Below are positions 1 through 64,000 of a stretch of 64,000 nucleotides of DNA, piece by piece. This stretch comes from Calditrichaceae bacterium. Lineage in GTDB: Bacteria; Calditrichota; Calditrichia; Calditrichales; JBFXGD01. Made by a program: the position numbers and the translations under genes. Positions within the stretch are counted from its first letter, which is position 1. Each line of letters starts with the position of its first letter. Below the pieces are notes generated by a model. The model saw only the letters and a list, made by a program, of their open reading frames with translations, was not told the DNA's origin and searched no databases. The stretch lies in NCBI GenBank assembly GCA_050173015.1, contig JBFXLE010000010.1, forward strand, positions 1-64,000, in the 5' to 3' direction.

Positions 1-77
1 AAAGTATGACTCAGTTTATGGCAATAAATTTACGTAATATGAACTATCCCCTCAACAATAATCTGCAACAGCCTGAT

Positions 78-1450
78 GCATAAGGGAGGGGAAGGGCATG
101 ATTTATCAGGCCCGGGGTGGGTTAAGAAGTAGGAATTTAAGAGCGTTAAGAGAAAAGAGTTAAGAGTGAAGAGTGGGGAGCCAGGTGAAAAATTGGATCT
201 TTAATCCCGTAGGGATGTAATTATTGTAGAAAAACAAACCCCACAGCTGACCCTCCCCTCGATCCCCTCCCTTATGCATAAGGGATGGGAAGAGCATGAT
301 TTATCAGGCCCGGGGTGGGTTAAGAAGTAGGAATTTAAGAGCGTTAAGAGAAAAGCGTTAAGAGTGGGGAGCCAGGTGAAAAATTGGATCTTTAATCCCG
401 TAGGGATGTAATTATTATAGAAAAACAGACCCCGCAACTGACCCTCCCCTCGATCCCCTCCCTTATGCATAAGGGATGGGAAGGGCATGATTTATCAGGC
501 CCGGGGTGGGTTAAGAAGTAAGAATTTAAGAGCGTTAAGAGAAAAGAGTTAAGAGTTAAGAGTGGGAGCGAGCTAAGCGAAAACTGGATCTTTAATCCCG
601 TAGGGATGTAATTTTTGTAGAAAAAAAGACCCCACAGCATCCCGCGACCCCGTCGGGGTCGTACAATTACACCGGGAATCCCTGTTCTGCAAAAATGCGA
701 CACCTCCGGCGTCGGGTGGAATTTAAGATAAAAGAAGAAAATGGTCTGAACTTTGATTAAGATGATTAAATGATGAAGATGATTAAGAAACCGGAAATCA
801 GAGTTTTCAATTAATCAGGCGAATCATAGTTCAGACAAAAAGTAAGAAGTTAGAAGTAGGAAGTAAGAATTGAAGAGCGTTAAGAGAAAAGGGTTAAGAG
901 TTAAGTGTAGGGCGAGCCAGGCGAAAAATTGGATCTTTAATCCCGAAGGGATGTAATTATTGTAGAAAAGCCGACCCCGTAACTGACCCTCCCCTCGATC
1001 CCCTCCCTTATGCATAAGGGAGGGGAAGGGCATGATTTATCAGGCCCGGGGTGGGTTAAGAAGTAAGAATTTAAGAGCGTTAAGAGAAAAGAGTTAAGAG
1101 TTAAGAGTGGGAGCGAGCTAAGCGAAAACTGGATCTTTAATCCCGTAGGGATGTAATTTTTGTAGAAAAAAAGACCCCACAGCATCCCGCGACCCCGTCG
1201 GGGTCGTACAATTACACCGGGAATCCCTGTTCTGCAAAAATGCGACACCTCCGGCGTCGGGTGGAATTTAAGATAAAAGAAGAAAATGGTCTGAACTTTG
1301 ATTAAGATGATTAAATGATGAAGATGATTAAGAAACCGGAAATCAGAGTTTTCAATTAATCAGGCGAATCATAGTTCAGACAAAAAGTAAGAAGTTAGAA
1401 GTAGGAAGTAAGAAGGTTAAGAGAAAAGAGTGTAAGAGTTAAGAGTTGGG
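78..1450. repeat. Composite tandem repeat array of palindromic (REP-like) modules
   Basis: Module GCATAAGGGA(T)GGGAAG(G/A)GCATGATTTATCAGGCCCGGGGTGGGTTAAG starts at about 78, 277, 467 and 1012. About 390-870 is near-identical to about 935-1415 (period 545). Contains palindromes CCCCTCCCTTATGCATAAGGGAGGGG, ATCCCGTAGGGAT and GACCCCGTCGGGGTC. Confidence 0.9.
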
Positions 1451-1579
1451 GCGTCCCAAATTGGGCGCCCTTTTCATATGCGGGAAGTGGATAAGAAAAA
1501 AGAGTAAGAATGCTCTGTTTCCCACTTAGCAAAGGGGGACTAAGGGGGTTGTTTTTACGCGGCATGCAAGATTGCATCC

Positions 1580-1828
1580 TCACTTCTGCCAGTAACCAAA
1601 CTCCGGCGCGTAGCAGGTGCCGTCTAAATCGTGGACTTTTTCAAGCATATGATCGCGGGCGTCGGCTATGGCCTTATTATAGACGGAGGGGCCGATCTCC
1701 TTTATACAAAAATCTAGAAATAGCGATGCCTTCAAATCCCCTATTTCCTGATCCATATTTTCTTCAAAATATCTTTTTATGGATTCGATTAATCGTTTTT
1801 CCGCCTCAGGTGACAGTTTGATTTCCAT
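1580..1828 (-). CDS. DUF2164 family protein
   Basis: SIKRYFEENMDQEIGDLKASLFLDF...IGPSVYNKAIADA matches the DUF2164 pattern; ATG at 1828 is the likely start (ORF track extends to 1861). Confidence 0.8.
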   Translation of the reverse strand: MEIKLSPEAEKRLIESIKRYFEENMDQEIGDLKASLFLDFCIKEIGPSVYNKAIADARDHMLEKVHDLDGTCYAPEFGYWQK

Positions 1829-2254
1829 GCGATTTCCTTCGTTTTTTTTCGTATCAACCAATTAATCTTGTTTAACTAAATAGCAACCGTTTCCATCCCG
1901 GCTGAATTTAATATATAAGAAACTATAAAATTCCGGCCTAATAATTTTAATATTTTTTTGGAAATTTATCTGTGAGTGTTTCTGTTAACAGACTTATAGA
2001 ATCAAAATTTCCGAATTTAATCTCAACTTGGTAGTCTTCTTCATTTTAATATGGTTTGTATTCTAAAAGCTTCATCCCTCCTCCCCAAATGACCGGATTC
2101 GTTTTTATGCAAGGACGCCAATTCCAAGCAATCGGTTTATTTTGCTTTAGGAAGAACGCTCATGAGTATTATCAATCATAGCCGAAGTCCTCCTGACCCG
2201 CTTGTGAACTTACTTAAAATAATTAACTCATTTTATATTTGGGGGGATTTAATC

Positions 2255-2830
2255 ATGGGAACAAATAAATTTAGATTTATGAAATATTTTTCCGTTACCG
2301 CCACATTTTTTCTGATGCTGATGTTCGCGGCAAGCTGTAATCAGGGGGATGAACCCACTTCCGCGCTAAACAACGCTCCGGATAACAATGACATGCAGGC
2401 GCTGGCCAAAAACAACGTGATTCACCATGTGTCTCTGGGCGGGGCGGATATTTGTGAGGCGCTGGGTCTGCCCACCGGTTGCGACGCGAATTTTTCACTG
2501 GTGGCAAATATGAAGGCTGACGGAAGCGTATCGGGGCAATGGCAGGATACCTTCGCGGGAGGAAAAGAGGGCATCCACGTTTCTGTTGACTGTATGAAAA
2601 TTGTTGGTAACGGAGCTGTTATTAGCGGCATAATTACTAAGGGAATCTCCGGTGGTGTTGATGTCAGCGGACAGCGGGCGGTGACCGCTGTGGTGGATAA
2701 CGGCACATCGGCCAATGATCCGCCGGATCAGCTCAGTTTTTCGTTTTTCCCCGCGCCTGATTGCAGTAATTTAGTTCCTTCAGACTTCCCGCTTTTTGAT
2801 CTGACCCACGGCCAGGTGAAAGTAAAGTAA
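2255..2830 (+). CDS. Hypothetical lipoprotein
   Basis: GGGGGGA RBS before ATG 2255; lipobox-like FAASC; followed by a terminator. Confidence 0.75.
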   Translation: MGTNKFRFMKYFSVTATFFLMLMFAASCNQGDEPTSALNNAPDNNDMQALAKNNVIHHVSLGGADICEALGLPTGCDANFSLVANMKADGSVSGQWQDTFAGGKEGIHVSVDCMKIVGNGAVISGIITKGISGGVDVSGQRAVTAVVDNGTSANDPPDQLSFSFFPAPDCSNLVPSDFPLFDLTHGQVKVK

Positions 2831-2890
2831 GGATATATAAAACGGGGGGGGATTACACTTGATTGTATATAATAATTTGGTGTAATTGAC

Positions 2891-2923
2891 ACCGGACAGG
2901 CTTGAAAACCTGTCCGGTTTTTT
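2891..2923 (+). terminator. Rho-independent terminator
   Basis: Stem ACCGGACAGG/CCTGTCCGGT followed by a T tract. Confidence 0.8.
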
Positions 2924-2953
2924 ATTGTTAAACAAATGATTGTAGAAATCAGT

Positions 2954-2991
2954 AAAATAAAAGGCTGTCCCAACACCCGCCGGGACAGCCT
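2954..2991 (-). terminator. Rho-independent terminator
   Basis: Stem AGGCTGTCCC/GGGACAGCCT with T-rich tail on the - strand, just after the stop at 3000. Confidence 0.75.
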
Positions 2992-2999
2992 CTTTCAAG

Positions 3000-3641
3000 T
3001 TAATCTTCCGGACTGTAAGGTGTCATTCCATTCGGAATAAATTCGAAATCGATTCCCGGATTTACATCATGACTGAGCGCTGGCGCAGGACCTCCATCCA
3101 GTGTAAATGACATCAAAGCCACATGCTGTAGCCAGACGATTTTTGTCGGATGCAGCGCCCCGTCAGATACGCGAACAAGTTCATGATAATGCACAAATCC
3201 GGACCTGGCATAGAACTTCGCTTTATGAACAGACCAAGTATCTATCACCGCGTTGACAGCGTAGAGCAACGCACCGTCCGGCGCGTCAGATGCCCACCAT
3301 CTTGGTGAGCCAAAAGGTCCCGTGTTAAAATGCCTTCCCAACAGCTTGTTTTTCCCAATCATTTTCCAATAATGCCCCGGGATATCAGTCGCGCCGTTTG
3401 GCCCGTCCGGAGCTCCGGCGAAATAATAATCATCGCCATCGACCCTGACGATTAAGGCGTGCTCGAAACCAATTTTCAGAACCCCCGCCGGATCGCTCTG
3501 AACGGTGGCGGATTCTGACAACACACCTGAATCATGATGAAGGTTGTTCGCGTTTGTAGCGAGATCACTTTCCTGACAGGCAATAAAGACAGCCAGCCCC
3601 ATCATGACCTGACCCACGCGTTTAAAAATGGTTAGTAACAT
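3000..3641 (-). CDS. Hypothetical His-rich lipoprotein
   Basis: GGGGGGAG RBS; lipobox-like FIAC; motifs PGHYW and FVHYHEL. Confidence 0.75.
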   Translation of the reverse strand: MLLTIFKRVGQVMMGLAVFIACQESDLATNANNLHHDSGVLSESATVQSDPAGVLKIGFEHALIVRVDGDDYYFAGAPDGPNGATDIPGHYWKMIGKNKLLGRHFNTGPFGSPRWWASDAPDGALLYAVNAVIDTWSVHKAKFYARSGFVHYHELVRVSDGALHPTKIVWLQHVALMSFTLDGGPAPALSHDVNPGIDFEFIPNGMTPYSPED

Positions 3642-3827
3642 AGCTCCCCCCTATGGTTACTGGTTGGATGGTTTGAGTGATTATCTGTGAATGATAACCA
3701 TATATGCTATAACCGCCATATTTTTGTATCTATTTCAGTAAGAAAATTTATGCTGAGAATTACAACAGATGTTTTTCACAGGGGTGATTTTGAGTCCAAC
3801 GAATATATTCCGCTCATCCCGGCCCGA

Positions 3828-4469
3828 TTATTTCTTCAGCACTTTAAAGGCGTGGGTCCAGCGATTCTCACGAAAACCGGGGATACACCAGAGAATACAT
3901 AGCGATTCAATAGCCCGCGCCGCTTCGGCCATCCCCAGATCTTCAACATCCCAACCAAATTGGTCTACTATTTTCTTCACATCGGCTCTGGCGGTTTCGC
4001 TGTTCCCGCAAATAAACATGGTCGGTCTGGATTCATAATCGGGATTCACCATCAAATGAGCGCCCACGCTGTTAAAGACTTTAACAAAATTTGCATCGGG
4101 AACCGCCTTCTGAAGCCGTTCCATCAAGGATTCATCCGCTTTGGTAAAAAAACTGATGACACCGTTTACGGGTTCGGTATCCGCTATGGGATTGGTGGTG
4201 TCTAAAACCGTTTTTCCCGCAAAATTCCCGGTTCCCGCCAGTTTTATGGCTTGTTCGGCGGCTGTTCCTTTGGTCGCGAGAACCAAAGCGTCACCAAACG
4301 CGGCGGTTTCGGCAAAATCCCCGACACGTAATTTCGCGCTGATCTCCGTTTTCCAGGCTTCCAGCTTTTTGGGTTGACGCGAACCGGCCATCACCTCATA
4401 TCCGTGATGGATAAATCCGGTAGTCAGGGCTTTGCCCACTACGCCTGATCCAATGATACCTATCTTCAT
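3828..4469 (-). CDS. NADPH-dependent F420 reductase-like NAD(P)-binding oxidoreductase
   Basis: N-terminal GSGVVG Rossmann motif, DTTNP and VKVFN, typical of the F420_oxidored family. Confidence 0.88.
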   Translation of the reverse strand: MKIGIIGSGVVGKALTTGFIHHGYEVMAGSRQPKKLEAWKTEISAKLRVGDFAETAAFGDALVLATKGTAAEQAIKLAGTGNFAGKTVLDTTNPIADTEPVNGVISFFTKADESLMERLQKAVPDANFVKVFNSVGAHLMVNPDYESRPTMFICGNSETARADVKKIVDQFGWDVEDLGMAEAARAIESLCILWCIPGFRENRWTHAFKVLKK

Positions 4470-4503
4470 AATTGTTTACCTCATTATGATTGTTGCAAAA
4501 AAT

Positions 4504-4956
4504 TCATTTCTTCTGAACCGGTTTTGCCGACGCGCCGATCAAACCCATTTTCACCTCTCTGCTGGCCGGAAGCCTAATCGCGGCCAATAGCAATTTCCTG
4601 ATTGCCTCGTGTCGAATATCATTGATACTTTTAATATTCACATATCTCACCTGCCTGCCGGTTCCTTCGAGCAGGCTGTCGGGATCGGGCAGAAGAGCGC
4701 CAAACTCAAAACCAAGCTTGACACGGTCTTTTCGCGGAAAAATTCCGCAGAAATAGCCGCTCTCCGGGTGGCGGTAACCGATGCCATGCCAGACGGGATA
4801 AGCAACTTCCATGGCGGATGGGACTATCTTAATTATCATTTTTCGCATGGATTCCGCGAGCGCGCGGACTTCCGGCGAATGTTCCGCCAGAATGTCCTCG
4901 GGCCTGATGGTTTGTTTACCGTTATGTTTACTTCGATTTTTCATGAGCGTATCCAA
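4504..4956 (-). CDS. DUF1801 (YdhG-like) protein
   Basis: LGFEFGALLPDPDSLLEGTGRQVRYV motif. Confidence 0.82.
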   Translation of the reverse strand: MDTLMKNRSKHNGKQTIRPEDILAEHSPEVRALAESMRKMIIKIVPSAMEVAYPVWHGIGYRHPESGYFCGIFPRKDRVKLGFEFGALLPDPDSLLEGTGRQVRYVNIKSINDIRHEAIRKLLLAAIRLPASREVKMGLIGASAKPVQKK

Positions 4957-5028
4957 CCAACGTCAAACGAAACTCTCTGATTATTCTTTCTGTCAGCCGG
5001 TCCATCCGCTCAAAACGCGGCCAACTTA

Positions 5029-5526
5029 TCATTTAGCCGGAGCAAAATTGGCGTGTACCAGCATCCATTTGCCCATCTTTTTCGCGTAAACACGGGTCGA
5101 TTTTGCCAGGACGGTTTCTACCTCACCTTCATCGTTTTTTAACATACCCACATAATTATAGGTGAGAATCGCCACATCGCCATAGACCTGTACCTTCTCA
5201 TTGAGCATCTCGGCCGCCAAAAACTCACCGCTGCCGGAGGCCATGGCATCACTCAACCTGCCGTTCAGGGCCTTACCATCCAACCGGACCGGCGCTTCCG
5301 GATTAAACTCCGTGTATTCATCCGCGACGGTGCTCATCCATACGGAGGCGGGTTTCTTTTCCATTTGCGCCGCCCATTGGGCCTTGGTTATGGCGATCAC
5401 TTCCATCGCGGCCTGATCGTTGGTTTGCGCGGACAGCGGCGGCAGGCTGAATAATAACACAAACGCGAATGTAATGCTCAATTTGAACGCGATCATTCCT
5501 GACGCGTCCTTATGAAAATTTCTCAT
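5029..5526 (-). CDS. Secreted NTF2/SnoaL-like (DUF4440) protein
   Basis: Signal peptide; KVQVYGDVAILTY...STRVYAKKMGKWMLVHAN. Confidence 0.82.
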   Translation of the reverse strand: MRNFHKDASGMIAFKLSITFAFVLLFSLPPLSAQTNDQAAMEVIAITKAQWAAQMEKKPASVWMSTVADEYTEFNPEAPVRLDGKALNGRLSDAMASGSGEFLAAEMLNEKVQVYGDVAILTYNYVGMLKNDEGEVETVLAKSTRVYAKKMGKWMLVHANFAPAK

Positions 5527-5729
5527 CAGACATCCCCCCTGTTTTGTTTATGTAAAGCGTAATTATTAAAATTGTCAGCCGCGCCAGCGGCTATTCGGAA
5601 GTTGCATTTTGTGAACAAAAAATAATCGGGACACTATTTTGTGGATTTGCGGGCGCGATACATCATTTATAGGTATATAAGCGAATTCAGTTGCATTAAT
5701 ATTCCATGATGATATAATCCTGTTCGTTT

Positions 5730-6025
5730 ATCGCGAAGGGCTCCCCGGTTGTCGCGGTACACTCCCCACTTGAAAAAATATATTCCCCAGTCGTTGCGGA
5801 ACTTTCCCCAGTTGTACCGGAACTCTCCCCACCTGTCGCGGAACTCTCCCCACTTGTCCCGGAACCCTCCCCACTTATCGGGAGACTTTCCCCAGTTGTC
5901 CCGGAACTCTCCCCACTTATCGGGAGACTTTCCCCAGTTGTCGAAATGGACCGCCGGGTTGTCGCGGAGAGCTGCCCGGTTCACTTGGAGAACTGCCCGA
6001 ATCACTTGAAAGAGTGCCGGGTTGA
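5730..6025. repeat. Degenerate 21-bp tandem repeat (about 14 units)
   Basis: Units such as GTCGCGGAACTCTCCCCACTT and ATCGGGAGACTTTCCCCAGTT at a 21-bp period. Confidence 0.85.
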
Positions 6026-6272
6026 CGGGGAAGGGGATCTGATTTGAGGAAGAAAATTGAGTATGGCAGGATTTAAACTAGCTTTTTGAGGAGATGATTA
6101 AATTAGGATCGAAGTGTGGAAAATAATTTCTGAGTTTTTCATAGGTTAACAATTCTTGTCTGGACTGTGATTTGTGTGATTAAATGATTTTATGATTTGA
6201 AATCATCGTCCACTTTTTTAATCATATTGGCTTAATAGGTATGATTATACCAACTTTTGCCAAAATTCATGA

Positions 6273-9251
6273 TTAATAATATTCTTTGATATATTCATAG
6301 GCTCTTGAAAACAAGTCTTCCGCTTTATGAAGTTGGTATTTTAGCAATGTTTGACGCAGCGATTTCTGAACTTCACGCTCGCCGGTTATTGTGTTTTGCC
6401 ATCCGTCAAAACGAACAATCTTAACAATTTCATCAATATCATTTACGATACGTTCCACAATAGCAGGCGTTTTGGCGGTCTTCATTTCCAGGAAAAGTTC
6501 GGTCAACGCCGATTTTGCGGATTTTTGTTCTTCAATTGTTACTATTTCACGTTCAGCCTGTAATGTTTCTTTGGCTATTTCACAAAGTTTTTTAATAAAT
6601 TCAATGCTGGTTATCAATCCTTGTTCGGCTTTTATTTTTAATTCTTCCAGTCGCGCGCTCAGGGCTTTAAACTTTGGAATATCCGCGTGTTTGCCTATAC
6701 GGGTGATTAAAATTTTTAATACTTTAGCCGCCTGATTTTTATCCTTTCGATGCATCAAATCATCAATCACTTCCGCGTCTAAAATCATTTCTTCCATTTC
6801 CTGATTGATGCCGCTAACATGAACATGCTCATGAATAAGTTTTGTTGTTTGAGCGCCCAGGGCATGCCATAACAATCGACCGGTATCATCAGAAGTTGGT
6901 TTTACGGAAGCGTAAACCTGTGAAAGCCATTTATAATCCTTTCGATATTTATTTAAGATTTTATCCGGTGACAGCGCTTCCCATATTTTAGTCAGACCGC
7001 TAAAATCCCGGGCAAAATTATCCCGTTTTTCATTGGTGTTAATACAATCCTGCGCGGCCTGCAATCCTTCAAATCCCTCCATATTCCGATCAACGCCGGG
7101 AAAATGAACCAGACATTTTTGGATTTGTCGCGGTAATTTATCACGTAGTTCCTGAAGATTTGTAATGACTTGCTTTACAGTTGCTTCATCAAATGCCAAT
7201 GCTCTGGCGGTATCATCAAAAACACCAAAGTAATCCACAATCCGGCCAAATGTTTTATTTGGAAAAAGACGATTGGTCCGGCAAATTGCCTGTAAAAGTG
7301 TATGATCTTTGAGCGACTTATCCAAATACATGGTTTGTAAAACCGGCGCGTCAAAACCGGTTAGAAGTTTGGCGGTGACAATTAGAAATTTAAGATTGGA
7401 TCGCGGATCATTAAATTCTTCGACCACTTTTTCCTGCTGATCTTTATCCAGCCCCCATTTTTGTTTGAATTCCAAATCGTCGTTTGCCGCCGTGCTTATC
7501 ACGACCTTACTTGATTCAGCCGGAAACAATTTATCAAGTTCTTCTTTGTACTGAATACAGGCATGACGATCCGGTGTTACGATCATCGCTTTAAAACCCG
7601 CCGGCTCAACGTGTAATTTGAAATGTTCAAATATATCGGCGACAATGGATTTTACCCGTTCAGGCGATTTTAAAAACACAGCCATTTTTGCCGCTTTTTG
7701 GCTTAACTTAGCGCGGTCATCTTCGGATAAATCATTCGTCAATTCCTTGAAAGCGATGTCCAGTTCATCTTTATCGATGTGGTAGTCCGGTAATCTTGGC
7801 TCAAAGTGCAAAGGCAGCGTTGCCTGGTCACGGATGCTTTCCTGAAAAGTGTAACGGCTGAGATATCCGCTTTCATCTTCAAACGCGCCAAAAGCCCAGA
7901 ACGTATTTTTATCGGCTTTGTTAATGGGGGTTCCGGTCAATCCAAATAAAAAGGCATTGGGCAGAGCAGCCCGCATTCGCTGTCCCAAATTGCCTTCCTG
8001 GGTGCGGTGGGCTTCATCAACCAGCACGATGATGTTTTCACGTTTATTCATATCCGTATAAGCATCACGGAATTTATGAATCATGGTAATAATAATTTTG
8101 CGGCTGTCTTTTTCCAGCAGATCATGAAGCTCTTTGATGTTATCCGTGGTGATCATGTTGGATACTTCGGCAGAATTAAAGGTGGCGGTGATCTGCGTAT
8201 CCAGATCGATACGATCCACAACGATTAAAACCGTTGGATTGCCCAATTCCTGCTGTCTGCGCAATTTCTGAGCGGCGAAAAGCATCAAAAGCGATTTTCC
8301 CGAACCCTGAAAATGCCAGATCAACCCTTTTTTTATCTTCCCTTCGATCACCCGGTTTACAATAGCGTTTGCGCCCTCATACTGCTGATAACGGCAAATC
8401 ACTTTTATTTTCTTCTTCGCGCCGCTTGTGGCGTAGATGGAATAATACTGTAAAATATCGAGAAGCGTGGCAGGTTTTAACAGGTGCGTCAATTGTTTTG
8501 CTACATTCTGCAAACCGGCAAACTGAACCAATTCATCCTTATCTTCTTCAACACGCCAGGGCGACCACAATTCCAAAGGCGCGCGTACCGCGCCGATATA
8601 AAGTTCTTTACCTTCGGAGGCGAAAGAGAGAATATTGGGCACGAATAGTTGAGAAATGGAATTCTCATAAATATGATGAATCTCATGAGCGCCATCCACC
8701 CAACTTACCGCGGGGCGGACCGGTGTTTTCAACTCGGCAACCACCACCGGGATACCATTTATAAACATGACAATATCGGGAATTTTAGTTTCACGGGCGT
8801 GGACTTTGAGTTGATTGGTTAAGAGATAACTGTTGTTTGTGGTATTTTCAAAATCAATAAGTTTAACATTCACATGTTCGCCTTTGGGACCGAAGGGCAT
8901 GGTAATTTCATTGCGCAGCCATTTGGCGAATTCTTCATTGGCGCGCACCAGGCCGACGTTGGAAACGGTAATTAAAATAGCGCGCAGTTTATGAATCACT
9001 TCATCGGCGAAATCAGGATGGCGGTTTATATCGGGGTTCAGACGGCAAAGTGATTCCTTTAATTCGTTTTCCAATAAAACACTTGTGGTTTCACGATTCA
9101 GAAGTTCGCTCTGGATGTATTTCCAGGGGAATACTCCAAAATTTTCTGACGGTTGCCGAACCACATTGCCGGATTCAATTTTATTAAGATTAATACCGGT
9201 AAGCCGTTCGATGAAAAAATGTTCCACACTATTAAGTTCGTTGAATGTCAT
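6273..9251 (-). CDS. hsdR: Type I restriction endonuclease subunit R
   Basis: PDIVMFINGIP...ELK nuclease motif, WHFQGSGKS Walker A, DEAH, LTGTP, LLTGFDAP, QAICRTNR. Confidence 0.96.
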   Translation of the reverse strand: MTFNELNSVEHFFIERLTGINLNKIESGNVVRQPSENFGVFPWKYIQSELLNRETTSVLLENELKESLCRLNPDINRHPDFADEVIHKLRAILITVSNVGLVRANEEFAKWLRNEITMPFGPKGEHVNVKLIDFENTTNNSYLLTNQLKVHARETKIPDIVMFINGIPVVVAELKTPVRPAVSWVDGAHEIHHIYENSISQLFVPNILSFASEGKELYIGAVRAPLELWSPWRVEEDKDELVQFAGLQNVAKQLTHLLKPATLLDILQYYSIYATSGAKKKIKVICRYQQYEGANAIVNRVIEGKIKKGLIWHFQGSGKSLLMLFAAQKLRRQQELGNPTVLIVVDRIDLDTQITATFNSAEVSNMITTDNIKELHDLLEKDSRKIIITMIHKFRDAYTDMNKRENIIVLVDEAHRTQEGNLGQRMRAALPNAFLFGLTGTPINKADKNTFWAFGAFEDESGYLSRYTFQESIRDQATLPLHFEPRLPDYHIDKDELDIAFKELTNDLSEDDRAKLSQKAAKMAVFLKSPERVKSIVADIFEHFKLHVEPAGFKAMIVTPDRHACIQYKEELDKLFPAESSKVVISTAANDDLEFKQKWGLDKDQQEKVVEEFNDPRSNLKFLIVTAKLLTGFDAPVLQTMYLDKSLKDHTLLQAICRTNRLFPNKTFGRIVDYFGVFDDTARALAFDEATVKQVITNLQELRDKLPRQIQKCLVHFPGVDRNMEGFEGLQAAQDCINTNEKRDNFARDFSGLTKIWEALSPDKILNKYRKDYKWLSQVYASVKPTSDDTGRLLWHALGAQTTKLIHEHVHVSGINQEMEEMILDAEVIDDLMHRKDKNQAAKVLKILITRIGKHADIPKFKALSARLEELKIKAEQGLITSIEFIKKLCEIAKETLQAEREIVTIEEQKSAKSALTELFLEMKTAKTPAIVERIVNDIDEIVKIVRFDGWQNTITGEREVQKSLRQTLLKYQLHKAEDLFSRAYEYIKEYY

Positions 9252-9255
9252 CTTT

Positions 9256-10296
9256 TTACTTTTTCTTTTTAGGCGGTTTCTTTTTTTGTTGTTCTAATTT
9301 TTTAACTGTGTTATTTAAATCGCTAATATGCCTGTCATTTTCTTCTATGCGCTTTAGGTTAAATTTTTCGTATTCACCTTCCGCTTTTGCCGTAGCCAAT
9401 TCATGAGAAATAGTCCCGGCATGAGTCAGAATATTGCGTTCATTAAACTGTAAAAAGGAATCCAGTTTTTCCCGCCAGTCGCGCATAAACACTTGTTTGT
9501 GTCTTTTCGCCTGATCTTCGGCAAAATCCAGATACATGGATACAACGCGATTTAAAGCGTCCAGTTCTTCTACATTTAAATAATTCTTGGCGATGGCAAC
9601 GTCGCCTTTACGCACCTTTTCACCTTTCCAGGAAGTTAATCCCATATTGGGTTTTGAAGCGTCAGCTCGCCCGGCGATAAGTTCCGCGGCGGTTTGACCG
9701 GAGATGGCAAAGTGCAGCTTGTTTTGAACCGTTTTGAAAAAATCGATGGTCTCTTCCGCTTTGGGATCGTAATCCACAGCGAGTTTATAAATCTCTTTAA
9801 TTTTATAATAAAAACGCTGTTCGCTGGAACGAATATCGCGGATACGTTCCAGCATTTCATCGAAATAATCGGAACCGATATTTCGCACATTTTTCAGGCG
9901 TTCATCATCCATGGCAAATCCCTTTACCACATATTCATTTAAGCGTTCAGTCGCCCAGCGCCTGAATTGTGTTCCCCGATGCGAACGAACTCGATAACCG
10001 ACAGAGATAATTACTTCCAAATTATAAAATTTTCGCGACCGCCCGATTTTTCTTTTACCTTCAATTTGAACTTGTAAGAATTCCTTACAAGTTGCAGATT
10101 CATCCAATTCACCTTCAGAAAAAATATTGTTGATATGCATGGTGATGTTTTGCGGTGTTGATTGGAAGAGTTCCGCCATTAATTTTTGCGTGAGCCATAC
10201 AGTTTCATCCTGAAGCCGCACTTCGATTTTTGTTTGCCCCGCTTCGGTTTGGTAGATGATGATTTGTGAATCGGGTTTCTGTGGTTTGTTTTCCAT
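9256..10296 (-). CDS. rhuM: RhuM family (virulence RhuM / DNA-binding) protein
   Basis: ETVWLTQKLMAELF, YNLEVIISVGYRVRSHRGTQFRRWAT, ERIRDIRSSE, KPNMGLTSW. Confidence 0.92.
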   Translation of the reverse strand: MENKPQKPDSQIIIYQTEAGQTKIEVRLQDETVWLTQKLMAELFQSTPQNITMHINNIFSEGELDESATCKEFLQVQIEGKRKIGRSRKFYNLEVIISVGYRVRSHRGTQFRRWATERLNEYVVKGFAMDDERLKNVRNIGSDYFDEMLERIRDIRSSEQRFYYKIKEIYKLAVDYDPKAEETIDFFKTVQNKLHFAISGQTAAELIAGRADASKPNMGLTSWKGEKVRKGDVAIAKNYLNVEELDALNRVVSMYLDFAEDQAKRHKQVFMRDWREKLDSFLQFNERNILTHAGTISHELATAKAEGEYEKFNLKRIEENDRHISDLNNTVKKLEQQKKKPPKKKK

Positions 10297-10299
10297 TTT

Positions 10300-10635
10300 T
10301 CTACTGAGGTTTGTAAAACATTCAATAAAGTAATAAGGTTTGAGATGTGTTGCTGTTCATATGCTACTAAGGTTTAAAAACCAAAAATAAGGTTCAAAAA
10401 ATCAGCCATGGTCATGTTAAAACCTTATTTTAATCTTTTAACCTTAGTAGATGATTTTTTCCCCTTCAATTAATAAGGTTTGGGGTTATGTGTTTTTTTG
10501 ACTACTAAGGTTTGGAAAAACAAAATAAGGTTTAAAACCGTTCAACTTTCTTTCTTATAATCCTTATTTTAATCTTTTTACCTTAGTAGAACTTTGAATT
10601 TCAACATTCTTTTTAACCTTATTACCTTAGTTTAT
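10300..10635. repeat. REP-like inverted-repeat cluster (downstream flank of Y1 transposase)
   Basis: CTACTAAGG...AAATAAGG...CCTTATTTT...CCTTAGTAG hairpins at about 10364-10450 and 10503-10589. Confidence 0.8.
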
Positions 10636-10638
10636 ATC

Positions 10639-11073
10639 TCATTTTAAGGTATCCTGATAAAAGTTTATAAAATTATCATATTCTTGGGCAAAAGTTATTT
10701 TTTTATGATGTTCCGGTTGATTCAAAATATATTTACATACTTTATCAACATCTGATTTTGACACCGAAAAAGCGGATGCTGTTCTTTGCCAGGAAAAATT
10801 ATATTTTGTCAGTTTGTTTTCATTGATAAATCGTTCGCTGCTATCGGCGATAATTGTTGCTAGTGTTTCTTCAGATATGGAAGGATTGCGGGAAACCAAG
10901 ATGTAGACATGTTCCGGATTGGCGTATATAGCATACAATTTTGAATCATTATTGCTTATAATTCCGGTCATATATTTTTCTATTCTAATCCGATGATTTT
11001 CCATTATCAGCTGTTGGCGTTGGAATACCGTAAAAACAAAATGTGTGTAGAGATTGTTGTATTCAATTTTCAT
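10639..11073 (-). mobile_element. tnpA: IS200/IS605-family Y1 (TnpA/RAYT-like) transposase with altered HUH motif
   Basis: LYTHFVF, PEHVYILV (HuH changed to HuY), FSWQ...AFSVS, YILNQPEHH. Confidence 0.85.
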
Positions 11074-11089
11074 ATTACCAATTCGCTTT

Positions 11090-11458
11090 TTTTAATAAGG
11101 CAATAAGGTTTTGAGTTTTGTGTAATTTTGTTTCTACTAAGGTTTGGAAAAACAAAATAAGGTTTAAAACCGTTCAACTTTCATTTTTAAAAACCTAATT
11201 TTAATTCTTTTACCTTAGCAGAAGATTGTTTCCCCTTTCAATAAATATGGTTTGGGGGTTATTTTTTTTTTGACTACTAAGGTTCGAAAAAAACAAAATA
11301 AGGTTAAAAAATCAGCAATGGTCATGTTAAAACGATATTTTGCTCATTTTACGTTAGCAGAACTTTGAATATCATTATTCTTAAAAACCTTATTTTAATC
11401 TTTTTACCTTAGTAGAAAAATCGTTTATATATGCTAATTAACCTTATTACCTTATTTC
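11090..11458. repeat. REP-like inverted-repeat cluster (upstream flank of Y1 transposase)
   Basis: Same CTACTAAGG/CCTTAG(T/C)AG hairpins at about 11134-11221 and 11274-11360, plus a half-site near 11385-11415. Confidence 0.8.
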
Positions 11459-11461
11459 CAT

Positions 11462-12622
11462 CTAGCCCAAAATCTCATCCAATAAATTTTGTTTTAGATA
11501 TTTTAAATCAATATGCTGCTTATGAACCAGATCAATACTATTTTGAATAGACTGAAATACATCTAATATTTTTTCCTGAACATCCAAAGGGGGCAAAGAA
11601 AATTCAAATTTGGACAAATCTTTCCATTTAGTTCTTGGCGATAACGACCCCGCGGAAGTGCTGACCGCATAATCAAAAACCGCTTCAGCTGTTACGTAGT
11701 AGGGAAACAGCCCGGGCAGGATTTTATTTTTATCAGGAACGATTACAATTATATCCCCGGAGCATAAACCACTGAAATCCGCGACAGCGACTTTTTTAAG
11801 ATAGGCGCGTCTTCTTCCAAAAAGCAGATCACCCGGTTTAAATGTTTTAGTGAATGTGGTGCCATCCGCAACATTTCCCCAGTTCGTAATTTTCAGATTC
11901 CCCGGTTCAATGTGTTCAAGCCCAACAAATCGTTCGTGACCTTCGGCGAGCGGATTTTTAGAAGACTCTCGTTTTTCACCGGCAATTGAGCCCAGTTTAA
12001 AAAGAGTCAATTGTTCCGCGAATATTAAATGGCCAAATTCAGGATTTTTAGCTACTAGATTGTCAGAAAGTTTAGTAATTAGATTTCGCAGATTCTTTTC
12101 CTGCGCTTCGGTTTGTTCTATTAGTTTTTCTATTGTGAGAAATAGTGAGAGTATTTTTTCCTGTTCATCCTTTGGCGGTAATTTGAAATTGTACTTGGCA
12201 AGGTCACGCCATTTAACCCTTTTTGACATCGTACCTGCAGCATTTGATATAGCATAATCCCAGAAAAATGACGTATTTAAAATTACTATAAGAAAATCTT
12301 TAATAAGATGATTTAAGTTTTGATTTAAAACTATTGCATCCCCCGAACACAACCCGTCAAAATTGACCACTGATGCTCGTTTAAGATAAGCATTTCTTCT
12401 TGCAAAAAGGACATTACCGTTTTTAAATAATTTCATTGCAGAGTTGAGATTTTCAGTTGTTCCGTTTTTCCTAATAAATAACTCGCCACCTTCAAAATGC
12501 TCAAGCCCAACAAATTTATCATATCCTGATTCTTTTGGTTTATCAACTCTGTTTTTACATTCAGAAGATACGTCACCAATGTTTTTTACCTTCCAAGATT
12601 CTTTAGATAACTTTGAAATCAC
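11462..12622 (-). CDS. hsdS: Type I R-M specificity subunit S
   Basis: Two TRD + LPP..EQEKI conserved-helix units; lies between hsdM and hsdR. Confidence 0.92.
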   Translation of the reverse strand: MISKLSKESWKVKNIGDVSSECKNRVDKPKESGYDKFVGLEHFEGGELFIRKNGTTENLNSAMKLFKNGNVLFARRNAYLKRASVVNFDGLCSGDAIVLNQNLNHLIKDFLIVILNTSFFWDYAISNAAGTMSKRVKWRDLAKYNFKLPPKDEQEKILSLFLTIEKLIEQTEAQEKNLRNLITKLSDNLVAKNPEFGHLIFAEQLTLFKLGSIAGEKRESSKNPLAEGHERFVGLEHIEPGNLKITNWGNVADGTTFTKTFKPGDLLFGRRRAYLKKVAVADFSGLCSGDIIVIVPDKNKILPGLFPYYVTAEAVFDYAVSTSAGSLSPRTKWKDLSKFEFSLPPLDVQEKILDVFQSIQNSIDLVHKQHIDLKYLKQNLLDEILG

Positions 12623-12623
12623 T

Positions 12624-14099
12624 TTAATTTATCCCTAGATCTTTTAATTGATTATAAAGATTGTCCATAGATTTATATATTTGTTCATGATTTTCTCGTA
12701 TATCATTAATCATTTTTGATAAACCCGTCTTTCTCATATTGTTTGTCATTTTTACATACAGTTGGATGCTTAAATTGCCGCTATGATCAGAAATAACATC
12801 TGTATTTTTTACTACCTTTGAAAAGCCTTCAATATCATTAAAATTCAAATATGCGTTTGATATTTTATTTATATGCTCATCTTCTAAATAAGCATCACTT
12901 CTTTCTAATCGGATTTCATCTTTCCCATCAATTAAAATTATTTTACCTTTCCTAATTTCTGGTTTATTAGTGTTACAGACTAAAAGACAACTTTCCATAG
13001 AACTATTATAGAACAGGTTTTTTCCTAAACCTATTACAGCATCAACCAAATCCGCTTCTATCATTTTTTTTCGCATTTCGGCTTCCGCATCTCTAAACAA
13101 AATACCATGCGGCCACAAAACCACGCTTCTGCCCGTCTCCGGTTTTAAACTTTTGATAATATGCTGCTGGAAGGCGTAGTCGGCATTGCCCTGTGGCGGC
13201 GTACCCCAAATATTGCGGCCAAAGGGATCGTTCATAAACTTTGTCCGGTTCCAGCGTTTGACGCTGTATGGCGGATTGGCCATGATTACATCAAACTTTT
13301 TTAGTTCATCATCTTCCAGTATTTGCGGGCTGTCCAGGGTGTCACCCTGCACAATCAGGAACTCATCAATGTTGTGCATAAACATATTCATACGGGCGAT
13401 GGCCGAAGTGATCAGATTCAGTTCCTGGCCGTATAACTTCAGGTTTCGGTATTCCTTGCCCTGGTCTTTTAGATGCACCACGCTGTTTAGCAAAATACCC
13501 CCGCTCCCACAGGTGGGGTCGTACACGCTTTCCCCGGATTTGGGGTCGGTAATTTGGGTCATAAGTTTTACGACGGTGCGGTTGGTATAAAATTCGGCGG
13601 CGGTATGTCCGCTGTCGTCGGCAAATTTTTTAATCAGGTATTCGTAGCCGATGCCCATTAAATCGTGGGGCACGTTTTTTACGGTTAAATCCATTCCGGA
13701 AAAATGCTCAATCAGGTCAAGTAATTTTTCATCACTCAGGCGGCGTTTATTGGTCCATTGGGCATCGCCAAAAACATCATGCAAAAGTTCAAAGTTCGCG
13801 TTTTCAATGTCGCGCAATGCCTTTTGCAGATTTTTACCGACATCAACCGATATTTTTCGAATGTCGTTCCAGTGACAGCCATCAGGGATTTGAAACCGAT
13901 GATTTTCACGGAATTGGGCGTAATCCAAATCGTTACCGGAGAGTTCGAGCGCTTCCCGGTATTCTTCGTCCCATAGATCGGAAATACGTTTAAAGAATAA
14001 GAGTGGAAAGATGTATTGTTTAAAGTCGGCGGCGTCAATCAATCCGCGCAGAATATTAGCGGCGCCCCAGAGGTAGTCTTCGAGTTGTTTGGTGGTCAT
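12624..14099 (-). CDS. hsdM: Type I R-M methyltransferase subunit M (NPPY)
   Basis: LWGAANILRG, AEFYT, VYDPTCGSGG (SAM motif I), MANPPYS (motif IV). Confidence 0.95.
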   Translation of the reverse strand: MTTKQLEDYLWGAANILRGLIDAADFKQYIFPLLFFKRISDLWDEEYREALELSGNDLDYAQFRENHRFQIPDGCHWNDIRKISVDVGKNLQKALRDIENANFELLHDVFGDAQWTNKRRLSDEKLLDLIEHFSGMDLTVKNVPHDLMGIGYEYLIKKFADDSGHTAAEFYTNRTVVKLMTQITDPKSGESVYDPTCGSGGILLNSVVHLKDQGKEYRNLKLYGQELNLITSAIARMNMFMHNIDEFLIVQGDTLDSPQILEDDELKKFDVIMANPPYSVKRWNRTKFMNDPFGRNIWGTPPQGNADYAFQQHIIKSLKPETGRSVVLWPHGILFRDAEAEMRKKMIEADLVDAVIGLGKNLFYNSSMESCLLVCNTNKPEIRKGKIILIDGKDEIRLERSDAYLEDEHINKISNAYLNFNDIEGFSKVVKNTDVISDHSGNLSIQLYVKMTNNMRKTGLSKMINDIRENHEQIYKSMDNLYNQLKDLGIN

Positions 14100-14219
14100 T
14101 CGGGTCTCTTTTCCTTTTCAGCTTTCGGATGAATACCGTTTGATTTACGGAAATCAATTTAACCAATTTTTAAAAACAGCGTAAGAGAAAATTTAGTTTT
14201 AAGCCGCGTGATGGATTTT

Positions 14220-14346
14220 TGGGGCAGGGCTCACCAGATTATGGAATGAACAGATCAGACTATCTCTAACTTACAAAATTATTTTATCTGAAAACATACC
14301 AAAAACCACCCAGCCCATCAATTCCAGTGAAGGCAAATGTTATGAT
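14220..14346 (-). other. Degenerate attC-like site
   Basis: On the - strand, R'' ATCATAAC at the stop codon; arm TTCACTGGAATTGATGG pairs with CCATAATCTGGTGAG; terminal GTT R' box is missing. Confidence 0.5.
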
Positions 14347-15383
14347 CATAACATAAAATCTTCAGATACCATTCTTGATGCAGTTGATGCTTTTATTTTT
14401 GATGTACCCTTATATTTTGAAGATATAGCATTTCCTTCTTTACTAAATTTTGTCAAAATATCTCTCAAATTATTTATTGATGAAATATCTAAGACTAAAC
14501 GTATACACGTGCCCTTAACCTTAGTTGTAAAATCTATTTTATCATTTCTTTCAACCATTATCCCTGAAGAATAACTTGCTAAAAAAAATGATCCATTACC
14601 ATTCCTACATATTCTATTCAACATATATAGACCATAACCAGAATTTTGCCATACATCATGTTTTACTTTTTTAACTCCTTTATACATTTTTCCTGAAATG
14701 CCAGGCAAATAGCTCATCAAAACTGCATCTCTATCATTTTCAATTTCCAGATAAGGATTATTTAAAAGACTCGCTTTTAATCCTATTCCATTATCAATTA
14801 GACATAATTCTGCTTTTTGTTTTGTTGGCCAGTACTGGCCGCAATATTCATATGACTCAGAATTACTATGTTCATAAACATTTCTTATTATTTCCCGAAA
14901 GGAGTAAGATATTACATCAAATACTGGGCCGTTATTAGTATGAGTTAAGACTTGAGAAAGGCGCTGAGCTTCCTCTTCGATGATGTTGTGTATCTTTGTA
15001 TATCTATTATTTGCTTTTTTGTCCAGTTTCTTTATAGGCATGCTAGTAATTGGTATATAGTTATTATTTCCTTTTTTTTTAACAACTTTAGTTCCAAATC
15101 CAAAACCGCAACTTCTGAAAAATGCCATGTGATCAGCATATGATAGACAATCTCTTGAGTGTATTTTATTGTTTGGAATATTAAATTGAATATTTGATTT
15201 CTTGTTTAAATCCAAAAACTCTTTTATATGCTTCGAAACGTATAGAAGTGAAAAGGGCTCGATCCAAGATAAATTATTAAAATCAAACATATATTCATCA
15301 TGACCTGTATTATCAAATATATGGTTTATAAATTGAATTGAACTATCCATGGTAAGTTCATGTGGGAATGTAAAAATTTCCAT
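14346..15383 (-). CDS. Orphan GHKL/HATPase-fold ATP-binding protein with STAS-like N-terminus
   Basis: EIIRNVYEHS (N box), DNGIG (G1), NSGYGLY (G2), GTCI; AT-rich. Confidence 0.8.
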   Translation of the reverse strand: MEIFTFPHELTMDSSIQFINHIFDNTGHDEYMFDFNNLSWIEPFSLLYVSKHIKEFLDLNKKSNIQFNIPNNKIHSRDCLSYADHMAFFRSCGFGFGTKVVKKKGNNNYIPITSMPIKKLDKKANNRYTKIHNIIEEEAQRLSQVLTHTNNGPVFDVISYSFREIIRNVYEHSNSESYEYCGQYWPTKQKAELCLIDNGIGLKASLLNNPYLEIENDRDAVLMSYLPGISGKMYKGVKKVKHDVWQNSGYGLYMLNRICRNGNGSFFLASYSSGIMVERNDKIDFTTKVKGTCIRLVLDISSINNLRDILTKFSKEGNAISSKYKGTSKIKASTASRMVSEDFML

Positions 15384-15419
15384 TTATATATATCTCCAAT
15401 TAAATGTTATACTAAATAA

Positions 15420-15524
15420 TCCTAACCGGCGGCGATAACAAGCAAAAATAAGCGGCCAAAAAACTTGAAAAAAATCCTAAAATCATCGTCCGCGTTTTTT
15501 GTCAGGTTGATTGCATTGTTGGGT
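15420..15524 (-). other. attC integron cassette recombination site
   Basis: - strand: R'' ACCCAAC, L'' AATCAACCTGAC, inner arms AAAAAACGCGG/CCGCTTATTTTTG, L' GTTATCG, R' GTTAGGA; lies directly after the gene at 15560. Confidence 0.75.
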
Positions 15525-15559
15525 TGCCACACCATGTAAAACATAATTATTAAAGGCTG

Positions 15560-17929
15560 TTACATAAAACTTAATGAATGTAAAAAATCAAGCATTTCAG
15601 TAGTAAAATTTCTCACATCATCGATATTCCTACTTGTGAATATGTGATTATCAGGATTTGTTGTTCTTCTGAATTCATGTAGTTTAGTTTGCTGTTGTTC
15701 TGTAATAAAAACATTTTCTTTAAGACCATTAATTAAGTTTTCAAGATTATGTTCATCTAAATTGAAATCTAGTATTTGTTTGAAAAAAATCCGTTTTAAA
15801 TGATTTTCCAAATAAGGCCGTAAATCGGATTTTACATCATTGTCATGCTTTCTGTTAATAAAGTTATACAAGTACAAAAAATTCTTATTATGCTCGTCTA
15901 AAAGAAACTGAGTTGAATCAAGTGTATTAATTACACACGATGCACTTTCTTTTTTTACTTCTAACAATTTGTAAGTCAATTGCTGGATCTTGGTAATTTC
16001 TAAAAACCGTGTTATAAGGTTAGGATAATGAGTTAATATAATAATTTGGCTAACTTTTGATAGTGTCTCCTTGGTTAAATTTATTGTTTTTGTAATACGT
16101 TGATCATCAAAACTTGTAATTGGATCATCAAAGATAATTATTGAGTTTTGTAAATCACCTTCATCTTTTAGATTTATTTTTGCCCAAAATACAGCCAATG
16201 CTAAGGCTCGGCGATCTGATTCGCTAAAAATAAAAGGTAGTTGCTCAGCCGTAATTTTATGGTTTTTATATTTTACAGATAGACTATACACTTTTTTAAA
16301 GCCACGATCATCAGTGTCCATAATTAAAGTAAAGTCTCTGCTACCAAATTGAACAAAAAGTTTATTAATTTCTTTATAATATTTTTCAAGATAATCAGAT
16401 TGAGACTCAATGAGCGCTTTTTTTAATCTTTCCTGCTCGTTTTCCAATTCTGATATTTTTGCCGAAATAATTTTATATTTTTCGCAAAGATTATTTTGTT
16501 CAAGTCGTGCTATCTTTAAATTCAGGACATTTATTTCTTTATTTAATTTATCCACAAATTCTTTTTTTTCGTCAGTTGTATAACTATTTTTAAAATTCTT
16601 TATACTCTCAATAAAAAAATCAACAAGAGAATCGATTGTATTTTCTTCCTGGATGAATTCATCGATGAGCGGTTGAATCAATGAATAATCAAAAGACTTG
16701 ATGCTTTTATGAGGTGTTCTTTTCTTGGTATCAATCACAACTGCGATATCAGAAAGAAGCGATTGAATTGTACCTTTGAGTTTTTCTTCTAATTGGGAGA
16801 TAGAATTTCTTTTAATTTCCAATTCAGAAATATTTTTATTGAAAATCTCATCTGTAATTAAATCTTGATAATCTTTGATAATAAGTAATGAATCAGATAC
16901 ATTCTTACTATATTCTATTTCTTTGGAACTAATATTTTGTAAAGATTCATCCAATGAAGTCTCAATATTGTTTATGTATTGAATATACTCTTCGTTAAAA
17001 TAAGTTTGATAAACACCAATCAAATCCTGAACTGTTTTTAAATCCTGACCACAAAAAGGACATTGCGCATCATCAATGTTAAAATTACTTATATCTAAAC
17101 CCTGTTTTATCCAGAATTCAGCATCTTCAATATTTTTAAAATTAGAATGTATATGATTTTGTAATTTTAACACCGCTTCTTCTTTTAATGATTCAAAACT
17201 TTTAATCAAAATGCTATTAATGTACCTGATGCATGCTAAAAATTCTTTCAGATTTGATTTATTGAATTTAATTGGCTCATTTTTATTTAATATAGAATTG
17301 ACATTGCCTAGTTTTTTTTCTTCTGAAACCAAAATGGCAGTTTTTTCTTTTAATGTATTTTTTAAAGCGCCTACATCTTCAGTAACTTTAAGACTAATGA
17401 AAGAATTTATTTTATCTTCAGTTTCATCTATAACATAAGGTGGTATAGCATTCTTTATTTCGCTTCTTTTATTTCTCAAATCATGATTTGTTTTTTCTAA
17501 TTTTGTGGCATAATCAGCCCCTTCTGTACCAAGAATAAAATCAGTAAAATTTTCTTTATTTTGCCTTTCAATTGTCAGACCGGTAAAAACATTTTTATGT
17601 ATAAAGTCTGTTCCAAAAACTTCAATATGGTTATCAATGACATTGCTGTCCCATTTCCCATCTTTAAATTTAATTGTTCTTTCATTTTCGTCTGGTTTAA
17701 TGGACATTTCTACTAATTGAGATGTACTACTTAAAGGAATGGTTTTTCTTTGACTTAAAATTTCACTGTCATTTTTTGCTAATGATTGAAAGACATCGCA
17801 AAGTGTTGTTTTACCATGAGCATTCAAGCCGTACAACAAAGTCAATTTTTCAAAACGCTTTGAACCGCCATCACAAAAGTTTGAGAATGCACCGACTTGT
17901 ACTATCTTTTTTATACTTTTAATTTCCAT
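15560..17929 (-). CDS. AAA_13/RloC-like ABC ATPase with zinc hook and C-terminal HEPN-like domain
   Basis: Walker A GLNAHGKTT, coiled coil with CPFC hook, FSESDRRALALA signature, FDDPITSFD, LTH, C-terminal RPYLE...RRTTNPDNH. Confidence 0.82.
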   Translation of the reverse strand: MEIKSIKKIVQVGAFSNFCDGGSKRFEKLTLLYGLNAHGKTTLCDVFQSLAKNDSEILSQRKTIPLSSTSQLVEMSIKPDENERTIKFKDGKWDSNVIDNHIEVFGTDFIHKNVFTGLTIERQNKENFTDFILGTEGADYATKLEKTNHDLRNKRSEIKNAIPPYVIDETEDKINSFISLKVTEDVGALKNTLKEKTAILVSEEKKLGNVNSILNKNEPIKFNKSNLKEFLACIRYINSILIKSFESLKEEAVLKLQNHIHSNFKNIEDAEFWIKQGLDISNFNIDDAQCPFCGQDLKTVQDLIGVYQTYFNEEYIQYINNIETSLDESLQNISSKEIEYSKNVSDSLLIIKDYQDLITDEIFNKNISELEIKRNSISQLEEKLKGTIQSLLSDIAVVIDTKKRTPHKSIKSFDYSLIQPLIDEFIQEENTIDSLVDFFIESIKNFKNSYTTDEKKEFVDKLNKEINVLNLKIARLEQNNLCEKYKIISAKISELENEQERLKKALIESQSDYLEKYYKEINKLFVQFGSRDFTLIMDTDDRGFKKVYSLSVKYKNHKITAEQLPFIFSESDRRALALAVFWAKINLKDEGDLQNSIIIFDDPITSFDDQRITKTINLTKETLSKVSQIIILTHYPNLITRFLEITKIQQLTYKLLEVKKESASCVINTLDSTQFLLDEHNKNFLYLYNFINRKHDNDVKSDLRPYLENHLKRIFFKQILDFNLDEHNLENLINGLKENVFITEQQQTKLHEFRRTTNPDNHIFTSRNIDDVRNFTTEMLDFLHSLSFM

Positions 17930-18081
17930 TTTAGTCCTTGATTTACCTTATTTCATCATACTAATCCATTCATTCAAGATATTGTCTTTACAGGTGGTTT
18001 TACTCGAGCAGTTCAATAATAGTTTTAATATGACAGTTTTTTCTCATCGCTCAAATTGTAAGTAATTGTGGCCACATGGAG

Positions 18082-18696
18082 TTATAATTTACTCTTTCCT
18101 ATAGCATGATTTTTTTTATTCCCCTTCGGATATTCAAGATTAGCAAACGGGAATGGCCTATTTGGATCTCTCAATTTAGATAATGAATAAGTAGAAACAT
18201 TCTTAATAAACAGTTCTAACATAAAATCTTCAACTTCTTTAGGATTATTACATTTACCATAATAAATATATAGGTTGTTCAAATTAGTTAGTGTTTTTAT
18301 CCAGCACCCACCAGCATGCGGCCTTTTATCACCAAGTTCAGTTGTATAATATTGTTTAATTCTTTGATTAATTTTTTTAGTTGTCATTCCAATATATAAT
18401 ATATTTTCATCAGATAGCCAGAACTCAGATAACCTACTAATAATAGCGTCGACTGAAGGATTAGGTTTCTTATCCAATTCAATAGTAGGAACCTTTTTTA
18501 TCCAATATTTTACTTTTATTTCTGAGAGAGGGGCATTCTCTAATAAATTATTGCTTTTACTTTCATCATCAGTTAAAGAAACAATGTATATACCTGGATA
18601 TTTACTTTCATCTTGGTCAATATTATATCCCCACTTTGCTCTATCAATAATTTTTACTCTCGCTTTATTAAATAAATAAGAAACTGTTGAAGGCAT
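18082..18696 (-). CDS. GIY-YIG-like nuclease
   Basis: PGIYIV ... ILYIGMT ... RIKQYY; GGAGG RBS before ATG 18696 (ORF track start 18708). Confidence 0.65.
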   Translation of the reverse strand: MPSTVSYLFNKARVKIIDRAKWGYNIDQDESKYPGIYIVSLTDDESKSNNLLENAPLSEIKVKYWIKKVPTIELDKKPNPSVDAIISRLSEFWLSDENILYIGMTTKKINQRIKQYYTTELGDKRPHAGGCWIKTLTNLNNLYIYYGKCNNPKEVEDFMLELFIKNVSTYSLSKLRDPNRPFPFANLEYPKGNKKNHAIGKSKL

Positions 18697-18726
18697 ATTT
18701 ACCTCCATAAGGTTAATTTATCTATA

Positions 18727-18735
18727 CAACCCAAC
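18727..18735 (-). other. Cassette 5' recombination core site (GTTGGGTTG), attI-like or remnant R'
   Basis: Perfect 9-bp inverted match to the R'' box of the attC at 15518-15526. Confidence 0.55.
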
Positions 18736-19177
18736 ATAATAATTTAAAGCGTCTATTCATTCTCATTTTTTTTCAAATGTTAGAAAAATTAACTATCGGA
18801 AAAACTTCATTCTTCCTCTCAATAGAATAAGGGATTTGTAAGGTACACCCCAAACCATTCATTATTTTTGACACCGGCACAAAATTGCATCCAAACAAGG
18901 AGCTGACATCTATCTATCAAAAAATAAACTGTTATCGTTTTCAACGATTGAAGAAAAAATAAAGACATGAATAAAAACGTTATCATTATAAACATAAATA
19001 ATAAAAAATTCAAGAACCTAATTGGAGATAAACGGAAATGCTGGCGAGAGCTGTGAACATCGATTACATAGGTTGACTGTTCCGGCGTCCTTTCCGTGAG
19101 AATTTGATCTCAAATATTTAAAGTTTCCCATAGCCAAACAACAGATTAAGGAGAGTAGGGATACCACGTCAACTGAT

Positions 19178-19306
19178 TTTCACTATATTATGGTGTTTCA
19201 CCGAACGGTGAAATGTATCAAAATAGTGAAATTTATTTGAACATATCTGATATTTCATTATATTATAGCGTTTTAACAAATGGTGAAAGCAGGTGTTTCA
19301 GTGAAA
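19178..19306 (+). promoter_or_regulatory. Two tandem imperfect inverted repeats, probable AbiEi autorepression operators
   Basis: TTTCACTATATTATGGTGTTTCACCG-AA-CGGTGAAATGTATCAAAATAGTGAAA (19178-19231) and a degenerate copy at 19253-19306 overlapping the start codon. Confidence 0.65.
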
Positions 19307-20389
19307 ATCAGTGAAAAAAACATTCTTGAAGATGCAAAAAACGTCCTTGTGCGTTATTTAAAAGACATTCCATTCATCAAGATAAATAATATATTAAGCA
19401 ATATTAAAAATGATAAAGTACAGGCAGATCTTTGGGTTAAATTTTCAGAACCACAAAACTGTCCGGACATTGTCGTTGTGGTAAAGAACAGTGGAGAACC
19501 ACGTATTATACGCGATGCTGTCAATCAATTGCTTCGATATTTAGAATACATACCCAACGCGTATGGCTTAATATCGGCTCCCTATATCTCAGAAAAATCG
19601 GCTGAAATCTGTAAGGAGTCGGGAATCGGATATATGGATTTATCCGGCAATTATTTCTTGTCTTTTGGACAGGTCTATATTAAGAAAGAAGGCAAATCAA
19701 ACCCAAAACTTGAAAATAAGGTTTTAAAATCTATTTATTATCCCAAGGCCGAACGAATTTTACGTGTCCTTTTAAATAATCCGCATTCAGTATGGCAAAC
19801 TGAAAAATTAGCTAAAGAAGCAAATGTCAGTTTGGGGCTTGTTTCTAAAGTCAGGCAACGTCTTGATGCCATGGAATGGATCGTTAATAAATCAAGTGGA
19901 TACAAATTGTCTGAATGGGATGCCCTGCTGCAGGATTGGGCAAAGAATTTTAAGTTTACAAAGAATAAGATGTATAACTTTTATTCTCTCAAAACAAACC
20001 AATATATTGAAGAACAATTGAAGGCGTATTGTATAGAAAATAACACTTTATGGGGTTTAACATCCTTCTCAGGCGCGTCAAGATTAGCACCTTATACCCG
20101 CCAAAATCGTTTGTATGCATATTTTGATGGAGACATAGAAAAGCTAACAAACTCGATAGATTTGAAAAGTGTTCCCAGTGGGCAAAATGTAGTATTGATT
20201 AAACCATATGATAATGGAGTTTTTTATAATTCAACAGAAAAAGATAATATCCCGGTTGTCTCCGCGATTCAAATCTATTTGGATTTAATTCAAAACAAAG
20301 GTCGTGGAGAAGAGGCGGCTGAATTTTTATATGAAAAGGTAATTAAAAAATCATGGTTACAAAGCGGGATTTCAAAAAACGGGATGTAG
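19301..20389 (+). CDS. AbiEi-type (type IV TA) antitoxin / transcriptional regulator
   Basis: APYISEKS...GYMDLSGN, wHTH LAKEANVSLGLVSKV, C-terminal VSAIQIYLDL...GRGEEAAE; GTG 19301 is the likely start (ORF track 19280). Confidence 0.8.
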   Translation: MKISEKNILEDAKNVLVRYLKDIPFIKINNILSNIKNDKVQADLWVKFSEPQNCPDIVVVVKNSGEPRIIRDAVNQLLRYLEYIPNAYGLISAPYISEKSAEICKESGIGYMDLSGNYFLSFGQVYIKKEGKSNPKLENKVLKSIYYPKAERILRVLLNNPHSVWQTEKLAKEANVSLGLVSKVRQRLDAMEWIVNKSSGYKLSEWDALLQDWAKNFKFTKNKMYNFYSLKTNQYIEEQLKAYCIENNTLWGLTSFSGASRLAPYTRQNRLYAYFDGDIEKLTNSIDLKSVPSGQNVVLIKPYDNGVFYNSTEKDNIPVVSAIQIYLDLIQNKGRGEEAAEFLYEKVIKKSWLQSGISKNGM

Positions 20390-21177
20390 AAGCCGCAAGA
20401 TCAGTATTAATAGAACTTATCCATATCCTGGGAGAGTTTAAAGATGAAATTGTTGTTATTGGTGGATCTGTTCCACCTTTATTATTGCCCGATACCACGA
20501 ATGAGTATGTTGGCACATTAGATGTCGATTTAGCTGTTAACCATAAAAATATAAGTGATGATACATACAGTACAATCCGACAACTTTTAATTGATCATGG
20601 ATACGTTGAGCATGAAAATCAACCCTTCATATTCTTTAGAGAAGTAAAAATCGATGAGCAAGAGATTGAAGTTCAAGTTGACTTTCTTTCGGGTGAATAT
20701 GGTGGAACCGGTAAATCGCACAGAACTCAGCATGTACAAGATATAAGGACACGAAAAGCGCGCGGCAGTGATTTGGTTTTTGATGATTATAAAGAAATCG
20801 AGCTTGAAGGAAATTTGCCGGGAGGCGGAAAAGATAAAGTACAATGTAAAATATCCGCCATTGTTCCTTTTATTGTTATGAAAGGTATGGCGCTTCATGA
20901 TCGGCTAAAGGAGAAGGACGCCTGGGATATTTACTATTGTTTAAGAAACTATCCCGGAGAAATAGATGCTATTTTAAGAGAATTTAAACCATATTTAGAA
21001 AATCATCTTGTTATGGATGGTTTAAATAAGATTAAAGAAAAGTTTTTATCCGCAGACCATATAGGCCCAAAACATGTCGCTGATTTTGAAAATTTAACCG
21101 ATGAAGAACAGATTGAATACAAAAAGCGCGATTCCTTTGAAAGAGTTAAATATTTGCTTGACAACCTGGGCATTTGA
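20353..21177 (+). CDS. AbiEii-type nucleotidyltransferase toxin
   Basis: VVIGG..P...GTLDVDL NTase motif, KEKDAWDIYY; overlaps the antitoxin stop. Confidence 0.8.
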   Translation: MVTKRDFKKRDVEAARSVLIELIHILGEFKDEIVVIGGSVPPLLLPDTTNEYVGTLDVDLAVNHKNISDDTYSTIRQLLIDHGYVEHENQPFIFFREVKIDEQEIEVQVDFLSGEYGGTGKSHRTQHVQDIRTRKARGSDLVFDDYKEIELEGNLPGGGKDKVQCKISAIVPFIVMKGMALHDRLKEKDAWDIYYCLRNYPGEIDAILREFKPYLENHLVMDGLNKIKEKFLSADHIGPKHVADFENLTDEEQIEYKKRDSFERVKYLLDNLGI

Positions 21178-21400
21178 TCAATATTGATTTTATAGTTTGT
21201 TATAACTGAATAAAGCTATTAACAGCATTCGGCAGGATTAATAAAATAAATAAGATTGGTGATGGAGCGGGTCGGCGTATGGCTAATCATATCGTCTGGT
21301 GATTAAAAAAAAATTAGACTTTGGAAAACAAGTAATATTTTTTTGCTAAAGTGGGGAATTTTAAATTCCGCTTGAAAGCCCCGGTTTAGAACGTGGCAAC

Positions 21401-21447
21401 AAAATACCATCCGGCCTGAGGATAATCAAATCCTTTTAGCCGGATGG
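21401..21447 (-). terminator. Terminator closing the - strand regulon block
   Basis: Stem CCATCCGGC/GCCGGATGG with TATTTT tail on the - strand. Confidence 0.6.
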
Positions 21448-21526
21448 AGCGAGGGAGGTGTTTTTGGGGTATAAAATGTTATTTATTTAAATGTTTTAAA
21501 ATTGAATTTCTTTAAATTCCGGTTTC

Positions 21527-22780
21527 TTATTTCTGTACTGTCCGTACACAACGTACATAATTAAATATCCTGACCGCGTCGCCTTGCGGTCCGTGGCCTG
21601 TAGGATAATCATCCGGATTACCAACTTTGGGATCGCTGCGCTGGGCGCCGGCACCATGCACATCCTGCCACATTCCATTCATGTAACCCATCGCGCGCCC
21701 AAAGCTTACATAAACCGCAAAGGCGCCGCCAACCGATGACCAGTTGCTATGCGTGGTGCTTGTCCAATAGAACCCATAGTCATCCTGCCCGGCTTCATTG
21801 GTAATCAGGGTGCAGTTAAAAAGCGGATCGATGGCGGCAGAAGCGCTTGTTCCGGACGAATATGTGTAATCAACGATACTTTGCAGCTCTTTTGCATCCG
21901 GTAAGCGCCAATCGGTATAGCCCGCGTATTCAAGACTTTCCGCATAGCTCAGAGCGTCTTCCCAGTTCATGGCCGTTTTACTGTCATTTTGCATCCACAT
22001 CAGTCCGGTGGCGTCATCAGTGATCGTACTGTCGCCGTTATCGCTAAAATTATTTATACCGTATTCCGTATTGCCTCGGGTGTATAAAACAAAGAAGGTT
22101 TTTTCACCCGGTCCTAATGAGGTTTGCAGACCATACCCTTTGATGCGGCCATCGGCAAAATTTACCCCAAACAATAAATCTCCGCCGGTATATAGAGATG
22201 TCGTGGCAAATTGAGAATCAATAACGCGCTCACCGGCTTCCACATCACCATAGGCAAAATCGAAATATTCCGTATCAATAAAGGGAACGAGTTGGTCCGT
22301 TGACGCGCCTTCATAGCCGCTTGGGTCCACACCGCTGAACAGTATAAGTGAGTACAATTCTTTGATGCTTGGCAACCGCCAGTCATCATAACCGGCCTGA
22401 TCAAAATACTCGGCCCCGGCAAGCGCTTCCGAATATGTCATTTTATCATCCGCGTCAATATCCCCGTCACCATCCATATCCGGACTCTTAGCCCACATCA
22501 GACCGGTTACTATGTCTGTAATAGTCCCATCACCGTTATCCACATAATTTGTCTCGTTGTGTGAATACATGGCGTCCTGCCCGTAAAACGCGTCACCTTT
22601 TGATGGAGCCACCGTTACATTGTTGTTATCGTAGTATTCCGTTTGATTGGTACTCACAACAGGATAGCCGCTTATCTCAGACAGATTATCGTCAGTTACC
22701 TCTGTACTTGTTAACGCGTTATTGCACGCCGTAGAAAGAGTGAACACCAAAGTCAGCCATATTAATATTCTTGATTTCAT
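21527..22780 (-). CDS. DUF1566 (Lcl C-terminal-like) domain lipoprotein, two domains
   Basis: Lipobox STAC; twice DNGD.TITD..TGLMW...DWRLP..KEL; ends NYVRCVR. Confidence 0.85.
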   Translation of the reverse strand: MKSRILIWLTLVFTLSTACNNALTSTEVTDDNLSEISGYPVVSTNQTEYYDNNNVTVAPSKGDAFYGQDAMYSHNETNYVDNGDGTITDIVTGLMWAKSPDMDGDGDIDADDKMTYSEALAGAEYFDQAGYDDWRLPSIKELYSLILFSGVDPSGYEGASTDQLVPFIDTEYFDFAYGDVEAGERVIDSQFATTSLYTGGDLLFGVNFADGRIKGYGLQTSLGPGEKTFFVLYTRGNTEYGINNFSDNGDSTITDDATGLMWMQNDSKTAMNWEDALSYAESLEYAGYTDWRLPDAKELQSIVDYTYSSGTSASAAIDPLFNCTLITNEAGQDDYGFYWTSTTHSNWSSVGGAFAVYVSFGRAMGYMNGMWQDVHGAGAQRSDPKVGNPDDYPTGHGPQGDAVRIFNYVRCVRTVQK

Positions 22781-22809
22781 TTTTTTGTTCAGCTTTATAG
22801 TTTAAATTC

Positions 22810-23205
22810 TTACCTGCGGCCCGGTCTTTGTGGCCTGTCCGGTTTCTTGTCTTTCATATACGCTTCATATTTAGCGATTTGATCATCATTTAACAGTTCT
22901 TTAACCCGGTTATCAAAATCCTTTTTTAAATCTTCCATCGCTTCGCGCTGGCTTTCCCGATCGCCTTTATTCTCTTCCATTAATTCTTTCGCGTCCTCAA
23001 AATGCGCCATATACAGATCGGTTATCGCGGATTTCTGCTCATTGGTTAAAGTAAGCGCTTCAGCCAACTCATCTACCATTTTTACAATTTGTTCGGAATC
23101 GGGGAGCTTTGGCGGGCCTTGCCGCTGGGCAAACAAATTGCCGGTAATTATCAGACTTATCAGCATGAGCAACATCGTGTAAGTTCCAGATCTTTGCTTA
23201 ATCAT
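22810..23205 (-). CDS. Secreted helical protein, Spy/CpxP (LTxxQ)-like
   Basis: Signal peptide, LTLTNEQK and LLNDDQ motifs, P/R-rich tail. Confidence 0.7.
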   Translation of the reverse strand: MIKQRSGTYTMLLMLISLIITGNLFAQRQGPPKLPDSEQIVKMVDELAEALTLTNEQKSAITDLYMAHFEDAKELMEENKGDRESQREAMEDLKKDFDNRVKELLNDDQIAKYEAYMKDKKPDRPQRPGRR

Positions 23206-23251
23206 TGTGTTTCTCCTTTTGTTAAAATGATATTTTCTGTTCTATTACTTG

Positions 23252-23278
23252 AGACGTTGATTGGGAAAAAAACTTGTG
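23252..23278 (-). promoter_or_regulatory. ECF sigma promoter motif
   Basis: CACAAG-N16-CGTCT upstream of the CDS starting at 23205. Confidence 0.75.
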
Positions 23279-23317
23279 GTTGGATTTATTTTTTTTATCC
23301 GCGGGTATTTTATAGAT

Positions 23318-23351
23318 AAAATAACCCTTCACTAACAGGTGGTGAAGGGTT
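23318..23351 (-). terminator. Rho-independent terminator
   Basis: AACCCTTCAC/GTGAAGGGTT stem with T tail on the - strand. Confidence 0.7.
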
Positions 23352-23377
23352 AAGTACGTGGTATCTCCGCAACCCGG

Positions 23378-25147
23378 TCAGGAATTGACAAACGGCTGTT
23401 TTTCAAACTTCATGGTTCCGTCTTTTCCTTTATAAATATTTATCCATACACGCCAGTTCTCATCGTCCATATCAGGATAATCCAGCCGGTAATGACTACA
23501 GCGGCTCTCTTTACGCATAATGGACGCTTTGAGCTTCATCTCGGCGCTGATTATCATATTGGCGGTTTCATGCGCCAGTCTCAGCTCATGCAAATCGGTT
23601 GCTTTTAGCATCGGCATGTGATGATCGCGCAACTCTTCGATATAAGCCAAAGCGGCTTTTAACAGATTTTCCTTTTTGATATAAAGTATAAAGTTGGGAA
23701 TCATGATGCCCTGCAAAGTTTGTGTAACCCAGGCGGGGCTATAACCGGCTTCTTTTTTTAATGGCGCGAGAATCTCTTCCTGAACTTTATCCCGTTTTGA
23801 TTTTGAGATTTCAGACAATTCAACATTTTTTGAGTAATCGGCTGCCGCCTCCGCCGCTATGGCCCCCTGAACCGCGGAACCGGCTAAGGAGGATCCAATC
23901 TGTGTATAGATAGCCCCAGCCATATAAGATCCCAGTGCATCACCGGCCGCGTACAAGCCCGGAATATTGGATTCACATTTTTCATTAATCGGCACCAGTC
24001 CTTCGGATTTATGAATGGACATACCGGCGGAAGATCCGCCAACAACGGAACCGCCCATTCCCGGAGGTCCGCCGCCTTCACCATCAGGTCTTTTTCCCCC
24101 CGGCCGGGAACCTTCGCCACGAGGTGGCCTGTCACCTTCCTGTCTGCCATCGCCACCCTGAGGGTGGTCCTGGCTAAACTCGGCAGGCCGGTAAGGTCCT
24201 CCTTCAATTTGTTGAGATTGCCCCATTCCCGGAGGCCCCATCTGAACCGAATTCCCGCTCATATAGGCCATATAATTCAACTCAACACCCAAATCGTGGC
24301 GAATACCTACACCGGTTGTACCCGGTTTTTGTTCAAACATGCCATGCCAGCCGTCATAACAGGCCGCGGCATTGGTCGCCTGACCGGGATGCCCGTCGTT
24401 CCACTCTTTACCGGTGACTTTCGCGCCGATGTTATAGGCCATAACGGTCCCATCATGTGTGAGATCGCAAATGGGAAATCCATTTGGCTTAAAACCACCG
24501 GCCCCTGTACACAGAATAACACTTTTCGCGCGGAAAATGTGGACCTTTTCTTCATCCAAACTAAATCCCGCCGCCCCGGCAATACGGCCATTTTCCTTTA
24601 TAAGATGTGTGATGGTGATCCGTTCCATAACCGGTATATCGCGCTCATCAATGGGTTTGCGGAAAGAGTTATTGTACAGGTTGGAATCAAAGAAACCCCA
24701 TTCCCGTAACTCATTAACACGAGCCAATGAATGTTCAGCCACCTGGCGGGTATAAACCGGATTATTTGTACCAAGGGCAGAGCGGGAGACCGATTCTACA
24801 AACTCATCAAGCGTAAGATTTTCCTTTGATGAATCATACGCGAAAATGCCTTTCGCGAATGGTGTTTGCCCGGATGAGCCTAAGCGGCCTTTTGAAACTA
24901 GCAATGTCCTTGCCCCGGCGTCATGGGCTTTTACGGCCGCGAATAACCCGGCCATGCCGCCGCCTATCACCAAAACGTCGCTGTCTGTTTCGGTAAACTT
25001 CATCTTAGTGATATCCACTTTAGGGCGTTCTGAAGACCAACCGTGTTTTAATCCCACTGACGCGAGGGCCGCTAAACTTAAAGCGCCGCCGGCCATTGCA
25101 AAAAATTGACGTCTGGAAAGATCATTATTTTTACGCGGCTTTTTCAT
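23378..25147 (-). CDS. Tat-exported FAD flavoprotein of the SdhA/FrdA/AprA superfamily
   Basis: SRRQFF twin-arginine signal, DVLVIGGGMAG, ILCTGAGG, IPGLYAAGD, RKESRCSHYRLDYP. Confidence 0.88.
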   Translation of the reverse strand: MKKPRKNNDLSRRQFFAMAGGALSLAALASVGLKHGWSSERPKVDITKMKFTETDSDVLVIGGGMAGLFAAVKAHDAGARTLLVSKGRLGSSGQTPFAKGIFAYDSSKENLTLDEFVESVSRSALGTNNPVYTRQVAEHSLARVNELREWGFFDSNLYNNSFRKPIDERDIPVMERITITHLIKENGRIAGAAGFSLDEEKVHIFRAKSVILCTGAGGFKPNGFPICDLTHDGTVMAYNIGAKVTGKEWNDGHPGQATNAAACYDGWHGMFEQKPGTTGVGIRHDLGVELNYMAYMSGNSVQMGPPGMGQSQQIEGGPYRPAEFSQDHPQGGDGRQEGDRPPRGEGSRPGGKRPDGEGGGPPGMGGSVVGGSSAGMSIHKSEGLVPINEKCESNIPGLYAAGDALGSYMAGAIYTQIGSSLAGSAVQGAIAAEAAADYSKNVELSEISKSKRDKVQEEILAPLKKEAGYSPAWVTQTLQGIMIPNFILYIKKENLLKAALAYIEELRDHHMPMLKATDLHELRLAHETANMIISAEMKLKASIMRKESRCSHYRLDYPDMDDENWRVWINIYKGKDGTMKFEKQPFVNS

Positions 25148-25790
25148 TTTGGTTTAGCTCCCTTGTTTTTATCGGTTTCAAAAAATATGTTTTTAGAACA
25201 AGCATTTCACTGCTCATTGCCAGAATAATGATATAAACGGTCATGGCCAGGTTGGTATGACGACCGAGATCGATCATATGCCATGAGGCAATCGCGATAA
25301 AGATCATTGCCAAAATACCATGAATATATCTCCAGTTTATATAGCTCATAGACAACCTGTCGCGAAAGAATGAAAGTATGCCCAAAGTCAGCATTAAGCT
25401 CCACGCGATTAGCCCTAGTATCACCCCCAAACTGTCAAATGTAGTAATGATTGTGACAAATGCCTCCAGCGGGGTAACACCGGCTTCAAAAAATCGTGGT
25501 ACTACCAAAAGAAACGGGTGAACCAGGAAAACCGCTACTGCCGTATATCCAATGAATTTGTGGTATTTAACAATCCTGTTCATCTTGAACAATTTTACAG
25601 CCTTTCTGTTACTTCTTGTGAGAAAAAAAAGTCCAAGCATCAGGGGAAAGGCAAGAATGAACAAAATGGACAAGGATTCTTTCAAAACTGTTCGACGAGC
25701 GAAGTCTCCCAGGATATATATCATTAAAGGGAAACCAACAAAAAATCCCGCTACAGGAACAAACCAATCTTTCTTAGTATATTGCATCAT
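25131..25790 (-). CDS. Ferric reductase-like transmembrane (heme b) protein
   Basis: About 6 TM helices with paired His (YHKFIG...LVHP; WRYIHG...SWH); no FAD/NAD-binding domain. Confidence 0.8.
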   Translation of the reverse strand: MMQYTKKDWFVPVAGFFVGFPLMIYILGDFARRTVLKESLSILFILAFPLMLGLFFLTRSNRKAVKLFKMNRIVKYHKFIGYTAVAVFLVHPFLLVVPRFFEAGVTPLEAFVTIITTFDSLGVILGLIAWSLMLTLGILSFFRDRLSMSYINWRYIHGILAMIFIAIASWHMIDLGRHTNLAMTVYIIILAMSSEMLVLKTYFLKPIKTRELNQNEKAA

Positions 25791-25794
25791 TTTT

Positions 25795-26010
25795 TTACCC
25801 CCAGGAAACGATGACCGGAATCGATTTTTCCGGCGAAATGGTTATAGCGTCAACCGGACAATACATCCGGCAAAGATGACAGATTTGGCAATCGGCGGGA
25901 TACATGATAACCGCTTTTTTCGAATCGGGATCAAGACGAATCACATCTGTCGGGCAGGTCTCTACGCAAGTTCCGCAACCGATACATCCGTTTATGCTTT
26001 CTATTGACAT
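25795..26010 (-). CDS. 2x[4Fe-4S] ferredoxin (AprB-like)
   Basis: CIGCGTCVETCP and CQICHLCRMYCP. Confidence 0.92.
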   Translation of the reverse strand: MSIESINGCIGCGTCVETCPTDVIRLDPDSKKAVIMYPADCQICHLCRMYCPVDAITISPEKSIPVIVSWG

Positions 26011-26062
26011 TTATTTTATTCCTTTCCTTTTTACCGGAATAATTTAGTTGCTTTATTAATTA

Positions 26063-26089
26063 TGACGTTTTTTTGGGAAATCTCTTGTG
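26063..26089 (-). promoter_or_regulatory. ECF sigma promoter motif
   Basis: CACAAG-N16-CGTCA upstream of the ferredoxin. Confidence 0.72.
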
Positions 26090-26230
26090 GCTTACTTTGA
26101 GTTTTTTTTAAAAAAAAACCTTCTTTCCGCCGGTTTGGGATGTTCTTATTGTTGTGGTTCACCGGTATTAGCGTCCCGGGTGCCGTTAAGCGGGATTATC
26201 TAATCCGTGATGCTTCCGTTCTATGTATTT

Positions 26231-26464
26231 TTATTCCTGAGGTTCTTTGAAAACATGTTTTGCGGCAGGCCCGTAGATTTTTTCAGCACATGTTTGACAG
26301 ATCCCATGAGAAATGCGTTTTTCCAGCTGCAATTTTGAGATATCCATTAAAAACCGCGCCACATTAATGGGTATCCATTTATTATTAATTCTTACAGAGT
26401 GGCAGCCGGCGCACATTGTTATCATGTCTTTGTGGAGGCCCATGTTGGTTGTTTTTTCTCGCAT
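26231..26464 (-). CDS. Small CxxC...HGICxxC putative metal-binding protein
   Basis: MCAGCHSVR...W...ISHGICQTC, a motif usually seen at the C-terminus of PAS/REC sensor proteins. Confidence 0.65.
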   Translation of the reverse strand: MREKTTNMGLHKDMITMCAGCHSVRINNKWIPINVARFLMDISKLQLEKRISHGICQTCAEKIYGPAAKHVFKEPQE

Positions 26465-26554
26465 AATTGGTCTTCTTCCCTGTTAGACACCTTGAATTTT
26501 ATTTCCTGAAAAACATGCGCCGTATGGAATTTATTTGATACCGGTGATGTGGTT

Positions 26555-26584
26555 AAAAAGCCCTCCAAATGGCGGATGAAGGGC
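26555..26584 (-). terminator. Probable terminator
   Basis: GCCCTCCA/TGAAGGGC stem with T tail on the - strand. Confidence 0.55.
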
Positions 26585-26623
26585 AGTATAAATTTCTAAT
26601 GTTTTAGTGATCTTTCGTCGCTA

Positions 26624-27391
26624 TTATTTTTCTTCAACTTTTATTATTTGATTAAAAACCAGCTCAAAATCGAGTGTATTGAGCCTGTCACCTTCGATGG
26701 CGGATACGTCCGGTACCATAAGTCTTACTTCTTTCACTTTTTCTTTTAATTCCGGAAAAGTCACGACATATGTTAATTTGGCATGGTGGTATATGGTTTC
26801 TTCTTTTTCGGGTTTGTTATCAGTCTCTTTTGATTTTTTTAATTTCTTTACCCAAACCACATTAGGGCCAAAATCCCAGAAAGGATCATGTTTTGCATGC
26901 CTGATTCCAATTCTCGTCCCTCTTCCTTTGTGCCACGCGCGGTATGGGTACATGGGATAATAGGACCAGCCATAGTTCATGCCAAAATAATAATGAATTT
27001 CCGGATCTACGATCACATACTCGCCATTGGTTTCAGTCTTTTCACCAAAAGTCATTGTAAGCGGTTTAAGCTGATTACCAAAAGAGTCAATCAATCGTGT
27101 TTGCGCCGGTTTAATCGATATTTTGGTTTCACGATTATTCTGAACTGTAATCCAGAACGTTGGGTGGATTATTTCGCCATATGGCTCAGGCAGCATTGCC
27201 GCCTGGACAGTTACTTCAATGTCCTCCATTCTCTGGGTCACAGAACCTGATTGTAAATCGATTTCCGCTTCGTTCACCTGGCTGCCGGGTTCCAAGGAAA
27301 CCGTTTGTTGTATACCGGCGCAACCGGCTAAAATAAACGATATGGCCAGGATGACCGCTGTGAAATGTTTACGATTGAATATGCCGGCCAT
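26624..27391 (-). CDS. Hypothetical lipoprotein
   Basis: Lipobox LAGC; AAGGAG RBS; internal Tyr/Pro-rich segment. Confidence 0.78.
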   Translation of the reverse strand: MAGIFNRKHFTAVILAISFILAGCAGIQQTVSLEPGSQVNEAEIDLQSGSVTQRMEDIEVTVQAAMLPEPYGEIIHPTFWITVQNNRETKISIKPAQTRLIDSFGNQLKPLTMTFGEKTETNGEYVIVDPEIHYYFGMNYGWSYYPMYPYRAWHKGRGTRIGIRHAKHDPFWDFGPNVVWVKKLKKSKETDNKPEKEETIYHHAKLTYVVTFPELKEKVKEVRLMVPDVSAIEGDRLNTLDFELVFNQIIKVEEK

Positions 27392-27433
27392 GATTTGCTC
27401 CTTTCTTCAGTTGTTTGATTGATCAGACACATC

Positions 27434-27952
27434 TTAAGTTTTATGCTTTAATTTTTGATATAGGCACACTCCACCCACAATGTCCCCGGAATTGTCAAAT
27501 AATGGAGATCCGGTCAGAGCGATAAGGAATATCAGTCCATTACTGAGTTGTAAATATCTTTTAAATTTTAAACCGATAAAAAATCCTTTTACCGCAAGAT
27601 CTTCCCATGAAGATGGCATGATATCACCTCGCGGATTTGGTTTTCGAAACAGTGGGGCAAATGTATCCAGGGGTTCACCAATCGGATCTGTTTCTTTTCT
27701 TCTCAGGTCGTTATTTGCGGTAGTATCGCAGAATATGACTTCCCGGAATAAATCGAAGGCGATAAGAGAAACCTTTCTGTTTGATGTTGTTTCGAAAAAA
27801 CTTTCTCTTACTAAAAAATGTTTTGTTTTAAGAAATGTTTTGAAATCATATTTTTGTGATTGACGCGGGGTAAGTGTGAGCGGATTGTGACCGTAAAGAA
27901 TGCCATACCCTGGATTCTGAATAAGTTGATCATTCATGTGAGACTCCTTCAT
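27434..27952 (-). CDS. Hypothetical protein with PAS-like C-terminal region
   Basis: LIAFD...VIFCDTTA and LTGSPLFDNSGDIVGGV resemble PAS/PAC strands. Confidence 0.55.
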   Translation of the reverse strand: MKESHMNDQLIQNPGYGILYGHNPLTLTPRQSQKYDFKTFLKTKHFLVRESFFETTSNRKVSLIAFDLFREVIFCDTTANNDLRRKETDPIGEPLDTFAPLFRKPNPRGDIMPSSWEDLAVKGFFIGLKFKRYLQLSNGLIFLIALTGSPLFDNSGDIVGGVCLYQKLKHKT

Positions 27953-28028
27953 TTTGGGTGTCGTAGCATTCTTTATGTTAGGGTATTCCTCCTTTAGCTT
28001 TTGTTCTTATTCATCACTCTATATATTT

Positions 28029-28055
28029 AGACGCTGATTCTGAATAAAACTTGCA
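28029..28055 (-). promoter_or_regulatory. ECF sigma promoter motif
   Basis: TGCAAG-N16-CGTCT upstream of 27952. Confidence 0.72.
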
Positions 28056-28081
28056 GGTATTTGCCTTAAATATTACAAAAC

Positions 28082-28113
28082 AAAAAAGCCCTTCATTGTT
28101 GTTACTGAAGGGC
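28082..28113 (-). terminator. Rho-independent terminator
   Basis: GCCCTTCA/TGAAGGGC stem with T6 tail on the - strand. Confidence 0.75.
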
Positions 28114-28148
28114 AATTAAATAGTTTCAGGTTATGGTTTTGTCAAATT

Positions 28149-29534
28149 CTAATTCACGTAATTCATTACCGTACTATAGCGGCTGTTCACATGGGAGATT
28201 AAATAATTCACCGCCGTATTAAAATCGCTGTCAGACTCCAGGAATGTGTACTTATCCTGCTCGCCATTAGCGCCAATTACATACTCAGAAATCAGATTCT
28301 GGTAATATTGGTATTTGCTTGTCATTTTTGCCGGTTCAAACGCGGTCTCAACAACTTGTCTCAGATAAGTTTTGTAGCTGTTTAAATATTGCTCATCATC
28401 CAACAAATAGCGTATTAGAGGCCAGGAACTATTGACTTCACTACAGGAAACCGACAGAGCTCCCGTTTGTTTCCCTGTTTGCAGGGCTTCGTTGTTGTCC
28501 CAGGGGATCCATGTTAACCAGCTATGTTCAGGATCATTATAAAGATAATAATTATGAGGCATCCGGCCATAGGTATCCCAGTTTTGAACAGCGATATTGA
28601 CAGTAAGCCATTTTAGAAATCCATTCACATTAAAAACCGTTTCAAGGGAAGCCCTCCAGGAAGCGGCATTGGTTGTTCTTTCGGATGAATGCAAAACATC
28701 AAAAAGCGCTTCAACATCCGACCAATCACCGTCTTCATTGGTCTTCTTCTCAAAATAGGACGTGCTGAATGTATTGGCGGCAAAACTGGCGCCGGTGCCT
28801 TCCGGTTTGTAAAGGTTCCCGTCATTTTCTGTAAACTGCTCTTTTATCACCGTGTCATCCACAATTTCAATCATTGTATAAAGCCCAAAATATGTGGGTC
28901 CGTCACCATGATCGATATAAATACGGTAAAAGGCGGTTTGCGGCGCGGGTACACCAAAATCCCTGAAAATTTCCGGCACAACTTTTTCACGGAGTAATGA
29001 TTCGTCATCGAAATTACTGGAAAGAGAAAGTTCTTTAAACCCATAAAAGCGCTGATTGGTGATCTGCGGAATCTCATCTTCATAATAGTCAATATTAAGC
29101 CTTAATGGCAGTTTCCATATTCCACTTGCCCAGGTGGATTGTAAGCTGGAATTTCCTTTAAAACGAACACCAACCTGATACCATTCGATACCATCTAAAA
29201 AAACAGAGCAGGGGACATAAACCGGATTCTCGTTCGAGTCATCCGCGGGCGCTGTGACACGTGATCCGAAACTACCATAGTTCTGTTCCATATCATCCAG
29301 CATTACCTGCCAATTTTCGCTATCTATTACAAGATCCAAACGGTTCACCCGGTTTTGAGGAAAAACAATATCATAGTCGGGATCGGCGCTTTTCCCGTGT
29401 GTGGTTTCGGTCCAGTCAGGAGTCTCAAATTCCGTATCAATGACCGGCTGATTTTCGGTGCTGTTTGTACTTGTGTCTTCACAACTAATCAGAATTGACA
29501 AGAACAGCAGTACAGATAGAATTTTGTTATACAT
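28149..29534 (-). CDS. CotH kinase family lipoprotein
   Basis: Lipobox LISC; VGVRFKGNSS, NWDTY...HNYYLY...WIPWDNNEA. Confidence 0.9.
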   Translation of the reverse strand: MYNKILSVLLFLSILISCEDTSTNSTENQPVIDTEFETPDWTETTHGKSADPDYDIVFPQNRVNRLDLVIDSENWQVMLDDMEQNYGSFGSRVTAPADDSNENPVYVPCSVFLDGIEWYQVGVRFKGNSSLQSTWASGIWKLPLRLNIDYYEDEIPQITNQRFYGFKELSLSSNFDDESLLREKVVPEIFRDFGVPAPQTAFYRIYIDHGDGPTYFGLYTMIEIVDDTVIKEQFTENDGNLYKPEGTGASFAANTFSTSYFEKKTNEDGDWSDVEALFDVLHSSERTTNAASWRASLETVFNVNGFLKWLTVNIAVQNWDTYGRMPHNYYLYNDPEHSWLTWIPWDNNEALQTGKQTGALSVSCSEVNSSWPLIRYLLDDEQYLNSYKTYLRQVVETAFEPAKMTSKYQYYQNLISEYVIGANGEQDKYTFLESDSDFNTAVNYLISHVNSRYSTVMNYVN

Positions 29535-29562
29535 GTCCTTCTCCTTATGGGTATAAATTTTC

Positions 29563-31224
29563 TCAATTTACAATCACTATTGTATCGGAAAGGATAAAAC
29601 TTTTGTAAAGGCTCCCTCCCGCATACGTTCCGTCCTTATAGAGCCCGTCCGTAGAAGTTCCGGAACAACTGCCACCTGTGTAAACATTGTATGAGGTTCC
29701 TTTAACAAGTGCTGATGATGAAAAGGCAACGGACTGGTATGATTTTGCGGGACCAAAGGTTAAAATCTCTTCACCGCTTTGGGATTCCATATGTATTAAT
29801 GTCCCGGCGTCTTTTATTGAGTTGAAGTTTACAAGAATACAATATTGTTCCGATGATGCGCCTGGAGCTTTTGTCATTCCGGAATAACTACCCGCCGCTA
29901 CCAGAAATCCACCGTCCATCTCAAACGTACCATCATAATCCAACGCGCTGCTTGATGTGTCTGAAGAACCGCTGACGAGTAAAGTCCCATCGGTCATTAA
30001 TATTGAAGAGTTTGCGTCAATGCCATCACCAACCGCGTTTACTACGATATACCCTCTGTTAATATAAAGATAGCTGCCGCTCCGCGCCGCTAAGTTTATG
30101 CCGTCGTCACTTGAGACAATGTGTATCTCACCGCCGTTTACGGTAATATCCCCATTGACGCTTTCAATACCTTCAAATGACTTCGCAATGTTAATATCCC
30201 CGCCGTTTATAAACAGATCGTAATCGGCATGAATAGCATCATCATCGGAAGAAATAGTCAGGATACCATCATTGATTGTGACCAGGCCATCGGAATGAAT
30301 TCCATCATCACCGGAATTTATTGTGATTGTACCTCCATCAACAGTCACACTTATAGATCCATTGATTCCTTGTCCACCGGATGATATAGTAATTTCTCCG
30401 GAACCGATATCCACATCTTTTTCAGCGGCTATGGCTTCACCACCGGCAGTTATGTCAATGACACCATTCTCAATAGTGATGTATCCCATTGAAGCGTCAT
30501 CGGCATTATCGGATTTCAAACCAATACCGGCGGCATCCACAGTGATATTTCCATCTTTCACAATCAGATAATCTTTTCCCCTGACACCATCATCCGCCGC
30601 GTGGACCCGGATTGTTCCGCTTGTAATTATCAATCCGTCTTTACCGGCAATACCGTCATTAAAGTTTCCGTTGACCGTTAAGCTGCCAGTTCCATAGAGA
30701 GTAAGATCAGCTTTACTGAAGACAGCGGCATTGGGTTCAGCCACATCCGTGTTTGCAAAAGTATATGAAGATCCGTCCGTCAAATAATTTTCTGAATTAT
30801 CCGCAAGAACGATCATTACCTTGGCTGCCTTCTCAACATACACAGGCGCGTATGTCGAGCAATTGATATTCGCGCCATTTAAAATGAGCCTGACAATTTC
30901 TTTATCATCGGTATTCACTATTATCCGGCCATCTTCAAGTGAACCGCTTAAATTATATGAACCCGCCGATGTAATCGCTAAGATGCTTCCCTCCGCGATG
31001 GCGCCGTTTCCATCAACAGTAATCCTGTTTCCATTGAACCTGATCGGAATTTCTTTAGAACTGTCCCAGATATAATCTCCCGCATCATCATGACTTTTAG
31101 CATCATCAACAATTGTGGTTTCGCTTCCCTCTGCCTCATCTTCCGCATTTATAGAATTTTCACAGGCGATGAATCCTGTAGTTACTAAACTAAATATCAG
31201 CAATAAATTTATTTTGTTATACAT
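29563..31224 (-). CDS. Carbohydrate-binding domain (Cthe_2159/DUF4353) beta-helix lipoprotein
   Basis: Lipobox FIAC; ITSAGSYNLSGS, VRLILNGA, repeated DDGI/DDAIH/EGIES/DGID beta-helix rungs. Confidence 0.88.
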   Translation of the reverse strand: MYNKINLLLIFSLVTTGFIACENSINAEDEAEGSETTIVDDAKSHDDAGDYIWDSSKEIPIRFNGNRITVDGNGAIAEGSILAITSAGSYNLSGSLEDGRIIVNTDDKEIVRLILNGANINCSTYAPVYVEKAAKVMIVLADNSENYLTDGSSYTFANTDVAEPNAAVFSKADLTLYGTGSLTVNGNFNDGIAGKDGLIITSGTIRVHAADDGVRGKDYLIVKDGNITVDAAGIGLKSDNADDASMGYITIENGVIDITAGGEAIAAEKDVDIGSGEITISSGGQGINGSISVTVDGGTITINSGDDGIHSDGLVTINDGILTISSDDDAIHADYDLFINGGDINIAKSFEGIESVNGDITVNGGEIHIVSSDDGINLAARSGSYLYINRGYIVVNAVGDGIDANSSILMTDGTLLVSGSSDTSSSALDYDGTFEMDGGFLVAAGSYSGMTKAPGASSEQYCILVNFNSIKDAGTLIHMESQSGEEILTFGPAKSYQSVAFSSSALVKGTSYNVYTGGSCSGTSTDGLYKDGTYAGGSLYKSFILSDTIVIVN

Positions 31225-31252
31225 TCATACCTCTACCATTATACCGTTCATT

Positions 31253-31930
31253 CTAAATCTGTTCTTCGTCAAAGAAGAGATTGATATTTTTTACACCATG
31301 TGAATTATCCAGGGCGCTTATAAATTCCGGGTTCTTATCCTTGTTCTTCAACCTGACATAATAAGATAGCTCCATTATACCCTGATTTTCTATGGTTCGT
31401 GTGTTGATCACCTTATACCGCCGGCAATATTTCTCCAGGATTGGCATGTAAGATTGGGGATCGCCGCCATTTGGCTGAAAAGAGAACTGCAGTAAATAAT
31501 CATCCTGCCGCGGAGAAGTAATTTTCGATTTTGCCAGTAACAAAATAATTATCCCGACAAACACGGACCCAAAGATGGCAAGTTTATAATATCCCACACC
31601 GGATGCCATACCGATCGCCAGCGCAAAAAAGATAAAAACTATATCCTGAGTATCTTTAACGGCCGTCCTGAAACGAATAATTGACATGGCGCCAACCAGT
31701 CCGAACGCGCGGGCAAGATTGTTACCAATAACCATGATAACAATGGCTGTGATCATTGTAAGAATGATCATTGAATTAACAAAAGCCGCCGAATACCCGG
31801 CTCCGCGATAGGATTTTTGATAAATATAGGCGATAAAAAGCCCGCAACACAAAGCGACGATAATGTTTTTCATTATTTCAAAAATTGATACAGGAAACAG
31901 GTTTAGACTTTGCATTTCATTAAACATCAC
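31253..31930 (-). CDS. DUF4956 membrane protein
   Basis: VIGNNLARAFGLVGAMSIIRFRTAVKDTQD signature. Confidence 0.92.
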   Translation of the reverse strand: MMFNEMQSLNLFPVSIFEIMKNIIVALCCGLFIAYIYQKSYRGAGYSAAFVNSMIILTMITAIVIMVIGNNLARAFGLVGAMSIIRFRTAVKDTQDIVFIFFALAIGMASGVGYYKLAIFGSVFVGIIILLLAKSKITSPRQDDYLLQFSFQPNGGDPQSYMPILEKYCRRYKVINTRTIENQGIMELSYYVRLKNKDKNPEFISALDNSHGVKNINLFFDEEQI

Positions 31931-32705
31931 AGCACTCCCTGCTTATAATCACATTCCGCCTCCTTACGCGTTTATTTTTAAACTCCGCGTGTGTTTCCAG
32001 AGACATGGTGTATTTTGACAATGCCTGCCGGTTGAAGCCATATTTGCTGATAAGCGAAATGATCCAGTTGGGCAGACTTCCAAAAAATTTTATTTCAAGA
32101 ATGAAGTGGTTGGTCAATGTAGATTTAACCTTATCTTCATTATAAAGCTGCTCCAGATCAGGAAAAATAACACTGCGTAGATTTTTATCAAATGTTAAAC
32201 GCAAAGAAGGATCCATTTTTCCAATAAAAGCTTCACGATCGTAAATAACCAAAACGACCGGACGCAGATTTTTTATGTAATAATAATAAAGAAATTTCCG
32301 CGCGTCTTTTTTCTCCGCCCCATTTCCACTAAACGACAGTACAAAATCATCTATGCGTCCTGAGGCTAGTGTTTTGGCAACATCAGTGTAATAAATCGGC
32401 ACCCTGATTTTCGATATACAATTTGTGTTTTTGTGTTTTATTTCCAGAAAAGTTATACTCTTTTTTGAACACTTATCATAGCCTCTGATTCGGTATTTAT
32501 TTCTGATTTTAACACCATCCAGTTTTTCGTTATAACAGGTAAACTGCGGTGTATCATAATAGATGCTTCTTACCGTGTATTGTCCGTCGCCGTGTCTTTT
32601 TGCAAAATTATCCAGCTCCATATAAGGACTCAGCTCTGTCCTGAGCTTATCAATAAGCGTGTTAGGGACTAAATATTTATATTCATATCTCGAATCCATG
32701 GTCAT
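31920..32705 (-). CDS. VTC-domain (polyphosphate polymerase/CYTH-like) protein
   Basis: RYEYKY, YTVRSIYYDT, KYRIRGY, FLEIK, LRLTFD, ILEIKF, SKY. Confidence 0.92.
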   Translation of the reverse strand: MTMDSRYEYKYLVPNTLIDKLRTELSPYMELDNFAKRHGDGQYTVRSIYYDTPQFTCYNEKLDGVKIRNKYRIRGYDKCSKKSITFLEIKHKNTNCISKIRVPIYYTDVAKTLASGRIDDFVLSFSGNGAEKKDARKFLYYYYIKNLRPVVLVIYDREAFIGKMDPSLRLTFDKNLRSVIFPDLEQLYNEDKVKSTLTNHFILEIKFFGSLPNWIISLISKYGFNRQALSKYTMSLETHAEFKNKRVRRRNVIISRECCDV

Positions 32706-32707
32706 TC

Positions 32708-33766
32708 CTAATTTAAAATAATCTGTTTCAGGTAATCCGGAATGGACAGCGGGCCGCAGTTAATTTTTGCCGGCGTAAACAAACCGGAAATAAAGTCATT
32801 TGATATTGAATTAACAGTCGCCAAAACGATAATACACTGTTTCCCGCCGATGAGCTGTAATACCGGCTGCGTCGTCTGAACTTCACCCGATAATCGTGAT
32901 TTTAGTTCAGGTGAATCAAATAAAACAGTACCGCCCTTCGTGACAAAAGCAGCGTTCTCCAGCGGAACAGGGATACAAGCGACCGCCGAATCAAAATTTG
33001 ACAAGACCAGAAGCGTGTCATCGGAAAATGACCTTTCAACGCGGCCACCAAATGGCGAAATAATCAGATTTTGCGAATTTATCTGTTGTTTTAAAAAGGA
33101 AATCTCATTTTCAACCGCGTTAATTTGTTTAGTCAATTTGTGTATTTCCTCAACTTTCTCACCACTCATGCTCGATTCCAGTTCAGCCTGCCGAACGTTT
33201 ACGGCTTTTTCCAGGGTATTTAATTCATCGGCGGCTATCTGGTATTCTTCCCCGGCGATTAGATCTTTATCAAACAATTCCTTAAGCCGCGCGGTAATTT
33301 TTTTCTGTTTATCTAATTCCGATTGGGCCATGGCCAGCCTTTCTGCCGCCTCCCGCACTTCCGTTATTTTGTCGCCACTCATGCCTGCTTTTAGGGTTGC
33401 TTTTAATATTTGGAGTTCACCTTCCAACTGAATAAGGTTTTCATGCTTATTGCTGGAGTAGATGATACCAAGCGTATCTCCCTTCGCCACAATCTGTCCG
33501 TTTGAAAGATCCGGATTCAGGGTTAAAACGAATGATTCGCCCCTTTCGAACGAAGTAAGCTGATATGAATTATTTATTCCGCTGCTAAAATTAACCGTGC
33601 TGTTCAAAATCTCCCCGCCATTACCGCGGGACAATACCCATTGTTGAGCGGGCAAAATTTTTGCGACACTGTCTATGGAATAAGGCACTTTAATTGGCAA
33701 AAAGAAAATACCCAAAACAGTGAGAACAATGATGAGGATACTTAGATAACGATTATTTTTTTTCAA
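32708..33766 (-). CDS. HlyD-like membrane fusion/adaptor protein
   Basis: N-terminal TM, GQIVAKGDTL lipoyl half-motif, long coiled coil, IISPFGG; TTG start. Confidence 0.75.
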   Translation of the reverse strand: MKKNNRYLSILIIVLTVLGIFFLPIKVPYSIDSVAKILPAQQWVLSRGNGGEILNSTVNFSSGINNSYQLTSFERGESFVLTLNPDLSNGQIVAKGDTLGIIYSSNKHENLIQLEGELQILKATLKAGMSGDKITEVREAAERLAMAQSELDKQKKITARLKELFDKDLIAGEEYQIAADELNTLEKAVNVRQAELESSMSGEKVEEIHKLTKQINAVENEISFLKQQINSQNLIISPFGGRVERSFSDDTLLVLSNFDSAVACIPVPLENAAFVTKGGTVLFDSPELKSRLSGEVQTTQPVLQLIGGKQCIIVLATVNSISNDFISGLFTPAKINCGPLSIPDYLKQIILN

Positions 33767-33834
33767 TTTAGTCAGCCTTTTTAGTTTTTTGGCAATAAAT
33801 CCCTAAAATAATTTTAACATTATTCTAATAATTA

Positions 33835-33861
33835 AGACGTTGTTTGGTGAGAAAACTTGCG
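33835..33861 (-). promoter_or_regulatory. ECF sigma promoter motif
   Basis: CGCAAG-N16-CGTCT upstream of 33766. Confidence 0.75.
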
Positions 33862-33899
33862 GGAGGTTTTAATTTTAATAAATGCTATTTGTTAGCCAG

Positions 33900-33932
33900 A
33901 AAAAAGAGCCCTTCATCAATGAACAAAGGGCC
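33900..33932 (-). terminator. Probable terminator
   Basis: GCCCTT/AAGGGC stem with T tail on the - strand. Confidence 0.55.
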
Positions 33933-33961
33933 CTGGCAAATGATCTTAATAGGGTATTGAT

Positions 33962-36283
33962 TTATTTCATCAATATCATCCGTTTTGTTTCTGAAAGGGA
34001 TCCACTCGTCAGCATATAAAAATAAATGCCGCTGGGCATATTTTTAGCATCCCATTGCATGACATATGTTCCTGCGGAGAGTTGTTTGTTGACAAGTGTT
34101 GCCACCTGCTGCCCTGTAATATTGTAGATTTTTAAAGATGTAAAGTTTGAAGAGGGCAACTTGAATGAAATATTCGTAGTTGGATTAAATGGATTGGGAT
34201 AATTTTGCGAAAGGTTAAACTGATCAGGTAGTTCTGATATCTGATCATCAGGAATACCGGTGATTCCGTCATTGTTCTCTGCTGAAAAAGTGGGACTCAT
34301 TTGCACAAAAGATCCTGTCCCATTTGGATAACGGCCGGTTGATATATCGTCTGTTTGTTCTCCAAAACTCACTTCATCAATAATTGTTGTATCACTACCC
34401 GATAAGTAAATAGTTTCACCGGAGCTTGAAATTTTTAGATCCGCATGTAATCCTGCCTGATCTTCATCTTTATCCGCCCAGACAATTAAATATCCCTTCG
34501 CAGAAATTGTTGTATCAGGAAAGGCCCAGAGAGACAGATCATTGCCATCATCTGATAGAAAGTATCCATTTAATGAAATATCCTCATCGGAATTATTATA
34601 GAGTTCAATCCAGTCGTCGTATTCTCCATCCTGGTCTGTTACTGTGGTCTCATTCGAAGCCATAAATTCATTGATAACCAATTCAATAGCTAATGGATCG
34701 GAACTGGTGGCAATAGTATAGAATTCATATTGTGCCCGTTCAGGTGAAAACTGCCCTGCATTGTCATTTTCGGCATAGATATAATATTGAACCTCCGAAT
34801 TGTTGATTTCCAGGTATGTACCATACGTGCCATCATTGGCGGATCCGTCACCATGTGCGCCGTCATCATACATTTCTACTAAGCTAAAGGGAGCTATTGT
34901 TTCATTTCGATAACCCAGATATACCGCGTTTCCATCTGCCACGGAAGCAGAGATTGCAATGGTTTCGTTAACCGCGGGACTTTCATCCGACAATGCAATA
35001 CTTGAAATCGTGGGTGCTGTTTCGGTGAAATCAGAAAGCGCCAAAAGGTAACTACTTCTTCCATTCATCAAATTGGTGATGCCGGGAAAAGTCATGCTTT
35101 GCGGACCAAAACCGCTAATTATATCGGAAGTTAAATTATTTAGAAAATCATTGTAGGTAAAGAATTTATTTACATCAGCCCGAACGGAGGCGTCGATTAA
35201 TGATTGAAATGTTAACGCGGTGTCATAGTACTCCCCATTGTCAAAATTTTCTAAAAGCATGGTTTTGTAATGAGCGAGGTACATACGCTTGTACATTGGT
35301 ATGCTTAGCAATTGTTTAACTAATGGGAAATTTGAGTCAGAAGAATGGAGCAAGTGACTCATCTGCTGTTTCGAAGATGTCGTGTTTAGCGTTGAAGAGC
35401 CTGTTTGTGAGAATACCCCAAAAGACTCATTCAAATCCCAAACTATCGGCAAAAATTGTTGATACTCACTTCGGTATAAATAATAATTTTGAGAAAATAT
35501 GCCAATGTAACTATCCAGGTTTACGATTGCATTGTCGAAGGCAAGCATCCACAAGGCTCTGTCCACATCTAAAATATTTTCAATGTCTGAGATATTGTAG
35601 CTTAATGTATCACAAAGGTCTATCAACTCCCGCCAGCCATAATCCGATTTCATTTCATAGGCATCGTAATAATCTGTGCTGTCTTGACCAAGGTATACCA
35701 GATTGGGGTAATTACCTGATTGTGTAGGTGCGCCATCAGGCGGGCTGCAATCGAAATAGGCATTGTCGTTAGAGCCAAATCGGCTCTTAGCAAATTTCTT
35801 TGAAATGGATTCGGTGTTGGTGTAGAGGCCAATTAAGGTTCCGTTCACGTAAAGGTTGGCAAAATTGGAAAGCGGCGCATCCATGTATTTTCTGATGATG
35901 TAGAAACCCAAAACATCGCGCAAAAACGAGGGATCGTTGTATCCATTGGCCAATTTGATATCAGTGTATCCATCATATTCATGGTCTTTGTAAGTATCCA
36001 GCTCGATGTGCCATGGATTTTTTACCTGATCGGCCCTATACGAACTGTTGCCTTTGTATTTTACGCCAACGCTATCGAATACTTCTCCATTGATAGTAAC
36101 ACTTTGAGCCATTATGTAATCTCCGTCTTCGGAATATTGAGCATCCAAAAGTGCATCCCAATTGCTTTCCGCAAACGTAATTTCAATCGTTTGAATGGTC
36201 TCTAAATCGTAAAAATCCTGACTATAGATATTTGTTGATATTATTAGAAAAACAAAAACAGTTAAAATGTAGATATTTTTCAT
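33962..36283 (-). CDS. Secreted CotH kinase with lamin-tail domain and C-terminal T9SS-type-A/FlgD-Ig secretion domain
   Basis: Signal peptide; VGVKYKGNSS, NLDSY...NYYLY...PIVWDLNE; MYDDGAHGDG..DGTY; LVINEFMASN...DWIELYN (LTD); QNYPNPFNPTTNI...SGIYFY. Confidence 0.9.
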   Translation of the reverse strand: MKNIYILTVFVFLIISTNIYSQDFYDLETIQTIEITFAESNWDALLDAQYSEDGDYIMAQSVTINGEVFDSVGVKYKGNSSYRADQVKNPWHIELDTYKDHEYDGYTDIKLANGYNDPSFLRDVLGFYIIRKYMDAPLSNFANLYVNGTLIGLYTNTESISKKFAKSRFGSNDNAYFDCSPPDGAPTQSGNYPNLVYLGQDSTDYYDAYEMKSDYGWRELIDLCDTLSYNISDIENILDVDRALWMLAFDNAIVNLDSYIGIFSQNYYLYRSEYQQFLPIVWDLNESFGVFSQTGSSTLNTTSSKQQMSHLLHSSDSNFPLVKQLLSIPMYKRMYLAHYKTMLLENFDNGEYYDTALTFQSLIDASVRADVNKFFTYNDFLNNLTSDIISGFGPQSMTFPGITNLMNGRSSYLLALSDFTETAPTISSIALSDESPAVNETIAISASVADGNAVYLGYRNETIAPFSLVEMYDDGAHGDGSANDGTYGTYLEINNSEVQYYIYAENDNAGQFSPERAQYEFYTIATSSDPLAIELVINEFMASNETTVTDQDGEYDDWIELYNNSDEDISLNGYFLSDDGNDLSLWAFPDTTISAKGYLIVWADKDEDQAGLHADLKISSSGETIYLSGSDTTIIDEVSFGEQTDDISTGRYPNGTGSFVQMSPTFSAENNDGITGIPDDQISELPDQFNLSQNYPNPFNPTTNISFKLPSSNFTSLKIYNITGQQVATLVNKQLSAGTYVMQWDAKNMPSGIYFYMLTSGSLSETKRMILMK

Positions 36284-36355
36284 TGGTCTTTATCCTTATT
36301 TGTTATCTTATTTGACATCCGAAGCCTTTTATCGAAATGAATCGAAATTTTAAGT

Positions 36356-37576
36356 TTACTCATGCCTGAGCGCCTCAATAGGATCCAGAGCCGCGGCCTT
36401 ACGCGCCGGATACCAGCCAAAAAAGACTCCGATAAACGAGCAAAAAAGGAATGACAATAAAATGGACTCCATTGTAATCAGCACCGGCCAGGCCATGATA
36501 TTTTCAACAGTGTTCGAAGCCAGTATACCCATGACCACACCAATAACGCCTCCGGTTACACTCAACAAAACAGCTTCAAGCAGGAACTGCATTAATATAT
36601 CTTTGCCTTTGCCGCCAATAGCCAGTCTAAGTCCTATTTCACGGGTGCGTTCGGTGACGGAAACATACATGATATTCATGATACCAATACCGCCCACAAC
36701 CAAAGATATCGCGGCGATTGATCCAAGCAGCACCAACATCATTTCGGAAATGGATCCAAATGTACTGATCAATTCAGCCTGAGTCCTTATTTCAAAATCA
36801 TTGTCTTCACTATCCTTTAATTTATGTGAAAGACGCATATTCTCTTCAATCTGCGCGGTTGCCTCATCGATGTACTCTTCAGAGACAGCGGAAGTGACAA
36901 TCGCCCGCAAATAGGTCTGCCGTGTAATTCTTTTCATAACGGTGGTGTAAGGCGCCAGCATGATATCGTCCTGGTCCTGGCCAAAGGTATTTTCTCCTTT
37001 TTCTTCCAGTACACCGATTACTTTAAACGGTATTTTTTCAAAGCGGATGGTTTGTCCGATCGGATCAATATCGTCGCCAAATATATTCTCGACAACAGTC
37101 TGTCCAATCACGACAACTTTTGCGGCGTTGTTTATTTCCTGGGATGAGAATGAACGGCCGCTGGCGATATCATACTTTTTGATATAGTTATATTCCTCGT
37201 TTCCACCATTTATTTGAGTCGGCCAGTTATTCGTTCCAAAGATAACCTGACCGGAACTTTCAACTTCAGGCGATACAGCTTCTAACAGACTGCTGTTTTC
37301 ACGAAGAATGTCCACGTCTTTCAGTACCAGGGTTTGCGACATTGCACGTCCCTGCTGAACCCCGCCCCTGTCTTTGCTTACAGGCATTATGTTAATAAGA
37401 TTTGTACCCATGGAAGATATTTTTTCCTGGATACTGGCATTGGATCCTTCTCCGATAGCAAGCATGGCGATAACCGATGCCACTCCTATAATGATTCCCA
37501 GCATCGTGAGAAACGAACGTGTTTTGTTTCTTTGAATAGCTGCTATGGCAATTTTAATTATAGTTAATATTTTCAT
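36356..37576 (-). CDS. MacB/FtsX-type ABC transporter permease
   Basis: RSFLTMLGIIIGVASVI, GGIGIMNIMYVSVTERTREIG, PARKAAALDPIEALRHE. Confidence 0.95.
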   Translation of the reverse strand: MKILTIIKIAIAAIQRNKTRSFLTMLGIIIGVASVIAMLAIGEGSNASIQEKISSMGTNLINIMPVSKDRGGVQQGRAMSQTLVLKDVDILRENSSLLEAVSPEVESSGQVIFGTNNWPTQINGGNEEYNYIKKYDIASGRSFSSQEINNAAKVVVIGQTVVENIFGDDIDPIGQTIRFEKIPFKVIGVLEEKGENTFGQDQDDIMLAPYTTVMKRITRQTYLRAIVTSAVSEEYIDEATAQIEENMRLSHKLKDSEDNDFEIRTQAELISTFGSISEMMLVLLGSIAAISLVVGGIGIMNIMYVSVTERTREIGLRLAIGGKGKDILMQFLLEAVLLSVTGGVIGVVMGILASNTVENIMAWPVLITMESILLSFLFCSFIGVFFGWYPARKAAALDPIEALRHE

Positions 37577-37602
37577 TTTTAATTCTCGTTTTATACTTAT
37601 TA

Positions 37603-38370
37603 TTATGCATCAACTAATGTTTGAAGAATGGCTTCTTCTTCTTTTAAATAATCAAGCGCCCGCAGGGCATTTGTTTTTGTCTCTACCTGTATATCGTTAA
37701 TTATTCGGCCGTCCCGGAAAACAACATTTCTTTTTGTAAAATCCGCGATATCGGGCTCATGAGTTACAAAGACTATGGTTATCCCGTTTTCATTTAACTC
37801 CTGGAGCAGAGCCATAATCTCGTATGAAGTCCTGGTGTCCAGATTACCGGTTGCTTCATCGGCCAGAATCAGTACAGGATCGTTTACCAGCGAACGGGCG
37901 ATGGCCACACGCTGCTGCTGTCCGCCGGACATTTGATTGGTAAGGTGATTCATACGGTCCGCCAGACCGACTGCCTCCAACGCGTACTTCGCTTTTTGGC
38001 GGCGTATTTTTGCGTTAATCTCAGGATTGTACATCAACGGCAATTCCACATTTTCCAGGGCAGTGGTTCGCGGTAACAGGTTATACGACTGAAACACAAA
38101 ACCAAGTTTAGTACTGCGTATCTCCGCCAATTGGTTTTTATTAAGTGATTTTACGTTCGTACCATCAAGCCGGTAGTCGCCTGATGTTGGCCTGTCGAGA
38201 CAACCAAGAATATTGAGCATGGTTGATTTGCCGGATCCGCTGGCGCCCATAATGGCCACAAATTCACCCGCATTTATTGTTAGGTCAACACCGCGCAGCG
38301 CACTGACTATTTCAGTCCCCACGGGGTAATCTTTTTGAAGATTTTCTATTTCAATTATTTTATTATTCAT
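37603..38370 (-). CDS. MacB/LolD-type ABC transporter ATP-binding protein
   Basis: [37 protein letters not shown]. Confidence 0.95.
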
Positions 38371-38430
38371 TTTTTTACAATTCTTAATTTTTGTCAGGTT
38401 TATGTTTATGAATTTTTAATTTTCTAACTG

Positions 38431-39708
38431 TTACCTGCCCGGGCGTCCCGGACCTTCCTGGACAAACGGGCTTTGTGTTTCTTCGCTTTTTGTAACACTA
38501 TCGTCCGTGTCGCCGCCCATTTCCATGGAAATTATAACCTGGTCACCTTCATTCAATCCCGAAATTATTTCAACGCTTATACCATCCGTTAAACCGGTTT
38601 CTACTTCAACAGGCTTGATAAGCGATCCGTCTTTAACCCAAACACGTTTGATGTTTTCAGGTTGCTCATTGGGAGCTTCAGTTTGTCCCGCTGTTTGCTG
38701 TGAACCGCTGGCAGGGCGTTGCGGACGTTCACTCTCCGGAAGTCTGTCGAAATAGCCGGCCATTTGCTCGCGCTCAGGTGTAAAACGCAAGGCTTTTCCC
38801 GCTACCACCAGCGCGTCTGTTACTTCTTCGATATAAACGGTGATACTGGCCGTCATGCCCGGTTTTAATTTTAGTTCGGGGTTCCGCGCCGAAACGATCA
38901 CGGTATATGTGATAACATTTGATGTTTCCGTTGGTTGTAACCTTACTTCTGTAATAACACCTGCAAAAGTTTCATCGGGAAAAGCGTCTACAGTAAATTC
39001 CACCCGCTGTCCTTCTTTTACCATACCGATATCTGCTTCATCCACATCGGCTTCAACCTGCATTTCCGAAAGATCATTGGTGATAGTAAACAATTCAGGC
39101 GTGCTCATACTGGCTGTAACGGTTTGCCCTTCTTCAACCGCGCGATTAAGCACAAGCCCGTCGATAGGTGAATAAATATTGGCATAAGCCAAATTTAGTT
39201 GTGCTTTATTTAAATTGGCATTGGCCGATTTTAAGCCTGCCTGGCTTTTCTTATAATTATATTTGGCCAGGTCAAAATCGCTTTGTGACAACAAACCTTT
39301 TTCAAAAAATTCTTCATTCCGCTCAAAGCCGGCTTTTTGATATTCAAGTTCAGCCTGCGCATTGAACAAATCCGCTTCAGCGTTTTCCAGGCTGGATTGA
39401 AGTGTGGATTTGTCGAGTTCGGCAATCAATTGCCCCTTTTCGACTTTCGAATTAAAATCCACATAAATCTTTTCAATAACACCAGAAACCTGGGTTCCAA
39501 CAACTACCGTATTTGTTGCTTCCAGGGTTCCGGTAGCGGTGATGGTGTTGTTTACCGCACCTTTCGCTACGGTTGCTGTCTCAAAAACGTATTCGCTCGA
39601 ATTGATTCCCTCATACAAAAAGGCAAAAGCATATGTGGCTAAAAGAAGGACAGCCATAATGGTAATGATTCTTTTGTACTTTAGTAATATATTTCTCATA
39701 ACATTCAA
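38431..39708 (-). CDS. MacA-like efflux periplasmic adaptor subunit
   Basis: VGTQVSGVI...VDFNSKVEKGQ, IYSPIDG, VDEADIG, LKPGMTA. Confidence 0.93.
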   Translation of the reverse strand: MNVMRNILLKYKRIITIMAVLLLATYAFAFLYEGINSSEYVFETATVAKGAVNNTITATGTLEATNTVVVGTQVSGVIEKIYVDFNSKVEKGQLIAELDKSTLQSSLENAEADLFNAQAELEYQKAGFERNEEFFEKGLLSQSDFDLAKYNYKKSQAGLKSANANLNKAQLNLAYANIYSPIDGLVLNRAVEEGQTVTASMSTPELFTITNDLSEMQVEADVDEADIGMVKEGQRVEFTVDAFPDETFAGVITEVRLQPTETSNVITYTVIVSARNPELKLKPGMTASITVYIEEVTDALVVAGKALRFTPEREQMAGYFDRLPESERPQRPASGSQQTAGQTEAPNEQPENIKRVWVKDGSLIKPVEVETGLTDGISVEIISGLNEGDQVIISMEMGGDTDDSVTKSEETQSPFVQEGPGRPGR

Positions 39709-39741
39709 CTCCTTAGGTATATTTTGTTTGTCTAAACTTAT

Positions 39742-39768
39742 AGACGTGAATTCAGAAAAAAACTTGCG
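39742..39768 (-). promoter_or_regulatory. ECF sigma promoter motif
   Basis: CGCAAG-N16-CGTCT upstream of the macA-like gene. Confidence 0.75.
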
Positions 39769-39790
39769 CGGGTAGCTAAAAAGGAAGTGT

Positions 39791-39830
39791 AAAAAAACAA
39801 AAAGCCTTTCATTTTTTGATGAAAGGCTTT
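39791..39830 (-). terminator. Rho-independent terminator
   Basis: AAAGCCTTTCA/TGAAAGGCTTT stem with T tail. Confidence 0.75.
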
Positions 39831-39847
39831 GCTACTAACAAATATGA

Positions 39848-40426
39848 TTATCTGTTTTCAGGATGTGGTGGCGGTCCCTTGCCGGCAGGCGGAGGTGGAG
39901 GTCCTTCAGCATCAGGTGACGGCGGAGAAGCATCATTAATCATTCCGGTTGGAGCGTTTTTACGAAAAAATTCATTTAATAATATTTTTAATTTATCCTG
40001 CTGCTCAGGTTTGCATAATTTTTTAAGGTCTAAAAAATGTTGAAATGTAATCTTCTCAAGCCGCGCCTGCTTTTCCTGGGCCAGCGCTAATAAAGAATCG
40101 GATAATTCCTGTTTGTGATTCTCCAACAATACTTCATCAAACATTTGTTTTTTTATACGACTGATATCCTTCTGCAATTGCACTGCTTTTTGACGATGCT
40201 CCCTTCGTAGTTTTAAATATTGTAAGGACTGTGTTTCATCGAAATCCAGTTCCGCTTTTAACAATTCTTGTATTCGATTTGCTTCTGTGACCGGATCGTT
40301 CTGTGCTTTTTGCGGTCTCGAGCCATCCGGCCGCCCCATCCATAAAACTGTTAAAGAAGAAATGTTTAAGATTAGTAAAACAATGACTGTTATCCACAAA
40401 TAGCGTTTTTGTTTAAAAATATCCAT
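39848..40426 (-). CDS. Membrane-anchored periplasmic heavy-metal sensor / Spy-CpxP-like protein
   Basis: TM LLILNISSL, helical ELDFDETQ...CKPEQQ, Pro-rich tail; third gene of the ECF cluster. Confidence 0.75.
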   Translation of the reverse strand: MDIFKQKRYLWITVIVLLILNISSLTVLWMGRPDGSRPQKAQNDPVTEANRIQELLKAELDFDETQSLQYLKLRREHRQKAVQLQKDISRIKKQMFDEVLLENHKQELSDSLLALAQEKQARLEKITFQHFLDLKKLCKPEQQDKLKILLNEFFRKNAPTGMINDASPPSPDAEGPPPPPAGKGPPPHPENR

Positions 40427-40435
40427 GTGATTATC

Positions 40436-40762
40436 CTAATTAATATCAAAAATAGTGCTTTGATTTTTTTCCAGGTTTAAATCGTTGCTCAGCAATTCAA
40501 TTAATTCCGTCCGCGTATTGGCTTGTTCCGCCTGATTAGAATCGTTCAAATACCAGAATGCTGTACTTAGATTCAAAACCACTAAAGCGGTAAGCATGGC
40601 CGGTCTAAGAATGGCGAAGAACACATTTTGTTGATTCTGCTTTGCTTCCAGCCGGGCTTGCACACGTGTATAGAAATACGGATTTGGCGGTAATTTTTCA
40701 GCCTGATCAAATTGCTCCAGAGTCCTGGAAATTTCATGCTCGATTTTATCTTTTTTATTCAT
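40436..40762 (-). CDS. Putative anti-sigma factor (single TM)
   Basis: PNPYFYTRVQARL motif then TM; directly downstream of the ECF sigma. Confidence 0.75.
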   Translation of the reverse strand: MNKKDKIEHEISRTLEQFDQAEKLPPNPYFYTRVQARLEAKQNQQNVFFAILRPAMLTALVVLNLSTAFWYLNDSNQAEQANTRTELIELLSNDLNLEKNQSTIFDIN

Positions 40763-40784
40763 ATTTTTATCTCCTCATTTTGTT

Positions 40785-40811
40785 AGACGCTCATCGTTTT
40801 CAAATCTTGCG
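40785..40811 (-). promoter_or_regulatory. ECF sigma promoter motif
   Basis: CGCAAG-N16-CGTCT between the sigma stop and the anti-sigma start. Confidence 0.75.
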
Positions 40812-40815
40812 CTGT

Positions 40816-41370
40816 TTATTCAAATTTTTCATAATAGTCATACAACAGTTTATGCAGATTTTTCTTTGAACGATGCATCAGCGCCTCTACGGCTGAAAGT
40901 GATAAATTCATAATATCCGCGATTTCTTTATTGCTGAACCCCTCGTATTTGCTTAGCGTAATTGCCGTTTTTTGGTTCTCAGGAAGCTGATCTATTGCTG
41001 AGTCAAGAATCTGTTTCCGCTCTTTTTGCTCCATATTTTCTTGCGGGTTATCGTTATCGGGTAAGATAATTTCTTCTTTTTCATCATCAAATCCGAACAG
41101 GGAAGTGAGTTGCGCAAAGCGTTTTTTGCGTTTTTTTTTGCGGATAAAATCAAGCGATTTATTTACGGCTATGCGGTAAATCCATGTTGACATTTCAGAG
41201 TCTTCACGAAAATGGGCAAGCGATTCATAAACCTGGATAAATACTTCCTGAGCCAAATCATCCGCGTCTTCCTTGTTTTTCACAAAACGAAAACAGGTAT
41301 TGCGCACATTTTCCTGATACGCTTCAACAATTTTTCTAAAATCGGTAACCTGCTCCATTGATGTCTTCAA
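40816..41370 (-). CDS. ECF RNA polymerase sigma-70 factor
   Basis: DADDLAQEVFI, STWIYRIAVN (region 2); LPENQKTAITL...SNKEIADIM (region 4). Confidence 0.95.
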   Translation of the reverse strand: MKTSMEQVTDFRKIVEAYQENVRNTCFRFVKNKEDADDLAQEVFIQVYESLAHFREDSEMSTWIYRIAVNKSLDFIRKKKRKKRFAQLTSLFGFDDEKEEIILPDNDNPQENMEQKERKQILDSAIDQLPENQKTAITLSKYEGFSNKEIADIMNLSLSAVEALMHRSKKNLHKLLYDYYEKFE

Positions 41371-41807
41371 CTCTGGAATCCCGGATTTTTATGTTCGAGT
41401 ATTCTACTAAAGTCAATTGCGATCAAAAATAAAAGGCTCCTTCTAATAACCAAAAACGGTTAATTTATTTTGCCAAATAAAAAAAAAGGAACCTTTGCTA
41501 TGAAAGTAAACTCTATAAGTGTATATCGCAAGATATTAATTTGATTATTGAAACAGGATCTGAAAAAGACGATGCATTCGTGTTCAAATATTTATCGTCC
41601 TGCCATTTTAACGGGTTTTCGATGATATATTGCCGGATGCGGTTTAATTCGTTTTCGTTACGAATAATGTGTTCGTAATAATTTCTTTGCCATAATCGCG
41701 CGCCGGGGGTTTTGCGGATTTTGTTGATTTTCCGGGATGTGATGGATTGAAAATTTTGCATTATCGCGCCCAATGATCCGGGTTTGGTGCCGTGGGGTCG
41801 TTGGGGC

Positions 41808-42400
41808 GATGCATTCATATCCGGATTATTACCATTATTTATATTATTTTTATTGGAATGCATTGCCCCTACATTCATATCCGAATTTTTACCATTATTT
41901 ATATTATTTTGATTGGAATGCATCGCCCCTACATGCATATCCGGATTTTTATCATCATTTATATTATTTTGATCGGAATGCATCGCCCCTACATGCATAT
42001 CCGGATTATTATCATTATTTATATTATTTTGACCGGAATGCATCGCCCCTACATTCATATCCGGATTTTTATCATCATTTATATTATTTTGATCGGAATG
42101 CATCGCCCCTACATGCATATTCGGATTTTTATCATCATTTATATTATTTTGATTGGAATGCATCGCCCCTACATGCATATCCGGATTTTTATCATCATTT
42201 ATATTATTTTGATTGGAATGCATCGCCCCTACATGCATATCCGGATTATTATCATTATTTATATTATTTTGACCGGAATGCATTGCCCCTACATTCATAT
42301 CCGGATTATTACCATTATTTACATTATTATGATTGGAATGCATCGCCCCTACATTCATATTCGAATTTTTATCATCATTTATATTATTTTGACCGGAATG
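41808..42400. repeat. 60-bp tandem array (about 10 units) containing a GTAG-type REP
   Basis: Unit ...GGAATGCATCGCCCCTACAT(G/T)CATATCCGGATT...; REP GTAGGGGCGATGCATTC on the - strand. Confidence 0.92.
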
Positions 42401-42632
42401 TATCATCCGCAAAAAATTTATCGTCCTGCCATTTTAACGGGTTTTCGATGATATATTGCCGGATGCGGTTTAATTCGTTTTCGTCACGAATAATGTGTTC
42501 GTAATAATTTCTTTGCCATAATCGCGCGCCGGGGGTTTTGCGGATTTTGTTGATTTTCCGGGATGTGATGGATTGAAAATTTTGCATTATCGCGCCCAAT
42601 GATCCGGGTTTGGTGCCGTGGGGTCGTTGGGG

Positions 42633-42873
42633 CGATGCATTCATATCCGGATTATTATCATCATTTATATTGTTTTGATTGGAATGCATCGCCCCTACAT
42701 GCATATCCGGATTTTTATCATCATTTATATTATTTTGATCGGAATGCATCGCCCCTACATTCATATCCGGATTATTACCATTATTTACATTATTATGATT
42801 GGAATGCATCGCCCCTACATGCATATCCGGATTTTTATCATCATTTATATTATTTTGATCGGAATGCATCGCC
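42633..42873. repeat. 60-bp tandem array (about 4 units) containing a GTAG-type REP
   Basis: Same unit as 41808-42400. Confidence 0.9.
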
Positions 42874-43437
42874 CGCAAAAAATTTATTGTCCTGCCATTT
42901 TAACGGGTTTTCGATGATATATTGCCGGATGCGGTTTAATTCGTTTTCGTTACGAATAATGTGTTCGTAATAATTTCTTTGCCATAATCGCGCGCCGGGG
43001 GTTTTGCGGATTTTGTTGATTTTCCGGGATGTGATGGATTGAAAATTTTGCATTATCGCGCCCAATGATCCGGGTTTGGTGCCGTGGGGTCGTTGGGGCG
43101 ATGCATTCATATCCGGATTATTACCATTATTTATATTATTTTGATTGGAATGCATCGCCCCTACCGATTTAATAATATTCACAATTCCATGAAAATGATT
43201 GGGCATTATTTGAAATTCATCAATATTTACATTTTTAAAATGTATTGACATTTTCTTCCAATGATATTCAATGATTTTTCCCAACGTGTTCAAAACCATT
43301 TTCCCATCGATCACATCACCAAATAATATCTCACGATTCTGCGCGCAGATGGTAACGAAATACCACCCTGCCTGTGAATAATCAAACCCTTTTAACCGAA
43401 TCGAACGACGATGGTGTTTTTGGGGATCATAATTCAA
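42850..43437 (-). mobile_element. REP-associated tyrosine transposase (RAYT, Y1 HUH)
   Basis: HHRRSIRLKGFDYSQAGWYFVTIC, MPNHFHGI (HUH), WQRNYYEHIIR, YIIENP; one in-frame REP doublet. Confidence 0.9.
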
Positions 43438-43771
43438 TTATCTAATCCTTTTAAAATACTGACCTATTCAATCTCATTTATTCCTTCCGGGTAGTTCTCG
43501 CCCGGGGGACATCTTTTTTCTGTGATGGGGTAATAATGTAGGTTTATGAGATAATTCATTATGCATACGATGAATCAAATCATCAATACTATTCTTGAAA
43601 TTTTGTTCTTTGTATCAAAAAGAAATTTATAAAACGCATTTAAGAGAAGCACGAACTGCTATGAATGAAAATTACTATCAAATATAAATAAATTAGTTAT
43701 GGTATCATAATATTGATTGGATCTTTAATACTGTTAATGCGGATATTAGTCAATATTTGGACACATGGCCC

Positions 43772-43806
43772 AAAAAAACAGGGTTACGAAAATTTATCGT
43801 AACCCT
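43772..43806 (-). terminator. Terminator after tRNA-Phe
   Basis: AGGGTTACGA/TCGTAACCCT stem with T tail on the - strand. Confidence 0.7.
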
Positions 43807-43821
43807 TTGTTTTTATTGATG

Positions 43822-43894
<73 letters not shown>

Positions 43895-43966
43895 TTGAAC
43901 CATTTTGAAAGACAACAAATATAATGTGCGGCGTATATCGATGCAAATTTAATTTATTATTTTTAT

Positions 43967-44863
43967 TTAAAATAAACTGATGTGCAATCCCTTTTTTTCG
44001 ATCTTTCTGGCCAGGGAATCCACACCGATTAAAGTCCGGTTCAGATTGTCATATAAAGTCGTGTCATACATCATTTTTCCCAGCGTGCCCTCCTTGTTCT
44101 CCACCTGTTTAAGCAATACATGCAAGGTAAAGGCCATCGAATCGAGACGGGCGGAGATTCTGCTTACATTGTTTAGCGATGCGTTAACCGGCCCTTCGTT
44201 GGCTTCAAGCATGGTGTTTAACTTCTGCGAACCTTTTTCAAAATTCACAACAGCATTACGTAAATTCCCCGTGCTTGCCGACAGCACATCCTTAAAATCC
44301 GCTGTAATCTGATTGACGTTGGACAATGTCTGCTGAATATCTTCCTGCAGTTTTCCCTCTTTTAACAAACCGTTTACCATGGCCACCGTCGTATCCAGCC
44401 GGAATGTCAGCGCCGATAAATCTTCCGAAAGTTCACCAATCGTCATTCCCACATCAACAATCCGCCCGCCGTATCTTCCCCTGAACGGCTGCTGATTCAT
44501 CGATATAAGATTTTCCGACTTCCCCGGAAAAATTTCCACCTTCATCCCAGCCAGCAATTCCGCGCTGATCACAACAAAGTCCGCGTCTTCATATAACTGC
44601 ACATGATCGTTTATCTCAAGGGTACACAGCACATCCCGTCCGCGCCAGCCGATGGATACGATCTTGCCCTCCTTGACTCCGTTCACGGTAACCGGATCGC
44701 CGGGGACCATCCCGCCCACATTATCGAATACCACATCAATATGATATTTGTTGGTTTTCAGACGAAACTCTTTACCCCAGATTATCCCGAAAATTAAAAT
44801 GAGAGTGGATAATATGAGGGTCAAACCGACCTTAAATTCGGTGGTGATTAATTTTTTATCCAT
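43967..44863 (-). CDS. MlaD/MCE family protein
   Basis: EFKVG + TM, FDNVGGMVPGDPVTVNGVKEG, EGTLGKMMYD. Confidence 0.88.
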   Translation of the reverse strand: MDKKLITTEFKVGLTLILSTLILIFGIIWGKEFRLKTNKYHIDVVFDNVGGMVPGDPVTVNGVKEGKIVSIGWRGRDVLCTLEINDHVQLYEDADFVVISAELLAGMKVEIFPGKSENLISMNQQPFRGRYGGRIVDVGMTIGELSEDLSALTFRLDTTVAMVNGLLKEGKLQEDIQQTLSNVNQITADFKDVLSASTGNLRNAVVNFEKGSQKLNTMLEANEGPVNASLNNVSRISARLDSMAFTLHVLLKQVENKEGTLGKMMYDTTLYDNLNRTLIGVDSLARKIEKKGLHISLF

Positions 44864-44879
44864 GAGGAGCGAACTTTCT

Positions 44880-45362
44880 TCAACTATTACCGATTAAATT
44901 TTCGAAAGCGATTTTTTTACCGGTTGGCACATCAAGACATTCAAACTGAACGCCTCTTTCCATACATCTTCGAAACGTGTCCATCTCTTCGTTGTTTATA
45001 TACAAATAGGGTAGATACTTTTTTCTGGCGTCCTGAAAGTGAATACCTCCGATATTGACACGCTCAATCTGAGCGCCTGATTTCAACAACTCTTCCAGAA
45101 CGGCCGGGGAGTTTATCAAGATGATAGCCGAGCTGTGATCAGATTCCCTGTTATTAATATATGCCGTTGTTTCAGCCACATTCATAATATGTGTTTTGAT
45201 GGACTCCGGCACACATGAGAGATATAGCTCCTTTTCCCAATCATTCTCAGAAACCGAATCGTCACAAAGAACAATCTCTCTGGTATTTAAATAATTTGCC
45301 CATCCGATTACCACCTGGCCATGAATGAGCCTGTCATCAATCCTGACTAGCTGAACCGCCAT
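44880..45362 (-). CDS. PTS mannose/sorbose-family IIB component
   Basis: RIDDRLIHGQV, VNIGG. Confidence 0.93.
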   Translation of the reverse strand: MAVQLVRIDDRLIHGQVVIGWANYLNTREIVLCDDSVSENDWEKELYLSCVPESIKTHIMNVAETTAYINNRESDHSSAIILINSPAVLEELLKSGAQIERVNIGGIHFQDARKKYLPYLYINNEEMDTFRRCMERGVQFECLDVPTGKKIAFENLIGNS

Positions 45363-45372
45363 CGTATCATCC

Positions 45373-45759
45373 CTATCGAATTAATATTCCTTTCTTACCG
45401 TCTTCCATAATCTTCGCGATCAACTGCTCCCAGTCCATTCGCTCATGGTTGCTGTGATATGAAACAAGCATCGGAACATTTACGCCTCCAACTACCACCG
45501 CTTCCGGCCGCGACTTTTTAATACGATTGGCCAAAACCCAGCAGCTGCCCCCGACAAGATCTATGAAAAATATAAGTTTTTCCGGTTTTATTTCTTCAAT
45601 TTTTTGTTCGATTTCACTTTCTATGGATTCAAGTGATTTCGTTTTATTAGAAAAGAAAAATTCATTCTCAATTTTCCCCACCAGTCCGTCCGCCACATTT
45701 TTTAATTCACGTGACAGATCCCCGTGAGTGATAATGCACGAAAGATGTTTTCCGCTCAT
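45373..45759 (-). CDS. PTS mannose/fructose-family IIA component
   Basis: IITHG, DLVGGS, GVNVPML. Confidence 0.88.
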   Translation of the reverse strand: MSGKHLSCIITHGDLSRELKNVADGLVGKIENEFFFSNKTKSLESIESEIEQKIEEIKPEKLIFFIDLVGGSCWVLANRIKKSRPEAVVVGGVNVPMLVSYHSNHERMDWEQLIAKIMEDGKKGILIR

Positions 45760-46742
45760 TCCCAGTCCTTTTCCAGAAAGGCTCTGTCCTGAGAGAGCTG
45801 GCTGCGGTCTTTTTGCTTCATGAATTCTTTAAGACGGGAATTGAATTCACGGGCAGTATGATAACCATACATTTTTAACAGATGATTCATAGCGATGGTC
45901 TCGGCAATTACCGTGATATTTTTACCCGGATTGATGGGCAGGACAATTTGCGGAATTTCCACGTCTAATATTTTCGTAATATTCTCTTCAAGACCTGTAC
46001 GCTCGTAGTCAGCGTCCTTATCCCAGTCCACCAGTTTCACTTCCACTTCAACGCGTTTCTGCATGCGAACACTTCGGATACCGAACACACGTTTCACATC
46101 GATCAATCCTACGCCGCGGATCTCAAGCACATGTTCCGAAACTTCCTGGCCTGCTCCTATGAGCACATCTTCCGCTTTCAGGGTGACAATGACCAGATCG
46201 TCGGCAACGAGACGGTGGCCCCTTTCCACAAGATCAAGCGTGATTTCGCTTTTCCCGATACCGCTCCTGCCGGTAAAAAGGATGCCGATACCATAAACAT
46301 CCACCAGCGACCCGTGCATGGAAACGCGCGGAGCGAATTTTGTTTCGAGATACTCTCCCAGCAGATGCACAAGCCTCGTTGTACTGTAAGGCGTGCTGAA
46401 AACCGAGATATATCTGCGGGTGGCGGCTTCTATTAGAAGAGGAGGAATCGGATTTCCGTTGGAAACAATTACCGCGGGGATCTCAAATTCACTAAAACGG
46501 CTGATAGATTGCATCAGCGCCTTTTCATCTAGCCCGGAAAGATAGGATATTTCTGTATTTCCGAGAATCTGCATTCTATCCCATGTAAACAACTCAACGA
46601 ATCCCGATAAGGCCAATCCCGGACGGTGCAGCTCCGGTGATGTGATCTTTCTGTTAAGTCCGTTTTCTGAACAGACCAGCTTTAATTTAAGCCTGGACTG
46701 ATTCTCCCTGAAAAATGCTCTGACTGTGATAAACTGATTCAT
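45756..46742 (-). CDS. hprK: HPr kinase/phosphorylase
   Basis: HRPGLALSG, GRSGIGKSE, LVERGHRLVADD, LEIRGVG. Confidence 0.96.
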   Translation of the reverse strand: MNQFITVRAFFRENQSRLKLKLVCSENGLNRKITSPELHRPGLALSGFVELFTWDRMQILGNTEISYLSGLDEKALMQSISRFSEFEIPAVIVSNGNPIPPLLIEAATRRYISVFSTPYSTTRLVHLLGEYLETKFAPRVSMHGSLVDVYGIGILFTGRSGIGKSEITLDLVERGHRLVADDLVIVTLKAEDVLIGAGQEVSEHVLEIRGVGLIDVKRVFGIRSVRMQKRVEVEVKLVDWDKDADYERTGLEENITKILDVEIPQIVLPINPGKNITVIAETIAMNHLLKMYGYHTAREFNSRLKEFMKQKDRSQLSQDRAFLEKDWE

Positions 46743-46783
46743 AGTTTGAATTTACTAAAGATTGATAAACTCCGCAAAAAATT

Positions 46784-46817
46784 AAAAAAAATAGGCGCTT
46801 CTCAATGAAGCGCCTAT
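46784..46817 (-). terminator. Rho-independent terminator
   Basis: ATAGGCGCTTC/GAAGCGCCTAT stem with T tract. Confidence 0.8.
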
Positions 46818-46839
46818 CATATTATTCACAAAGGACTTA

Positions 46840-47163
46840 TTAGCTTACCAAATTCTCAACGATTTTCTTGTTATCATGATCTTTGATCTTCGCTTTTGCC
46901 TTTACAATCTGCTGTTCCATTTTGTCAATCGCCAGGTCAATGGATTTGAACACGTCCTCTGATCGCTCTTTAACGACAATCACCTTATGATTCAGGCGCA
47001 GAATAAATTCCACAACCTGATCAAGTTTTTCATAAGAGAGGATAACCTCAACATCCATGATTGAGTCAGCAAAGCGGTCGAGTCTTTTCATCTTATCCTC
47101 GATGTAGGTCTTAAGACGCTCCGGCGCTTTGTACCCTCTGGCGGTGATTGCTATTTTCATCAT
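46840..47163 (-). CDS. hpf: Ribosome hibernation promoting factor (RaiA/HPF)
   Basis: IAITARG...LKTYIEDK...DVFKSIDLAIDKMEQQ. Confidence 0.88.
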   Translation of the reverse strand: MMKIAITARGYKAPERLKTYIEDKMKRLDRFADSIMDVEVILSYEKLDQVVEFILRLNHKVIVVKERSEDVFKSIDLAIDKMEQQIVKAKAKIKDHDNKKIVENLVS

Positions 47164-48083
47164 GACCTCCTTAATTTTTTTGATGATTTATGTGAGGCGC
47201 CCGGATGGGCTTGATTGTATATTTCTTTCAAATGCTCGATCGACATATGCGTGTAAATCTGCGTAGTCGACAAACTTTCATGTCCCAGCAAATCCTTAAC
47301 AACTCTTATATTGGCTCCAGCGTTTAATAAATGCGTCGCGTAACTGTGCCTGAGCACATGCGGGCTTTTTTGGGGGGAATTGGATACAAAAGCCAGATAC
47401 TTCTTCACAATCCTTTGGACAGCCATCGGATACATTTTCTTCCCTGAATTAAGTACAAATAGATTATCGACATCCTTCAGCGCAAATTGAGTTCTGAATG
47501 TTAAATATTTTTCAAGAATTTTCACCGCGACGCTGCCGATAGGTACCACTCTTTCCTTATTCCCTTTTCCGATAATCCGGATCAGATTTTCATTCATATA
47601 TACATCTGTGACCTTTAGATTTATTAACTCCGTCAGACGCATTCCGGTTCCATAAAAAAACTCCAGTATTGTAAGATCGCGCACGCCTTCAAATGTGGCG
47701 CTGTCGGGCTGCTGCATGAGACGGGTGACTTCGTCTTCCGTCATGTATTCAGGTAATTTTTTTTCGAATCTTGGTAATTTAATGGCCTGGGCAGGGTTAA
47801 TTTTGATGACCTCCTCACGCGCTAAAAACTTAAAAAGTGATTTTATGGCCGCAAGTTTTCTTGCGATGCTGCGTTTTGAAATATCATTTTCCTGCAGGAA
47901 GACGAGAAAGTAGCGAAGTGTCTTTTTTTCAATCCGGTTCCATTCAATCTGACCGGTTCTGAAGTAGTCAAGCGCGAAGTTTTCGAACTGTGTTAAGTCT
48001 GCCGCGTACGCCTGCGCGGTATTCCCGGAATATCGTTTTTCCAGGATTAAAAAATCTAAAAACTTACGGATCTGTGAATCCAT
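47160..48083 (-). CDS. xerC: Tyrosine recombinase XerC
   Basis: TGMRLTEL, GKGNKERVVP, SPHVLRHSYATHLL, LGHESLSTTQIY; topA-xerC-hpf context. Confidence 0.88.
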   Translation of the reverse strand: MDSQIRKFLDFLILEKRYSGNTAQAYAADLTQFENFALDYFRTGQIEWNRIEKKTLRYFLVFLQENDISKRSIARKLAAIKSLFKFLAREEVIKINPAQAIKLPRFEKKLPEYMTEDEVTRLMQQPDSATFEGVRDLTILEFFYGTGMRLTELINLKVTDVYMNENLIRIIGKGNKERVVPIGSVAVKILEKYLTFRTQFALKDVDNLFVLNSGKKMYPMAVQRIVKKYLAFVSNSPQKSPHVLRHSYATHLLNAGANIRVVKDLLGHESLSTTQIYTHMSIEHLKEIYNQAHPGASHKSSKKLRRS

Positions 48084-48144
48084 AATATCTATAACATTAT
48101 AATTGGGTCAATGGTCTCTGTATTACATACTCGGCATTTATTAA

Positions 48145-50397
48145 TCAATTTGCAACGTTTTCTTCAATTATTTCAAATTTACATTCCGGGCATCGTAAAA
48201 AATGTCCTTTAGACTTGGAAGACTTTTCATTCATGTATTTATTCCCGCAATTTGGACATTTTTGATTTACAGGCTTATCCCAGCTTACAAAATCACATGC
48301 CGGATAATTTGTACATCCGTAAAAAATCTTACCGCGTTTGCTTCTCCGCTCAATGATAGTACCGTCGCATGAATCTTTTGGACAGGAAACCCCTGTATTG
48401 ACGGTGATGGGTTTTGTGTTTTTGCAGTCAGGATAATTGGAACACGCTAAAAATTTACCGTATTTTCCTCTTTTAACCACCATGGGACTATTGCATTTAT
48501 CGCAGACTTCATCCGTTGTTTCCTGTTCTTCATCTTCAAGCGGTTTGGTATTTTTGCATTCCGGGTATCCGCTACAGGCCATAAACCGACCGTTTCTGCC
48601 CCACCGGATTATCATCGGGCGGCCACACTTATCACACGATTCGCCGGAATCTTCAAGAAGATCAGACTTTATTTCTTCTTTATTTGCTTCAACGGTTTTT
48701 ATCGCGCGGTCAAAAGGCGTGTAAAATTCATTCATTACATCTTCATACGTGGCGTGGTCACCGGCTATTTCATCCAGCTTTTTTTCCATTGAAGCGGTGA
48801 AATCCACATTAAAGATATCAGGGAAATTTTTGATCAGAATTTTGTTTACCGTTTCCCCAAGTTCCGTGGCGAACAATTTGCGTTCTTTCAGTTCCACGTA
48901 TTTGCGGTGGAGAATGGTGCTTACAATCTGGGCGTACGTGCTCGGACGACCGATTCCGAGCCGGTCCATTTCCTTTACAAGTGTACTTTCCGTATATCTT
49001 GCCGGCGGTTTTGTAAAATTTTGCTCCGGCAGAATTTTCTGCAAATAGCAGGCATCACCTTCATTCAGTCCCGGCGGAATATCTTTCACCCCGTTTTCCT
49101 CGTCTTCGCCGGCTGTTTCCCGGTAAACTTTTTCATAACCAGGAAATTTCATCACTTCGCCTTCGGTCGTAAACAAATAATGACCACCAGTGACTGAGAT
49201 CGTTGTTTTTTCATATATGGCAGGCATCATCTGGCAGGCCACAAATCTCTTCCAGATCAGATTATACAATTTGAATTGCTCCGCCGAGAGCACTCCTTTT
49301 AGATTCTCCGGAGCAAACTCGTCCGATATATTGGCGGGCCGGATCGACTCATGGGCGTCCTGAGCTGATTTTTTCGTTTTATATACTCTCGGATTAGCAG
49401 GCAGATATTCATCGCCAAACTGATTTTTGATGTAATCCCGTGAAGCGTGAAGCGCTTCGGAGCTGATTCTGGTGGAATCGGTACGCATGTAAGTAATCAA
49501 ACCTACTCTGCCCTGTCCGGGTACATCAACACCCTCGTACAATGTTTGCGCGATACTCATGATTCTTTTTGTTGACATATGAAGCATTCGGGAGCCGGAT
49601 TGCTGCAGGGTACTTGTCGTAAAAGGCGGCTGAGGCTGCCGTTTAAGTTCTTTTTTATTGATCGCTGTGATTTTCAGGGCCGCGTTTTTGATGGCCGCCA
49701 CATGATTGTCAGCTGATCCCTGATCGGGAATATGCGCTTTTTTATTGTTGATTTTTGTCAGTTTCAGCTCAAAGGGATCGGAAATATCCGTTTTTACTAC
49801 TATCTTGATCGTCCAGAATTCTTCTGATTTAAACTCACGGATTTCCTCTTCACGCTTACAGATAATATAGAGAGCCACCGATTGCACTCTTCCGGCGCTC
49901 AGACCTCGGTAGATCATTCTCCACAACACCGGACTGATTTTGTAGCCTACTATGCGGTCCAGAACCCTGCGCGCCTGTTGAGAATTTACCATTTTCATGT
50001 CAATAGATCTGGGATGACTCATTGCTGACTCAACACCGCTTCTGGTAATTTCATGAAATTCAACGCGATGGATTTCTTTTTTGGCCGTATTTAAAACAGA
50101 AGAAATATGGTATGCGATCGCTTCGCCTTCCCTGTCAGGGTCAGTCGCGATATAGATATTATCCGCGCCGGCCGCGAGAGCTCTTAATTCCTTGATTATT
50201 TTTTCTTTACCGCGAATATTTATATACTGCGGTTTAAATCCGTCTTCTATATTGACGCCAAACTTGTTTTTGGGCAAATCAATGATATGACCAACCGATG
50301 CGGCAACTTTAAAATCAGCCCCGAGGTATTTATTGATGGTCTTTGCTTTTGCCGGTGATTCTACTATCACTAAAGATTTGTGTGCCATATATCTCAA
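48145..50397 (-). CDS. topA: DNA topoisomerase I
   Basis: LVIVESPAKAKTI, DPDREGEAI, SAGRVQS, ITYMRTDS, C-terminal C4 zinc ribbons. Confidence 0.97.
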   Translation of the reverse strand: MRYMAHKSLVIVESPAKAKTINKYLGADFKVAASVGHIIDLPKNKFGVNIEDGFKPQYINIRGKEKIIKELRALAAGADNIYIATDPDREGEAIAYHISSVLNTAKKEIHRVEFHEITRSGVESAMSHPRSIDMKMVNSQQARRVLDRIVGYKISPVLWRMIYRGLSAGRVQSVALYIICKREEEIREFKSEEFWTIKIVVKTDISDPFELKLTKINNKKAHIPDQGSADNHVAAIKNAALKITAINKKELKRQPQPPFTTSTLQQSGSRMLHMSTKRIMSIAQTLYEGVDVPGQGRVGLITYMRTDSTRISSEALHASRDYIKNQFGDEYLPANPRVYKTKKSAQDAHESIRPANISDEFAPENLKGVLSAEQFKLYNLIWKRFVACQMMPAIYEKTTISVTGGHYLFTTEGEVMKFPGYEKVYRETAGEDEENGVKDIPPGLNEGDACYLQKILPEQNFTKPPARYTESTLVKEMDRLGIGRPSTYAQIVSTILHRKYVELKERKLFATELGETVNKILIKNFPDIFNVDFTASMEKKLDEIAGDHATYEDVMNEFYTPFDRAIKTVEANKEEIKSDLLEDSGESCDKCGRPMIIRWGRNGRFMACSGYPECKNTKPLEDEEQETTDEVCDKCNSPMVVKRGKYGKFLACSNYPDCKNTKPITVNTGVSCPKDSCDGTIIERRSKRGKIFYGCTNYPACDFVSWDKPVNQKCPNCGNKYMNEKSSKSKGHFLRCPECKFEIIEENVAN

Positions 50398-50469
50398 TAA
50401 CTTTTGGTTGTGATTTGTTGTTAACGCGGGACGATATCATCTAAGTTTCGGATCTCAGTAAAAATCTGG

Positions 50470-50934
50470 CTAATGTATGGTATTGGATCCCAGTTGGTAG
50501 AAAAATCCTTCATAAAAATTACCCGGATCAGCGCCCAATACCATTGATGCTGTGATACTCTTAATATCATCCAGTGTGATATTGGTTGTCCCCAGCGATA
50601 ATGATTTCTCGATCGCGGATTCAATCCCCGATTCGTCCAGAATACCTAACTGCCATAACTGCAGAAGATACCCGTATGCATCAGGTGATACAACCAGTTT
50701 TTCAAGTTCGTGTAAAACACGGATCGATTTCCCGCTATACTGAAACTCGGCTTTTTGCGGAGCCTGTTCTTTTTGCAAATGATTAAATATCCAGGAAAAA
50801 GCTATGTTTATTTCATTTTCGGTATAACCGCGTGATCTTAGTTCTTCCGATAAATCAACATAATTTTCGTCTGAGTGCTGGTGCTGAAATTCACCCATCA
50901 GGTACACTATTATCTCAATAATTCGTTCTTGCAT
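50470..50934 (-). CDS. smg: DUF494/Smg family protein
   Basis: MQERIIEIIVYL...GYTENEINIAFSW...RVLHELE; upstream of topA. Confidence 0.8.
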   Translation of the reverse strand: MQERIIEIIVYLMGEFQHQHSDENYVDLSEELRSRGYTENEINIAFSWIFNHLQKEQAPQKAEFQYSGKSIRVLHELEKLVVSPDAYGYLLQLWQLGILDESGIESAIEKSLSLGTTNITLDDIKSITASMVLGADPGNFYEGFFYQLGSNTIH

Positions 50935-51178
50935 CTGTTTCCTTATGTATAGTCCAAAAAAAACTACACTTTTGTTAATAAAAAATCAAGTCATTAAACC
51001 GTACATTATATAATTAGTTTCATTATAAATATATTGGATGAAAATATATCCGTTTTGTGACAAATATTCCTTTTTATGTCAGGATACCTGAAAAGACAAA
51101 AAATAATGAAGAAAAAAATATCCGGCAAAGTTACCTCTGCCGGATCAAAAATACAATCATGCCATATCGAAATCAAAT

Positions 51179-51868
51179 TTAATCACTTCCCCATGTGCCC
51201 CCTGCAATTTCATTCCCGGAGCTATTATACTTCTTCCACCATCCGTTGCCACTTGAATCCCAATGTGATTCAAAGAGAAGATTGCCGTTATTGTAAATAA
51301 GGAAACTGCCGCTACCATCGGCGTTTGCTGTCGATTCATGGCTGAACATTCCAAAATTGAAAGTACAAATCACGTTGCCATCGTCATCCGTTTCACAGGA
51401 AGAGACAAAAGCCACCTCTTCAGAGTTCATCTGATAAAATGTCCAGGATGATGATTTCCTGTCACCGCTTTGATACCCCTCCATGGCCAGCCAGTTGTCA
51501 TACATCAATATGCCGATTGACCCATCAAGAATCATTTGCCAAACAATCGAATCATCATCTCCGACCGTGGCCTTTATGGTTATCGTAAGATCGTTATTCG
51601 TGCTTGTCCAAACCCATGTATCACCGTCTCTCACGGCATCTATGTCGTCAAAAATATTGCCAATCCACAGCATCCACGGTCCGAGCATCACGCCTGTGTA
51701 CTGAAATTCGGTGTAAACTTCCGGTGGCGCGTCTGTCGGCGGCGAGGCCAGATTCAGATTTGGCAGTGATGGCGGTGTGTCTTTGTTGGAATTTCCTGAA
51801 GTACTATCTGAGCAGGAATAAATGGTGAATGCCGAAAATATAAAAGCTAAAATGATTAACTTTTTCAT
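51179..51868 (-). CDS. Hypothetical lipoprotein
   Basis: Lipobox IYSC; GGGGGGA RBS; Trp-rich beta strands. Confidence 0.78.
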   Translation of the reverse strand: MKKLIILAFIFSAFTIYSCSDSTSGNSNKDTPPSLPNLNLASPPTDAPPEVYTEFQYTGVMLGPWMLWIGNIFDDIDAVRDGDTWVWTSTNNDLTITIKATVGDDDSIVWQMILDGSIGILMYDNWLAMEGYQSGDRKSSSWTFYQMNSEEVAFVSSCETDDDGNVICTFNFGMFSHESTANADGSGSFLIYNNGNLLFESHWDSSGNGWWKKYNSSGNEIAGGTWGSD

Positions 51869-51934
51869 AAAGATCCCCCCCGGCTTCTTATATGGTAAGA
51901 TAATTGCTGTTGACTAAAATCAAAATGACATTTG

Positions 51935-53617
51935 TCACAATACTTCAACTTTTTTTAAATCTTCAACTGTCAGCTGGAGCCTTTCAGTCCCTCTCCAATT
52001 GTTTATATTCACTCTGAAGGCCACATCAATGGTATCTCCGAACATAATATCATCCTTATAGCATCCTCCGCCCCACCATATACACTCGAACAACTGATTT
52101 CCTCTTTGCACGGATAATTTCAGGTGCTTTCCGTTGCTTAACAACATCATATCACGAACATAAACACTTTTTAGCAAAAGGATTGGTTCGGCGTTGGTCT
52201 CGCCGAAGGGCCCTATTTCCTGAATCACCCTGGCTGTGTTCAGATTAAGCTGATCAATATCTATCACCGAATCAATCACTACTTCCGGTACCAGCTCTTC
52301 ATGACTCAGCGCCTCGTTTGCATAATCTATAAATTCTTTTTTGAACTGACTATAATTTTCCGCGGAAATGGTCAAACCCGCTGCTTTGTGATGGCCTCCG
52401 TAGTTCAAAAAATAATGATTAAACTGTGTCAGCGCGTTGGTCACATGAAAAGCGTCAATACTTCTGGCGGACCCCACATAATTTCCGTTCTCATCCCTGG
52501 TAAATACAAAAGCCGGTCGTAAGTATTTTTCTTTCAGCCTGCCGGAAACCAACCCGATCAAACCGGCTAACCATTCTTCATTTTCAACAAAGATCACTTT
52601 TTCTGAAGGAATCGCGTCATCCGCCGGCATTAAATTGAGCGCGTAATCAAGATAACTGGATTGCAGTGTCTGTCTTTTGCGGTTTAAACTATCAAGATGA
52701 GCCGACAGTTCCAGAGCTTCTTCTTTTGATTCGGTTATCAGCAGTTCAACCGAAATTGTGGCTTCTTCCATCCGTCCGGCAGCATTTAATCTGGGCGCCA
52801 AAAAATAGCCAACAGAGATCGGGGTAACAACTTTCTCTTTCACACCGCTGATTTTTTTTAGCGCCATCAGACCGGGTTTCCGGCTTCCGCTCAGAACCTT
52901 CAGCCCGAATTTCACAAGCGCGTAATTTTCATCCCGCAAGGGCATCACATCCGCGATAGTTCCGATCGCCACTAAATCCAACTGATTCAGCAGAAACTGT
53001 TTAAAATCGTCCTCCTGCATCAGTTTTTCACTCAGGGCGTGCAGCAATTTAAACGCGACCGCTACTCCGCAGATAGTTTTAAATGGATATTCAGAATCGG
53101 TCCTGTTTGGGTTAATCACCGCGCAGGCGTCAGGAAGATCTCCTTCCTGCAAATGGTGATCTGTCACTACAACATCGATACCCAGTGATTTTGCATGATC
53201 GATCGCGTCATGGGCCGTTATTCCGTTATCAACGGTAATAATGAGCTGCATTCCCATTTCAGCGGCCTGATCAACCGCCGACGGTCGCAACCCATAACCG
53301 TCCTTTTCCCTGTGAGGCAGGGCGTATTCCACGGGATATCCAATTTTTCTAAAAAAATATACCATAATTGCCGTGGAAGTCACTCCGTCCACATCATAAT
53401 CGCCAAAAATGAATATTTTTTCTCCGTTATCGATCGCCCGGATGATACGCGTGACGGCTTTTTCCATATCAGGAAGCAGATATGGCGAATGAAGCCGATC
53501 TGATAATTTGAACGGTTCCAAATGATTTGGAGGCAGATCTCTGTTATTAAGTATCACATCAACAATTGAATTTCCAGAGTCGGTATTTAGTATTTTCCAT
53601 AACTTTTCAGGTAGCAT
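51935..53617 (-). CDS. recJ: ssDNA-specific exonuclease RecJ
   Basis: GDYDVDG, TVDNG, TDHH, GTIADV, PRLNAAGR, GSARS, GGHHKAAG. Confidence 0.96.
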   Translation of the reverse strand: MLPEKLWKILNTDSGNSIVDVILNNRDLPPNHLEPFKLSDRLHSPYLLPDMEKAVTRIIRAIDNGEKIFIFGDYDVDGVTSTAIMVYFFRKIGYPVEYALPHREKDGYGLRPSAVDQAAEMGMQLIITVDNGITAHDAIDHAKSLGIDVVVTDHHLQEGDLPDACAVINPNRTDSEYPFKTICGVAVAFKLLHALSEKLMQEDDFKQFLLNQLDLVAIGTIADVMPLRDENYALVKFGLKVLSGSRKPGLMALKKISGVKEKVVTPISVGYFLAPRLNAAGRMEEATISVELLITESKEEALELSAHLDSLNRKRQTLQSSYLDYALNLMPADDAIPSEKVIFVENEEWLAGLIGLVSGRLKEKYLRPAFVFTRDENGNYVGSARSIDAFHVTNALTQFNHYFLNYGGHHKAAGLTISAENYSQFKKEFIDYANEALSHEELVPEVVIDSVIDIDQLNLNTARVIQEIGPFGETNAEPILLLKSVYVRDMMLLSNGKHLKLSVQRGNQLFECIWWGGGCYKDDIMFGDTIDVAFRVNINNWRGTERLQLTVEDLKKVEVL

Positions 53618-53725
53618 ATATTTTTATTTAAACCTCCGGTCCTGTTCAAAATCATGTTTTTAAATTTAGGTAAAAACATCCGTAATGATAATCTATGAAT
53701 TTAAAAGTTTATAATCAAAGCTACT

Positions 53726-56722
53726 TTACAATCTTAAAATGGGAAGATCAGAGAGGTCACCTGAACTTGTCATTTCCTTTAAAAACGGGGACGACTTCTG
53801 CATCTTGCCAAATCGGTTTTTGACTGCTGTCAGGATAACTTCTTTTCTTGCTCTCGTAATCCCGACATAAAGAAGTCGTTTTTGTTCTTCCAGTTTTTTG
53901 GCGACGGGACGGTTATCCTGATCATCTTTTTTATAGGCAAAAAAGCTGGGCATGGTATCATCTTCCAGCCCCTGAATGATCACATGGTCAAACTCCAGTC
54001 CCTTTGCGGAATGATATGTGAGGAGAGAAACGGCATCAATACTTCCAAGACTATCCTGTGGATTTATCAGCAGGATAAACGATAAAAATTCAGCTATTGC
54101 CTGATCGACAGGCTGATGTTTGAACTGATCGGCAATTTCAAGCATTCGTTTGAACGCGTCATCTTTCATGTCATATGCCGTAATGCCCGTCATCACCTGC
54201 TCTGCTCTGCTGCGTATTTTTTCCCTTAATTCCGCTTCCGAATAATTAAATCTAACGGCAAATTTGCTCAATATTTCTGAATAGGGCGAGAGCAATTTAC
54301 GCGCGCCCGAAGCAAAAAATATCCGGTCTTCAACGGCCACCAGTTTGTCTTCCAGTAAATTTCCCAGGGCAACATACTCGGTAAGATTTTCCCCGGCGAT
54401 CCTCATCTCCCTTTTTATGGCAACCTGGTGCATTTTCTGAATAATTTCATGCAGTACGCGCACATCGTCCAGCGCTCTATGTCTGTTCCCGGGATCAAGC
54501 TTAAACCGGTCCGCCAGCGCGTCAATCGAATTTTGCTTAGCTGGATATAAGTGGCGGGCGAAAACAAGTGAATCATAACGTGTGTTCGGAAGCCGGTCAT
54601 TTAGCAGGCCGCGTGAATACCGGTCGATTATTTTAAAATCAAAACTGTATCCGTTATGTGCAATCAATAAATCATTTCCGGCAAAATCGATCATTTTTTT
54701 AATAGCTGTTTTCATGTCGGGAGCATCTCTGATATCTTCTTCGGTGATATGGTGTACCGCCTGCGCTTCCGGTTCGATAGGCATGCCGGGATTAACCAGG
54801 ATTTGAAACTCATCCGTGATTATAGAATCACGTACACGGACGGCCGCGATTTCAACAATCGCGCATTTTTCTGGATCTCTTCCGGTTGTTTCCAGGTCAA
54901 ACACCACATAATCCCTAAAAAATGGCGTGCGGGACTGTTTCAGGCCTGACTGCATTCTTCGAAAAAGCGTAGAAATCGAACCCTTTCTCTTTTCATCAGT
55001 TTTATCGTGCAAAATTTCTACTTCGCAGGACAATTTTTGGTCATTCATAGGCGACAGCAAAATTACCACATCCATAGGATTGATATTGATAATATTCTCA
55101 TTTTTTAAAACATGAACGCGGTTTTGGTATAACAGCTGCAGCATTTGACAGCCGACAAAAGACAATTGCTCGTTCGTGTGATATACCCAAATTTGCGCCT
55201 TCGGATTTCTGGCTTTATTGTTTTCCCTGAAAGCAACATCGGTTATCTTCTCTACATTATGTTCCAGCATGGTTTTTTCCATGTCCTTTGAGCTGCGTAA
55301 TATTTCCAGCACCAGGCTGTCAAACTTGTAAAATGATTTCAGATTCACAAGATTCGCGATGTTTCCGATAAATGCATTTGTTCTCCTTCGAATATCAGAT
55401 CCGATTTCAGCCCGGTTTGAGAAATCGTTCAAAGCCTTCCTGAAAGTAGATTTCTCTCCTAAATTCTGATAATTCTGAATCTGTTTGTATATGTGATGTC
55501 CCAGCTCTATTTCCACCAGCTCTTCAAGGACAAGATTATCGGCCGGATTTCTGATGAGCTTCAGATACGATAAGAGGCGAACCATTTTTGGCTGATCAAG
55601 TAGATTTTTTCCGGATGCCTGTTGATAGGGAATTCTTTCTTTCAGTAACCTGACGGCAATCTGGTCGCCAAACCGGTGCTGAGGATAGATGATGGCTATC
55701 TCGGAGTAATCCGCCTTTTGCGCTGTGTGCCATTCATCTATTTTTTTTACTATAAATTCGATCTCTTTCCCCTCTTCTTCAAACAAAGCTACCTGTATCA
55801 GATCCTCTTTTTGCGCGTCCGGAATGATAACTTTGTCCGGCTCAATCCTGTCCGTCGATTTCACGATGGCTTGAGCCGCCCGGGTGATTTTTTCTCCGCT
55901 TCTGTAGTTAACTTCGAGAAACACCGGTTCTTCTATTAAAAAATCATCCATATACTGGCGTATATTTTCCGGATTGGCGCCCCGCCAGGAATAAATTGAC
56001 TGATCGTCATCAGCCACGACAAAGATATTGCGATGTTTTTCGGCAAGCATTTTGATAATCTGATACTGAACCAAATCCGTATCCTGAAATTCATCAACGA
56101 GAACGGATTGATAGAGAAACCGATACTGATCCAGAATATCCTTATTTGCCTTTAGAAGAGAAAGCGTTTTGACAAGAATTTGATTATAATCGATAAGGCC
56201 GTGTTTTTGGAGATGATTTTCATACTTTTCATAGACCATGGCCGAAAAAGACGGCAGAGGATTGCCTTTTAACAGGAAATTTGAGAACGCCAGCTGAATG
56301 CCTTTGACTACTCTTTCCGGATTTTCCCTAACCTTACCGCTTATCAGGCTTTTTAGAAGACGATTCTGATAATCATCATCACATATGCTAAAATATTTAC
56401 TTAATCCCGCGGGTTCATGGTATTTTCTAAGAATATCAAGACAAAATGAGTGGATGGTTCCGGTCCTTACTTTCTCCGCCTTCGAATCCAGTATCTTTGT
56501 TAATCGCAGTTTTATTTCACCCGCGGCTTTATTGCTGAATGTGAGGGCCAGGATGTTTTCAGGGGGGATATTGTAATGATGAACTTCATAAACAATCCGC
56601 GCGATCAGAGCCCTGGTTTTTCCGGTTCCGGGTCCCGCTATCATCAGCACCGGCTGTCGCGGCGCGGTCACCGCCTTTAGCTGACTTTTGTTTAATTCAT
56701 CTAAAATTTTCCTGACTGACAT
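53726..56722 (-). CDS. UvrD/PcrA-type SF1 helicase with inserted DnaQ-like (DEDDh) 3'-5' exonuclease
   Basis: AGPGTGKT, VDEFQDT, DDDQSIYSWRGA, LEVNYRS; VFDLETTG...HNGYSFD...HRALDD; HSAKGLEF, RLLYVGITRA. ATG 56722 is the likely start (ORF track 56764). Confidence 0.9.
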   Translation of the reverse strand: MSVRKILDELNKSQLKAVTAPRQPVLMIAGPGTGKTRALIARIVYEVHHYNIPPENILALTFSNKAAGEIKLRLTKILDSKAEKVRTGTIHSFCLDILRKYHEPAGLSKYFSICDDDYQNRLLKSLISGKVRENPERVVKGIQLAFSNFLLKGNPLPSFSAMVYEKYENHLQKHGLIDYNQILVKTLSLLKANKDILDQYRFLYQSVLVDEFQDTDLVQYQIIKMLAEKHRNIFVVADDDQSIYSWRGANPENIRQYMDDFLIEEPVFLEVNYRSGEKITRAAQAIVKSTDRIEPDKVIIPDAQKEDLIQVALFEEEGKEIEFIVKKIDEWHTAQKADYSEIAIIYPQHRFGDQIAVRLLKERIPYQQASGKNLLDQPKMVRLLSYLKLIRNPADNLVLEELVEIELGHHIYKQIQNYQNLGEKSTFRKALNDFSNRAEIGSDIRRRTNAFIGNIANLVNLKSFYKFDSLVLEILRSSKDMEKTMLEHNVEKITDVAFRENNKARNPKAQIWVYHTNEQLSFVGCQMLQLLYQNRVHVLKNENIININPMDVVILLSPMNDQKLSCEVEILHDKTDEKRKGSISTLFRRMQSGLKQSRTPFFRDYVVFDLETTGRDPEKCAIVEIAAVRVRDSIITDEFQILVNPGMPIEPEAQAVHHITEEDIRDAPDMKTAIKKMIDFAGNDLLIAHNGYSFDFKIIDRYSRGLLNDRLPNTRYDSLVFARHLYPAKQNSIDALADRFKLDPGNRHRALDDVRVLHEIIQKMHQVAIKREMRIAGENLTEYVALGNLLEDKLVAVEDRIFFASGARKLLSPYSEILSKFAVRFNYSEAELREKIRSRAEQVMTGITAYDMKDDAFKRMLEIADQFKHQPVDQAIAEFLSFILLINPQDSLGSIDAVSLLTYHSAKGLEFDHVIIQGLEDDTMPSFFAYKKDDQDNRPVAKKLEEQKRLLYVGITRARKEVILTAVKNRFGKMQKSSPFLKEMTSSGDLSDLPILRL

Positions 56723-56952
56723 CTGCAAATCCCTGTTAGTATTTTTAATCCCGGCGGGTTGCAACTTTTGTTTTCGGATCTAAGAATATTTGATGAGAAT
56801 AACCGGAATTGTGAACGGGCAATTATAAATTTATTGTCTCGTCGCGGCTGTTGATTCCGAATTATGTTCTGAGATACAACCGGATTTAACGGCCGGATAA
56901 TTTATGTTCAAAGATATATGAATAATATACAAAAAACGGATTAGCGTTGTAA

Positions 56953-57411
56953 CTATTTATTTTGACCGTTTAAAAAGGCTCCTAATTGCATGAAGGACAA
57001 TTCAAACTCCTCCTTATGCAAGAACGCCGCGTAACGCTTGCGGCTTGCCACTAATTTTGTATTGTCATAAATTTCAGCGAAATCAACAATATACCGGTAC
57101 CCCTCAAAGCGGCTGGCTGGCAATGGATCATACAGAACAAGCGCATCAGTCAATGCCGGAAATGATTCGTTTGATGTTATGATAACCGGATCCTCCGGCG
57201 CTACGGATGGATCATTCATTATTGAATGGGGCACAAAACTATCCTGTTTCCAATTCCAGAGAAGATTATCGAGATTAAAAGCGCCCTTTTTATCCGCCAC
57301 ATAAACGGTCGCGCGCAATTTTTTATTGAATAATTTTTCGACAATATCGCAGACGTATCTTTCTTTGGCGGTAATTTTTAATTCTATAAATGTAACGGAT
57401 ATTTTTGTCAT
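56953..57411 (-). CDS. holC: DNA polymerase III subunit chi
   Basis: LDNLLWNWKQDSFVPH, SRKRY, typical of HolC. Confidence 0.8.
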   Translation of the reverse strand: MTKISVTFIELKITAKERYVCDIVEKLFNKKLRATVYVADKKGAFNLDNLLWNWKQDSFVPHSIMNDPSVAPEDPVIITSNESFPALTDALVLYDPLPASRFEGYRYIVDFAEIYDNTKLVASRKRYAAFLHKEEFELSFMQLGAFLNGQNK

Positions 57412-58034
57412 TAGAAACGTTGCCCGACTTCAAGCCGCAGATCAAATGTTGACTGGTCCTTTCGCTCGCCGATGGTTTCGGTGAACGGAAAAAATCGATA
57501 CTGCAATCTGATTCCAAGGAAATTCTTTGAACTGACATTCGCGTCGATACCCGCGGCGATCAATCCCCCCAGAGTAAGGGAGTACTGGTCTCTTGTTTTT
57601 GTCCCGTCCGGTTTTGTATCATACTCCGGAAAATTCATCCCGTAAACCGGCCCGACGCCAAACTCGAGAAACGGTCTGACATTGTCATCCAAATCATTCG
57701 CGAACATTCTTTTTTTTGCTGTAAACATAAAATCGAGGATATAAACATTGTTATCACCATTGACTGTTCTGGGGTAGCCGTAAATATCAATATAGTTAAA
57801 TTCTTTACTGTCCCTGAGCATAAATCCGTCAAATCCCATTCCGACATGCCAGTAACTTTTAAGAGGCCATTTGATGAAAGCGCCAATCCCGGCTCCGAGT
57901 TCAACCATACTGAATGCTAACCCGCGCTGCCGGTATGTCGTCGGCTGCGGATCCTGCTGAAGATATTGTTCAAATTGGCTGAATCCGTGAATCGGAATTA
58001 AAATTAATAAAAGAATGAATATGTATTTTTTCAA
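57411..58034 (-). CDS. Putative outer-membrane beta-barrel protein
   Basis: Signal peptide, amphipathic strands (RPFLEFGVG), C-terminal Phe. Confidence 0.7.
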   Translation of the reverse strand: MKKYIFILLLILIPIHGFSQFEQYLQQDPQPTTYRQRGLAFSMVELGAGIGAFIKWPLKSYWHVGMGFDGFMLRDSKEFNYIDIYGYPRTVNGDNNVYILDFMFTAKKRMFANDLDDNVRPFLEFGVGPVYGMNFPEYDTKPDGTKTRDQYSLTLGGLIAAGIDANVSSKNFLGIRLQYRFFPFTETIGERKDQSTFDLRLEVGQRF

Positions 58035-58428
58035 ATTATCCTCCCGTGCTAAAATATAGTCGATCTCTCAAAACCATTCAACTATTTTTCATCGACAGTT
58101 CCACCTTAAATATAGAGGCTTCTCACTATGATAAACAAAATCCAATTATACCGGTTCCCTGAAAAAGTGATGAGCACTCCTTTCAATATTATATTAGAAG
58201 GAAATTCTCATCATTTTTATTCTGACAATCCGTGTATAAAAATTATAAATGCCGGGTTAACATTTTCATTGATCTATTCTGTCCAATTTTCCCTACAATT
58301 AATTAACACTTTTTAAGGACATCCTTTTGATGTTCATCGTATCAAGTCTATGGGCTTGATTTAAACACTTTAAATGATCATGCCTTTTGATTTGCAAAAA
58401 TTCAAATTTAACATTTTACCTTATAAAC

Positions 58429-58461
58429 AAAAAAATCCCTTTCCACCTGAATGAAAAGGGA
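58429..58461 (-). terminator. Probable terminator
   Basis: TCCCTTT/AAAGGGA stem with T tract on the - strand. Confidence 0.6.
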
Positions 58462-58483
58462 TTAATGATATTTGAAAATTATA

Positions 58484-58885
58484 TTATCTGAACATGGCTT
58501 TTATCGCGCCCCAGGTTCGAAACACACCTGATATATTCGGGTGAACGATCATCGAATCCGTTTCTTCGATAAGTGTATCGCTTTCCCCGACCGCCTTTAT
58601 TTTATAAAAAAGAGCCGTGCCGCTTTTGAACATCACATTCTCATCGACAAAATCATACGAAGTTCCCGGGCCTTTTGGCTTTACACGTTTTAATTCCGCG
58701 AAATCTGTCTGGGATGAGCTTTTTAGTATAATAAAATGCCTGACTCCCTCTTCAGAAGATGTAACCCATGACACGGTCACCTTATCTGTTGTTGGAACAG
58801 CGCTATACTCACTGAATATGATACCCGCAAATAACAACGTTGCCGGTAAAATAATAACTATTAAAAAGAAGAGTGCTTTACGCAT
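58484..58885 (-). CDS. Small secreted Ig/FN3-like protein ending in TWGAIKAMFR
   Basis: Signal peptide; VTVSWVTSSE...YDFVD...FYKIKAV. Confidence 0.75.
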   Translation of the reverse strand: MRKALFFLIVIILPATLLFAGIIFSEYSAVPTTDKVTVSWVTSSEEGVRHFIILKSSSQTDFAELKRVKPKGPGTSYDFVDENVMFKSGTALFYKIKAVGESDTLIEETDSMIVHPNISGVFRTWGAIKAMFR

Positions 58886-58931
58886 GAAGAGTTTTCTGCC
58901 TCATACTATTAATTAATGTAAATATATAATG

Positions 58932-59762
58932 TTAATTAGCTAAATCAAGACTTTTCTGAATAATATGTACCTTTGAACTATGCGGAAGCGGGGGAGAAAT
59001 TAATGACAAGGTGTCCGCGGTTCCGATCTTCAGAATTTCCAGAGTTTCTCCTCCATCCCCTGTTGAAAGCAGTTTGCCGGAAGCATCAAAATATCTGCTT
59101 TCTATGTACTCTCCCTTGATTTTTCCGACGTCAATCATGCCTTTTACACGTGTCTCTTCCCCCATGCCGGCTTCAATATTATTTATTAAAATCGTGATCA
59201 GTCCCTGTGAATTATCGACCCGATTAACAATACCTTGAACTTTAACTGAATCTGTTTTTAATTCTGCGCGTTGCCCTTTGTATATATAGCGGGCCTGTTC
59301 ATAGCTTAACGGTACTTTCAGAATCTGATAGTCATTGTTTCTGATCTCAAATAGCGGGGTCCCTGGACCGATGTTATCACCAACTTTAATAAATACTTTT
59401 GTGATTTCACCCGTCATTGGCGACCGGATGTCAATGGGTGTATATTCTTTTTGTTTTGAAAGGCTCCATAAACCGGCCAGAAAGTCGTTCTGATTTACTT
59501 TCTTGCCTTGTTCCACAAGCAGCGCTATCACATTCGAGCTATCCGCGGAGTATATAATTCTATGTTCAAAAGCTTCTGTCATCCCTTCAAACGGAATATA
59601 TACCTGCCGGTATTCATGATGGATATCCACAGAATCAGCAATCAGATTCATATCCTGAACTATGAGTTTTTGGTCCGGATTCTGATTCGCCTGACTCCCG
59701 CACCCACTAAGAGACAATTGAATCAAAATGCAAATGCCAGTAAAACTAATACCTGTACTCAT
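58932..59762 (-). CDS. Lipoprotein with biotin/lipoyl (HlyD-like) hairpin
   Basis: Lipobox LSGC; LLVEQGKKV, IRSPMTGEITKVFIKVGD. Confidence 0.7.
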   Translation of the reverse strand: MSTGISFTGICILIQLSLSGCGSQANQNPDQKLIVQDMNLIADSVDIHHEYRQVYIPFEGMTEAFEHRIIYSADSSNVIALLVEQGKKVNQNDFLAGLWSLSKQKEYTPIDIRSPMTGEITKVFIKVGDNIGPGTPLFEIRNNDYQILKVPLSYEQARYIYKGQRAELKTDSVKVQGIVNRVDNSQGLITILINNIEAGMGEETRVKGMIDVGKIKGEYIESRYFDASGKLLSTGDGGETLEILKIGTADTLSLISPPLPHSSKVHIIQKSLDLAN

Positions 59763-59885
59763 TAAGATTATTCCTGATATCTATTAACTCGATTATCGTC
59801 TTAATCCGTTGAATTGACTGATAACGCGGTCCAAAATCAATTTATCCTAAAAAATGATCCATTAATAATCTGGAATAATCGAATC

Positions 59886-59908
59886 TGTACTCCGGTTAGA
59901 TGAGTACA
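59886..59908. promoter_or_regulatory. Inverted repeat in the divergent promoter region, possible operator
   Basis: TGTACTC-N9-GAGTACA between divergent genes. Confidence 0.35.
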
Positions 59909-59996
59909 AAATATTCATTTATCGATGTTAAATTTAAAGTAAATCACTTTTACCGGAAAATAAACAATTTTTATCACAATTAAGGGGGATTTTTTT

Positions 59997-60533
59997 ATGA
60001 GCAAGGAATTTAAGAACCATCATTCAAATAAATTAGCGGGATTTACAAAAGGCTCCATTCTTCTGAGCGCTATTGCCGGATTAACGGTTGGTCAGGCGCC
60101 GGAGAATGTCTTTGCCTATTCACCGCTGGGATCGGGAAGCGAAGTGAGAGAAGCGCTTTCATCTCTGAATAACGCGCCTAAAGCGCCGGCAGAACTCAAA
60201 TGCGCGGGAGAGACTAAGAAATCCGCGGAGAAAAAAGCCGATGCCAAACATGAGGCAAAGGAGATGAAGGATGCAAAAGCGGCCGAGGCAAAATGCGGTG
60301 AAGGGAAATGCGGCGAATCTAAAGCCGATATGAAAAAAGCCGGCGCGATAAAGGACAGCGCGTCAGTAGAATCGAAGGCGGCCGAAGCTAAGTGTGGTGA
60401 GGGTAAATGCGGAGAGGGAAAGTGCGGTGAGGGTAAAGCTTCCGATAAAAAGGCTGTAGATAAAAAAGCCGATGCGGTTAATGATTCAAAGGCAGCGGAA
60501 GCCAAGTGTGGCGAAGGTAAATGCGGACAATAA
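59997..60533 (+). CDS. HvfA/oxazolin-like RiPP precursor with KCG(EGKCG) repeats
   Basis: Signal-like N-terminus, 8 Cys in (E/G/A/L)KC(G/A) contexts, Lys/Ala/Glu-rich; directly upstream of DUF692. Confidence 0.88.
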   Translation: MSKEFKNHHSNKLAGFTKGSILLSAIAGLTVGQAPENVFAYSPLGSGSEVREALSSLNNAPKAPAELKCAGETKKSAEKKADAKHEAKEMKDAKAAEAKCGEGKCGESKADMKKAGAIKDSASVESKAAEAKCGEGKCGEGKCGEGKASDKKAVDKKADAVNDSKAAEAKCGEGKCGQ

Positions 60534-60542
60534 TTATTCTTT

Positions 60543-60582
60543 GGGCAGGCATTTCTATCCGCCTGCCCGATTTTTATTTTTT
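60543..60582 (+). terminator. Intra-operon hairpin/terminator after the precursor gene
   Basis: GGGCAGGC/GCCTGCCC stem followed by a T tract. Confidence 0.7.
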
Positions 60583-60588
60583 TAAGGA

Positions 60589-61434
60589 GTGAGGCCTATA
60601 ATGATCAAGGGAGCCGGTTTGGGATTCAGGCGGCACCTTGCCGACGATCTGATTGGCGCGGAGAAAAACAAACCGCAGTTTGTGGAATTCGCGCCTGAAA
60701 ACTGGATGGGCATGGGCGGCTACTGGGGTAAAAAATTAAAAGCCGTAGTCGAAAAATATCCGATTATCAACCACGGGTTATCACTTTCCATCGGAAGCCC
60801 CGAACCGCTGGACTGGGATTTCCTGAAAGATCTAAAGAAATTTTTTAATGAATTCCCTGTACAGATTTATTCAGAGCATTTGAGTTACAGTAAATGCAAC
60901 AATGCTCATTTATATGACCTTTTGCCTATCCCCTTCCGCGAAGATGCTGTACGCCATATCGTTGACCGTATCAGACAAATCCAGGATTTTCTTGAACGGC
61001 CCATCGCTATCGAAAATGTTTCTTATTATACACCGGTCGCGGCGGAAATGGATGAAATTACTTTTATTAATACAATTGTTAATGAATCCGGCTGCAACCT
61101 TCTTCTCGACGTTAACAATGTTTATGTCAACGCCTTCAATCATCAATATGACGCCAAGGAGTTCATAAGCGGAATTCCTCTTGATAAAGTCGTTTATATC
61201 CACATGGCGGGTCATGAACAGGTCAGTCCGGACCTGATTATAGATACACACGGCCAGCCCATTATAGATCCCGTATTTGATTTATTTGAATGGACAATCG
61301 AAAGAGTTAAACCGGTTCCGGTACTTCTGGAACGTGATTTTAATATTCCTGAATTTGACGAACTGCAGGTTGAGTTAGGCCGTCTGCAGTCATTAATGGA
61401 ATTGAAATGGGAAGCTCAAAATGTTGTTGCGTGA
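60589..61434 (+). CDS. DUF692 multinuclear non-heme iron oxidase (MNIO, HvfB-like)
   Basis: GLGFRR, EFAPENW, HGLSLSIG, YSEHLS, DLLPIP, ENVSYY, LLDVNNVYVN, HMAGH, IDTHG, LLERD. Confidence 0.95.
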   Translation: MRPIMIKGAGLGFRRHLADDLIGAEKNKPQFVEFAPENWMGMGGYWGKKLKAVVEKYPIINHGLSLSIGSPEPLDWDFLKDLKKFFNEFPVQIYSEHLSYSKCNNAHLYDLLPIPFREDAVRHIVDRIRQIQDFLERPIAIENVSYYTPVAAEMDEITFINTIVNESGCNLLLDVNNVYVNAFNHQYDAKEFISGIPLDKVVYIHMAGHEQVSPDLIIDTHGQPIIDPVFDLFEWTIERVKPVPVLLERDFNIPEFDELQVELGRLQSLMELKWEAQNVVA

Positions 61435-62173
61435 AGAAACCCGTCAAATACAAAATGAGCTTGCGGACTACTGCCGCAGCGGTGTACCCCGTCCAATCAA
61501 AGGGGCTAAAGCGGATCGTTTGCACCACTACCGGAGACTGGTCTTCAATGTCATCAACGGTACCCTCGAAACCGCCTATCCGGTAACTCGTCAGATATTA
61601 CCCGAGGAAGACTGGACTCAGATGGTGAATGACTTTTTTATCAACCATAATCCTCAGTCTCCGCAGGTCTGGAAGATGCCTTATGAATTCTATATTTTCT
61701 GTTCAGAAAACAAATATTCTGAAAAATTTCACCGCCCTTATCTGACTGATTTGCTGTATTTTGAATGGATCGAGATTGAAGTACACACGATGGAGGACCT
61801 GATCATTCCGCCGTTTCAATCCGAAGGTGATTTACTTGAGAGCCCGCTCATCATCAATCCTGAGTTCCGGCTGATCCGATTAACTTATCCCGTACACAAA
61901 TTCTCTTCTGATGAACTTTCCGCGAATGCCGGTGATTACTTTATCCTCTGTTACCGGGAACAAAAAAATCTGTCTGTAAGATTTTTTGAGTTTTCCTCGT
62001 TTTTCGCGGTGGTGTTTGAGAAACTAATTAATAATCGTATTTCAGGAAAAGAAGCGTTAGCCGAAGCGGGAATGCTTTTCGACATTCATGACGAACAGGT
62101 ATTGCTTCAAAACGGACTGCCATTTTTTAACGATTTGTTTACTCAGGGTATCATTCTTGGTTTTGCCCCCTAG
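61421..62173 (+). CDS. DUF2063 (HvfC-like) MNIO partner / RRE protein
   Basis: RLHHYRRLVFN...AYPV...W..MV..FF..H...SP...EF, DLLYFEWIE; overlaps the DUF692 stop. Confidence 0.88.
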   Translation: MLLREETRQIQNELADYCRSGVPRPIKGAKADRLHHYRRLVFNVINGTLETAYPVTRQILPEEDWTQMVNDFFINHNPQSPQVWKMPYEFYIFCSENKYSEKFHRPYLTDLLYFEWIEIEVHTMEDLIIPPFQSEGDLLESPLIINPEFRLIRLTYPVHKFSSDELSANAGDYFILCYREQKNLSVRFFEFSSFFAVVFEKLINNRISGKEALAEAGMLFDIHDEQVLLQNGLPFFNDLFTQGIILGFAP

Positions 62174-62283
62174 AAAACCTCTTTTATCTGTTCTTTTTCT
62201 CCTTTTTAAAGATTATGTTTTAAATATCCCTTATTATTTTTAACTTGGCAGTTAAAAAATGGTATAAAGACCGGTAAGGGATA

Positions 62284-63777
62284 ATGAGCGATTATATCTA
62301 TTTCTGGATTGGTTTTCTGGCATACAGCATCATAGTCATCTGGATCGGATTCTATATCTGGAAGAAAGAAAAGGCATCGGGCAGGCACTGCGACAACTCA
62401 GCATACTGGTCGGCAAGCGGTAATCTATCCGGCTTATCCAGCGGACTCTCCATTTCCGCCAGCATGATGTCCATAAGCTGGTCATGTGTGTATGGAGTAC
62501 AGCTCTTTTACTGGTACGGACCGGGTGGCGCGTGGCTTCTTATTATCCCCTGGCTTATAACGATGGCCGGTTTTTTTATATTTGCCTCCCGTTTCCGGAA
62601 GTTTAAGACCTTTTCACAGCCGGAACTTCTCGAAAAACGCTTTGGATCAAAGGCAAGACAGCTGCTTGCTCCGGCGCTGATTGTAGTATTTATTACATGG
62701 ACGGGGGCGGAAATATATGCCGCCGGAAATATCATCGCGCCGTTTCTCGGTATATCGCTCAATCAGGCGCTGCTCATCATCACGATTGTTGTTTCTGTGT
62801 ACACATTTACCGGCGGATTCGAAGCAGTTGTTTCCACTGATAAGATTCAGTTTCTATTGGTCGCGGTTTTCATAACCAGCCTGGCTGTCATCGGCTGGAA
62901 CGCTTTGCCCGCCGGCGCTTCCATCTGGGATATCCCTCCGCCGCCAAAATTAAATCACCATTCAAATTTATTCGCGCCCGGTATCGCGCTTATCGCAGTC
63001 ACTTTTTTTGCCTATCTTCCGGGCTGGCTGATTGAAACCGATGTCTGGATCAGACTGCAGGCCGCAAAATCAAACGGAGCCGCGAGAAGAGGCATTTTGA
63101 TTGCAGGCATCAATTCCTTCGTTTTCGTTGGTGTCATGCCTCTGCTTATCGGCATGTCGGCATTAATACTTTTTCCTCCCGTTAACGGAATCATCCCGGG
63201 GCAGCTCAAGGACGGGACAGTAATACTAACCGTGCTTATGCAGAATTACGCGCCGGTCTGGTTAAATGTATTTTTGTCCATCGGTCTTATAGCCGCTGCC
63301 ATGTCCACCATCGACACCTGTGGCAATGTGGTTGCTCTCTCCTTCTCTTTCGACCTGGTCGAACCACATGTTCAAAACAAATGGTCCGCCGCCCGCTTAA
63401 ACAATTTCGCCCGGATCTCCTCGGTGGGGGCAGTATTTATATCCTATATTTACGCTATTTTTACAGAAAGTTTGTGGGATATTTTTTATCTTTCTTCCGG
63501 AATATTAACCACGACTGTTTTTATCCCGGTTATCAGCAGTTTTTTTAAATCGACCCAAAAAAGTCAAGTTCATTTTTCAATCGTTTTTGGCTTTTTATCC
63601 ACATTGATATTTTATTTTCTTGAATCACGCGGGAATATGGGATTTTTTGAACCATCGTTTTTATCCGGGACCGGGCTTAGTTATATCCTGTGGGGATTTA
63701 TTTTTTCCATTATCGGATTCTTTACCGGAAAATTGTTTTCCGGTTCCGGCGCAATGGACGAAAGAGCAGACATCTGA
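62284..63777 (+). CDS. Sodium:solute symporter family protein
   Basis: About 13 TM helices, PELLEKRFG, YTFTGGFEAVVSTDKIQF, AAAMSTID. Confidence 0.9.
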   Translation: MSDYIYFWIGFLAYSIIVIWIGFYIWKKEKASGRHCDNSAYWSASGNLSGLSSGLSISASMMSISWSCVYGVQLFYWYGPGGAWLLIIPWLITMAGFFIFASRFRKFKTFSQPELLEKRFGSKARQLLAPALIVVFITWTGAEIYAAGNIIAPFLGISLNQALLIITIVVSVYTFTGGFEAVVSTDKIQFLLVAVFITSLAVIGWNALPAGASIWDIPPPPKLNHHSNLFAPGIALIAVTFFAYLPGWLIETDVWIRLQAAKSNGAARRGILIAGINSFVFVGVMPLLIGMSALILFPPVNGIIPGQLKDGTVILTVLMQNYAPVWLNVFLSIGLIAAAMSTIDTCGNVVALSFSFDLVEPHVQNKWSAARLNNFARISSVGAVFISYIYAIFTESLWDIFYLSSGILTTTVFIPVISSFFKSTQKSQVHFSIVFGFLSTLIFYFLESRGNMGFFEPSFLSGTGLSYILWGFIFSIIGFFTGKLFSGSGAMDERADI

Positions 63778-63984
63778 ACGCCGTTTTTTAAATACAAGCG
63801 TTTTAATATCAGCAAAATTATCCTCATTACATTCCGGTAAAATGTGCCATAAATCACAGCCATTTATTTTATTAATCGATAAAATCAACAAGGTCAATTA
63901 TATGAACGGAAATAGATATTTAAATGCAAGCGTTTAATTTGGGGTCGTGTTGTTCAAAATTTAATTCAATCTAAGGAGAATTTC

Positions 63985-64000
63985 ATGAAGAAGTTATTAC
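63985..64000 (+). CDS. Start of a CDS truncated by the window edge
   Basis: AAGGAG RBS then ATGAAGAAGTTATTA (MKKLL..., signal-peptide-like). Confidence 0.5.

Follow-up and report, generated by a model that had tools for sequence, protein, structure and literature searches.

The motif YRCAAG-N16-CGTCW recurs on the - strand of a 64,000-nt stretch of a Calditrichaceae genome (hereafter the window), beside a gene for an ECF sigma factor. The question that this locus raises is whether the recurring sites are promoters of that sigma factor and, if so, what it would control and what it would respond to. The reading that we favour, and consider very probable from the sequence comparisons below, is that six sites are promoters for which the adjacent sigma is cognate. 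It is carried by the motif itself, its placement, its conservation with the sigma family, and the agreement between a sigma residue and a promoter base.

Six copies of a bipartite motif at an ECF sigma locus

The sigma factor (40816..41370, - strand) carries the Pfam domains Sigma70_r2 and r4_2 and comprises 184 residues from a TTG codon or, more probably, 180 residues from the ATG at 41358. With sigma2 and sigma4, no sigma3, and a length of about 180 residues, it belongs to the ECF (group 4) sigma factors. Its match to CnrH (E 4e-11) is weaker than its matches to AlgU, SigW, and RpoE.

The six - strand matches in the window, all with a 16-nt spacer, lie at the coordinates given in the original prediction, whereas 100 shuffles yielded a mean of 0.16 and a maximum of 2. 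Across the 4.3-Mb genome, the strict pattern occurs eight times, and six of these copies fall within 18 kb at the sigma cluster. At spacers of 12–15 and 17–21 nt, the genome contains 2–8 copies per spacer length, and the window has none of them; what stands out is therefore the clustering of copies rather than their number in the genome. A matrix derived from 65 sites in other genomes placed the six sites at ranks 1–4, 6, and 9 genome-wide.

The sites are read as a -35 box RCAAG, a T/A tract, 16 nt, and a -10 box CGTCWA. The T-rich run, said to follow the -35 box always, is TTTT directly 3' of the box in four of the six sites and AGATTT or ATTTG in the other two, so that this part of the description was too strict. 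Transcription starts follow a pyrimidine-purine rule; with the first C of CGTC set as -13, the predicted start is a T followed by a purine at all six sites, at about 40776, 39733, 33826, 28020, 26054, and 23243.

Placement of the sites and extent of the predicted regulon

Each of the six sites lies between genes, with a gene of the same strand 3' of it, as had been claimed. Site P1 (40785..40811, - strand) begins 4 nt after the sigma stop codon and is predicted to drive the anti-sigma and CnrX/Spy-fold genes next to the sigma, with +1 at about 40776. P2 (39742..39768) would drive the MacA-ABC-MacB-CotH genes, P3 (33835..33861) the genes for the membrane-fusion-like, VTC, DUF4956, Cthe_2159, and CotH proteins, and P4 (28029..28055) those for a PAS-like protein and a lipoprotein. 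P5 (26063..26089), the weakest match, would drive the genes for a ferredoxin, a ferric-reductase-like membrane protein, and a Tat flavoprotein, and P6 (23252..23278) those for a Spy-like and a DUF1566 protein; P2–P6 are likewise on the - strand. A hairpin with a T-rich run lies 5' of P2, P3, P4, and P6, which agrees with the earlier observation that four copies directly follow a terminator; a simple hairpin scan recovered two of the four, and a decayed hairpin lies 5' of P5.

In several genomes, a GCCCTT..AAGGGC stem is common to the terminators 5' of the sites, suggesting that cassettes have been copied, and the repeat could accordingly be read as the by-product of a duplicated terminator-plus-spacer cassette, or else as an operator for an unrelated regulator. 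We regard this as highly improbable, because the two boxes and their 16-nt distance stay constant while the spacer sequence varies, because the site also occurs without a terminator, directly behind sigma stop codons, and because the -10 base tracks the DNA-reading residue of the sigma.

No copy of the motif was found upstream of the sigma gene itself, where the best matrix score in 440 nt was -6.1, and no sigma70-type site was found there on the same strand. With P1 behind its stop codon, the sigma would therefore drive its inhibitor, not itself.

Elsewhere in the genome, one site scores above 20, facing no real gene, and the predicted regulon is self-contained in this sense. This site, C1:177268 (score 22.1, CATC), points antisense into a gene and was rejected as a member, as was C46:8300, which lies inside another sigma gene. 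In other genomes, the share of motif sites found at the sigma locus was 3/3, 3/3, 2/2, 2/2, 1/1, 4/6, and 2/4. These results support a regulon that is essentially local in this genome. A duplicated tRNA-Phe end (att site) was not found at the locus; a tRNA is present at 1 of 23 other loci scanned, and viral contigs gave one distant match (25% identity).

Conservation in related genomes

The motif was followed through 80 loci that carry related sigmas and come from several phyla; these are kin, heavily Chitinophagaceae, and the counts therefore overstate independence. The strict motif was found 39 times at spacer 16, versus 0–4 times at other spacers. Between -30 and +130 of the sigma stop codon, it was exact in 29 loci, present with at most one mismatch in 54, and with at most two in 72, whereas 41 of 2000 random 160-mers matched with at most one mismatch. 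In the 54 loci with at most one mismatch, the motif lies just behind the sigma stop codon, 5' of a one-helix anti-sigma and a CnrX/Spy-fold protein, with the family consensus RCARG-N16-CGTCWA; an exact copy upstream of the sigma gene was found in 9 of 78. Being bipartite, of fixed spacing, intergenic, 5' of a gene, and conserved with the sigma family, the six sites have the features of ECF-type promoters.

The individual sites differ in their histories. The motif at the P2 position is present in 7/7 aligned loci and that 5' of the Spy-like gene (P6) in 5/5. P3 is kept in G007 and G046 and absent in G001, where its genes are fused to the MacAB unit; P4 and its module are both missing in G001, and P5 is identical there, the order CotH-promoter-ferredoxin also being found in G038. 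The sigma of G007 is 80% identical, and its post-sigma site is degenerate (GCATG, 17-nt spacer). In other genomes, Spy-like, DUF1566, CotH, VTC-DUF4956, and MacAB genes are again found behind the motif, and the flavoprotein and PAS units are local additions. By this comparison, the gene set reads as a conserved three-gene core with exchangeable modules, not as one fixed response.

Agreement between a sigma residue and the -10 base

By alignment to RpoE, AlgU, and SigW, Asp74 in the DxxR motif of the sigma occupies the position of RpoE Asn84. A promoter was called for 149 of 204 sigma rows; in these, CGTC accompanied Asp in 109/112 cases and CATC accompanied Glu in 10/11, whereas Asn sigmas had TGTC, GGTC, or GCTC in 25/25, with C at their own promoter in 0/25. 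A tree test of residue-base co-change, before which three rows were left out (two frame artefacts and one partial), was underpowered, with two independent Asp/Asn pairs on supported branches (p 0.5) and, for Glu/Asp pairs, an agreement of 0.7 of 2; the residue-base agreement thus reflects few independent events. The -35 variants CAAG and CAGG showed no clean associated column among the sigma residues.

In the available portion of a mutagenesis study of ECF sigmas, Asp mainly activates promoters with -13C and -12G (10.1101/2020.06.23.168245). The region-2.4 Asp of the window sigma fits this published rule. For Tt-RpoE1, a change of -13C to T is described in part of PMC3397946 as leaving binding unaffected; position -13 may therefore discriminate less than assumed.

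The genome holds two paralogous ECF systems (G000:C1:11477-12016 and G000:C3:125181-125735), both of the Asn type, with the same sigma/anti-sigma/Spy-like layout and a near-identical promoter, YGCAAG-N16-TGTCT, just downstream of the sigma stop codons. On C31, a Spy-TolC-MacAB operon carries the same TGTCT site, and a similarly built operon in G071 stands behind a CGTC site next to an Asp sigma. In the same mutagenesis study, as far as its accessible text goes, every -12G promoter was activated by ECF11_987 when Asn occupied this position (10.1101/2020.06.23.168245). If Asn-type sigmas read any -12G promoter, the two paralogs could fire the window sites, and their own TGTC sites make the cross-talk onto the six CGTC promoters potentially one-way. 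Some added cross-talk of this kind, with a chance that we put slightly short of even, is compatible with the adjacent Asp sigma as the cognate factor. On the same evidence, the six sites could be promoters read mainly or equally by an Asn paralog, which would place the cluster in a shared three-sigma envelope network. This is improbable: all six sites have C, the Asp-linked base, and cluster at the Asp sigma, not one Asn sigma has C at its own promoter, and the motif accompanies the sigma family into distant phyla. Dominance of a paralog over the six sites is not favoured.

The putative anti-sigma and the CnrX/Spy-fold protein

The first gene behind P1 (40436..40762, - strand) encodes a putative anti-sigma of 108 residues, with a short two-helix cytoplasmic part, a single membrane helix assigned by hydropathy (47–65), and an invariant Asn64. 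A Pfam search gave no match, and members of this family are present in 108 of 176 loci examined. A complex model of the sigma with residues 1–48 scored 0.76, versus 0.02 for the best control, against a mark reached by 116/157 solved pairs and 2/215 mismatched pairs; runs agreed in at least 95% of contacts, and the partner pLDDT was at least 84. In this prediction, the two helices contact sigma2 and sigma4. A profile search of the PDB with the anti-sigma gave no solved relative and no sequence match to CnrY. The complex score may mirror likeness to the solved CnrH-CnrY pair.

The second gene (39848..40426, - strand) encodes a membrane-anchored periplasmic protein of 192 residues with a CnrX/Spy/CpxP/ZraP fold (Pfam Metal_resist, E 4e-4, below the cut-off), a putative sensor or co-regulator. 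Its profile matches are Spy, CnrX, NccX, and CpxP, with E 3e-4 to 2e-3 for the CnrX-type fold. A fold search ranked CnrX first (TM 0.73–0.78 by target; best E 0.24, none at or below 0.001), and the protein is a membrane-anchored CnrX-fold protein in this respect.

These matches raise the possibility that the trio is a true CnrYXH-like metal sensor and that its targets form a metal-resistance or immobilising response, through efflux and phosphate or polyphosphate precipitation. The conservation of His130 (86/103 rows), His77 (56), and Cys138 (97) would suit this, as would the presence of SCO, multicopper oxidase, and YHYH genes after the motif in related loci and the interpretation, in the accessible part of PMC7826278, of ECF groups whose +2 position holds a "heavy-metal resistance" gene. 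However, of the CnrX metal ligands His42, His46, Glu63, His119, and Met123 (PMC6851896), the family profile alignment, in which the CnrX numbering was inferred from ligand spacing, retains the His119 counterpart alone. Annotation of the window targets shows neither an RND metal pump nor a P-type ATPase or CDF gene, and the Spy profile scores better than that of CnrX (E 9e-6 versus 3e-4). A true metal sensor is thus doubtful, and the original suggestion of metal as the signal is not supported, with one of five ligands retained. Periplasmic protein or envelope stress has about an even chance of being the cue; a metal or another cation bound at a site other than that of CnrX is less likely, and something else less likely again.

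The target units

Behind P2 lie a MacAB-type tripartite ABC exporter (36356..39708, - strand; adaptor 38431-39708, ATPase 37603-38370, permease 36356-37576) and a CotH-family kinase of 773 residues (33962..36283, - strand) with a lamin-tail domain and a T9SS-type C-terminal sorting domain. The five-gene P3 operon (28149..33766, - strand) runs from a membrane-fusion-like protein of 352 residues (32708-33766) through a VTC-domain protein (31920-32705; Pfam), a DUF4956 membrane protein (31253-31930), and a Cthe_2159 lipoprotein (29563-31224) to a CotH lipoprotein (28149-29534). The first of these had been called HlyD; a membrane-fusion-type match stands, and it is weak and under every cut-off. 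The VTC and CotH proteins are predicted enzymes, with Pfam matches above cut-off and only weak or partial alignments to solved structures.

The P4 unit (26624..27952, - strand), omitted from the earlier list of units, encodes a stand-alone PAS-like protein of 172 residues (27434-27952; Atlas features 0.97 to PAS clusters) and a lipoprotein of 255 residues with a lipobox and no known family (26624-27391); neither had a Pfam or NCBIfam match. Between a terminator-like hairpin and P5 lies a 77-residue Cys/His-containing ORF (26231..26464, - strand), and the best matrix score in the gap upstream of it is 9.6; it probably lies outside the regulon. The P5 redox module (23378..26010, - strand) comprises a 2x[4Fe-4S] ferredoxin (25795-26010), a six-helix ferric-reductase-like protein (25131-25790), and a Tat-signal SdhA/FrdA/AprA-like flavoprotein (23378-25147). 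The P6 unit (21527..23205, - strand) comprises an exported helical Spy-like protein of 131 residues (22810-23205), assigned by inspection with no significant family match, and a DUF1566/Lcl_C protein (21527-22780). Most targets are thus supported as envelope or exported proteins. The proposal that the sigma co-induces one envelope-level response is supported as regards the promoter-like sites and the mostly exported targets, and gives way to the core with swappable modules where a single response is concerned.

A proposed switch and its comparison with known systems

For transcription from the six sites, sequestration of the sigma, and sensing, we infer the following scheme. The sigma would head a CnrYXH-like membrane switch. 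In the resting state, the one-helix anti-sigma would use its short N-terminal part to wrap sigma2 and sigma4, and sensing of a periplasmic cue would fall to the membrane-anchored CnrX/Spy-fold protein. The released sigma would transcribe the anti-sigma and sensor genes from P1, giving negative feedback and, in this genome, no positive loop, together with five more units of exported or envelope proteins.

A joint reading of the data, quite unlikely as a whole, goes further. CnrX/Spy-type switches would be widespread and missed by promoter prediction since the promoter lies behind the sigma; Asp/Glu/Asn would be a natural code for CGTC/CATC/TGTC, with one-way cross-talk within a genome; and the output would be extracytoplasmic phosphorylation, with VTC and DUF4956 making and passing polyphosphate across the membrane for exported CotH kinases acting on surface proteins, glycans, or minerals. 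The locus provides a precise promoter prediction for an uncharacterised sigma family of Calditrichota, Ignavibacteria, Chlorobi, Chitinophagaceae, and several candidate phyla, with cultured carriers in Niastella, Niabella, Arcicella, and Prosthecochloris. Whole families escape promoter searches that look only 5' of the sigma genes. The three natural paralogs are test material for a single-residue -13/-12 code, and the cue, once found, would give one physiological context to bacterial VTC, DUF4956, non-spore CotH, Cthe_2159, DUF1566, and YHYH.

The design is already known in its parts, namely the CnrYXH-like trio, the internal anti-sigma promoter, and the island-borne regulon; the motif with its target set was not found in print, and a literature search, with most subscription papers outside its reach, gave no paper on the motif, sigma family, or regulon. 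CnrH/CnrY/CnrX of Cupriavidus metallidurans (ECF291) shares the ECF sigma, the short single-pass anti-sigma (putative here), the anchored CnrX-fold protein, and a CGT-containing -10 box, whereas the window sigma is only distantly related and first in gene order, one of five Ni/Co ligands is retained, and the targets include a MacAB-type ABC exporter and no RND pump of the CnrCBA type.

As described in the accessible part of PMC7826278, ECF03 (subgroup s10), ECF111, ECF281, and ECF290 have a single-helix anti-sigma without Pfam match at +1 and an LTXXQ/heavy-metal-resistance protein at +2, and ECF03 occurs mainly in Bacteroidetes and some Chlorobi. The window family has the ECF03 s10 layout and Bacteroidetes/Chlorobi range, whereas, compared by published descriptions, its consensus RCARG-N16-CGTCWA differs from the ECF03 promoter TTAAACC/TC, as it does from those given there for ECF111 (TTGAACCT/GTCTAAA), ECF281 (GGAACTT/GTCTAA), and ECF290 (ACGG/CGT). 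Half-motifs appear, in partial sources, in ECF218 subgroups (TGCAAG/CGACA), ECF289 (CCCAAGGA/CGTCTxA), and ECF21 (GCAACC/CGTCT). Published ECF motifs were drawn from DNA 5' of the sigma genes or their operons, where the window family mostly has no site. Two candidates compared from partial texts were set aside: the Chlorobaculum tepidum dRNA-seq ECF motif, of the differing GGAAC..GTT type (10.1101/172254), and Flavobacterium psychrophilum SM6, compared by description, which contains a CGT box yet has T9SS genes as its targets (PMC9723704). The SigV/SigM/SigW/SigX promoters of Bacillus subtilis share the CGTC-type -10, the T tract by the -35, and overlapping recognition by paralogs (PMC5758882), and Tt-RpoE1 shares the N16 spacer and DxxR motif, by the portion seen of PMC3397946; in contrast to both, the last bases of the window -35 are AAG where AAC is usual.

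In Corynebacterium glutamicum sigH-rshA, the sigma is likewise under other promoters and reads an internal promoter of the anti-sigma, proposed as a shut-off loop, whereas its anti-sigma is soluble and redox-responsive and its 83-gene regulon dispersed, in contrast to the membrane trio and local regulon here (PMC3489674, in excerpt). SCO3450 on genomic island 6 of Streptomyces coelicolor is likewise an ECF sigma whose self-contained regulon forms one contiguous block within an island-like segment, shown there by induction and predicted here, with unrelated genes (10.1101/247056, in part). Finally, the cotH-polyphosphate polymerase (VTC)-DUF4956 trio, of putative function, is found next to pel operons (10.1101/768473), and NELoc-2 of C. 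perfringens carries it adjacent to a SigI-type sigma (PMC2879425), according to the available passages of both; the window targets differ in having no pel or glycosyltransferase gene, and in combining the same trio with an ECF promoter, a membrane-fusion-like protein, and Cthe_2159.

Promoter-like sites of the cluster

The window contains six exact matches to the motif YRCAAG-N16-CGTCW, each of them on the - strand, at 40785-40811 (P1), 39742-39768 (P2), 33835-33861 (P3), 28029-28055 (P4), 26063-26089 (P5), and 23252-23278 (P6), in agreement with the original prediction, whereas 100 shuffled windows contained a mean of 0.16 matches and a maximum of 2. The strict motif occurs 8 times in the whole genome (4,336,749 bases, 54 contigs), 6 times inside the window and twice elsewhere, within a gene or distant from any gene, and spacers other than N16 yield 2–8 genome copies each and none in the window. 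The excess therefore lies in the clustering of six copies within 18 kb. As was also predicted, all six copies are intergenic and 5' of a same-strand gene, and hairpins with T-rich tails precede four of them. The T-rich run expected after every -35 box follows it directly in four sites but not in the other two.

On the - strand, the ECF sigma gene (40816-41370) is followed by P1 and the genes for a 108-aa single-helix protein, the putative anti-sigma (+1; 40436-40762), and a 192-aa membrane-anchored helical protein (+2; 39848-40426). After a terminator, P2 precedes the genes for MacA, an ABC ATPase, MacB, and a secreted CotH; after another, P3 precedes those for an MFP-like protein, VTC, DUF4956, Cthe_2159, and a CotH lipoprotein. 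A third terminator and P4 lead to a PAS-like protein and a lipoprotein, with a 77-aa ORF after them, P5 leads to a ferredoxin, a ferric-reductase-like protein, and a Tat flavoprotein, and a final terminator and P6 lead to a Spy-like protein and a DUF1566 protein. The terminators between units in the window (23290-39830) and in the related loci L090, L099, L191, and L009 have a common GCCCTT(C/T)A...T(G/A)AAGGGC stem in the different genomes, a pattern that would fit joint movement of terminator and promoter as a single cassette.

When gaps were scored by matrix, the six contained a site at 17–26 and the others reached at most 9.6; the 440 nt upstream of the window sigma held no site scoring above -6. 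With a matrix from 65 post-sigma sites of other genomes, the window sites ranked 1, 2, 3, 4, 6, and 9 in the genome, and the site at rank 5 faces no real gene. P1–P6 form a real and well-supported set of predicted promoters of an uncharacterised ECF family.

Conservation of the motif with the sigma family

The named closest relatives of the window sigma are mostly labelled Calditrichaeota, and its distribution in the phylum is patchy, because it is present in 12/86 genomes (E <= 1e-50). We compared 80 genome loci of related sigmas (48–76% identity) from Calditrichota, Ignavibacteria, Chlorobi, Chitinophagaceae and other Bacteroidota, KSB1, Marinimicrobia, Gemmatimonadota, and Chitinispirillaceae. 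The strict motif with spacer 16 occurred in 39 copies at 26 loci, and other spacers in 0–4 copies. The motif has a constant position behind the sigma stop codon, where the site is exact in 29/80 loci, within one mismatch in 54/80, and within two in 72/80, although these loci are kin, many from Chitinophagaceae, and the counts overstate independence. One mismatch or fewer was found in 41/2000 random 160-mers, and post-sigma sites at spacers 14, 15, 17, and 18 in 0, 0, 5, and 4 of the 80 loci. Upstream of related sigmas, the motif is exact in only 9/78 loci. The post-sigma site is degenerate in genome G007, whose sigma is 80% identical to that of the window, and exact in genome G046. Two contigs titled Acinetobacter and Citrobacter (L042 and L057), both carrying this Bacteroidota-type locus, are probably mis-binned; the L042 site is identical to a Niabella site.

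Probable assignment of the sites to the window sigma

The genome contains 20 sigma2 matches, including two paralogous ECF systems with the same three-gene layout (C1:11477-13570, L202; C3:125181-133403, L201), which encode a zinc-finger-like anti-sigma and a Spy-like protein and whose sigmas are 42% and 36% identical to that of the window; the C1-type paralog is present in 40/86 genomes of the phylum. YGCAAG-N16-TGTCT lies behind both paralog stop codons and at a Spy-TolC-MacAB operon (C31:3869-9449, L203). This TGTCT motif is one base from the CGTC motif of the window.

Residues and bases were compared in 204 sigma rows, of which 3 were dropped and one misaligned row was set aside; a promoter was called in 149. 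Position 74 (region 2.4), aligned with RpoE Asn84, was the top-ranked sigma column for both the first and the second -10 base. Asp was paired with CGTC in 109/112 rows, Asn with a non-C first -10 base in 25/25, and Glu with CATC in 10/11. The Glu subfamily, with CATC behind the sigma, comprises L030, L039, L077, L121, L148, L149, L154, L156, L167, and L172; no account of this pairing was found in the accessible parts of the published literature. In the accessible part of the mutagenesis study of Todor et al. (10.1101/2020.06.23.168245), Asp at this position mainly activates -13C/-12G promoters and Asn all -12G promoters. Since the window sigma has Asp74 and all six sites have C, this rule assigns P1–P6 to the window sigma. 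By the same activities, the Asn paralogs are predicted to be possible readers of P1–P6 as well, and the window sigma is predicted not to read the sites of the paralogs. Against the assignment, just 2 independent Asp/Asn pairs fall on supported branches (p 0.5), and the -13 base is described as irrelevant to binding in Tt-RpoE1 in the part of PMC3397946 available.

Modularity of the predicted targets

The predicted targets are modular. The proposal of one joint envelope-level response is only partly supported: a conserved three-gene core is combined with exchangeable modules, which vary among G001, G007, G046, and distant phyla. G007 and G046 have in common the sigma, the core, MacAB, a second promoter, and MFP-VTC-DUF4956-CotH, and G046 additionally has promoter-Spy-like-DUF1566. 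G001, of the same genus, whose contig ends before the sigma, is without the secreted CotH and PAS/lipoprotein modules, and their promoters are missing too. In distant phyla, where operons were walked automatically and distal genes are less sure, the motif precedes genes for Spy-like proteins (52 loci), outer-membrane barrels (25), YHYH proteins (11), and DUF1566 (6), and in few loci VTC, CotH, SCO, multicopper oxidase, or ASST genes. Among 160 general loci, DUF1566 occurred in 6 and CotH in 3; at the thresholds applied, no locus yielded MacAB, Cthe_2159, or the flavoprotein (flanks <=10 kb, many short).

A stricter pattern was searched in ten other genomes, where the sites at the sigma locus numbered 3/3, 3/3, 2/2, 2/2, 1/1, 4/6, and 2/4, with none in three. 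The self-contained regulon is therefore usual but not universal, because in G062 a Spy-like gene and a lipoprotein stand behind the two distal sites.

Genomic surroundings

The cluster follows tRNA-Phe at a distance of 2.4 kb and adjoins restriction and toxin-antitoxin genes. RAYT/IS200-like transposase pieces flank one side (41513-43437), interspersed with a 60-nt tandem repeat in 12 copies and with three repeats of 287 nt. At the opposite end (21394-21502) lies the decayed remnant of a RAYT 5' end (77% over 109 nt), identified by inspection of the sequence. No att duplication was detected at the cluster, whose GC content (41.9%) equals that of core genes (42.2%). Mobility of the cluster is plausible.

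Elsewhere in the window, a low-GC (35%) defence cluster (6273-21177) encodes type I restriction-modification, a RhuM-family protein, an AAA protein, an AbiEi-type antitoxin, and an IS200-like transposase. At 53726-56764, an RNase T-like exonuclease domain is inserted into a UvrD helicase. At 59997-62173, a 178-aa ORF precedes the genes for a DUF692 (MbnB/TglH/ChrH) enzyme and its DUF2063 partner, together a possible RiPP or metal-stress cluster.

The proposed membrane switch and its precedents

The +1 and +2 genes form a conserved core behind the motif (108/176 and 103/176 loci, respectively). In the +1 protein, a single membrane helix is accompanied by a conserved P-F/Y-x-T-R motif and an invariant Asn. 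The complex model of its residues 1–48 with the sigma scored 0.76, a mark attained by 116/157 solved and 2/215 mismatched pairs, compared to 0.02 for the best control, with contacts on both sigma domains; the score may mirror likeness to CnrH-CnrY. Searches with the profile of the +2 family hit Spy (E 9e-6), CnrX, NccX, and CpxP, and CnrX is the first fold rank for the +2 model (pLDDT 86), with no match at E 0.001. Both membrane helices carry an invariant Asn (+1 Asn64, 71/71 rows; +2 Asn21, 102/102 rows), a possible helix-helix contact.

Every design element of the system has a published precedent: the internal anti-sigma promoter (PMC3489674), the island-borne regulon (10.1101/247056), the T tract (PMC5758882), the cotH-VTC-DUF4956 set (10.1101/768473, PMC2879425), and the trio, in ECF03s10, ECF111, ECF281, and ECF290 (supplement of PMC7826278) and in CnrYXH (PMC6851896). 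The available supplement text of PMC7826278 contains CAAG three times and RCAAG with CGTC never, and no account of the promoter or regulon of this ECF family was found in the literature searched. Of the five CnrX ligands given in the accessible part of PMC6851896, only His119 has a +2 counterpart (His130, 86/103 rows). The window trio is not a member of CnrYXH by metal site or by targets, but is alike in layout.

Follow-up and report, generated by a model that had tools for sequence, protein, structure and literature searches.

What would a HlyD-like periplasmic adaptor do in an operon that encodes a VTC-type enzyme, a DUF4956 membrane protein and a CotH kinase-fold protein, and no pump? The question is raised by five minus-strand ORFs at 28149–33766 of the window, a 64,000-nt stretch of a Calditrichaceae contig (source genome, 4.3 Mb). 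The ORFs are separated by 2, −11, 28 and 28 nt, are flanked by about 195 nt on each side, and include Pfam matches to VTC (8e-46), DUF4956 (1e-15, plus a weak MgtC match), Cthe_2159 (8e-99) and CotH (5e-66); the Cys21 lipobox of the Cthe_2159 protein was read from the sequence. The initial annotation described five coupled genes with one ECF-type promoter and one terminator, and spans, gaps, motif copies and hairpin all agree with that description (Table 1). It had also noted that the operon holds no pump for the adaptor, which is correct with the qualification that the unit before it encodes an ABC pump of MacAB type, 2.6 kb upstream.

Table 1. Features of the operon and of the island upstream of it (window positions).
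Feature	Position	Strand	Remarks
Periplasmic adaptor (HlyD/EmrA/YbhG-like)	32708..33766	-	352 aa; trio core member
Soluble VTC/TTM-domain enzyme	31920..32705	-	261 aa; Vtc4-type catalytic residues; single copy in this genome
DUF4956 membrane protein	31253..31930	-	225 aa; five predicted helices + ACT-like C-terminal domain
Cthe_2159 beta-helix protein	29563..31224	-	553 aa; lipoprotein-like signal (Cys21); accessory
CotH kinase-fold protein	28149..29534	-	461 aa; lipoprotein-like signal (Cys18)
ECF-type promoter motif CAAGTTTT-N12-CGTCT, operon 5′ side	33835..33859	-	sigma assignment inferred
Intrinsic-terminator-like hairpin + U-tract, operon end	~28080..28113	-	z -3.2
Terminator-like hairpin between macAB-cotH2 unit and operon	33905..33934	-
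Second CotH	33962..36283	-	773 aa; lamin-tail domain, T9SS-type C-terminal sorting domain
MacA (38431-39708), ABC ATPase (37603-38370), MacB (36356-37576)	36356..39708	-	separate pump, own adaptor
Helical protein	39848-40426	-	weak Metal_resist match
Probable anti-sigma	40436-40762	-
ECF sigma	40816-41370	-

The promoter motif CAAG[AT]TT-N13-CGTCT, which was derived from the island sites themselves, occurs six times in the 4.3 Mb of the genome, five of these in the island, on the same strand and each 5′ of a gene. Other spacers of 12–21 nt gave 0–2 matches each genome-wide, and a generic σ70 promoter plus terminator scan stayed at chance level (31 versus 29; 10 versus 9). One copy (39742–39766) precedes the macAB unit, another (40785–40809) lies by the sigma/anti-sigma genes, and the motif is also found 5′ of the adaptor gene in two relatives (L034 and L046). 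Given the adjacent ECF sigma gene, the motif is presumably of ECF type, and the sigma factor, the anti-sigma factor and the helical protein likely regulate the island. The second CotH is likely secreted to the surface; SprA is encoded in the genome. The upstream MacB was considered as the cognate pump of the adaptor and rejected: a MacA is encoded alongside it, a terminator (33905–33934) and a promoter stand between it and the operon, and it is present in few of the loci whose DNA was examined, the three closest of which carry a MacA of their own.

The adaptor itself had no adaptor-family match in Pfam, and its matches to NCBIfam adaptors are all below cut-off (best 8e-8). Its AlphaFold model (pLDDT 83) matches MacA and EmrA at E-values of 1e-15 to 5e-14; the structure search returned 72 matches at E ≤ 0.001, and among the matches listed all are adaptor chains or pump entries. 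Membrane anchor (an N-terminal helix), β-barrel, lipoyl domain and a long α-hairpin are present, and the hairpin ends in an RLS-type tip (R160, L164, A171). RLS is described as the TolC-binding motif of adaptors, and a Ser-to-Ala change at the MacA tip as partly tolerated, in the available text of PMC3391258. In the family, R160 is found in 83/83 sequences, L164 in 78/83 and S171 in 63/83, with Ala171 in the protein studied here; by motif match, the adaptor keeps a predicted TolC-binding tip. Fold and RLS-type hairpin tip are shared with tripartite efflux and type I secretion systems (MacAB-TolC, EmrAB-TolC, HlyBD-TolC, YbhG-type). Unlike these, the operon contains neither an ABC, RND or MFS pump nor TolC, the adaptor forms a distinct family below every curated cut-off, and its model has a family-specific β insert (carrying a conserved R75) and a C-terminal helix that appears to replace the membrane-proximal domain. 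Across 118 loci of 3–16 kb, no conserved ABC, RND or MFS transporter was found beside the adaptor. TolC was found neither in these loci nor on the contig itself, using a profile built from 13 proteins of the same genome, for which the loci offered no positive control (the first CotH profile was likewise home-made), and was also missing from Pfam scans of picked neighbours (61 of the 67, made up of 59 and two added ones, and 39 of the 55). Thirteen TolC genes (26 domain matches) are encoded elsewhere in the genome.

Comparison of loci identifies the conserved unit as the trio of adaptor, VTC and DUF4956, whose gene order is identical in all 94 loci that carry the three genes (about seven loci are in both locus sets). 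The adaptor family is present in 32 of 86 Calditrichota genomes, all among the 37 that are VTC-positive, whereas the 49 VTC-negative genomes lack it; because these counts span related genomes that are not independent, p-values overstate the association. Wherever the contig extends far enough, the adaptor gene lies directly 5′ of the VTC gene; five Calditrichota genomes have VTC without the adaptor family. In a wider set, the adaptor was found in 64 of the 79 best GTDB DUF4956 loci, with five of the 15 misses contig-truncated; the 25 VTC loci from Anaerolineae all lack it. A clade of five adaptor-less VTCs from Anaerolineae (support 1.0) is nested among adaptor-bearing VTCs, and five WOR-3/Stahlbacteria genomes encode TolC and the VTC-DUF4956 pair, with the adaptor family absent. 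No relatives were found in viral contigs, and two VTC-DUF4956 fusions (P0038 and P0039) were set aside as apparent frameshift artefacts, each being a singleton without the invariant SKY terminus of VTC. Whether the HlyD-like gene travels with the cluster had been named in advance as decisive for the initial reading, and it proved to belong to a dedicated family tied to VTC-DUF4956. That reading holds for the linkage of adaptor, VTC and DUF4956 but not for all five genes: a single one of 39 Calditrichota loci has Cthe_2159 directly after DUF4956, making the five-gene form a local add-on arrangement, and CotH is found without VTC in 20 of the 86 genomes (one a single-contig genome).

All ten PDB matches of the VTC profile are Vtc4, Vtc3 or Vtc2 (best Vtc4, 2e-15). 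Nine Vtc4 residues described in the available text of 10.1101/2023.01.27.525886 (K200, R264, R266, K281, Y359, R361, E426, S457, K458) are all kept, as K10, R72, R74, K90, Y155, R157, E204, S230 and K231, and are nearly invariant among 131 VTC sequences; equivalences were counted on the Vtc4 alignment, which ends near residue 450, and those of S457/K458 by motif and position. Hydrolases need four positions of an acidic patch, according to the part of PMC4641920 consulted; three of the four are basic here, as in Vtc4 (by motif register rather than superposition), the sites being R6 (R/K in 129/131), K99 (131/131) or R101 (122), and K206 (131/131). Glu8 of the CYTH ExExK motif is retained (E/D in 129/131 VTC sequences), where Vtc4 has Thr, which counts against a polymerase. 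On the earlier concern that VTC might be only a triphosphatase, the sequence-level comparison tentatively favours a polymerase, with the Vtc4 residues kept and three of four patch sites basic, E8 being the exception. The genome encodes PPK1 besides VTC, so that VTC would not be needed for bulk cytoplasmic polyP.

Predicted helices of DUF4956 lie in residues 16–134, with conserved R74, R86, R88 and K92, and the C-terminal domain has an ACT-like fold in the structure model. Profile and Foldseek searches with the membrane part (model pLDDT 71) gave no PDB match, not even to the VTC channel. The protein is similar in architecture to MgtC and PRK09977 and scores below both family cut-offs (21.5 versus 31.4 and 28.8 versus 214 bits). 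The yeast VTC complex (Vtc4/Vtc3/Vtc1; PDB 3G3Q, 7YTJ, 8I6V, 9UMG) resembles the bacterial proteins in having a TTM catalytic domain that bears the Vtc4 residues, next to a membrane protein in which basic residues are conserved. It differs in that the bacterial enzyme is soluble and stand-alone (no hydrophobic segment was found in VTC), lacks an SPX domain and Vtc1-type helices, retains E8, and has an MgtC-like partner with an ACT-like domain and an added periplasmic adaptor.

Secreted CotH kinases are widespread, and to our knowledge their extracellular phosphate donor is an open question. CotH is present in 57 of 86 Calditrichota genomes, including all 37 with VTC, and in three of three control genomes with VTC; CotH matches per genome average 4.2 with VTC and 1.55 in VTC-negative CotH genomes. 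In the locus DNA examined, CotH occurs in 12 of 31 adaptor-bearing loci and in 12 of the 24 that are at least 12 kb long. Catalytic D320, N328 and D346 align with the B. cereus spore kinase (PDB 5JD9/5JDA), from which the proteins studied here differ in being exported, in a host without a known spore coat. The adenine sandwich is given as Tyr142/Trp245 in the consulted part of a review (PMC12189002); the Trp is kept as W345, and Lys243 takes the Tyr142 position, which is variable among 68 homologs (a one-residue offset between chain numbering and that of the paper was deduced from W245). Lys at this position was rejected as a polyP-adapted signature (11 of 48 VTC-linked versus 7 of 20 VTC-negative copies), and no active-site position separates the two groups. 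The earlier proposal that polyP or another phosphoryl donor is delivered to the lipoprotein CotH gains from the occurrence of CotH in all 37 VTC genomes but not from any polyP-specific signature. Since a conduit of adaptor and TolC would carry its cargo past the periplasm, it would suit a surface-exposed CotH rather than a periplasm-facing lipoprotein.

We tentatively favour, at a probability of roughly 0.38, the reading that the trio is a synthesis-coupled polyP exporter working through a TolC encoded elsewhere, possibly as donor for surface CotH. In the cytoplasm, VTC would build the chain from the terminal phosphates of ATP. The chain would pass through an inner-membrane pore made of DUF4956 and, with the adaptor docked to TolC, leave across both membranes, where CotH enzymes at the surface might take phosphoryl groups from it. 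Export would be driven by the growing chain itself, which would account for the absence of a pump from the operon, and in single-membrane hosts the VTC-DUF4956 pair would work without the adaptor. Computed support comes from gene order, co-occurrence, the adaptor and ACT-like folds, conserved residues and the repeated promoter motif; we infer polymerase activity, the DUF4956 oligomer and pore, the interfaces, the TolC partner, the location of CotH, the donor and the acceptor. The lack of a channel homolog and of TolC in the loci, the WOR-3 pairs without an adaptor and CotH without VTC all argue against export to CotH. The complete scheme, a pump-less tripartite secretion in which a Vtc4-type polymerase drives polyP through an MgtC-like pore, a dedicated adaptor and TolC to surface CotH kinases, we regard as possible but unlikely.

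Published accounts bear on this reading. In the available text of these sources, cotH, a polyphosphate polymerase gene and DUF4956 are described only as a function-unknown set beside Gram-positive pel operons (10.1101/768473; 10.1101/2024.04.20.589940), and C. perfringens NELoc-2 links the same families (PMC2879425). The three linked families are identical to ours; no adaptor is described there, and no pel genes lie near the trio here. Raju et al. (10.1101/2024.04.20.589940) state, in the portion available, that the set was not found outside pel operons, whereas GTDB loci place VTC-DUF4956 outside them in many phyla. The same text reports that Pel and aggregation were largely unaffected in S. 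intermedius when the homologous genes were deleted, and expects polyP to stay cytoplasmic there, both of which argue against export.

Exported polyP could instead serve as a surface polyanion that binds metal or calcium, or that modifies matrix or polysaccharide under envelope stress, with CotH a co-regulated enzyme using another donor. We regard this as unlikely. VTC never occurs without CotH (37/37; controls 3/3) and CotH number rises with VTC; on the other side, CotH lies adjacent in just 12 of the 24 longer adaptor loci and also exists without VTC. Such a role would suit the recurring neighbours (CYTH proteins, a Pit transporter, and phytase-like/SdiA-regulated proteins, the last making up 2 of 61 and 7 of 39 scanned neighbours), the adaptor-less VTC types adjoining glycosyltransferase genes (L065, L067, L068) and Gram-positive pel operons, and the ECF-type regulon common to the operon and MacAB. 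An equally improbable variant has the trio export a cargo other than long polyP, with VTC hydrolysing or converting a triphosphate so as to energise or load DUF4956, and DUF4956 releasing ATP, PPPi or a small phospho-compound for CotH. The retained E8, the adenine-sandwich Trp of CotH and the many reactions that TTM enzymes perform on one scaffold (PMC4641920, in the part consulted) speak for it, against the basic residues at three of four acidic-patch positions and the nearly invariant S457/K458 pair.

A reading without any export, in which VTC is a cytoplasmic enzyme, DUF4956 an MgtC-like membrane regulator that senses through its ACT domain, and the adaptor belongs to an ABC or MFS pump encoded elsewhere, would accommodate the weak MgtC/SapB similarity, the ACT-like domain, the missing channel homolog and the loss of the adaptor in a TolC-bearing lineage, and agrees with the interpretation in the available text of Raju et al. 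(10.1101/2024.04.20.589940). It too seems improbable to us: in 86 genomes the adaptor never occurs without VTC, it lies directly 5′ of VTC where the contig allows, and conserved pump genes are missing from the trio's surroundings, the rare MacB coming with its own MacA in the three closest loci.

If the trio is a synthesis-coupled polyP exporter, it would add a new class of inner-membrane component to TolC systems, distinct from ABC, RND and MFS pumps, and would be the bacterial equivalent of the VTC machine of eukaryotes. Bacterial VTC and DUF4956, both orphan families, would gain a function. If surface CotH also draws on the polymer, the system would tell how secreted bacterial kinases are fuelled, by an ATP-free phosphoryl donor.

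The five minus-strand genes of the operon are separated by gaps of 2, −11, 28 and 28 nt, as tightly coupled as the initial annotation proposed, and hairpins with U-tracts flank the operon on both sides, in agreement with its claim of a single terminator. Pfam bears out the VTC, DUF4956, Cthe_2159 and CotH assignments of genes 2–5. Matches of gene 1 to adaptor families were all below cutoff in the sequence family search, and its predicted structure resembles the periplasmic adaptors MacA and EmrA (E 1e-15 to 5e-14, structure search). The closest named homologue of the adaptor (85% identity) is labelled Calditrichaceae bacterium, and the host probably is one too. The genome encodes one VTC, two CotH proteins (both within the surrounding ECF-type island), PPK1, SprA and 13 TolC proteins, none of the latter on the operon's contig.

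Features of the operon, the ECF-type island and other parts of the window (forward-strand positions)
Feature	Positions	Strand	Remarks
Operon	28149–33766	minus	
Adaptor	32708–33766	minus	gene 1
VTC	31920–32705	minus	gene 2
DUF4956	31253–31930	minus	gene 3
Cthe_2159	29563–31224	minus	gene 4
CotH1	28149–29534	minus	gene 5
CotH2	33962–36283		island
MacAB	36356–39708		island
Anti-sigma	40436–40762		island, probable
ECF sigma	40816–41370		island
Remainder of putative ECF regulon	21527–27952		two ORFs without annotation (172 aa, 255 aa); a small ORF resembling ferredoxin; ferric-reductase-like membrane protein; FAD oxidoreductase carrying a Gly/Pro-rich insert; LTXXQ-like protein; Lcl_C (DUF1566) lipoprotein
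Island edge	41513–43437		REP-associated tyrosine transposase-like ORF (42850–43437); partial copies 3′ of it hold tandem repeats with an in-frame 60-bp unit (9.9 and 4.0 copies)
Type I restriction-modification genes	6273–21177		adjoining ATPase and nucleotidyltransferase-like ORFs (from translations); probably a defence island
KCGEGKCG-repeat small protein and following ORFs	59997–62173		the following ORFs are presumably DUF692-like and DUF2063-like

VTC occurs in 37 of the 86 Calditrichota genomes, and 39 VTC loci were retrieved from 36 genomes besides that of the window. The adaptor is present in 31 of these loci and one more is interrupted by a contig end; the remaining seven are divergent types, three of which adjoin glycosyltransferase genes. 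A whole-genome search (E ≤ 1e-20) found the adaptor family in 32 Calditrichota genomes, every one VTC-positive; none of the 49 VTC-negative genomes has a member. We also scanned GTDB with the DUF4956 alignment. The best 79 loci, from at least 593 relatives and biased to close ones (8 duplicate Calditrichota loci), span Ignavibacteria, Bacteroidales, Zixibacteria, Marinimicrobia, Latescibacterota, WOR-3, Anaerolineae and others; 64 carry the adaptor, five are contig-truncated and ten are without it (five WOR-3/Stahlbacteria, three Anaerolineae, one unclassified, and one Melioribacter whose genome holds the adaptor family elsewhere). The order adaptor-VTC-DUF4956 is found in 94/94 loci having all three genes (Calditrichota and best GTDB loci). 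The HlyD-like gene is thus conserved with the cluster, and the feature is real and conserved. The five-gene cluster first described stands only in part: the conserved core is the adaptor-VTC-DUF4956 trio, whereas the five-gene form is local, with Cthe_2159 immediately after DUF4956 in a same-genus relative only and CotH within the retrieved DNA of 12/31 Calditrichota adaptor loci and 26 of the best 79 GTDB loci.

Other neighbours recur. A phytase-like/SdiA-regulated (YjiK) protein of ~250 aa lies directly 3′ of DUF4956 in loci L042, L050, L073, L078, L082, L097, L118, L125 and L126; upstream, L042 and L057 encode CYTH proteins and L082 encodes a Pit transporter. Divergent adaptor-less VTC-DUF4956 pairs (L061–L063, L065, L067, L068) adjoin CotH-beta-helix proteins or sit inside glycosyltransferase/flippase clusters, neighbours that suggest a role on surface polysaccharide.

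The motif CAAG[AT]TT-N13-CGTCT has six copies genome-wide, five of them on the same strand of the island, a count that is partly circular because the motif was derived from those same sites. The island copies precede ORF 27952, ORF 23205, macA and the genes for the adaptor and the probable anti-sigma factor; with the spacer at other lengths, the genome has 0–2 matches. For the single ECF promoter proposed initially, a motif copy ahead of the adaptor and an ECF sigma gene heading the island speak in favour, although the motif is self-derived; two relatives (L034 and L046) also have a copy ahead of their adaptor gene, which is support independent of motif building. Motif recurrence, the sigma gene and the flanking hairpins together make the operon a likely unit of an ECF regulon, which likely also takes in CotH2, a second CotH bearing a T9SS tag, and the island's MacAB pump, itself equipped with an adaptor. 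In locus L066 (G011:C147:1-5707), an ECF sigma gene, a small ORF and a gene homologous to ORF 39848–40426 directly precede a divergent adaptor-less VTC-DUF4956 pair, island-type regulators with a different VTC type; the contig stops past DUF4956.

In the PDB, the VTC profile matched Vtc4 (best), Vtc3 and Vtc2 only. Nine residues of Vtc4 bind triphosphate and Mn (10.1101/2023.01.27.525886; PMC9911596), equivalent to K10, R72, R74, K90, Y155, R157, E204, S230 and K231 here (S230 and K231 assigned by motif) and almost invariant among 131 VTC sequences. Hydrolases are told apart from Vtc4 by a four-glutamate patch, according to Martinez et al. (PMC4641920). For an enzyme acting only as a triphosphatase speaks E8, which is still acidic; against it, the other three patch positions are basic and the nine residues are kept, so that the sequence favours a polymerase.

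The DUF4956 model (pLDDT 71) contains five helices and an ACT-like domain, and its membrane part had no PDB match by profile search or Foldseek. The Gly/Ala-rich helix 70–90 is marked in the alignment by R74 (99/104), R86 (104/104), R88 (103/104) and K/R92, and is analogous, not homologous, to the basic pore helices of the VTC complex. In a Chloroflexi-labelled family (P0041–P0065), a hydrophobic leader and a probably extracellular PF06439 domain are fused to the DUF4956 N-terminus, which suggests an N-out topology with a cytoplasmic ACT domain. The adaptor retains an RLS-type tip. As no TolC gene was found in the 118 Calditrichota and best GTDB loci, the outer duct would be borrowed.

Anaerolineae are single-membrane bacteria. 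VTC is present in 26 of 121 sampled Anaerolineae genomes, with no adaptor in 25 VTC loci (flanks of 1.5 kb, cut short at a contig end in three) and only partial generic matches in three genomes searched whole. We built a FastTree tree of 120 VTC sequences, rooted at the midpoint, leaving aside eleven duplicate loci and hits that were weak or short. Every adaptor-bearing sequence belongs to a single 102-member clade (support 0.81). Three groups without the adaptor are nested in this clade: one Melioribacter, a group of five Anaerolineae (1.0) and another of six WOR-3 with one unclassified sequence (0.997). Adaptor loss upon entry into a host with a single membrane fits a function at the outer membrane. 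Evidence against a strict need for the adaptor comes from the WOR-3 group, since the five genomes tested have TolC and lack the adaptor family.

Among the Calditrichota genomes, which are not independent because of kinship and in many cases incomplete, CotH is found in 37/37 VTC genomes vs 20/49 VTC-negative ones; VTC implies CotH, and the reverse does not hold. Under the same caveats, CotH matches average 4.2 in VTC genomes vs 1.55 in VTC-negative CotH genomes. CotH1 retains the catalytic residues and W345, and none of the CotH positions examined distinguishes VTC-linked from VTC-negative copies. The proposed phosphoryl delivery to a lipoprotein CotH gains from the presence of CotH in all VTC genomes, but CotH also occurs without VTC and a TolC conduit would bypass the periplasm, making surface-tagged CotH2 or a surface-exposed CotH1 the likely user.

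VTC-DUF4956-CotH sets had been called uncharacterised, in line with Whitfield et al. (10.1101/768473) and Raju et al. (10.1101/2024.04.20.589940), where cotH, polymerase and DUF4956 genes beside Gram-positive pel operons have unknown function and a slight deletion phenotype. Other papers list these genes in C. perfringens (PMC2879425) and a B. thetaiotaomicron DUF4956 gene next to DUF2490 (PMC10434189). Our literature search, with most subscription journals and bioRxiv supplements outside its scope, returned no description of the trio, no paper pairing a VTC domain with DUF4956 or linking a secreted Bacteroidetes CotH kinase to polyphosphate, and no title on bacterial VTC-coupled export.

The trio lacks one defining feature of the VTC complex family and one of canonical tripartite pumps, and so belongs to neither. 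Most plausibly it would work as a split VTC complex joined to a TolC duct; with the CotH-donor step included, we hold this tentatively, at a probability of about 0.38. Polyphosphate export by the trio, whatever its use, has somewhat better than even odds, and the presence of PPK1 in the same genome suggests that VTC serves something besides bulk storage.
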